Positions 1-64,000 of a stretch of DNA of 64,000 nucleotides are shown one piece after another. Numbering within the stretch: the first letter of the stretch is position 1; each line of letters starts with the position of its first letter. Where the stretch lies: contig NW_027270909.1 in the NCBI RefSeq assembly GCF_040938485.1, positions 3,162,001 through 3,226,000 of the forward strand. Reading direction: 5' to 3'. The notes under the pieces were generated by a model. It did no database searches. It was not told where the DNA came from and worked only from the letters and a program-made list of their open reading frames with translations. The position numbers and the translations under genes were made by a program. Source of the DNA: Diadema antillarum. Lineage: Eukaryota.

Positions 1-13815: not shown

Positions 13816-16639
13816 CTTCCGTCAGTTTGGATTTTCTCTTATGCTTTTCATATTCTTGCCTTAACATATTATATTAATCCCGAAAATTAACAAAAATAGA
13901 TCAATGCAAAAATGGATAGACATAAATGTATAAATCAACAGACAGATGAATAAAATAATGAAACACAACAATAATGATTGCATTGTATTCTGATTATTTG
14001 AATAGAGACAGAAGTGTGTATACATTTTCAAACGCACGCTTAAACACATTGTAACACACATCCACAAATTGCCTTTGAGGTGTGTGCTTGTGTGTGTGTA
14101 TGTGTGTGTGTGTGTGGTTGTATGAATTGTAGAGTTGTAGTGTTGGTATGATCACTAAAATGATTTTAATCTTTTCAGTTTCAGTGCCACGTAGCAATGA
14201 TCAAACAATGGTAAGTCATGGATTCTGTAATTTACAATCAATGTTCTAAATACTACAATACATTTACCGAAATAAAAGAAACATATTCTGGTATGTGCTA
14301 ATATTCATATGCAAATTGAAGACTACAATCAATTCATATTTTGCTCTCTCAAAAAAGTGGAATTTAGGTCGTGCGCTTTAGATTAAGATATGCTCCACGG
14401 AGGCTTTGATAAAGGTCTTAAGTTGTTGAGGAAATAATTTTGAACCTGAACAACATCGATATTCACTTGATGAAGTTCACTGCAGATTTGATAGCAGAAT
14501 TAGATATATGTAAAATAATGTCATTTTTGTTGTTTTTAGTAGAAAAAAAACCTCCTTCCTATTCAAGCTATGTTCATGAAGATGGTCTTCTGCATTAAAT
14601 TTATAGTAAGTTTTGTAAACTTTAATCTTGAGTGTTCCATATCTCATTGTAAATTCTACATGGCATAGCTTTTATCTTTAATTTTTAACGTTTTTTCATA
14701 CATAAAGAATAAATATGTGCGACATTGTGTGTTAATTTTTATATACACTAATTCTGAGATTTTTTTTCCATTTTTTTTAATAGATTCTTTGTCAGTGTAT
14801 CGACAATGAAATGCAGATATATAACTAAACTGAACTGGACTGCGTGGAGACCCTCCTTCCGTATTGTTCTTTGTGCTTTGTTTTGATAATCAGCTCCAGT
14901 GATATATCTCTTCGAAAGAGACCAACCATGATATAGAATCGGATTGCGTGCCTATTTCAGATACACTAGAATTTGCATTATGCTGACACATCAGGGGATA
15001 TTTCGTTTGTTTCCCTCAAATGAATTTTGTTATCCAAATGGCCATGAATCAATCAAACCATGCAAGGTCTACAGACCCACGGCTCCGTATTATCATTTTG
15101 ATTGTTGTCAGTTAATGCTATGAAATGCATTATTTCTGATCTAATATTACATTTCTAGCAAGTGCCTCGAGCATCACAGCTATAGGCCTATGATGTGAAA
15201 TTTCAAAGAAATAGTGGCAAAACAATTGTGTCCTAAAATTTCACATACATACGTAGACGCATACAGACATTCATCCATTCCTCGAAAACCGACGTATTAT
15301 AACAGCAAACAGCATGATTTTTGATTATCACTTTTGGATTCGTGGTAAACCTACAATGAATAAGAAGTGTAAATAAGCAAACAATAAAAGTAGACTTATA
15401 TTGGGGGCGGTGACTACTAGCTTGATTTGGGGACGTGTTTTGTTCTCAGTTATATCTTTCACTTTCGGTTTGTGTTGCCGATAGCAGACTAAATCGTTTA
15501 TGAGCTGTTTTGTTGGAAATACAGTAGACCGTCTATATCAAAAGCAATGACATTCTGCAACACTGTAAACCCCCGATGTTCTTGAGGTTACAGTTTTACA
15601 AGTACTGAGAAGAAGAATCTTAACATTGAATTGATTTGATTAGTTAAAGAGCTTTTACAATATTATTCTTAATTGTCATATCCATAATATTCGTAAATTT
15701 TTCAGACACTCACGTACCCACGAATGAGCGAAATCCACATGCACGTGTTGCAATTAACAATTCTAAATGGGTAAATTGGATAATTACATTGCATTGATTC
15801 TGTATTTACTATCCATCATAAAACAACTGATCCCTGTCCCGATGGTATTTGAATGGTGATCACTGGAACTTTGTCAGCCGATACTTCCTGTAAGTGGCTT
15901 TAACAGCAATGAATTCATCAAAGAGCGTTCCATGTGTTTCTATGTCGAATATTATTATTATCATTATTTTGTTTGTCAAGTTGTTATCATTGTTCGCATT
16001 CCAACTCCCCTCATTTCTTTTTCTCTCATTTTTTTAACAAATTCAGATCAAAATGATGTTAATTATAAGACTTCATCAAGATATTTGAACGTACGTGGAT
16101 AGCCATTCCATGTCTCTCTAGTACGGTCTTCCTCATCGAAAAACCAGCCTGAAAGGCTTTATGCCCTACACAATGATTATCTGTAAAGATCAGAGTTTTG
16201 AAAATATAGAAGCGAAAATAAATTGGTTTGGTTTATTTCTGTATTTTCAGTAAAGAACAAGCCCAACACAAATAATCTTTTCCAAGATATAAAGTGCAGC
16301 AAGTGCAATGACTGAAATGATAAAACATTACACAAATAAGCAATTGTATTGTGCAATAACTTATACGAATCATATTTATACATAGTAGGTATTTTTTCCA
16401 GTAAATAAGAGAGATAATAATTGAACGCAGAAGACCGCCATCCTGAGCGGTTTAGCTGGAAATGGATAGGACTTCATAATGCTGGTAGCCTGATAAAAGC
16501 CCACAGCTTTTCGGGCAAAAATGTCTTCGCATTTTTATTATCAGATTATCACGGTAATATCTATATACGTATATTTACAAAGATTACCATCGGTGAACAT
16601 ACAGATAGCAGTCTACGAACGAAGCGTAATCGGTTTCAC

Positions 16640-16970
16640 CACTATTCTTATCACCAGAACCACTGTTTTCATTTCTATCAATATCAGGTAGGCACATTAG
16701 AACGTAGACCTTTGCAGAGAACTATCAAATCCTGGAATTCTATTTGTGGTACACCTGGTTGCCGGGAGCGGAAAGGGCATATATGCCTCTTCAGGAGGAA
16801 GGCGCGAACACGGTCGAGCGGATATTGGTTTAATTGGCTCCCCGTCACAACATAATCGATCTGATCTTGGCTGTCGACGGGTTAAGACATTGGTATGACG
16901 TTGCAAGCTGACCCGACCCGAAACTCCCATATCGCATGAAGGTCGTATTGGATTTAAAGAGTGATTAACG
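16640..16970 (+). pseudogene. Decayed unidentified reading frame
   Basis: Reads TFAENYQILEFYLWYTWLPGAERAYMPLQEEGANTVERILV*LAPRHNIIDLILAVDGLRHWYDVAS*; locally higher GC and protein-like composition with in-frame stops. Family not recognised. Confidence 0.3.
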
Positions 16971-17099
16971 CTAAGGATTTATTGATACGAGCAGTGACGA
17001 ACGTTGAACTCTACAGTATGTGGATGACGGTCAACAGGTGGACAAGATGAAACAAAACAACAAAAACTAGACAATAGAAAGCAGAAAACGAGGAAGTAT

Positions 17100-17400
17100 A
17101 AGTATTATTTTTTGGGGGTGTATATATTTAGAAATCATTTCTGAAATGTTGAAGAGCATACCATACATTTTAAGAGGAATTCAAAGTTTAATTTATGATA
17201 ATGGATTTCTAAATGGCTGAAATAAAAAAAAAAAGCAGAACAAAGCAATCATGATAAAAGGTGAGTCCCACCTTTCACTAGGATCGCTTTGTTTTGGATA
17301 TCTCAAGTATTTCAAAAACAAATTGCGTAAAATACACTCTTAATTCTTCTTAGAATTATAATTATCTGAAAGAGCATATTACTGAAAATGTTCCATCCCT
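17100..17400. mobile_element. Partial Kolobok-like MITE (right end)
   Basis: Ends CATCCCT-TTAA; interior similar to the other TTAA MITEs. Confidence 0.4.
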
Positions 17401-18278
17401 TTAAAGGTAGCGTACATTACACATGCGGGGTCAGAAAAGTGCGCGCAAACTTCAAGAAGAACACACAACACACACTCAGACACAGACAAACAGCCAGACA
17501 GACAGACAGACACAGACACACAGACACATAGAAACTTTACATAACCGAAGACGCAAATCATTTTGTTTTGTTTTTTTCCCAAATTTATTCTACTGGTAAG
17601 GTTTTTGTCTACAAAGCTTCAATTTGATATTACATAATATTTCATGATTTGTTTGCTTTTTTTTTTTGGTAATTTCTCATGAATAAATAGAAAGTAAAAT
17701 TTGAATCATGTGTTACTCTTTGTATAATGGAATTACATTGCAGTGAATCATTGAATCATAGTTAACAGTGTTTGCAAATTTATACATCAAGTATACCTGT
17801 CGCAGTCGTGTGCATAGTGCAGAGTTTATAGGACGGCCGATGGTCGTATTTAGATAAAGACATTATGCTTAATAGAAATAAGCACATAAAATATGTGTAT
17901 ATATACACTTTATACAAAATAATCGCGGATATATAAATATAACAATAATATTATGCAATATGAATATCAGAAAATGATACAGAAACAACGGACAATATCC
18001 TTAAATTTGCCACATAGTGGTTACATTATCAGCTAGGGCACACTTGACGTGGATTAGTACACTCAACAACGAGTGATATTAATAGGTTTCATTTATACAG
18101 CAGCTTGTATCTCTTACGAGAGAAATAAAAAAAAGCTGCACTTCCATTTTCTTTACGTATATTCCAGGAAAAATAAAATAAACTGTCTACATGACAAGGC
18201 ATCCTAGAAAGAAATGTTAACATTGTACAACGTACATGAACACTGATGAATAGTGAATACAAAGAAGACAGAATAAAT

Positions 18279-18967
18279 GTGACCGTGCACCTCAAAACGA
18301 ACATAAAGTCGAACACACTGATTTTGCGTGAGGACTGAAAATAAGTGAAATGCGTCAACCTAGCCGAACTTAACTTTTTTATATTTTCTGAAAGAGCGGG
18401 TCTCCTTTTACATTATGCTAAAATTTGGTATCATAAAACGGGCAGGAAAGTGTGTTTTTTAGCAGTTTATCTCAAACATTTTTGGTAGAATAGTGTGATT
18501 AGGTGTGTCTTTAGAATCCTTTTTTCATTTCTGAAAAACCTTGTCCACACTCTTCACTTTCAACTCTAATAACTTTTGAAAGGATGGTGCTACTGCTTTG
18601 AAAGTTGGCATTAATTATGGACAGAATGTGTTAATAAGGCATGCTTAATTTCAATTTAATCTGATAATCCCTTCATTGTTGTTACTCTGGTGGTTTACTT
18701 CCTGTTTTTTTGTCCCATTCATCGCACAGCCAGCACAGTTTGGTAAAGATTAAGCGCTTGAATAGACACTGTACTTCAGAGCCTCTTTTCTCAGTTCACA
18801 CTTTTCCTGAGTTTGTGCTTTCTTTCCAATATTTAGATAGGTTAGGAGAGTCCATTTGATTTGAGTTATACATCATTCTAAAGCTTAAAGTCTGCTCTTT
18901 CAGAATATGGTCTTAACTAAAAATTCATAGCTGGCGACTTTTTGTTTGTTTTGACGTGCAGGGTCAC
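18279..18967 (+). mobile_element. Sola1-like MITE, 689 bp
   Basis: About 33-bp TIR GTGACCGTGCACCTCAAAACGAACATAAAGTCG / CGACTTTTTGTTTGTTTTGACGTGCAGGGTCAC; 4-bp TSD AAAT, fitting the AWWT preference of Sola1; close copy at 32152-32842. Confidence 0.8.
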
Positions 18968-19860
18968 AAATAATGATTACAAATAAGATGCCTCCAAGTC
19001 GCATAAAATCATGATAACTGGAAAAGAAAATCCAGGAATATTTTCAAATAATATAATAAACACATGAACTAAAAATGAGAATGGCAACTTCTCATTTTCT
19101 GTATTTTTTGCTTTATCAAACTTTTGTTTTTATATATAATTGTATGGGTTGTCAAGATTCATACAAACATCAAAACCATATTCATATAACGTGTAAAAAC
19201 AAAGGAGAAAAACGTTTTTTCCCTTCTATTGCATTTTCTCCTTATGAATCCATGCTATAATCCACCTTCATATTCTACATCGAAGACGTGCTATGATGCT
19301 TATTTGTTTTATAACAATTGAGTACTATAAAATGGACACAACAAAACACGTGTAAATCCCCCAGAGGCAACAAAACACGTGTAAATCCCTCAGAGGAAAC
19401 AAAAGCATAAACGAACAGTGAAAAAAATGAAACTGCCTCATATAATCCTTGAATCGATAACTACGAGCCACAATGGTTCGAAGAAAAATGCACTCCCAAA
19501 ATTGTTTAAATGATTTAGAATGTGTATTCAAACCTGAAAAAAAAAATTCGAATCTTATAAGAATGATAGCATCATTACATGTAAAGCGTTATATTCTTCG
19601 ATACTTTTTTTTTATCCGATGTCAGCTGCAGTATAAGAGCATCGTTACAATATTATATCTTTATGATATATCATATCACCACTGTACAGTAGACACAAAT
19701 TTGTGAAATTAGCACTAATGTTTATACTTTTTTTTTCATTTGCCATAAAGTGGCTAACAAACATGAGAACGAAAATACTTGTCCCAATTCATCACACAAA
19801 TATATATCAAAATTCTTTCCACTACTACTCCATTCCACTGAACTGCGATAAGATATTGCC

Positions 19861-19892
<32 letters not shown>

Positions 19893-20114
19893 GACACGTG
19901 TATTTCAGGAAAAAAAAAAACTTTTAGCAGAATACTTCAGTCACCTTTCAAAGTTATTTCAAATATTGCACATTGTATTATCGTTTCATATGCTTTGAAA
20001 TTCTAAGTCAATCAGGCAGGCACAGGCAAAAAAAAATCATATTCCTTGAAATGTTAAATCAATAATGCAGGTAATGGCAAGATAAACTTACAACGGACAG
20101 AGAAAAATGTTTTT

Positions 20115-20932
20115 CTAGAATCGCCTCATGCGCATACAGGCACATGACACGGGGACTTGAAGGGTCTTCTGCTCGTACCGGAAGTGGCCATCCACACACT
20201 GGGTCTTCTGCAGGACTTTCATGTTGTACATCACAGGTTGACATCGAAGGTTAGGATCCACTTCGTGTGTGTAAGGATCCAGACATGCCGAACATTGGCA
20301 CTGGGCCATAGTGATCGCCGTCGGGATACGGTCGGCATCGAAGCATTCCACGTAGGTCCACGGACACGAGCCGTCTTGGTTCGTGATCTCCGGACTTCCA
20401 GGGTTTGGTTGCGCTCCTACGGGGCAGTTCTGCGGGCTGGAGACGCCATCAAACGGACAGCTTGACTTATCGGCGAAGCCCATGTCACTGGTTGAGAGGT
20501 TGAAACTCTGTACAGCAAATGCCGGGGCCTTGGGGTAGAAGAGATTGGCGTTCATCTTCCTGCGGTGTGAATCTGCAGCGTCCAGGGGTAGACACGTCTG
20601 AGCGACAGTCTTGACTTGTGAAGAGTTGACTATTTGCAAGATCGTAGCCACCAGGGCGACTTTGATACATAGACCCTTTAAACAGAAAAAAAGACAATAA
20701 GCTCCAGTAAATTTCAAGATTTAAATTCACAATAGGGGGCCTAATGGTTCATATTTACTCCGTCACAGTACACAACAAAAGATTTGCATTGAACAAAACA
20801 CTCTCGTTAACAGTATATCAAACGACAACTTACTTAGCAACAGTTGGAAAGATTAATTTTAGAGCATGACACTTAATGAAAGTTGAAAATGGAATAATAT
20901 ATAACATATACTAATATATGTATGTATTTATG

Positions 20933-20981
<49 letters not shown>

Positions 20982-21283
20982 CCAATACATACATAGTGTA
21001 TTATATACAAATAGTATGTACATAAGATTATATAATATATATAGGCCTATATAATGTATTTACATAGTGTACGTGCTGGTAATAAAGTTTGATATGAAAA
21101 TAAAGTACACTATTTTCTCGAAGTGCGAAGCTTTTAACCTACACACCTATATATAAATCAATCAACTGATGATTAAAATCCACAAGGAATAATTGAATTG
21201 TAAAAAGACAACAAATTTGCCTCATCCTTAAGATTTTTGTTTTGTTTTAAAATTACGATTTGAATTCGTATACTTACTTTCAT
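20115..21283 (-). CDS. IL17: Interleukin-17 family cytokine, gene A; join(21283..21278, 20675..20115), 188 aa
   Basis: ATG AAA|GTAAGT donor, 602-bp intron, pyrimidine tract and AG acceptor. The product starts with a signal peptide MKGLCIKVALVATILQIVNS. IL-17 cystine-knot motifs are present: CPW, D-x-x-R-I-P, AQCQCSAC, RCQPV, KVL, YEQ, VPVSCAC. Confidence 0.93.
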
Positions 21284-21419
21284 ATTGTAGAGTGGTGACA
21301 TCCAAGTATATCGTCAAGATGTGAAAATGTATCCTGTACGCGGTTTTGCCCCTTTTCCTTAAGCTATGATTTTCAACAGATAACGATGGAACTCTACTCT
21401 GATGACGATGGTACTCGTT

Positions 21420-21668
21420 AGGTAGTATATATACCATAATTTACCGGATGTGTCACCACTGTCAAACCAAGGACAGCCTGGGAAAATCAGACATCTAAAC
21501 AATCAATCAATTGTGTTAGATCACGAGCTGAAATTTCTGTTTGTTTATCGTTTGCTTTTGGTCAATGGTATCCAGTACTCACTCAGAGAGATTCATGGAC
21601 TGCTGTGTTCCAAAGTTCGTCGGATTCCAAAGTAGCGTTTCTAAAATTATCTGATTAAGGGTTTCCCC
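21420..21668 (-). promoter_or_regulatory. IL17-A proximal promoter
   Basis: TATA-like TATATATA at 21426-21433; ETS-like ACCGGATGT next to GTGACA just upstream; kB-like GGGAAAATCA at 21480-21489 and GGGTTTCCCC at 21659-21668. Confidence 0.6.
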
Positions 21669-21910
21669 GTACGTTCGACCATTAGTGTGTTCCCATGTGT
21701 TCTCATGCTGCACTAGATGCGTAAGACGGAGTATCGGGACAAGCCCAAGTACCGAACAAACAACAAAATGTATCCTGTTATGCTAGCAGCTCAATGGATT
21801 ATAAGAGAGATACTTATGGACGAATTTAGGAAGTTGTCATCAATCACTTGAACATCTTCTTTAGTATTATTGCGGCCTTGGAAAGAAATAGTCGAATGAA
21901 AATATGAAAT

Positions 21911-23378
21911 GTGACCGTGCATCACAAAACCAACAAAAAGTCGCACGCACTTATTTTGTGTTAGGACTGAAAACAGGTGAAATGTGTCAACCTAGCTAAT
22001 CTTGAAGTTTGCATATATTATATCATGAAAGAGCAAGTCTTCTTCTACATTTTATAAAAATTCGGGATCATAAAACGAACTGGAAATTGTGCTTTTTAGC
22101 AATTTTTTCTCGAACATTTTTTTTTTGGTAGAATAGTGTGATTACGTGTTTCCCATAGAGTCCTCTTTTCATTTCGTTAAAACCCTGACCATACTCTTCG
22201 CTCTCAATTCCAATAACTTTAGCAAGAATCATGCTACTGCTTTAAAAGTCGGCAATAATCATCTACATAATGTGAAAAGGGTCACAAAAGTGACCCTGCA
22301 TACAAAACCGAGAAAAAAGTCGCCAAACATGTTTTTTTTTTAAATAATAAGAGCAGATTGTAAAAGAACAGACTTTAAGCTTTAAAATGATGTATAACTC
22401 GATTCAAATGGGCTCTTCCAACCTATCGAAATGTTGGAAAGAAAGCACACACTCTGGAAAAGTGTGAACTGATAAAAGAGGCTCTGAAGTACGGGGTCTA
22501 TTCAGGTGCTTAAAGGCATCGTATAATTTTGGTTGAGACCTAAGTTCAGGTTTCTGACACTTTTTGGTGAGATAATGAGAAACCTTTTATGAAGTATGAA
22601 AGAGCATGTAATTCCATGAGGAATTCAACGTTTATTTGATGAAAATTGGTTTTGAAATGGCTGAGATATCCAAAACAGAGTGATTCAATAAAGTGTGGAA
22701 CCCACTTTTCATTACGATCGCTTTGTTTTACTTTGTTTTTGGATGTTTCAGCCATTCCAAACCTGATTTTCATCAAACAAACTTTGAATTCCTCTTAAAA
22801 TGGTATGCTCTGTACTATTTCATAAGTGTTTTCTTGGTATCACACAAAAAGTTCAAAGCCCAATTCTCATCTCCACCAATAATGGGACAAAAGACACAAT
22901 GTAAACCACCAGAGCAACAACAATGAAGGAATTATCAGATTAAGGAGAAATTGAGCATGCTGTATTAACACATTCTGTCCATGATTAATACCAACTTTAA
23001 AAGCAGTAGCACTATCCTGTCAAAAATTACTAGAGTTGAAAGTGATTATAATATAATATAGCCCCCTTTTACATTTCTTGAAAATCCTTTGAGCACCTTT
23101 CACTTTCAAATAATGACAGAATAATCATAAAATACATACTTAATCTCACTACTTTTACAAAAAAGGTTCTAGAAAAACTGCTGAAGACACACTTTCCCAT
23201 TCATTTTATGATCCCCAAATCAAGAATGATAGAGAAGAAGGATAGCTCTTTCAGAAAATATGAAAACCCCAAGATTGACTTCGTTGACACGTTTCACGGT
23301 ATTTTTTTTTTTTTTTTTTGAGTCCTCACGTAAAATCAAGGGATGCGACTTTTTGTTGGTTTTGTGATGCACGGTCAC
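21911..23378. mobile_element. Composite of two Sola1-like MITEs (21911-22285 and inverted 22290-23378) with a nested Kolobok-like MITE (22514 to about 22878)
   Basis: Outer AAAT duplication; internal GGGTCAC-AAAA-GTGACCCTGCA junction; AGGCATCG element inserted at a TTAA site. Confidence 0.65.
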
Positions 23379-24956
23379 AAATTATATGTGAAAAACCATG
23401 AAAATCTTTAAATCAAGTTTTGGTGGCCCGAAATAAAAGCCATGAAAGCAATCCAGTTTGAATTTTGGTTGCCGATCGGGCCACCAAAATAGAAGTTTCA
23501 TGACCCGACACCAAATTTTAGTGGTACCGGGCCACCGAGCCAACCCTAAATATGAAACCCAGTGTAGATTACATAAAAATGAAAGGAACAGTACACTGCA
23601 AACGCAATCCTTTCCAAATTTCAGTTTTATGAGATCTTGATTGGCAGTGTGTTTTCCATGTTCAGGCCTCTATTTGAATTTGTCCCTCTTTTTTCTAATG
23701 CTGATTTTTATTCAATCTGAAGACATTACTAAGTTGAAATTTTCTCTGTAAAAGTGACAGTGGGACATAATTATAAAAGAGTCAGCAACCGGAAGTATAT
23801 ACATGCCACTATCATTATGATGACATACAGTAAAGAAGCAGCTCACCTGGACACTTGTGAGATCTTTCATAATACCCTATGCAGTCACAACTAGATATGC
23901 CAAATGTTTGGCGAACTGTTTCCTCCGATAAAAAAAGTAAATATGAAAAAAAAATGTATATCCATCAACGCAAACTTAACACAATCAGACAAATTTCCAG
24001 ATGACTTATGATTAATTTTGACCGTCAATATGTTCGTATTACTCGGTTGCCTTTTCCACTATTAGCTTTCGTCTTTTTCCGTTTCTTTTTTTTTTTTTCA
24101 TTTCTATTTTCAGCACCACAGCAGCTGCATGAAACACTTCTCTTCTGTAAGAGTTGAACAATTTGTGGTTTATTGATAAGTATAATTAGAAGTTCCATAA
24201 TACATGTATATAATAAAATCGAGCTTACCCTTATTTGGCATCGTTGTGCGTGATATTTTCATAATGTGTCACGAGAGTTTAGTGACTCTCGTGTATTTTT
24301 ATAGCACTTCTTCATGTGCAAGCTGCCATTAAAACAATGCTGCATTCTTATTCAAATGTCATCTTTACTTCGCAGTGGCAATCTAACTAATCAAAGATAA
24401 TACCACAGTTGAGATCTTTGCTCTCCTTTATGAACAATGAACTGACCTCTTCTTTATAAAGACATTCATGTACCACAATGATCTAGATGTGTCTTGCGGA
24501 GGGTCAGACCAGATAAAATCAGCGGAAAACGGTACGATACGAACTGTTAAATCTCTCTGTTTTCCTCCAACACAAATCTAGAGTAACACAAGGAAGATAC
24601 ATCGCCTGCCTGGGATTGATTCTTATCCAATCAATAAAATATTGTCGTTATCGTGATTAATATCACAACCCGAAAGGGAAAAACGATTACATGGATAACA
24701 TGGAATAACTGCACGTTTACAGTATAGGACGAGTAACGACGTCAATTTTGCACTGTCGTTGAGAATTCAGTCACATCCTGAAAAACAGAAATCACATTGG
24801 ACTTCTCGCAAAGGCACAATTGTCATGAGAAATAGGGGGTCCACCTAATTATTTTACAATGATTAACATAGTTATGCAAATGTGTTTATCTGCACATTTT
24901 TCTGCCCAATTGTTAAAACATTTGGTAATGATATAGGTCGAGGGTGAAGGTAAAAA

Positions 24957-25371
24957 GGGATTCCCCCAAACGGGTTCTAACAACAACAACAACAACAACA
25001 ACAATTGTGAAGAAAGGAAATGATATTTCGTGAAAAATCCAGTGAAATAAACAACAACGAAAACAAAACGGTAGAGAGATAGATACTCTTCTCTTAAATA
25101 GCCTATTATCCTCGCATTCACAAGGCTAGCTAAACAAGGGAGGCGCGCTGCTGGAAGGAAATGCCCTCTTGGACCAGAATAGTAGTTTCATATTTGAATA
25201 GGCGTGCACTCCGTGGCATAAACCCGGCGTGCGCCTGCAAACAAACTATAACGCTGAGGAAGACACGGCACGGCTCCGGGTAGCGGGGCAAGGAAGTGGA
25301 AAGCATGAAGACACGTTCCGAATTTGCAAACATGACGTAATATAGGTCCGGCAAGTCGAGGGTTTATATAG
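24957..25371 (+). promoter_or_regulatory. IL17-B proximal promoter
   Basis: Consensus kB site GGGATTCCCC at 24957-24966; GGAAATGCCC at 25157-25166; TTTCATATTTGAA; TGACGTAA at 25333-25340; TCCGGCAA; TTTATATAG at 25363-25371. Confidence 0.6.
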
Positions 25372-25554
25372 CTGCGATCAATTCGATGGGTCCTATCAAC
25401 CACCATCCCTTCACAGCCAACATCAAACCCCAAGTGCTCTTTCGTCTAGCCACCTTCGGAAACAGACACTCAGCATTTCTGATTCCCAACCGGTCTTGAA
25501 GCACAGAACACGGTGACGATCGAATACAAGCAGGACATCATACGAAACGTCAAT

Positions 25555-26374
25555 ATGAATGTAAGTAATGTGAAGCTCGTCTTTGAGAAAGTAGGTTTAC
25601 CTATTGAGAAGATTATCATGAGCGATCACATGATGAATAATACAACCAGTTTCATTCAGTGAAGCAACGAATATGTCTGTGGGCCTTTGAGATTTTAAAA
25701 CCATTTTTTTTTCATAAGAATTAGAATGATATGTCTACAAGCATGATATAGAGTCAGCCATCGGAAACTGCTATTCCAAGGTGAAATAAAAGTATTTATT
25801 TGTTCCTCTTTTGTTTTGAATACAGAGCGCATATCTTATAGCATCATTAATTGCGACAATCTTCGGAGCTGTCATGTCTTCGCCGATCCCGAGCACCTCT
25901 CAGGCATGTCTCCCCACGGACGCTGCTGACGTCCACCGTCGAGAAGTGAGTGCGGAATTATTCTATCCTAACTCTGCGGCATTCGCCGTACAGAGTTTCA
26001 ACCTGTCTGCCAGTGACATGGGCCTGCCCGATACGTCAAGCTGTCCGTTTAGTGGCGACTCCAGCCCGCAGGCCTGCCCTGTAGGAGAGAAACCAAACGC
26101 TGGAAGTCAGGAGAACCAAGACGCCTCGTGTCCATGGACCTACGTGGAATGCTTCGATGCTGACCGTATTCCAATGGCGATCACTATGGCCCAATGTCAG
26201 TGTTCGGCATGTCTGGATCCTTACACACACGAAGTGGATCCCAACCTTCGATGTCAACCTGTGATGTACAACATGAAAGTCCTTCAGAAGACTCAGTGTG
26301 TGGATGGCCACTTCCGGTACGAGCAGAGGACTCTTCAAGTCCCCGTGTCATGTGCCTGTATGAGACGAGCATAA
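25555..26374 (+). CDS. IL17: Interleukin-17 family cytokine, gene B; join(25555..25560, 25826..26374), 184 aa
   Basis: ATG AAT|GTAAGT, 265-bp intron, TACAG acceptor in phase 0; signal peptide MNSAYLIASLIATIFGAVMS; complete IL-17 domain. Confidence 0.93.
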
Positions 26375-27869
26375 GAGGCCAGCTGTTGGTGAAATATCCA
26401 TGTCTTGAGTTCTTGCTCCAATGTATTCAGTATTGACTATTCAAATATTTTTAATGTATTCTTATAAGATGTGCTAAACTTCAGTATTGCCGTACACCTT
26501 GTCCTTATGAAAGATACGATTCTCCACTTCCATAGTAGGAAGCTATACAAATGCCATTATATCTAGTTCTATTACAACTGACTTGCTTTTATTATACTTC
26601 TTATCTTAGATTTATTTCTTATCTTACATTTGATAACTGATGTAATTTAGTCTTTGTTGAAAATGGGCATATAGTCGTCCAGTATGAATGACGCTTATCG
26701 ACTTTCTTTATTTTTGACTTCGATTTGATCGCAAATCGAAGGAGAAAAGTCTAAACATATTATTGAATTCTGCGTTATAGTGGAAAGGTAGAAATGCAGA
26801 ATATCCGAAAAGAGTGACGATTACATTCGAAAACCGACAGGGTAGAATTTTACTCAACTCAAATTACAGCCGCTGTCGCAGTATAGATGAATATACTTTC
26901 ATAATTTCTTTATTATCAAGACGAGAGGGAGAGATATTCTGTACATCGTTTTGTTCAAGATAATTTGTGATCTAAAATTGCAGTGTATCTTCTGTGTTAT
27001 AGTATTCTTCTTAAATATTTTCGGAGAATACTATGAGACGTGAGAGACCCAATACTAGTACCGTATACATATCATGGGTCAATCAGATATCTCTCTTTTT
27101 GAAACGCATAATATACAAATCTATATCTAATCATCATTCCAGTTTCTGACAATTTCCAACCTGCATTTATATGTGTCATGACGACGTGATCTCTGTGTGT
27201 GTTTGTTACTTCTTGAATTCTATGCATATTGTAATTCGCAAAGCCTGAAAAAGAAATGTAGGCTGTATTACTCAATGTTTGAGTATGGAAAAAAAAATGT
27301 CAAGTTTGACGTCATGCATTACAAGTATCCACTATGTGGCATAATGTTGTTACCTTCTGGAGGAAAAGATGTATTATTATTAAAGCGTGTATTTATACAT
27401 ATGTATATACTTATTTATACATATTACAGCCCACCTATTTATTTGTTAATTTATGCACTGTATTTATTAGCTTTTGTACAATAAGCTGACTGTAATATTA
27501 TGTATTTAACTGTTAGGTATACTATAATGACTCATAAAGTACACATAGATGGGGTTTCGAAAGAGTAAATAATGTGGTTTTCTGTCGCATTTTAAGTTTG
27601 ATTCATACTTCTGTAATATCAAACCAAAGCACTTAACCAAGATAATGACTATAAGGAGTGTTTAGACATGGCTAGATATTTAATTTCCTCATGGGGTGGG
27701 AAACGGTACTTCTCAAGTATATTCCGCGTAAATGCTTTGCATGCATGTACCTATTACAAAGGGCACTTTTTATTTATTGAATACAATAAAAAGCATGAAT
27801 GATAATGTATCGTGTCTGAACACATTATTGACTTCCCAAAGAGTTTACAAATACTTAAATGACATAACG

Positions 27870-27926
<57 letters not shown>

Positions 27927-28125
27927 CATTGTATCGAATAAAGATTGACGTGTGGAATCTGTTCGCCGACTTGCTTAGCAACCCTGCTAACCACAAGTGA
28001 CCGGTATCATTTTCTGTTTCCGCATTTGTACGTGTGCGTAAGAGTTTGAGTGTGGCCTTGTAGATCTGATGTTGATGTGCTTGATCGTGTGGTTGCAAGG
28101 GTGTGCATTTAGTTGTATGTATGCA

Positions 28126-28172
<47 letters not shown>

Positions 28173-28335
28173 ATATATCATTTCAGTGAATATGTGTAAG
28201 ATTTAGGGAGTGCGCTCAGTGAGAAGAGAAGTGAGTCAACATTTTCTTATCTCTCAGACTGAGCAGATACATACATCATTCAACATAATTTTGATGTAAT
28301 CATGTAGGCTTACTTGAAATAACACACACACACGC

Positions 28336-28375
<40 letters not shown>

Positions 28376-31300
28376 AACACACCAATGTAACGTGCGTATA
28401 CACAGCCAAAGCCTGAAACAAGCACGCATCACAAAAAGGAAGGCAATTTCTACTCGTTAGGAAGAAATCGTGAAAGAAACATTAAAATGCCTAATCTTTA
28501 CGCATTTTTACAATCTTTACAAATGACTTAAATAATCTATATCAAATATGATAGCTATAAAAACCCTCGAATAATATATATTTTACTCATTATTTATCTA
28601 GCGATCCACGTCCCACAAGCTTTGCTTTTTAGTGGATCACTATTTTCCATAATTGAATATATTTTCCGCACGCCCCCGAAGTAGAAATGTATTGTTCCTC
28701 GTAATTATTGTATATATACAGATGTATGTTGTTATATAATTTATCTCGGATACTACATGTCAACGTTTGAACAATATTATTTCATGACATGTAAACTTTA
28801 TACCATGTTTTGATTTTCGTTGATTGGACATAACTATGATTGAATTAAATTGAATTGAATAATAGAATACGTTGTTTCCATTTAAAAGAAAAAAAATGAG
28901 GAGTATGAGTTGGATGATCATTTAAAGACTATTTTAGATATCACTGGACGAAAGTTTCGAAAAGTTGGTCTTACGTAGGGACGGAGTTTTTGATTTGGGT
29001 TGTGATTTCATTTCGAGACTTACAGGTACTATACTGTTTGTCTATGCCATTTACCGGTATAATGAGAATGAACGAATTGAATAGGGTTACTTCAGAAGTG
29101 AAGAATGCATTGATCCAAGATTTTGAAATATTCGCGATTTGTAAATCGGTGTTCCAAACACACAAGTATAGAATAATGTTGATTTTAATTTCCTCCCTTT
29201 TAAATAGGGGACTTATCGGAAAATGATCGTAATAGCTTTGCGTACAACGAGAACTGTGATTTCTTCTGTCAGAGTATTTTTGCTCTAATGCAGGGGTATT
29301 ATAATAAGAAACTGCTACATTTTTCAAATGAATTTTAACCGTGAGTTTCTTTGTTTCCATCAATGCCCTTATATCTTAAAAAGACTCCCAACCGGAGTCA
29401 CCACAGGCAGACCTTTGCTCTACTGACTTTTGTCTAGATTTCTGCTTAACTGCTTAACTTTGTACCTTACATTTCGTAGTTTCCAGTCCTTTTAAATCTT
29501 CTTTCGGGGGAGGGGGGGGGGGGGGTATATCAAAGACTCCTAACCGAGGCGCCACAACTAGATTTCTCCTCAACCGATACAACTTGAGAGAAGCCGTGTT
29601 ATAACTTCGCTCTTCTCTAATCAAATAGGTCTGTGCAAGTTATGGACACCTGACATTGCCTGACAGTGACGGGTATAAACTAGAATGAGAGGACCTTGTC
29701 GACGATCAGTTGAAACATCGAAGAGAACCTGAGCCATGCATACAGTGTGGGTGATTAGACAACTAAAGGTTTTGAATACAATCTTTTACATGCAAAGTTT
29801 CTTAAGGATCTTAAGTAACCTAAGGAAAAGCGATATGTTGGAAGAAGCATTGGAGAATCACAACATCTTAATTTGAAATTGATATGCAGTGCAGTGCACA
29901 TTTACAATCTGGATATTTTGGGGACCTTGACATTTTGTTGCAAACGGTGTAAAAAAAATGCATACGTGAAAGAGATCTCGAATTTGAGCCTCCTCTCGTC
30001 CTGGTATTGTAGGATGCCATTATTCACACGGAGGTGCGATAGAACAAGGTCCGCCGGATTTTCGTAATTTCCGCCAAGTTCACTAGACTGTCATTTTCTC
30101 TTCCCCTGGCAAGATCAAAATAATGTAGACTGATCAAAAAAGTAATCAATAGTTATTTTTGGAGTTAATGATCCAAATGAGCTATTGTCCCGTTAGATCG
30201 ACATCCTTCTTTCTCTTCGTTAATTGTCTTGTAGATAAACAAATATTTCTCCGCCGTGATCATACACCTGTCGAATAAGATTGTACACATTTTGACGCTC
30301 ATGTTCACTCCAATCAGATATTGTTGCTGTACCGATCAGCAGGGATCCTGATCGATAATCATCTACACTGAGTCTACATACTGTTTTGGTTGCTTAGTGG
30401 GATTACTTCTGAAAATGTGCATAAAAGGGGAGCTTCCAAGTGAACATTAGGAAACCTGTGATTGTTTTGATGGAGATTCGTTAGGTCCAATAGACTTTGC
30501 TACATCCAATAAACCAAACCTGAATAAATAGCGTAGAAAACATCGAACAAATGTGCATACCACAATGACTTTCATATGACCTTTTTTTATTATTATCTTC
30601 TAGACTATCAATGCTGATAAACTCTAAAGAGACAAGGAGAAGTAACAGCATCGAAACCAGAAAAACTAGAGTACAAGCACATACGGTTACTTCTCAAATA
30701 GAAAGGGATATATTTATAACTTCGGAATAAAATAACAACGATATGCGTGTAACAATGACATCAGACACTTCGGAGAATTCCGCATAGTTTGGATTTCACA
30801 GATGGGAACATACATTTCCGTCTACTCAAAGAGTACTAAGATTTCACAGATGGGAACTTACATTTCCGTCTACTCAAGGAGAACTAAACTATATAACAGA
30901 GGAAAAAAACAGTCCACCACAACATCCGTCACGTTATGACAGTGCGGAATACATATGAAAGTACATTTCATCAGCACACACATATCCATACAGGGCAACT
31001 TGGTGGAAGGGCAAAATGGTACTGGCAAAGTATAAAAATTGTCAGGGTAAAAAAAAAAATTAAGAGCGAAAAATATCAATTTAACAAGAACTGCATATCT
31101 TACAAAAATAATATCAGGGATGAAATTCTACCTTAGTTGCAAAAGAAGTTGATATGAGTGTCTTTGCATTACATCAAAAGGTTTTGAATCAATTATACAG
31201 CTTGACGGACACGTCTGAGATAGGGAAACAATGCCGTGCCATACATATCTGTCCATCTTAAGAGTTTTCAAGTCGGATGTTTCATGCTCAATATATTGTG

Positions 31301-32151
31301 CAATGCAACCAGCGTAGGTCAAAGGTCTGGCCCCTCAGAATTTGCGGGAAAGTCTCAACAAAATTACATCAAATATTTATTCCTTTACACGGAAACAGGG
31401 ACAATAGTGCTCTACGACTAGATAAAGTAAGAGGAATAATCATACAATTAGGCACTGTCTCCGCATAGACATGTAAAAAGTTACACAGCTGGCTATTAAA
31501 AACATCAAGAAATATTGAAAACCTTTCATTGCTCGATATTCGTGCGTGGTCCATTTATAGAATATGAATATGAACAAAATAATGTATTTATTCAATATTG
31601 ATAAGCAAATTTCATGGTATGTATTATAAAACATTTGTTATGAAGATCAACGGTAGTTTGAATGAAGTTAGGTATATGGAGTAATACTATGTATCTGAAT
31701 GATATCCCAACTAGGCTATTTGTTGTTGACAAAAGATTTCATAGGTATGACGGAGAAGAAGAAAGGTTTTTTGTTAATATTTCTAAATGAAAGATCTGCG
31801 ATATCAAGTATGTGGTTTTACCAATAACATAAAAGCATCTGATGTTTTGTTGATACCAACTATTACCGTTGGGCGAAAGCAAAAGCCCAAGGGTAATTTG
31901 TAAAGGCAACTTTTTTATTGCTTTTTTCACGAAAGAGAAATATGAAAGTTTATTGTATTGTGAAAAGATCACAAATTTGAATGTAATTTGGGAGGAAGTA
32001 TTAAAAAATTAACATACATAGGAAAACGGAATAAAGCATTTTTTTTTTCAAAGATATGCTGTAGTTTAAACAAAAACAGTTTGTTCGGCAATGTAATGAC
32101 CCACATTTATATAATGTTTGTGATTGTAGGAAAGGCATCCAGCATCCATAT

Positions 32152-32842
32152 GTGACCGTGCACCTCAAAACGAACATAAAGTCGCACACACTGATTTTGC
32201 GTGAGGACTGAAAATAAGTGAAATGGGTCAACCTACCCGAACTTGACTTTTTCACATTTTCTGAAAGAGCGGGTCTTCTTTTACATTATGCTAACATTTG
32301 GTATCACAAAACGGGCAGGAAAGTGTGTTTTTTTTAGCAGTTTATCTCGAACATTTTTGGTAGAATAGTGTGATTAGGTGTGTCTTTAGAATCCCTTTTT
32401 CATTTCTGAAAAACCTTGTCCACACTCTTCACTTTCAACTCTAATAACTTTTAAAAGGATAGTGCTACTGCTTTGAAAGTTGGCGTTAATTATGGACAGA
32501 ATGTGTTAATGAGGCATGCTTAATTTCAGTTTAATCTGATAATCCCTTCATTGTTGTTACTCTGGTGGTTTACTTCCTGTTTTTTTATAACTTCCATCGC
32601 ACAGCCAGCACGGTTTGGTAAAGATTAAGCGCTTGAATAGACACTGTACTTCAAAGCCTCTTTTCTCAATTCACACTTTTCCTGAGTTTGTGCTTTCTTT
32701 CCAATATCTAGATAGGTTAGGAGAATCCATTTGATGTGAGTTATACATCATTTTAAAGCTTAAAGTCTGCTCTTTCAGAATATGGTCTTAACTAAAAATT
32801 CAAGTCTGGCGACTTTTTGTTTGTTTTGAGGTGCAGGGTCAC
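32152..32842 (+). mobile_element. Sola1-like MITE, 691 bp, unit 1 only
   Basis: Same TIRs as 18279-18967; TSD ATAT. Confidence 0.8.
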
Positions 32843-33109
32843 ATATTATGTACTGTAAGATGAATCGTTCTTTTTTTTCAATTTAAGAAATAGGTAAAAT
32901 GTGTTTTCTAGAGTCGATGCTTTTTTTATTATCATTGGAGCTAAGAAAATGAAAATGGGTGATATGGTAAATTTGGCATTTTGGAGTATTTATGAAGTGT
33001 TGATTATGAGAAAATTAAACAGGGAAGGACAAAAGGAACAGCTATTAATGATTTTGTGTTTGCTTGGTGTTTTTTTTTTCCGGAGAATTAGTGTTTTCAT
33101 AGATGCTGG

Positions 33110-33760
33110 AAAACGTGACTGTTACATGTATTCCAAGTTGGCGCTCTGGGAGTCATGAAGATGTTTATGAAGTCTTACCATGGTCTCATAAACGAGACCA
33201 TGGAAATGCCCATTCTTTTCCACCTAAAAATACAATCACATTGGCGTAAGATGTACACCAAAATAAACAACTTTCTCATACTTCAAAACATCTTCCAGGC
33301 TTATTAAAAAATGACGACGATTTTAAGCAATAGAGATAAAAAAATATTTCCACAATTAGACACTTTTGCAGTGACTTTACACTGAAACATATCAACAAAT
33401 TGTTTTTTCTACAAGATGAAAAGTGGAAAAGGTAAAGATAAATGAATGAGGATTTTTTTCTTTTTTATTTACATTGTCAAATGACTTGGATTTAATCAAT
33501 TTACAGGAGTAATTGTTTCACTTGATCATAGCATCAGAAGACTTGTGTTAGAAATTGAGGGAAGATATGCCGATGTATTTACCTCATTAGATGTTTAAGT
33601 TTATAAATTCATGTTCTAGGAAGAGAAATAGAGACAGAGTGAAGTAGACGTGTCGCTATTACATATGACAAGATATTTTCTTTTCGATGTTTTGGTTCAA
33701 GATGCCAGATAACACTTTGCCCTTCCTTGCTGGAAAGAACGCAGTGTCTTCACATAGTCA
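33110..33760 (+). pseudogene. Decayed reading frame repeated in each spacer (homologues at about 47810-48550 and 61690-61950)
   Basis: Consensus TGVIVLSQRLSLDHSIRRLVSEIEGRYADVFTSFDVKVYMHVLGRE; 15-nt in-frame deletion in unit 1; several synonymous differences between copies. Family unknown. Confidence 0.35.
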
Positions 33761-34774
33761 ACTATGAGAAAACGCTGGAGTTTAACAGTCTGAAGATTAT
33801 TTCACACTGTGGTGTGGTTTTTCACAGAGTATTCATTATCAATGTATTGTTCCACACTGTGAATTAATGATTCATACCTATAAATTGATGATTCACTATT
33901 GTGTTCATACTGTTGATATGCTCGAATTTATCAGTGTGAAGAGATTTCACACTGTGTTTACAATGTTTTCACACTGTGTTTCACTTAGTGTTTCACATTG
34001 TGGGACACTGTGTTCTTTCCAGCAGGGGTATTTGCAGTATTTTGAATGCAATTGCGAACACATTTCAGGTCTCAAATATATGTGTGTAAAGCGTAGCAAG
34101 TATGGCGAAACCGGAAGGAGGGGGAGGGGCAGACTCTACCTTTCCTTTCCTTTTCTAGGGGGAGAACATCTGTACATTTTAGTCGACATACTTACATTTT
34201 AGTTGCCATTTATCATTCACTATACTTTTCACCCCCAAAAGTCGGATTCTGATATTTCCTTGTTTTCTTGATATAGCAATAAGTTATCAGTAAGATATCC
34301 GTCTTTGTATAAGCCGAATTGGCCTTGCTTCCGTTTGTACGGCTTTGGTTTTTTACCACTGCAAAACAAAAAATACTCCTACTGGTAAATTTTCTGGGAC
34401 TCTTAATTTTCCTTTTGCATTAGTATCTTTACCTGTGTGTTTGAGTTTCTCTCATAAATGTTGTTTCAGGAAGATAAACTCTGTCGAGTGACAGATCCTT
34501 TAGAGTTACAAACTGTTTAACTCAGGGCTTCTCTCTATCTAAAACATTTCATCACATGATCTGTGTCACCAAATAGTGACTTCCGAAGTTTTCTTTAGTA
34601 TTCTTGCAATGAGTACTTTTGTTAGATAGAACTTTGGTCAGTTCCAAGATAAAGATTAGATCATTAAAAAATCCAGTTTGCTATTTTTTTAAGTGGAACA
34701 ATAAGTGTACTTTTAAGAAGGCTATTTTTGGATCTATATGTACATATTGTAATCTATTTCTGGCAACATCTCCA

Positions 34775-34962
34775 GGGAATTCCCTTGCCCTGGGAATAGT
34801 TTCATATTTGAACAGGGTGTACAGACGATGTGTCTTAGTTTAAACAGCGCAAAATTAGAGCTCGGGATGTCTATGATAGCGTGCGGGAAGGAACTAGGAA
34901 GTATGAAGACACGTTCCGTGTCAGGTGACATAATCTCCATCCGGTAAGCTGATGATATAAAA
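34775..34962 (+). promoter_or_regulatory. IL17-C proximal promoter
   Basis: Palindromic kB site GGGAATTCCC at 34775-34784; TTTCATATTTGAA; GGTGACATAA; CATCCGGTAA (ETS-like); TATAAAA at 34956-34962. Confidence 0.7.
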
Positions 34963-35153
34963 CTCGTCAGTGTGGGGTTTTCTCCATCATATTAAGCCTG
35001 TATGCTAGAACATCCAGAATATCACTGAGCATTTCTTGCCTGGATGATACCTCGACGTCAACCTACTTCGTGGAGAGGACTCGTAAACGTCTCAATTGGA
35101 AAGGCACGTTGTTATACTGCAAGAAACAAGAGGACTTCAACACCACGCTCAAA

Positions 35154-36221
35154 ATGAATGTGAGTCCTACCATCACTTTAGTTTGACATTCAAGAAGAGT
35201 CGTGCCATTATGATTATCTTACCAGCACACCTGACATTGACAGTTGCGATCGTTGCAATTACAATTCCGCATGGTATTTCAGTTGACTGCCTGCGCTCGT
35301 CTTTCATCTAGCAAACACTCGAAAATTTTGTCGCGGTGTACCCTATGTACTAGATTCAATTTATTTTGCATTTGTCAACTAATGCAGGTTAATGTATTTC
35401 TGCAAAAGTCGTGTGTAATTTGTCTATATCAAGAAACAAAAGGAAAATATTTATCGTAATTAAATATTCCATTTAAATGATTTCCCATTTGCATTGAAAC
35501 TCCGTTACTAGTTGAAATGCGAATAGTATTCAAGCTGTTTTCCACTTATCATGTTTTCTGCATTGAAATTAGCAATTAGTTTGATATGATTTTATCCATA
35601 TGGACGTATGGACGTATCATTTACCAATCTCTTATCATTTTGCCTCATCAGACCCTACTTCTACTTACGTCGATGGCAGCAGCAGCAGCAGCTATCATCC
35701 AGACCGTTACGTCGTCACCAGTCCCAAGCACCTCTCAGGCATGTCTGCCAATAGACGCAGCTGATTCCTATCGACGAGAAATGAACTCTAATCTGTTCTA
35801 TCCCAAAGCGGCAGCATTCGCCGTACAAAGTTTCAACCTGTCGACCAGTGATATGGGCTTGGCCCACACGTCGAGCTGTCCATTTGATGGCGTCTCCAGC
35901 CCGCAGAACTGCCCCGTAGGAGCGAAACCAAACGCTGGAAGTCCGGAGATCGTGAACCAGGACGGCTCGTGTCCATGGACCTACGTGGAATGCTTCGATG
36001 CCGACCGTATCCCGATGGTGATCACTATGGCTCAGTGTCAGTGTTCTGCATGTCTGGATCCTTACACACACCAAGTGGATCCAAACCTTCGATGTCAACC
36101 TGTGATGTACAACATGAAAGTCCTTCAGAAGACCCAGTGTGTGGATGGCCACTTCCGGTACGAGCAGAGGACCCTTCAAGTCCCTGTGTCATGTGCCTGT
36201 ATGCGCATGAGGCGAGCATAA
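35154..36221 (+). CDS. IL17: Interleukin-17 family cytokine, gene C; join(35154..35159, 35652..36221), 191 aa
   Basis: ATG AAT|GTGAGT, 492-bp intron, CATCAG acceptor; signal peptide MNTLLLLTSMAAAAAAIIQTVTS; complete IL-17 domain. Confidence 0.93.
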
Positions 36222-36812
36222 GAGGCCAGCTGTTGGTGAAATATCCATGTCTTGAGTTCTTGCTCCAATGTATTCAGTATTGACTGTTCAAATATTTTTA
36301 CTGTATTCTTGTAAGATGTGCTAAACTCCAGTCTTGCCTTACACCTTGTGCTCTACAAGAGCCATCTAGCTCTAACTAAAACTGAATTGTTGTTAAGACA
36401 TTTCTTTCTAAAAATTATTTATTATTAGCTGATGTAATTAGGCTTTTATGTAAATGAGCAAGAAGTTTGTTTGTATAAATGACGCTGATCGACTTTCTCC
36501 GTTCATTTTTGACGATGATTACATAGCAAATCGATGAATATTTTTGATTTATACGTTATAACGGAAAGTGGAAATTCAGAAAATCTGAAATTAGTGACGA
36601 TTACATTCGAAAAGGAAAAGGTAGAATTTAATTTGACTTAAAAACAATTACAGCTGCAGCGGTAGTTAGATAGATGATTCGAAGTTCATGATTTATTGTC
36701 TTTTTCATTAAAACGAGAGGTAGAAATTATATTGTAGATTGTTGTTGTTTTTTCAAGATGATTTGTTATGTAAAATTGCAATGTATCTCTTGTGTTATAG
36801 TATTTTTCTTAA

Positions 36813-37374
36813 ACAACAAGTTCATCTTTATATACATGTGGATTAAGTAAATGCAGCAATATCATTAGAACACATTAGTGAAAGTTTGGGGAAAATCGTA
36901 CGATCCGTTCAAAAGTTATGCATTTTTAAATCATCTGTGCAGTCACTGCTGGATAAGAAAGAAGTCTACTACTGTGTATGATGTCACAAGCATACATCGA
37001 TATAAGGAAGATGTAAATAGAATTTCACAAAAACTTTTAGTTTTTTTGAATAAAGTGCACATTTCCTCAATCTGTCACTGATGTATATTAAGGGTAATAT
37101 TATTCCCCCTGCCTTCTGACAGAGGCAAGTCAAGCGTTCTTATATCATTCGAGAAAGTGAAAATATGTTGAATTGTCTTTATATTTTATTTACATCGTTA
37201 TAATTATACATGTGACATCACAAGCAGTAATCTTATCAAGCAGTGACTTAGCAAAAACTTCAAAAATTCAAAACTTTTGAACGGGTTGTCCAAATTGTCC
37301 TCAACCTCTCGCTGATGTGTTCTAATATTGCTGCATTCACTTTATCCACATGTCTAGGAAAGTGATCTTGTCCT
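36813..37374. mobile_element. Kolobok-like MITE shared by units 2 and 3
   Basis: Follows TTAA at 36809-36812; TIRs containing AATGCAGCAATATCATTAGAACA and its reverse complement; empty TTAA site in unit 1 at 27011-27014. Confidence 0.75.
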
Positions 37375-38043
37375 TTCATCTTGTTAGGAGGATACTGTTA
37401 GACGCTTAAGACCCAATTCTACTACTGTGTATACATAATGGATCAATCAGTTCTCTTTCTCTTTAAACACATAATGTTCAAATTTCAATCTAATCATCAT
37501 TCTAGTTTTTGACAGTTTCCAACCTGCATTTGTATGTGTCATTAGGACGTGATCTCTGTGTGTGTGTGTTACTTTTTGAGTTCTCTGTATATTGTAATTT
37601 GCGAAGCCTGTAACAGAAATGTAGGCTCTATTACTCAATGTTTGAGTACGGGAAAAAAAGTCAAGTGTGACGTCATGCATTACATGTATCCACTATGTGG
37701 CATAATGTTGTTACCTTCTGGAAGAAAAGCTGTATTCCTATTAAAGTGTGCAGTTATATATATTCATATATTTATTTATACGTATCACAACCCACCTATT
37801 TATGTGTTAATGTATGTATTAGCCTCTGTACAATAAACTGACTGTAATATTATGTATTTTACTGTTTTGTATATTGTAATGACTCAAAAAGTAGATGGAG
37901 TTTCGAAAAAGTAATATGTGTGTGTGTGTGTGTGTGTGTGTGTTTTGTGTCACATTTTAAGTCAGATGTAAACTTCTGGAATATGAAACCGTGGAAAAAA
38001 AAAAACATTTAACCTATATAATGACTGTCAAGGGTGTTTAGAT

Positions 38044-52401: not shown

Positions 52402-53252
52402 TTCAACTTGTTAGGAATACTGTAAGACGCTTAAACCCAATTCTACTACTGTGTACCCTCACATATGGATCAATCATTTCTCTCTATTTTTTAAACACAT
52501 AATGTACACATTCAAATCTAATCATCATTCCAGCCTCTGACAATTTCTAACTCGCATTTCTTTGATATATCACGAGGATGTAATCTCTGTGTGTGTTTGT
52601 TACTTTTTTAGTTCTGTGTATATCGTAATTCGCGAAGCCTGTAAATGAAATATACAAGTTGTAGGCTGTATTACTCAATGTTTGAGTACGGTAAAAATCA
52701 AGTTTGACGTCATGCATTACAAGTATCCACTATGTGGCATAATGTTGTTACCTTCTCGAAGAAAAGCTGTATTCCTAAGTGTGCAGTTATATATTCATGT
52801 ATTTATTTATACGTATTATAACTGACCTATTTATTTGTTCATTTATACATTATATTTATTAGCCTCTGTGCAATGAACTGACTGTAATGTTATTTATTTA
52901 ACTGTTATGTATACTATAAGGTTTCGAAAGAGTAATGTGGATTTTTGTCGCATTTTAAGTCTGATGCATACTTCTATATTATACCAAACCGTTAAAAAAC
53001 ATTTAACCAGGATAATCATAGTAAGGAGTGTTTAGACATGGTTAGATGTTTAATTTCCGTTTCCTCATAGGGTGAGAAGCTGCACCTCTCAAGTATATTC
53101 TGCGTACATGCTGTGCATGCATGCACCTACTACAAAGGGCACTTATCTATTGAACACAATAAACAAATAAAATATAATGTATCGTGTCTGAGCACATTAT
53201 TGACTTCCCAAAGAGTTTACAAATACTTCAATGACATAATGATATATATATG

Positions 53253-53313
<61 letters not shown>

Positions 53314-53543
53314 TATATATATTACATACATACATGCATACATTTATATTGTATCGAATACAGATTGACGTTTGGCGTCTGTTCCTCTACTTGCTTAGTA
53401 ACCCCCGACGCTTAATCACAAGAGACCGGTATCATTTTCTGTTTCCACATTTGTACGTGCGTAAGAGTTTGAGTGTGGCTATGTAGATCTGATGTGGATG
53501 TGCTTGATCGTATGGTTGCAAGGGTGTTCATTAGTTGGTTGTA

Positions 53544-53581
<38 letters not shown>

Positions 53582-54761
53582 GATATATCATTTCAGTGAA
53601 TATGTGTAAGATTTAGGGTGTGTGCTCAGTGAGAAGAGAAGTGAGTCAACATCGGTCAACTCGGTCTTATCTCTCAGACCGAGTAGATACATACATCATT
53701 CAACATAATTTTGATGTAATCATGTAGGCCTACTTGAAATAACACAAACACAAACACACACACACCCAAACAACATACACATGTAACGCAAGTAACACAC
53801 ACACACACACACACAAACGTAACGTGCGTATACACAGCCAGAGCCAGAAACAAGCACGCATCACAAAAAAGGAAGAAAATTTCTACTCGTTAAGAAGAAA
53901 TCGTGAAAGAAACAATATAATGACGTAATAGAATACCGTGTTTTCATTTAAAAAATGAGCGGTTTGAGGTAAATGATTATTTGAAAACAATTTCTAGATA
54001 TCACTTGACAAAAGTTTAAAAAAGTTGGTCCTACGTAGGGACGGAGTTTTTAATTTGGGTTGTGAATTCATTTCAAGATTTACAGGTATTATAATCATTG
54101 TTTATCTATACCATTTACCCGAATATGAGAATTAAAGTGAAGAATGCATTCGATCCAAGATTTGAAATATTCGCGATTTGTAACTCGGAGTTCTAAACAC
54201 ACAAGTATGAAATAATGTTGACTTGAATCTTCTCCCTTGGGGGATTTATCAAAAATGATCGTAACAGCTTGACGTCCAGTGTGTACTGTAATTTCTTCTG
54301 TCAAGGTGTTTTCGTTCTAATGCAGGGGCATAATAATAAGAAACTGCTACGTCTTACAAGTGAACTGTGTACCTTGCCCTTATATTCAAATATTAATTTA
54401 ATAGACTACTAACAGGAGGCGCCACAGGAAGATTTTAGCTCTACTGATTTTTTTTTCAAGATTTCTTCACAACTGCTCAACTTTGTACCTTACAACGTAC
54501 GTTTCTTAGTTTTCATTGATGTCCTTATACTCTTCTTTCGGGAGGGGGCGGTATTATATCTAAGACTCCTAACCGGAGGCGCCAGAAGTAGATTTCTGCT
54601 GAGCTGAAACAATAATATTTGAGAGAAGACGTTTCATAACTTTTGTTCCTCGCTAATCAAATAGGCCTGTGCAAATTATGGACACCTGGCAGTGATGGGT
54701 AACTAGATTTAGAGGACCTTGTCGACGAGCAGTTGAAATATCGAAGAGAACATGAGCCATG

Positions 54762-55767
54762 CCCTTATGGAACAAACACAGTGTTACCACTGTCAATGTA
54801 TTCACATATTTAACTATGTGTAAAATGTGTGAATATAGTGTGTTCACAGTTTTGACACAGTGTGAAATTACCAACTATGTGGTTCACCACATACAACTCA
54901 CGTAGTCATACAGTTACCACAGCTTACCACGTAATGGTCACAGTGTGTACTATGGTATAGTATGTGGGCATGGTGTGTTCAAAGAGTTGTCATAGTTTGA
55001 ATTTTCCGACTATGTGGTAAACCACATACTTATCATATGGTGACATGCAGTTAACTCATAATAGTCACAGTGTGTCACATATTGCAGTCTATGGGAATAG
55101 TGCCTCCACAGAGATGTCACAGTGTGAAACGATAAACTATGTGGTTTATCTCCTACTAGCCACATAGAAGTATACAGTTACCACAGCTATCACACAATAG
55201 CCACAGTGTGTTACATAGTCTGTGGGAAAGATGTGTTCACTTATACACAAATATTGTGTATTTAAAACTATGTGACTTACCACATGCTAAATCTGAAAGA
55301 AATCACAGTTACCACAGCTTACCATTGGCCAACGTGTGTCACATACTGTAATTTGTGAAATTTTGTGTGCCCACAGAGTTGCCACAGTGTGGAATTCTAG
55401 TCTATGTGGTTCTTCCCCAAAAGTCACAAACTAATCACAGTATCGCAGGACTATCACAAGACAATACAATATGCCACACAGCAGTACCTCACATGAGTAA
55501 CACACAGCAGTAGGTCCTACTGGAATAAACTAACAAACTAACATACCACACACATATTCCAAAATGTAATTGATAAATAAGTAATGCTGTGAATCATAAC
55601 AATTGATTTAAACAGTATTTAACCTGACATATGCTCCTGCAGTATTACCCATTTAGTTGGAGTGCTGAGGTACAGTATGTGATACTTCATGTGGTATTTC
55701 TGTGGTATTCCTATGGTATTCCTGTGGTACTCTTGTGGTAACACTGTATCACAAATCTTTACACAGG
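54762..55767. mobile_element. CMC/EnSpm-like CACAGT-array element, paralogous to 43056-44130
   Basis: Starts CCCTTATGGAACAAACACAGTGTTACCAC; inverted GTGGTAACACTGT near 55735-55750. Confidence 0.5.
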
Positions 55768-56016
55768 TTATGAATACTCATTAAAAGCAATCAAAATTTA
55801 AGAAAATACATAAAAGACTTTTAATTTCAGAGTATTTATGATGCGATTTACTTTGAACTTTATCATACATTGTCTAATAATATCATAATATTCCCAATGT
55901 CATAGATTTTGTTATGAAAATGTAATTTCATATGTTGATGGTAAAGTATTGTCAAGTTAGTAACCATACCTTAATGCATTACGAATAGATGGTCTGTACA
56001 TGTATATTATCATATT

Positions 56017-56224
56017 GAAGAGTTTGTTCGCAAAAACCGATAAGTCCATATTTGCCAAGTGGAGATATTTGTGATTAAAGATCAAGAAAAACAAAGAGAA
56101 TAATAAGAAAAATTTTGCTTCTTTTGACCATAACTTCAAAAATATATCTTTATATGTATGAACAATATATCATTTAAAAAGGTATTATTTTGTACTTTAT
56201 GACAGAGACCGTACTTCAAAATCT
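56017..56224 (+). mobile_element. 244-bp MITE family copy running into the gap
   Basis: Left TIR and interior match 41329-41572. Confidence 0.8.
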
Positions 56225-56401
56225 NNNNNNNNNNNNNNNNNNNNNNNNNNNNNNNNNNNNNNNNNNNNNNNNNNNNNNNNNNNNNNNNNNNNNNNNNNNN
56301 NNNNNNNNNNNNNNNNNNNNNNNNNNNNNNNNNNNNNNNNNNNNNNNNNNNNNNNNNNNNNNNNNNNNNNNNNNNNNNNNNNNNNNNNNNNNNNNNNNNN
56401 N
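56225..56401. other. Assembly gap (N run)
   Basis: Run of N. Confidence 1.
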
Positions 56402-56502
56402 AATCATGCGCTTTCCTCGCCAGGATAAAGCGTTTTTAGATCTATTGCCATTTTAGGTTTTTTATCACATTCACTTCTGTTCGTTTTTGATCAGTGACTA
56501 CC

Positions 56503-56600
56503 AGGAAAGGCTGGTTGACTATCAGGTAAAGTCTGATTGACTATCAGGAAAAGTCTGATTGACTACGGGAAAGACCGTTGACTATCAGGAAAGTCTGATA
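56503..56600. repeat. About 20-bp tandem repeat TGACTATCAGGAAAAGTCTGAT, about 5 copies
   Basis: Direct inspection. Confidence 0.8.
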
Positions 56601-56923
56601 CAGTATTCCATCACTGACAAGGCACAACTACTGGCTGGGATGTCTCTTTGGGGCCGGAGGTGTGAGGTTGCGTCAGTGAAAGACGAGATGAGGTGGGTCT
56701 CTGAACCGTTTATCTTCGTGATAGTAAATCGGAGCAATGACATTGGCAATGTAAGTCCATTGAAAAGCTATCAGGGATTCATTTTGTCATGTTTTTTTTT
56801 TTAACACTGAATTCATCCTTTCATCTTTGGCTCTTCATGGAGGGAACCAGTCCATGGATGCGTCGTTGCTACGCCTAACGCGCACAGACACACTGCGCGG
56901 TTACCATGCACTGTGGCACCAAC

Positions 56924-58775
56924 CTCTTCTTCTTCTTCTCGAGTCACTACGCAGAAAGGAACGTTAGATTCGTCCAGTCCAATGTTGGATGCACTGCCTG
57001 GCACAGGGCGTTAGAGCTGCCAGATCCTCCTGTGTGCAAGGCTCTGGTAGAAGTGGACAGACCAGGAGATGTTGCATAGTCTGCTCCTCTCCACACAGGC
57101 AGGTGGTGTCATCATTCTCACTATACCCCCACTTTGCTAGGTTAGATTTGCAGCGGCCGACAGCACTTCTTAGGCGATTGCAGCAGGACCAGAAAGGCCA
57201 TGCCTCACTGGCACCTGATGGTGTAGTTTCCTTAGGGCCGGTAGTAGACACTGTATGCGGTGTATGGGTAAGACGTTCAATCCACATGGATACACGCTGC
57301 TTGTCAGGGCTTTTGTTCAGGGCCTTTACAGAATGCATGAAGCTGCGCCTGGATTTTAGCCTCTTTCTTGAATGATCATGATTGAAGAGAGGGTGGCGAG
57401 GGTCATTTTCTTGCTTCAGCTTTTCCTTCTGGGATGCAACGGTCCTACGGATGCTTGGAGGAGCAATCCCACTCAGTAGGTAGAGGTCTTCAACCTTTGT
57501 GGGCTTTAGGCAACCAGTAATAGCACGACATGAAGAGTTTAGAACAGTGTCAATCTTAGTGGCATGAGCTGATCTACTCCAGACAGGTGACGCATACTCA
57601 GCTGTAGGGTAGCATAAAGCCAGTGCTGTTGTACGTACCGTCTTCGCATCAGCACCCCACTTCGTATAAGTGAGCTTTCGGAGGATACTTTTCCTTGATG
57701 CCACCTTTGCCTTGTTCTTAATGATGTGATCCTTGAAAGTGAGGGACCTGTCAAGTGTCACCCCCAGGTAGACTGGCTTGGATACATGTTGCAGGCGTTT
57801 CCCATACCAACTAATCCGTAGTTGACGGCTGGCTTCCCTATTCTTAAGATGAAACACACTGATTTGTGTTTTGTCTGGGTTAGCTCTTAGATGGTTGTTG
57901 GCATAGTAGGGAATGAGTAAGTCCAGTGCACTGGAGAGGGAGTCCTCTACTTCTTCGAAGGTGTCCTTTTGAGATGCAATGCAAAGGTCATCAGCATAGA
58001 GGAAGCGTCTAGTGTCTGGTTGAGTAGGTTGATCGTTTGTGTAGATGTTAAACAACAAAGGGGCAAGCACACTCCCTTAAGGAAGTCCGTTCTTCTGTGT
58101 CCTCCATCTACTCTTTCTACCACCGAGGTCTACGAAGAATCTGCGGTTTGATAGCATGTTGCAGATCAACTTTGTGAGTCTAACATCTGAGGTCATCTCA
58201 TACAGTTTCTTGGCAAGGATACGGTGATTGACTGTGTCGTATGCTGCAGAAAGATCGACAAAGGCAGCACCAGTGATTTTTCTGTTCTCAAAACCATCCT
58301 CGATGTACTGCGTGAGGTTCAGTAGTTGTCCTGTACATGATTTTCCCGGTCTGAAACCCGCCTGCTCCGGAATAAGGTGATCATCAACGAACAATGCTAT
58401 GCGGTTCAGGAGTTAATGGAGGCGTTCAAACAGCTTGTACATGTGGCAGAGTAGGGATATCGGCCTATAGCTCTTAGGGATGGCAGGGTCTTTACCAGGT
58501 TTCAGTAGAGCAATGACTTTTGCTTTCCTCCACATCTTTGGGATCTTGTTGGACTTAACACATTCGTTGACCATATCAAGAAGCCATCTGCGTGCACCTG
58601 GCCCGAAGTGTTTGATCTGTTCCACTAGGACATCATCAAGACCTGCAGCCTTGTTGTTTTTCATAGACTTCATTGCAGATTCCAGTTCACTCATTGTGAA
58701 TGGCCTTGTGAAACTTGTGGCGTCTTGTGAGGATGCATTAGCAGCTCTGGGAAGTTTAGCCCTCTGAGGACGGCA
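56924..58775 (-). mobile_element. 5'-truncated Vingi/Ingi-like non-LTR retrotransposon (RT pseudogene)
   Basis: ORFs 58413-58694, 58077-58394 and 56964-58070 are one frame split by two in-frame stops (ERLH*LLNR; GLP*GSVL). RT motifs: YRPISLL, QAGFRPG, FVDLSAAYDTV, YADD, YLGVTLD. C-terminal CxCx7Hx3C and a (GAA)n tail are present; there is no endonuclease or RNase H. Confidence 0.9.
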
Positions 58776-60934
58776 ACTACCAGACTAGACGCATTCCATC
58801 ACCGGCAGGTTAGTTTTGAAATCCGTCCGACCAGGAGCAGACATATATCCTTGTGTGTATGTCTGCTTCAGAAACGGATTTTAATCTTACATCACATCGA
58901 ATCCTGGTCGCTGATGAAGAATGTGATTACTAACCTGTTTGGTGTCTTGTTTCTAAATCATGCGCTTTCCTCGCCAGGAGAAAGCGTTTTTAGATCTATT
59001 GCCATTTTAGGTTTTTTTATCACATATACTGATACTCCCGATGACTAAGAATAGGAAGACTATTCTAGATCTATTTAGGACTACAATGGTAGAAGGCCGT
59101 ATGAGTTGTTTGATGTTATACATTAGGAGAAGGACAGATTATAAAGGTAGGGAAATGTTTGTACCGAAATTCATACTCGCCTATTAGGTAAATTATGATA
59201 CATTTCATTATGGCTATTGATTGTCCCAGATTTTTTTCCCGACTATGTTCGATAACACCGAGTGAAAGACTGTGGTAGATACCACAGTATGAGAGACTGT
59301 GGAAGATAACACCGTATGGGATGCCTCACTTTGACATACTGTGTTACCTACCACAGTATTCACCCTGTGATTTTCCACAGTGTGACAATAACACAGTATT
59401 ACCCTACGCCCCATTTCACAGGAAACCATAGTGTGAGATAAAACACTGTGTTTCACACTGTGAATCACAATGTGTGTTTAATATGTTGCAACGCTATGAC
59501 TATTCCAAAAGAGATAGATACAGTATGGATGATTAGACAGCAAACAGCTGACAAAAGGTTTTGAATACGATTTTTCACATGAAAAGCTTCATAAGGAGTG
59601 ACTTAAGGAAAAGCGATATGTTGGATGAATCATTGGAGAATGACAACACCTGAATTGCTGAGGTTGAACGGAGACGCTGTATGTGTATTGTTTGATTAAT
59701 AAATTTTATGTATAGTGCATTGTACATTTACAATCTAAATGTCTTCTGGGTGTGAGACCTTGACATTTTGTTGCAAACGGTGTACAAAATGCATAGGCGA
59801 GAGAGATCTCGAATCTGAACCTTCCCTCGCCCTGGTATTGCAGAATGCCATCATTCACACGGAGGTGCGATAGAACAAGGTCCGCCGGATTTTCGTATTT
59901 CCGCCAAGTTCACTGGACTGTCATTTTCTCCTCCTGTGGCAAGATCAAAATATTGTAAACTGATCCAAAAATGTAATCAATAGTTATTTTTGGAGTTAAT
60001 GATCCAAATGAGCTATTGTCCCATCTATGTTCAGAAGTGATATCCTTCTTTACAAACAACTATTTCCCCGTCGTGATCATCCACCTGTCGAATATAATAT
60101 TTGTAAAAAACTTCGACTCTTCACTTCAGTCAGGTCAATTCGCTTTGCTGATCAGCAGTGATCCTGGCCATTAATCATCTAAACAGAGTCTACATGCTGT
60201 TGTGTTGTGATAGTGATATAACTTTTAAAGATGTGAATACAAGGGAAGCCCCAAATACAGCACCGCAAAAATTGGGAAACCTGCTCATCGTTATGATCTA
60301 ATATCGTCTCATCGAATAAATTAAAGCTAAGTGAATGGTGAAAAAAACGCCAACGAATTCAAATGACGGAGTGACTTTCATACGGCTTTGTATGCCTTCT
60401 AGACTACGTTACCGATAAATTTTAAACAGATACGGAGTAGTAACTGCATCAAAAAAAAAAAAAAAAACAGAGGGCAAGCACATGGGTTACTAACAAAATA
60501 GAAATGGATATACTTACAACTTCAGACTTCGGACAACTATAATATACGTCAGCAGTGTAACAATGACATCAGACACTTCGGAGAATCCCGCAGAATTTTG
60601 ATTTCGCAGAAGGGAAGTTCCATTTCCGTCTACTCAAAGAATACTTAACAATACAACAAACGAAGAGGAAATCTACCACAACATCCGTAATTTATAATAG
60701 TGCGGAATGCATGTGAAAGTACAGGTCATCAACGCACACGTATTCATGCAATCCAACTTGGTGTCAGGTAAAAAAATAACTGGTAAAATATCAAGCGCGA
60801 AAGTGACAGGGGTAGAGAGAAGAAATACTAATGTTATTAAAAGAAATGCCATTTTCGTTGGTAAAGCTTTACGTCTATTGCAAGTGTTGTTTCATTGTAT
60901 CAAACAGTTTTGAATCAGGTTTTGTTTAAGAGGA

Positions 60935-61330
60935 AGTGAATACCATTAAATTGATGTTACACATAACTTTCAAACTTCTGTATTTATGTTTAAGTAGACG
61001 CACAATTTGTCACTACAGTCCTTTCAAAACTTTTTTTTGATTACAATGCTTACATTCATTCGTACAATACAAGACGCTCAACAGATTTTCGTCTACATAA
61101 TCCAAAATCTCTTATAGCTCACAGGTCAGTGAGGCGTCACGGACCTGATACATGGAATGCTTTACCCGACTCCCTAAAGTCACGAACATCTCTGTTTTCT
61201 TTTAAAGCTACTTTAAAGAAATATATTTCAACTCAATATATTTCGTGAAAATAAAGTATAATGATTGATATGATTTTGTTCGTGTTTGTGTTTTGGTTTG
61301 AAATTGTTATTATCATTATATTGATATAAT
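60935..61330 (+). mobile_element. CR1/Crack-type LINE 3' fragment, unit 3 only
   Basis: NAYIHSYNTRRSTDFRL...GPDTWNALPDSLKSRTSLFSFKATLKKYI, then a stop and AATAAA. Confidence 0.75.
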
Positions 61331-62869
61331 GAAGAACAATTTTTATGATTAGAAATGGCCAATCTCATAAACGAGACAACGGAATTGTTAATGTTCATTC
61401 TTTTTCACCTAAATACAGAATAATATTGGCGTGAGATGTATACCAAAATAAACAACTTTGTTATAATTCAAAATGCCGAAGATTTCAAGCAATAGAGATA
61501 AAAGATATTTGCACAATTATACACTTTTGCAGTGACGTTATACTGAAGCATATCAATAGATTATTTTCTTTAAGAAGATATTAAACAAAATATTATTTCT
61601 TTTTGAAAAGTGGAAAAGGTTAAGATCAATGAAGGAGGCTTTTTCTCCTTTTTCTTTACATTGGAAAATGACTTGCACGTAATGGCTTTACATTACAGAA
61701 GTAATTGTTCTATCGCAGCGACTTTCCCTTGATCATAGTATCAGAAAACTTGTGTCAGAAATTGAAGGAAGATATGCCGATGTATTTACCTCATTTGATG
61801 TTAAGGTTTATATGCATGTTCTCGGTAGAGAATAGAAACAGAGTGAAGTAGATATGTCGCTATTGAATATGACTCGATATTATCCTTTCGATGTCTTGGT
61901 TAAAGATGGCAGATAACACGTTGTCCTTCCCTACTGAAAAGAACGCAGTGTCCCACAGTGCGTTCACACTGTCCACAAAGTCTATTTTAATGTAACAGTC
62001 TGGAGATTATTTCACACTGTGGTGTGGTTTTTCAAAGGGTACTCACTATTAATGTTTTGTTCCACACCGTCAATTAATGATTCGCACCTATGAATTGATG
62101 ATTCACAATGTGTTCAAACTGTTGATATGCTTGAATTTATCAGTGCGAACACCTTTCAGGTGTCAAATATGTGTGTCAAGCGTAGCAATTCTCAAAAAGG
62201 GTGGCGAAACCGGAAAGAGGGGGAGGGCCAGACTCTACCTTACATGTCCTTTTCTAGGGGGAGAGGGCTATGTCGACTTCTTCACATCTTAGTTGCTATT
62301 CATCATTCACTATGCTTTTCTCCACAAAAAGTCAGATTCTCATATTTCCTTGTTTTCTTGATATATTAATAAGTTATCAATAAGATATCCGTCTTTGTAT
62401 AAACCAAATTGGCCTTGCTTCCGTTTGTACGGCTTTGGTTTTCCTACTGCAAAACAGAAAATATTCCCGCTGATAAATTTTCCTGGACTCTTAATTTCCC
62501 TTTTGCATCAGTATCTTTAACCGTGAGTTTGGGTTTCTCTCATAAATGTTGTTTCAGAAACATAACCCTGTCGAGTGACAGGTCATTTAGAGTTACAAAC
62601 TGTTTAAATTATGTCAGGGATTCTCTCTATCTAAAAAATTTCACCAGAGATCTGCGTCATCAAATAATGACTTCAGAATTTGTATTCAGCATTCTTGCAA
62701 TGAATATTTTTGTTTGATAGTACTTTGGTCAGTTCCAAGGCAAGGAGTAGATCATTAGAAAAATATCCAATTTGTTATTTTTTTTTAAGTGGAACAGTAA
62801 GTGTATTTAAGAAGGCTATTTCTGGCTCTATAATTTCATGTACAAAATGTAATTATAGCGCCATCTCCA

Positions 62870-63051
62870 GGGAATTCCCTTGTCCATGGAGAGGTCTCAT
62901 ATTTGAACAGGTTGTACAGACGATAGGCCTTTGTTTAAACAGCACAAATGATTGTCTAAGATAGCAGGAAAAAAGTGGGAAGTACTGTAAAGATACCTTC
63001 CGTGTTCATAAAGGTGACACAATCTCTATCCGGTAAGCTGATGGTATAAAA
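62870..63051 (+). promoter_or_regulatory. IL17-E proximal promoter
   Basis: GGGAATTCCC at 62870-62879; CTCATATTTGAA; GGTGACACAA; TATCCGGTAA; TATAAAA at 63045-63051. Confidence 0.7.
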
Positions 63052-63244
63052 CTGGTCAGTGTGGTGTTTTCTCCATCATCTTAATCCTGTATGCTAGAGC
63101 ATCCAGTGAACATCACCGAGCATTTCTTGCCTGGAAGATACCTCAACGTCAACTTGCTGCGTGGAGAGGACTCGTGTAAAACGGCTCAATTGGAAAAGCA
63201 CGTTACACTGCAAGAAACAAGAGGACTTCAACACCACGCTCAGA

Positions 63245-64000
63245 ATGAATGTGAGTCCTACCACCACTTTAGTTTGACATTCAAGAAGAGTCGTGCCATT
63301 ATGACTATCTTACCATCACACCTGACATTGACAGTTGGTATCGTTGCAATTACAATTCCGCATGGTATTTCAGTTGACTGCCTGCGCTCGTCTTTCATCT
63401 AGCAAACACTCGAAAATTTTGTCGCGGTGTACCCTATGTACTAGATTCAATTTATTTTGCATTTGTCAACTAATGCAGGTTAATGTATTTCTGCAAAAGT
63501 CGTGTGTAATTTGTCTATATCAAGAAACAAAAGGACAAGATTTATCGTAATTAAGTATTCCATTTAAATGATTACCTATTTGCATTGAAACTCCGTTACT
63601 AGTTGAAATGCGAATAGTATTGAAGCTGTTTTCCACTTATCATGTTTTCTGCATTGAAATTAGCAATTATTTTGACAAAATTTTATCCATATGGCCGTAT
63701 GGACGTAGCATTTACCTATTTCTTATCATTTTGCCTCATCAGACCCTACTTCTTTTTACGTCGATGGCAGCAGCAGCAGCTATCATCCAGACCGTCACAT
63801 CGTCACCAGTCCCAAGCACCTCTCAGGCATGTCTGCCAATAGACGCAGCTGATTCCCATCGACGAGAACTGAACTCTAATCTTTTCTATCCCAAAGCGGC
63901 AGCATTCGCCGTACAAAGTTTCAACCTGTCGACCAGTGATATGGGCTTGGCCCACACGTCGAGCTGTCCATTTGATGGCGTCTCCAGCCCGCAGAACTGC
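63245..64000 (+). CDS. IL17: Interleukin-17 family cytokine, gene E, 5' part; join(63245..63250, 63743..>64000)
   Basis: ATG AAT|GTGAGT, 492-bp intron; exon 2 is open for 86 codons to the window end (TLLLFTSMAAAAAIIQTVTSSPVP...SSPQNC) and nearly identical to gene C. Not in the ORF track. Confidence 0.9.

Follow-up and report, generated by a model that had tools for sequence, protein, structure and literature searches.

A tandem array of interleukin 17-like genes in the sea urchin Diadema antillarum with evidence of purifying selection and gene conversion

The 64,000-nucleotide stretch of the Diadema antillarum genome analysed here (the window, whose numbering is used for all positions) lies on contig JBFRCO010000021.1 of assembly GCA_040938485.1 and includes the left end of a tandem IL-17 gene array. 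The array holds at least nine genes (A-I) in about 104 kb. In the model that we consider very likely, these are two-exon genes with promoters of their own, the array has grown by duplication of whole units, and selection together with conversion between copies has acted on the genes. D. antillarum is a keystone Caribbean grazer that has been struck by mass die-offs, and a correct annotation of the array could provide immune markers for disease studies in this species, whose published genome papers do not mention IL-17.

Results

Five IL-17 loci are present in the window, four of them complete (A-D) and the fifth (E) cut by the window end, with no stop codon or frameshift in any of them. Genes A-D matched the Pfam IL17 profile (PF06083) with E-values of 6.5e-18 to 3.6e-17 and scores of 63-65 bits (cut-off 24), the match spanning model positions 3-81 of 81. 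This is the profile search that a preliminary description of the window had proposed, and its outcome, with matches of about 1e-17, confirms together with the reading frames the count of four complete genes and a partial one, all of them open. According to a phmmer alignment, the knot cysteines of the sea urchin proteins (AQC..C and C-x-C) are in register with those of IL-17F (3jvf, 1jpy), as they are when the comparison takes in human IL-17A and IL-25 structures, and the four cystine-knot cysteines are invariant in a multiple alignment. Judged by these features, genes A-D belong to the IL-17 cytokine family. The RefSeq product name for the array genes is "interleukin 17-like", and the family naming is thus already in the public annotation.

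Gene A is inverted relative to B-E and stands head-to-head with B, and the ATG-to-ATG distances are 9.60 kb (B-C), 15.06 kb (C-D) and 13.03 kb (D-E), in agreement with the repeat units of 9.6-15 kb and the reversed gene A described previously. The expected continuation of the array past the window was also found: gene E is complete in the full record, where it ends at window-equivalent position 64309, and genes F, G, H and I were located beyond it, which gives the gene number and extent stated above. A PKS gene was located inside the array. No clear dead IL-17 copy was found in the window. To the left of A, tblastn gave only one candidate for a further IL-17 relic (17468-17626), which was rejected because the match is weak (E ~0.08-0.1) and contains a stop, and the ORFs of that region, including one of 144 aa at 16421, had no Pfam match. 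A search for inverted repeats 3' of gene C (36222-38100; seed 9, at least 12 nt, within 120 nt) found none.

The five genes appear to share a two-exon plan, in which a coding exon 1 of only 6 nt (ATGAAA or ATGAAT) is followed by a GTAAGT or GTGAGT donor and by a second exon with 549-570 coding nucleotides (A-D). In gene A, the coding part of exon 1 (Met-Lys; 21278..21283, minus strand, donor GTAAGT) is kept base for base in D. setosum, and an in-frame upstream ATG is found at 21301. Its exon 2 (20115..20675, minus strand) is preceded by the acceptor tttaaag, begins with GGT, comprises 186 codons plus the stop with the IL17 domain (Pfam E 3.6e-17), and agrees with RefSeq models P0003 and P0023. 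The other four genes of the window lie on the plus strand and their first exon encodes Met-Asn. In gene B, exon 1 (25555..25560, donor GTAAGT) precedes an exon 2 at 25826..26374 that was defined by its ORF and Pfam match; the GenBank model takes an in-frame donor further downstream, near 25590, in place of 25560, but in D. setosum this later donor and its frame are destroyed, while ATGAAT followed by GTAAGT is kept. In gene C, exon 1 (35154..35159, donor GTGAGT) is absent from the GenBank model, which begins at an internal Met (35673), whereas the RefSeq models of genes G and I include a homologous exon, which is kept in D. setosum; exon 2 lies at 35652..36221 (ORF, Pfam). From our reading of the sequence, the first exons of D and E would lie at 50211..50216 and 63245..63250, followed by exon 2 of D at 50711..51271 (ORF, Pfam) and by that of E, of which the window contains 63743..64000. 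As for C, the GenBank models of D and E lack exon 1 and begin at an internal Met. When exon 1 is added, the proteins open with a hydrophobic leader of 18-23 residues ending, by motif reading, in a conserved x-S↓S-P or S-Q. If the first exons that the models of C, D, E and F lack are annotated, the signal peptides of these genes are predicted to become complete. The splicing of exon 1, and the expression and inducibility of the array genes, are what we infer from these sequences.

A homologous core promoter with the pattern CCGGNAA-N-TATA is found about 190-200 bp 5' of the ATG in A-E. This shared module lies at 21426..21447 on the minus strand in gene A (CCGGTAAA ... TATATATA), and on the plus strand at 25348..25370 in B, where some 110 nt around it (25300-25410) are unchanged in D. 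setosum, at 34941..34961 in C, at 50005..50025 in D and at 63030..63050 in E. The pattern occurs five times in the 64 kb, only at the IL-17 genes, compared with a simulated mean of 0.14, a count that is descriptive because the pattern was defined after the sequences had been seen. Leaders, introns and most of the upstream DNA could not be aligned between A, B and C/D/E. To this extent the differences reported earlier were upheld, but not the interpretation as three promoter/leader types, as the exon plan and the core promoter are shared and the leaders represent a single type that has diverged. The short bZIP-like motif TGACRTWAT, noticed in several of the promoters, showed no significant enrichment over the window (9 occurrences, 4.6 expected) and a search for a composite promoter motif with fixed spacing found nothing, so no transcription factor was assigned.

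In sequence comparisons, the array genes are most like the echinoid IL17-1 subfamily. Their closest relatives outside Diadema belong to a 90% cluster represented by the Lytechinus protein P0005 (67-68% identity), which includes the S. purpuratus proteins with ME leaders that encode the published SpIL17-1 primer peptides, whereas identity to IL17-10-like proteins is lower (51-54%). We consider it unlikely that the array represents another subfamily, such as IL17-10, whose S. purpuratus members lie next to the IL17-1 array, or a subfamily specific to Diadema. It is true that the deep nodes of the tree are unsupported, with interference from long branches, and that a group of Diadema and SpIL17-1 genes without the IL17-10-like genes was not recovered; moreover, SpIL17-10b likewise has a very short first coding exon, and a tblastx search with window positions 1-20000 detected no flank synteny with the IL17-1 loci of S. 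purpuratus or L. pictus. However, an AU test failed to reject Diadema and SpIL17-1 as one clade (p 0.27), the exons of 6 nt and 549-570 nt match those of SpIL17-1k, for which coding exons of 6 nt and 561 nt have been published, and a tandem multi-copy organisation is typical of IL17-1. The Diadema genes form a clade of their own (96/96), and the expansions are therefore lineage-specific with respect to the SpIL17-1 array.

The C-terminal halves of the array proteins are nearly identical, as had been noted in the preliminary description, with dN/dS values of 0.06-0.18 in this half. The dN/dS ratio is far below 1 for every pair compared, recent pairs included, which argues against a pseudogene array, in which the copies would look intact but be silent or decaying and no more than one or two would function. 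Such an array is very unlikely in our opinion, since every copy retains its start codon, splice donor and acceptor and TATA module, also across two species, and the frames are free of stops and frameshifts, even if in S. purpuratus the transcripts of most SpIL17 genes are reported to be practically missing unless there is a challenge, and 5 of the 35 genes to be pseudogenes (Buckley et al. 2017, PMC5457136).

Constraint acts together with gene conversion in keeping the cystine-knot half nearly identical. When A or B is compared with C or D, dS is 0.42-0.86 in the N-terminal half and falls to 0.14-0.30 in the C-terminal half (0.73 and 0.14 for A versus D), while between A and its D. setosum ortholog it is 0.083 in the N-terminal half and 0.428 in the C-terminal half. 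In gene A, 66 of 68 informative sites 5' of 20466 group it with the D. setosum ortholog, and 18 of 25 sites 3' of 20461 group it with paralog D, a switch that is highly significant (Fisher p 1e-11; none of 10000 shuffles as extreme) and sets the breakpoint at 20461-20466. According to informative sites and dS, exon 2 of A contains a conversion tract at 20121..20461 (minus strand) with a donor of C/D type, and these patterns indicate that it postdates the split of D. antillarum and D. setosum. The earlier proposal of birth-and-death evolution with a constant domain thus stands with regard to the strong constraint and is incomplete with regard to the 3' half, which evolves partly in concert. The array is a clean example of gene conversion alongside purifying selection in a cytokine array.

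Paralogous repeat units are 77-95% identical with many indels, with 93-95% identity between units E and C. Genes D, E and F recur in matching order and spacing on a second contig, whose identity to the window is 99.8-99.96%, and the protein of C (P0010) is recorded on two contigs, suggesting that both haplotypes probably hold C-D-E-F. An N run in the D-E spacer (56225..56401) is outside every IL-17 reading frame and adjoins a broken non-LTR retrotransposon (56964..58694, minus strand) with reverse transcriptase over three ORFs. The flanks of the N run are colinear with the paralogous unit C (43958-44357 and 44402-45166), and they are 177 positions apart in two retrieved loci as well. The retrotransposon is inserted in unit D and missing at the paralogous point of units C and E, and the annotation of the second contig likewise includes an RVT_1 gene. 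An assembly artefact, in which all copies or some of them (E-F versus C-D, for instance) would be haplotypes stacked in tandem, is extremely improbable: redundancy is high in this assembly, where 84% of BUSCOs are duplicated, some 66% of contigs are redundant and haplotigs are known to be retained, and C/E and D/F are very close (dS 0.02-0.06), but the units differ by 5-23%, the second contig repeats the order D-E-F, and D. setosum has at least eight genes of this clade on one chromosome.

Discussion

The real tandem array that these data support has very likely been built as follows. Each gene would have a tiny exon 1, encoding Met and one more residue, and an exon 2 for the remainder of the signal peptide and for both halves of the protein, the variable N-terminal one and the one with the cystine knot. 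A TATA-containing core promoter would drive each gene separately, and these promoters would all descend from a single ancestral one. Unit duplication would have enlarged the array, with a recent copy of a two-gene block of about 28 kb (C-D to E-F) as suggested by the tree pairs C/E (100/98) and D/F (93/91), and A and B would be old lineages whose head-to-head order is common with D. setosum. Purifying selection and conversion between paralogs would then hold the cystine-knot half nearly identical, with divergence proceeding in the leaders, the introns and the distal upstream DNA. To judge from SpIL17-1, the genes probably encode dimeric cytokines that are secreted, acutely induced in epithelia by microbial disturbance and signal via IL17 receptors; S. 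purpuratus has the receptors IL17R1 and IL17R2 (Buckley et al. 2017, PMC5457136).

More tentatively, it is possible that the array evolves as a mosaic, in which conversion keeps the receptor-binding half interchangeable between all paralogs while each of the ancient lineages (types A, B and I, all with an ortholog in D. setosum) retains leaders and distal regulatory DNA of its own next to a core promoter common to all. Conversion tracts would extend to the stop codon in A, and in B, C and D some 130 nt beyond it into the 3' UTR. If the paralogs were induced in different tissues or by different stimuli, "one ligand" would be uncoupled from "many switches", and the array would be a compact model for the diversification of cytokine regulation without co-evolution of the receptor.

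The Diadema array extends, and does not alter, the picture known from the purple sea urchin, and it agrees, as had been expected, with the known pattern of echinoid IL-17 expansion (Buckley et al. 2017, PMC5457136). The SpIL17-1 array of Strongylocentrotus purpuratus likewise consists of tandem near-identical genes in units of 4-15 kb, and one of its terminal genes is inverted (Buckley et al. 2017, eLife 6:e23481, PMC5457136). In both arrays exon 1 encodes Met and one residue and exon 2 contains about 560 coding nucleotides with the IL17 domain, the putative signal-peptide cleavage motif (V/A)-x-S↓SP is in common, and additional cysteines at CPWTY and RCQP are predicted to restore the third disulfide of the knot. 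They differ in the residue after Met (Asn or Lys in Diadema, Glu in SpIL17-1), in the orientation of the inverted gene, which is head-to-head in Diadema and tail-to-tail in S. purpuratus and Lytechinus, and in the PKS gene, which is a feature of the Diadema array. Inducibility by Vibrio in the larval gut has been shown only for S. purpuratus.

The vertebrate IL-17A and IL-17F, which are also adjacent paralogs (structures 1jpy and 4qhu), have the cystine-knot signature PF06083 in common with the sea urchin proteins, and their C-x-x-x-x-C and C-x-C knot cysteines align with those of the latter. They are secreted by means of an N-terminal signal peptide, whose counterpart in the sea urchin is predicted. 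However, they are distant in sequence (E ~6e-5), the sea urchin proteins have cysteines at the vertebrate serine positions, and the copy number in the sea urchin is much higher.

SpTransformer/185-333 is another tandem immune array of echinoids, with duplication and sequence exchange between copies, as we propose for the Diadema IL-17 genes. In Diadema, exchange homogenises the functional domain, whereas in SpTransformer/185-333 it gives rise to mosaic diversity, and the products are cytokines in the former and effectors in the latter.

The IL-17 array

The IL-17 array is real, well preserved and already auto-annotated, as the RefSeq product names of its genes are interleukin 17-like, 17C-like or 17D-like, and IL-17 is unmentioned in either Diadema genome paper. 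Our analysis adds corrected first-exon predictions, a common core promoter, a block duplication from C-D to E-F and a dated gene-conversion tract. The window is contained in contig JBFRCO010000021.1 of GCA_040938485.1, record position 3162001 being window position 1. A six-frame ORF listing revealed four long ORFs with near-common C-terminal sequence, corresponding to genes A (20115-20717, minus strand), B (25874-26374), C (35586-36221) and D (50699-51271), the last three on the plus strand, and a fifth plus-strand ORF, E, which starts at ∼63686 and runs past the window end. All four complete ORFs matched the Pfam IL17 family (PF06083; E 6.5e-18 to 3.6e-17; scores of 63-65 bits, cut-off 24 bits) over model positions 3-81 of 81. 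Among solved structures their top sequence matches were human IL-17F, IL-25 and IL-17A, and the knot cysteines were in register. These data uphold the preliminary description of four complete IL-17 genes and a partial one, with A inverted and no stop or frameshift. In a tblastn search of the window with the annotated proteins we found these five IL-17 loci and no other convincing match. A weak similarity to the IL-17 N-terminal half left of A (17468-17626; E ∼0.08-0.1, 30-32% over 50 residues, with a stop inside) could be either the remains of a decayed exon or a chance match.

The array does run past the window, as had been proposed. Using annotated proteins we located genes F (77.7 kb in window-equivalent coordinates), G (96.0 kb), H (ending at ∼114.2 kb) and I (123.7 kb), which gives a total of nine IL-17 genes in ∼104 kb. 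Between G and H there is a minus-strand polyketide-synthase gene (from 103.4 kb; 17378-21066 of locus L009) of more than 908 residues with ketoacyl-synthase and acyltransferase Pfam domains.

Because this D. antillarum assembly keeps both haplotypes, stacked haplotypes were examined as a source of artefact. Self-comparison of the window gave ATG-to-ATG spacings of 9.60, 15.06, and 13.03 kb and an identity between units of 77-92% with numerous indels. Furthermore, D, E, and F, together with the retrotransposon, recur with unchanged order and spacing on a second contig of 216 kb (JBFRCO010001822.1), whose identity to the window is 99.8-99.96%. Both this gene order and the identity between units contradict an assembly artefact. 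As there are likewise records of the gene C protein (P0010) on two contigs, tandem IL-17 copies appear to be present on both haplotypes. On a third D. antillarum contig (6,781,023 bp), which probably represents the alternative haplotype of the array's right-hand part, G and I recur as near-identical copies (proteins P0015 and P0021).

Units E and C share 93-95% identity across more than 10 kb, the protein tree pairs C with E (100/98) and D with F (93/91), and dS is as low as 0.02 for C-E and 0.06 for D-F. All these data indicate a recent duplication of a two-gene block of ∼28 kb, C-D giving rise to E-F.

First exons and promoters

All five window genes have in common a tiny predicted first coding exon: ATGAAA with donor GTAAGT in A (21283-21278, minus strand), ATGAAT with GTAAGT in B (25555-25560, plus strand), and ATGAAT with GTGAGT in C, D, and E (starting at 35154, 50211, and 63245, plus strand). 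The predicted introns (265-602 nt) are in every case followed by an in-phase polypyrimidine-AG acceptor. The predicted leaders, MK-GLCIKVALVATILQIVNS in A, MN-SAYLIASLIATIFGAVMS in B and MN-T(L/I)LLLTSMAAA..QTVTS in C/D/E, all finish at a conserved cleavage-like site ahead of SP or SQ. The same two-exon layout is found in the purple-urchin subfamily SpIL17-1, in which exon 1 codes for Met and a single Glu, with coding lengths of 6 nt and ∼561 nt for the two exons (Buckley et al. 2017, PMC5457136). The RefSeq models of G and I begin exactly at the two-codon exon (MN followed by TL...). In GenBank, C, D, E, and F are instead modelled from an internal Met (MAAA...), with a hydrophobic stretch of just 7-8 residues. 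Exon 1, donor, acceptor and promoter are kept in D. setosum orthologs or paralogs. The GenBank model of B uses a later in-frame donor, giving a 12-codon exon 1; in D. setosum this donor is deleted and the extension runs into a stop, ATGAAT followed by GTAAGT being intact, so that a two-codon exon is the favoured prediction for B too.

The preliminary description distinguished three promoter types, and BLAST indeed finds no common sequence upstream of exon 2 among A, B, and C/D/E. This division does not hold at fine scale, where all five genes have a core module consisting of CCGGNAA and, 3-12 nt on, a TATA box, ∼190-200 bp upstream of the ATG. Searching both strands of the 64 kb yields five instances of this pattern, every one at an IL-17 gene (mean 0.14 and maximum 2 in first-order Markov simulations); the count is descriptive, since the definition of the pattern was post hoc. 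B, C, D, E, F, G, and I can be aligned over a further ∼80 nt upstream of the module, and D. setosum matches the ∼110 nt surrounding the B module at every position (background 86%). The common module argues for a single ancestral promoter type whose surroundings have diverged. A recurrent bZIP-like motif in the promoters showed no statistical enrichment.

In C (35003), D (50066), and E (63091), and also in G (∼9850 of L009), a conserved upstream ATG follows the TATA module and precedes the main ATG. Its uORF has 8 codons in C and ∼50 codons in D and E, where it overlaps the main start and would end just past the exon 1/2 junction. This C/D/E-type uORF may exert translational control, which hinges on the unmapped transcription start. 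In other urchins (S. purpuratus locus L012 and L. pictus locus L013), the promoters of an inverted SpIL17-1h-type gene and of both L. pictus IL17-1 genes, whose exon 1 is Met-Lys, present TTCCGGCAA, then a TGACAT(A/T)AT-like motif and then a TATA box. These elements resemble those of Diadema, although in a slightly different order, and may represent a deeply conserved regulatory module.

Gene conversion, selection and relationships

The C-terminal half is under strong purifying selection (Nei-Gojobori dN/dS 0.06-0.18). Along exon 2, dS is uneven when A or B is compared with C or D (leader >1.3, N-half 0.42-0.86, C-half 0.14-0.30), whereas it is flat for C vs D (0.14-0.22). Comparison of A with its D. 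setosum ortholog settles gene conversion as the cause of the uneven dS in A: dS is 0.083 in the N-half and 0.428 in the C-half against the ortholog, but 0.73 and 0.14, respectively, against paralog D. Moreover, 5' of window position 20466 A groups with the ortholog at 66 of 68 informative sites, and 3' of 20461 with D at 18 of 25 (Fisher p 1e-11, a value reached in 0 of 10000 shuffles). The pattern of sites identifies in A a conversion tract of ∼340 bp, extending up to the stop codon and acquired after the species split. The near-identity of B, C, and D extends ∼120-130 nt into the 3' UTR (113-119 of 120 positions) and this block is 92-94% conserved in D. setosum; here conversion and constraint cannot be separated.

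In the protein tree a single clade (96/96) holds all array genes of D. antillarum and D. setosum. A (100/98), B (94/97), and I (98/91) each have a partner gene from D. setosum and are therefore lineages older than the species split, and D. setosum is colinear with the head-to-head A/B layout and its flank down to window 13.4 kb. The closest proteins outside Diadema are Lytechinus IL-17s (67-68% identity), whose 90% cluster includes S. purpuratus ME- proteins encoding the published SpIL17-1 primer peptides SSCPYD and IPMSISMA; IL17-10-like proteins reach 51-54%. As the deep tree nodes lack resolution and a single IL17-1 clade is not rejected (AU test, p 0.27), the predicted assignment of the Diadema array to the IL17-1 subfamily is based on sequence identity, on the exon structure and on how the array is organised.

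The array genes are intact, evolve under selection, have a promoter each and encode IL-17-fold products with near-identical knot halves. By analogy with SpIL17-1 (Buckley et al. 2017, PMC5457136), they would be silent at rest and sharply induced in the gut epithelium upon bacterial disturbance, and their products would be secreted and signal via IL17R1/R2.

Spacer elements

The N run at 56225-56401 belongs to the D-E spacer; the closest IL-17 coding sequence is 5 kb away, so that the run is outside every IL-17 reading frame. It adjoins a broken minus-strand non-LTR retrotransposon (56964-58694), whose reverse transcriptase is fragmented into three ORFs, with pieces at 56964-58394. As unit C is colinear with both flanks of the run (55593-55990 with 43958-44357, and 59024-59787 with 44402-45166), run and retrotransposon sit inside an insertion of ∼3 kb that only unit D has. 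The 177-position flank separation is identical in L003 (same record; flank identity 100%) and L002 (second contig; 99.8-99.96%). The retrotransposon is on both assembled haplotype contigs, and its presence in unit D only, being missing from units C and E, dates the insertion after the divergence of units D and C. A second N run (3616-3866) is located in the gene-poor left flank, outside the array.

A repeat of ∼700 bp, probably a mobile element, is dispersed among the array spacers (18277-18975 and 32150-32850, 95% identical; partial copies at 21907-22513); it is also found in locus L004 (6481-7172) and, as two copies with ∼94.6% identity to those, in the D. setosum locus L010. Finally, the 15-kb unit C owes some of its additional length to diverged internal repeats (38043-38521 and 40713-41069; ∼73% identical, one of them inverted) in a markedly C-rich part of the unit (GC skew -0.19).

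What the first reader, a model, noticed from the sequence alone, without database searches (positions are those of the whole stretch)
20124..20493. Sharp gene-conversion breakpoint inside exon 2 of the inverted gene A
Seen, comparing A with D codon by codon: from CLP to FNLS most conserved residues use different synonymous codons (ctg/cta, cca/ccc, gca/gct, tcc/tca, cat/cac, tat/tac, aaa/aag, ttc/ttt, caa/cag, tcg/tca). From ACC AGT GAC ATG (about 20492) onward synonymous sites are almost all identical until ATGAGGCG just before the stop. A's 3' UTR is then unrelated. Purifying selection alone does not homogenise silent sites. Inference: recent ectopic conversion of about 370 bp, covering the cystine knot, between oppositely oriented paralogues.
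Basis: partly seen in the sequence, partly recalled or inferred. Interest (0 to 1): 0.75.

Follow-up and report, generated by a model that had tools for sequence, protein, structure and literature searches.

The report
Gene conversion in urchin IL-17 cluster
In a cluster of sea-urchin (Diadema) interleukin-17 genes, the part of each gene that encodes the cystine-knot cytokine core is kept alike among old, otherwise unrelated-looking copies by DNA copying between them, a well-known process seen here in a new gene family.

Summary
The window is Diadema antillarum contig JBFRCO010000021.1. It carries an IL-17 (PF06083) cluster: A inverted, then B, C, D and a cut-off E in tandem.

A against D at silent sites:
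- 77% differ 5' of about 20508.
- 12% differ 3' of about 20477 (Fisher 2e-12).
- The maximum chi-square break is at 20514 (p<=3e-4). Control pairs C-D and D-S19 show no break.
- Homology ends at the stop codon.

Silent-site constraint is excluded: Diadema against Lytechinus is saturated in the same tract.

The interpretation, ectopic gene conversion covering the cystine knot, is supported. It is not one recent A-D event:
- The D. setosum orthologue of A has the same break, so the first homogenisation predates the species split.
- B has the same mosaic, and G has it with a different break.
- A differs from its closest copy (D) at 4.8% of tract sites.

Exchange continued after the split. Over five orthologue pairs, silent difference is 0.14 in the 5' part and 0.28 in the tract, where orthologues are no closer than paralogues (0.23). 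Short patches shared only by non-orthologous D. setosum copies point the same way.

This is a new case of a known process. No paper found describes it for IL-17 genes. The scan had noted this stretch, and B as a chimera, before.

The parts
20118..20675 (-). Exon 2 of IL-17 gene A (stop codon at 20115-20117). Encodes most of the signal peptide, the N-terminal region and the IL-17 cystine-knot domain.
   Evidence: ORF and translation. Pfam PF06083 E=1.6e-17, residues 106-184, which is 20130-20366. RefSeq model P0024/P0001.
20124..20493 (-). Its 5' limit can only be placed within 20514-20461.
   Evidence: pS 0.12 against D here, 0.77 upstream. Maximum chi-square break at 20514. A-lineage-only states stop at 20514, with one at 20467.
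20508..20675 (-). A-lineage-specific 5' part of exon 2. It is silent-site saturated against all other copies but carries no silent difference from the D. setosum orthologue.
   Evidence: pS 0.54-0.82 against the others, 0.00 against As. 29 of the 30 states exclusive to A+As lie at 20514-20675.
21276..21281 (-). Putative exon 1 coding part of A (ATG AAA followed by donor GTAAGT). An alternative upstream ATG lies at about 21299.
   Evidence: Sequence. Models P0001 (MK...) and P0024 (MSPLYNMK...). Same layout as SpIL17-1 in PMC5457136.
25874..26374 (+). Exon 2 of gene B, head-to-head with A. It shows the same mosaic: old 5' part, homogenised 3' part and proximal 3' UTR.
   Evidence: B-D pS 0.61 in the 5' part against 0.13 in the tract. 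Break at A-equivalent 20523. 3' UTR 100% identical to C/D for about 100 bp.
35586..36221 (+). Exon 2 of array gene C.
50699..51271 (+). Exon 2 of array gene D, the sampled copy closest to A's tract.
   Evidence: 17 of 352 differences from A.
63764..64000 (+). Start of exon 2 of array gene E, cut by the window end. Complete in L004 10001-10546.

Best explanation
Gene A is an old, inverted paralogue in the Diadema IL-17 cluster. Its flanks, its intron and the first ~165 bp of exon 2 have their own long history. The remaining ~370-400 bp of exon 2, which encodes the whole cystine-knot domain, belongs to a sequence pool shared with B and the tandem array (C, D, E, H, I, F, G).

The pool is maintained by recurrent interlocus (ectopic) gene conversion. 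Homologous-recombination repair copies a stretch from one paralogue into another without regard to orientation. For A the tracts are bounded on the 3' side by the end of homology at the stop codon. On the 5' side they stop where A has diverged too far to pair, or where a converted N-terminus is selected against.

Shown: the step in silent divergence, the tree conflict, the loss of orthology signal in the tract, and the shared break in two species.

Inferred: the repair mechanism, the reason for the boundary, and the timing. The first homogenisation came before the D. antillarum/D. setosum split, and further exchange followed it.
For: - Silent-site step, A against D: pS 0.77 then 0.12, Fisher 2e-12. 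The same step appears for A against C, H, I, F and G.
- Maximum chi-square break at 20514, p<=3e-4. Control pairs C-D, D-H and D-S19 show none.
- A's similarity to the other copies is confined to 20121-20602. Flanks are unalignable.
- Tree of the 5' part: (A,As) has 100/100 support on a stem of 0.40 substitutions per site, and (B,Bs) 99/100 on 0.33. In the tract tree both stems vanish and the tree is star-like. The 5' data reject A+D+H (AU p=3e-9).
- Five orthologue pairs between species: pS 0.142 in the 5' part, matching noncoding 0.138, but 0.278 in the tract (Fisher 2e-4). Paralogues within D. antillarum: 0.55 in the 5' part, 0.23 in the tract. In the tract, orthologues are no closer than paralogues.
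- A against As: 0 of 41 silent sites differ in the 5' part, 21 of 77 in the tract (p=7e-5).
- Short runs of states are shared only by non-orthologous D. setosum copies: As+S17 at 20145/20142/20139 and S17+S19 at 20337/20336/20333.
- Silent sites of the tract are saturated between Diadema and Lytechinus, so constraint cannot explain the similarity.
- C-D has no lower dS in the tract (0.22) than in the 5' part (0.12), so the tract is not intrinsically slow.
- The structure is the same on both haplotypes (99.5% identical) and in the independent D. setosum assembly, so it is not an assembly error.
Against: - No sampled copy is identical or near-identical to A's tract. The best is D at 4.8%, and A has 6 private changes there. 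No donor or fresh event is seen for A itself.
- The tract data do not reject an (A,As) clade (AU p=0.30).
- The PHI test inside the tract is not significant (p=0.6-0.9). The many incompatible sites could partly be recurrent mutation.
- A-As silent difference in the tract (0.27) is only modestly above the 3' flank's noncoding difference (0.19-0.22).
- The arrays were sampled incompletely: 9 D. antillarum and 8 D. setosum copies.
Confidence: 0.85

Rival explanations
1. One ancient chimeric event only. Before the two Diadema species split, the 3' part of A's exon 2 was replaced once, by conversion or by a partial duplication landing in frame. Nothing has been exchanged since, and A's tract has simply diverged from the array.
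For: - The break is the same in A and its D. setosum orthologue.
- A and As carry 6 and about 8 private changes in the tract, roughly what one lineage accumulates since the split.
- AU does not reject (A,As) in the tract.
- PHI inside the tract is not significant.
Against: - A-As silent difference in the tract (21 of 77) is twice the noncoding level, against 0 of 41 in the 5' part.
- About 11 of the A-As differences are at sites where both states occur among array copies.
- A is closer to D/H (17-19 differences) than to As (28).
- The excess recurs in 4 of 5 orthologue pairs.
- As shares an exclusive three-site patch with S17.
Confidence: 0.11
2. No exchange at all. The tract is similar because silent sites there are constrained (codon bias, RNA structure, splicing signals) or mutate slowly. 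The 5' part is free or mutates fast.
For: - The tract encodes an extremely conserved protein core.
- GC3 is somewhat higher in the tract (0.55-0.65) than in the 5' part (0.41-0.50 in array copies).
Against: - Diadema against Lytechinus dS in the tract is saturated.
- Orthologue pairs differ more, not less, in the tract than in the 5' part.
- C-D and D-S19 show no drop in the tract.
- Silent difference among cluster copies in the tract (0.05-0.5) is at or above the neutral interspecies level.
Confidence: 0.02
3. Assembly artefact: reads from array copies were collapsed into A, producing a false chimera.
For: GCA_040938485.1 is an uncollapsed, highly duplicated assembly (PMC13511894).
Against: - The same mosaic is present on the second haplotype contig, with 2 differences in the tract.
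- It is also present in the separate chromosome-level D. setosum assembly.
- A carries private substitutions inside the tract.
Confidence: 0.01

Closest known systems
Interlocus gene conversion / concerted evolution confined to coding parts of paralogues (for example the long-lasting mammalian gene pairs in PMC2720389, and Caenorhabditis paralogues in PMC3966223)
   Same: - Step change in silent divergence inside a gene.
- Paralogues as close as or closer than orthologues in the tract.
- Flanks with a different, older history.
- Tracts of a few hundred bp.
- Works between inverted copies.
   Different: - Here at least five old lineages and two species share one homogenised module.
- Diversity inside the pool (dS about 0.3) is larger than the interspecies neutral distance, so copies do not cluster by species.
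- No fresh tract is seen for A itself.
SpIL17-1 tandem array of Strongylocentrotus purpuratus (Buckley et al. 2017, PMC5457136)
   Same: - Echinoid IL-17 genes in a tandem cluster.
- Two exons, the first encoding Met plus one residue.
- Very similar cystine-knot domains, with diversity concentrated at the N-terminus.
   Different: - That paper ascribes the similarity to lineage-specific tandem duplication and does not mention conversion ('concerted' and 'conversion' have 0 occurrences).
- Orthology of the Diadema cluster to a particular Sp subfamily was not established here. The best S. purpuratus hit is 50% identical.

Membership tests
Interleukin-17 family (Pfam PF06083) | Significant match to the IL17 domain profile above the curated cut-off | tested here: met
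   A, B, C and D score 64-65 bits against a cut-off of 24, E about 1e-17, covering profile positions 3-81 of 81.
Interleukin-17 family (Pfam PF06083) | Conserved cysteines of the cystine knot, and a secreted protein with a signal peptide | tested here: inconclusive
   Cysteines align with Lytechinus and S. purpuratus IL-17 proteins. A hydrophobic N-terminus is present. No structure or signal-peptide prediction was run.
Echinoid two-exon IL-17 gene type (SpIL17-1-like) | Exon 1 encodes Met plus one residue, and exon 2 encodes the rest | tested here: met
   ATG AAA | GTAAGT at 21281-21276 and an acceptor before 20675. RefSeq model P0001. Description in PMC5457136. There is no transcript evidence: none was listed.
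Interlocus gene conversion | Abrupt change of silent-site divergence between paralogues within a continuous alignment | tested here: met
   pS 0.77 then 0.12, Fisher 2e-12. Maximum chi-square p<=3e-4. Controls negative.
Interlocus gene conversion | Conflicting phylogenies on the two sides of the break | tested here: met
   The (A,As) stem is 0.40 in the 5' part and absent in the tract. The 5' data reject A with D+H, p=3e-9. Topology within the tract is unresolved.
Interlocus gene conversion | In the tract, orthologues between species are no closer than paralogues within a species | tested here: met
   Orthologue pS is 0.278 and paralogue pS 0.23 in the tract. In the 5' part they are 0.142 and 0.55.
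Interlocus gene conversion | An identifiable donor with a (near-)identical tract | tested here: not met
   The closest copy to A is D, with 17 of 352 differences. Short exclusive patches are seen for other pairs: As-S17 and S17-S19.
Interlocus gene conversion | GC-biased outcome in the tract | tested here: inconclusive
   GC3 is higher in the tract in Diadema, but Lytechinus shows the same contrast.

The most novel reading that the evidence does not exclude
The cluster evolves as two modules under different regimes, kept that way by selection. A lineage-specific promoter, UTR and N-terminal module stays distinct for tens of millions of years. Conversion keeps the receptor-binding cystine-knot module interchangeable among all copies, inverted ones included, so that every ligand stays matched to the few IL-17 receptors. 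The near-coincident breaks of A and B in both species (20514-20541) would then mark a selected or recombination-prone boundary rather than chance.
Probability: 0.25. Interest if true: 0.55.

Novelty: new member of a known kind. Interest (0 to 1): 0.4.

Why it matters
Sea-urchin IL-17 genes are early regulators of gut immunity, and their tandem arrays have been read as simple lineage-specific duplications.

If the cystine-knot part is homogenised by conversion, three things follow:
- Trees built from the IL-17 domain misdate the duplications and hide orthology. A, B, F and G are recognisable as old lineages only from their 5' parts and flanks.
- Subfamily counts across echinoids need re-reading.
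- The functional difference between copies should be sought in regulation and in the N-terminus, not in the receptor-binding core.

For D. antillarum, a species of conservation concern after mass die-offs, this gives a defined immune locus whose copies can be told apart by their 5' parts.

Tried and rejected
- PHI test for mosaicism inside the tract: not significant (p=0.86 for D. antillarum copies, 0.61 for all copies). About 36-42% of informative site pairs are incompatible, with no spatial clustering. This neither shows nor excludes patchy exchange.
- AU test of an (A,As) clade on the tract: not rejected (p=0.30). For (B,Bs) it is borderline (p=0.058).
- RNA evidence for A's expression and splicing: no RNA run was listed.
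- GC-biased conversion signature: uninformative, because Lytechinus shows the same GC3 contrast.
- A common break for all lineages: rejected. G/S17 break near 20600 and C-E near 20625-20540, not at 20514-20541.
- Literature search for gene conversion in IL-17 genes: nothing found.
- The large HMMER search, structure prediction and fold search were not needed. Pfam and named RefSeq relatives settle the family.

Full report
**What is there**

The window is 100% identical over 53764-64000 to L004, a locus from contig JBFRCO010000021.1 of the Diadema antillarum assembly GCA_040938485.1. That places the window at about 3,162,001-3,226,000 of the contig.

It holds five open reading frames of one family:
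- A at 20115-20717 on the minus strand.
- B at 25874-26374, C at 35586-36221 and D at 50699-51271 on the plus strand.
- A fifth copy, E, cut by the window end at 63764-64000.

All match Pfam IL17 (PF06083) at 64-65 bits against a cut-off of 24. RefSeq names their products interleukin-17-like.

The array continues beyond the window with H, I, F and G. A second contig, JBFRCO010001822.1, is 99.5% identical over 17.5 kb. It is the other haplotype of an uncollapsed assembly (PMC13511894).

A's gene model has a first exon encoding Met-Lys (ATG AAA | GTAAGT at 21281-21276) and a second exon from 20675. This is the layout described for SpIL17-1 in S. purpuratus (PMC5457136). No RNA run was listed for the locus, so 'exon 2' rests on models and splice signals.

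**Check of the observation**

The codon-by-codon contrast is real.

| Measure, A against D | 5' part | Tract |
|---|---|---|
| Silent sites differing | 33.3 of 43.5, at 20675-20508 | 9.5 of 77.3, at 20477-20118 |
| Raw identity | about 0.7 | 0.93-1.00 |

The silent-site contrast has Fisher p = 2e-12.

A maximum chi-square scan puts the break at 20514, p<=3e-4 by permutation. The control pairs C-D and D-S19 give no break.

A self-comparison of the window shows that A resembles the other copies only at 20121-20602. B-E share kilobases of flank with each other.

Similarity to B-H ends after ATGAGGCGA. The final codon and stop of A's D. setosum orthologue (GTC TAG) are the type also found in the distal copies I and F; A itself has TTC TAG, one base off.

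**Is it constraint rather than exchange?**

No, for three reasons.
- Between Diadema and Lytechinus variegatus the tract's silent sites are saturated (dS of 3 or more).
- Within Diadema, pairs of similar age show no dip in the tract. C-D has dS 0.12 in the 5' part and 0.22 in the tract.
- Orthologues show the reverse pattern, as described in the next section.

**The sister species changes the reading**

D. setosum (GCA_964275005.2) has an orthologue of A, called As here (L005 10001-10519). It has the same head-to-head neighbour, Bs.

In the 5' part, A and As share 29 states found in no other copy, all at 20675-20514. In the remaining ~400 bp they share one, at 20467.

As breaks against the D. 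setosum array at 20523. B and Bs break at 20523-20541. G and its orthologue S17 break near 20600. So the mosaic is older than the species split and is not peculiar to A.

Trees say the same:
- In the 5' part, (A,As) and (B,Bs) are fully supported clades on stems of 0.40 and 0.33 substitutions per site.
- In the tract both stems are gone and the tree is a star.
- The 5' data reject A grouping with D and H (AU p=3e-9). The tract data do not reject (A,As) (p=0.30).

**Evidence for exchange after the split**

For five orthologue pairs (A-As, B-Bs, G-S17, F-S17b, I-S21) the silent difference is 0.142 in the 5' part. This equals the noncoding A-As difference of 0.138. In the tract it is 0.278 (Fisher p = 2e-4).

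Paralogues within D. antillarum average 0.55 in the 5' part and 0.23 in the tract. In the tract, therefore, orthology leaves no trace. Every copy is about equally far from every other.

For A-As alone, 0 of 41 silent sites differ in the 5' part and 21 of 77 in the tract (p=7e-5). About 11 of the differences fall at sites where both states occur among array copies.

A is nearer to D and H (17 and 19 differences in 352) than to As (28).

In D. setosum, As and S17 alone share three adjacent states at 20145/20142/20139. S17 and S19 alone share three at 20337/20336/20333. These look like short conversion patches.

**Cautions**

- A's tract has six private changes and no near-identical donor. For A itself, nothing recent is demonstrated.
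- PHI within the tract is not significant.
- The 3' flank of A is 19-22% different between species, so local rate variation could account for part of the excess in the A-As pair taken alone.

**Mechanism**

The best reading is recurrent interlocus gene conversion, with concerted evolution confined to the 3' two thirds of exon 2.

For A, homology ends at the stop codon and fades upstream of about 20514. Heteroduplex formation can therefore only span the region between them, which would make the boundary self-reinforcing. Selection for a distinct N-terminus is an alternative reason for the boundary. The reason for the boundary, and the repair pathway, are inferences.

Inversion of A relative to the array is no obstacle to conversion. 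It would turn any crossover into an inversion rather than a deletion. The I-F-G block is in fact inverted between the two species, but I did not map those breakpoints.

**Comparison with what is known**

Conversion limited to coding parts of paralogues is well documented, including between inverted copies (for example PMC2720389 and PMC3966223).

For echinoid IL-17, Buckley et al. 2017 describe tandem arrays of near-identical genes with N-terminal diversity. They attribute the arrays to lineage-specific duplication, and the words 'conversion' and 'concerted' do not occur in the paper.

Searches for IL-17 together with gene conversion found nothing relevant.

This is therefore a new example of a known process, with practical consequences for how IL-17 subfamilies are dated and counted.

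**Earlier notes of the scan**

The scan had already noted this same stretch. It had also noted that 'gene B is a chimera marking the left edge of the array'. My analysis agrees that B is a mosaic of the same kind.

**Limits**

- No N run was touched.

Noticed in passing
window 35796-37400 against L004 (gene E region): C and E are duplicates about 5% apart over 6.3 kb, but not uniformly. There are 15-30 differences per 100 bp at 34400-35000 and about 5 per 100 at 35400-35800. From 35796, inside exon 2, there are only 0-3 per 100 for at least 1.6 kb downstream. This points to a large recent conversion or unequal crossover starting inside the exon.
   Followed up: partly
window 20508-20675 against L005 (As): The A orthologues of the two species have no silent difference in 41 silent sites of the 5' part, but four amino-acid changes. 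Noncoding DNA around them differs by 8-20%. Binomial P(0) is about 0.002-0.03. Unexplained: chance, nucleotide-level constraint or positive selection.
   Followed up: partly
L010, L002 (D. antillarum) against L011, L012 (D. setosum): The distal block I-F-G has the array's orientation in D. antillarum. Its orthologues in D. setosum (S21, S17b, S17) lie in reverse order and on the opposite strand. This is an inversion of a three-gene block between the species, possibly through recombination between inverted IL-17 copies.
   Followed up: no
L011 4661-5160 (D. setosum): An unannotated IL-17 copy, the orthologue of F by its 5' part, has an in-frame stop (MAQ*KCSAC). It is likely a pseudogene that still sits in the conversion pool.
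   Followed up: no
window 18277-18975, 32150-32850, 21907-22274, 22881-23379: A ~700-bp dispersed repeat. Two copies are 94.9% identical, one 1.1 kb downstream of A and one between B and C. There are older partial copies in both orientations between A and B. The element is also present at 94% identity in D. setosum (L005 13345-14045). It is probably a transposable element.
   Followed up: no
window 56964-58070 (-): A 368-aa ORF between D and E that I read as reverse-transcriptase-like, next to an N run at 56225-56401. A nearby called gene on the other haplotype (L003 4314-4931) hits Pfam RVT_1. It is probably a retrotransposon fragment inside the array; the ORF itself was not scanned.
   Followed up: no
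L013 10674-11173 (+) and 16327-16826 (-), Lytechinus variegatus: Two oppositely oriented neighbouring IL-17 genes differ at only 14 of 360 tract sites (dS 0.13) and are also alike in the 5' part. This is a recent inverted duplication or conversion in another echinoid.
   Followed up: no
window 25874-26374 (B) against L005 4592-5104 (Bs): D. antillarum B has two in-frame 6-bp deletions and many private changes at A-equivalent 20477-20390. D. setosum Bs lacks them and is only 12 differences from array copy S19. The middle of B was overwritten in one species and not the other.
   Followed up: partly
L002 1-532 (F) and window 20560-20540 (A): F, and its D. setosum orthologue, share with A the codons for R-K-M/I-N-A-N (AAGATGAACGCCAA), which the other array copies lack. 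This is either an old exchange in the 5' part or shared ancestry of the A and F lineages.
   Followed up: no
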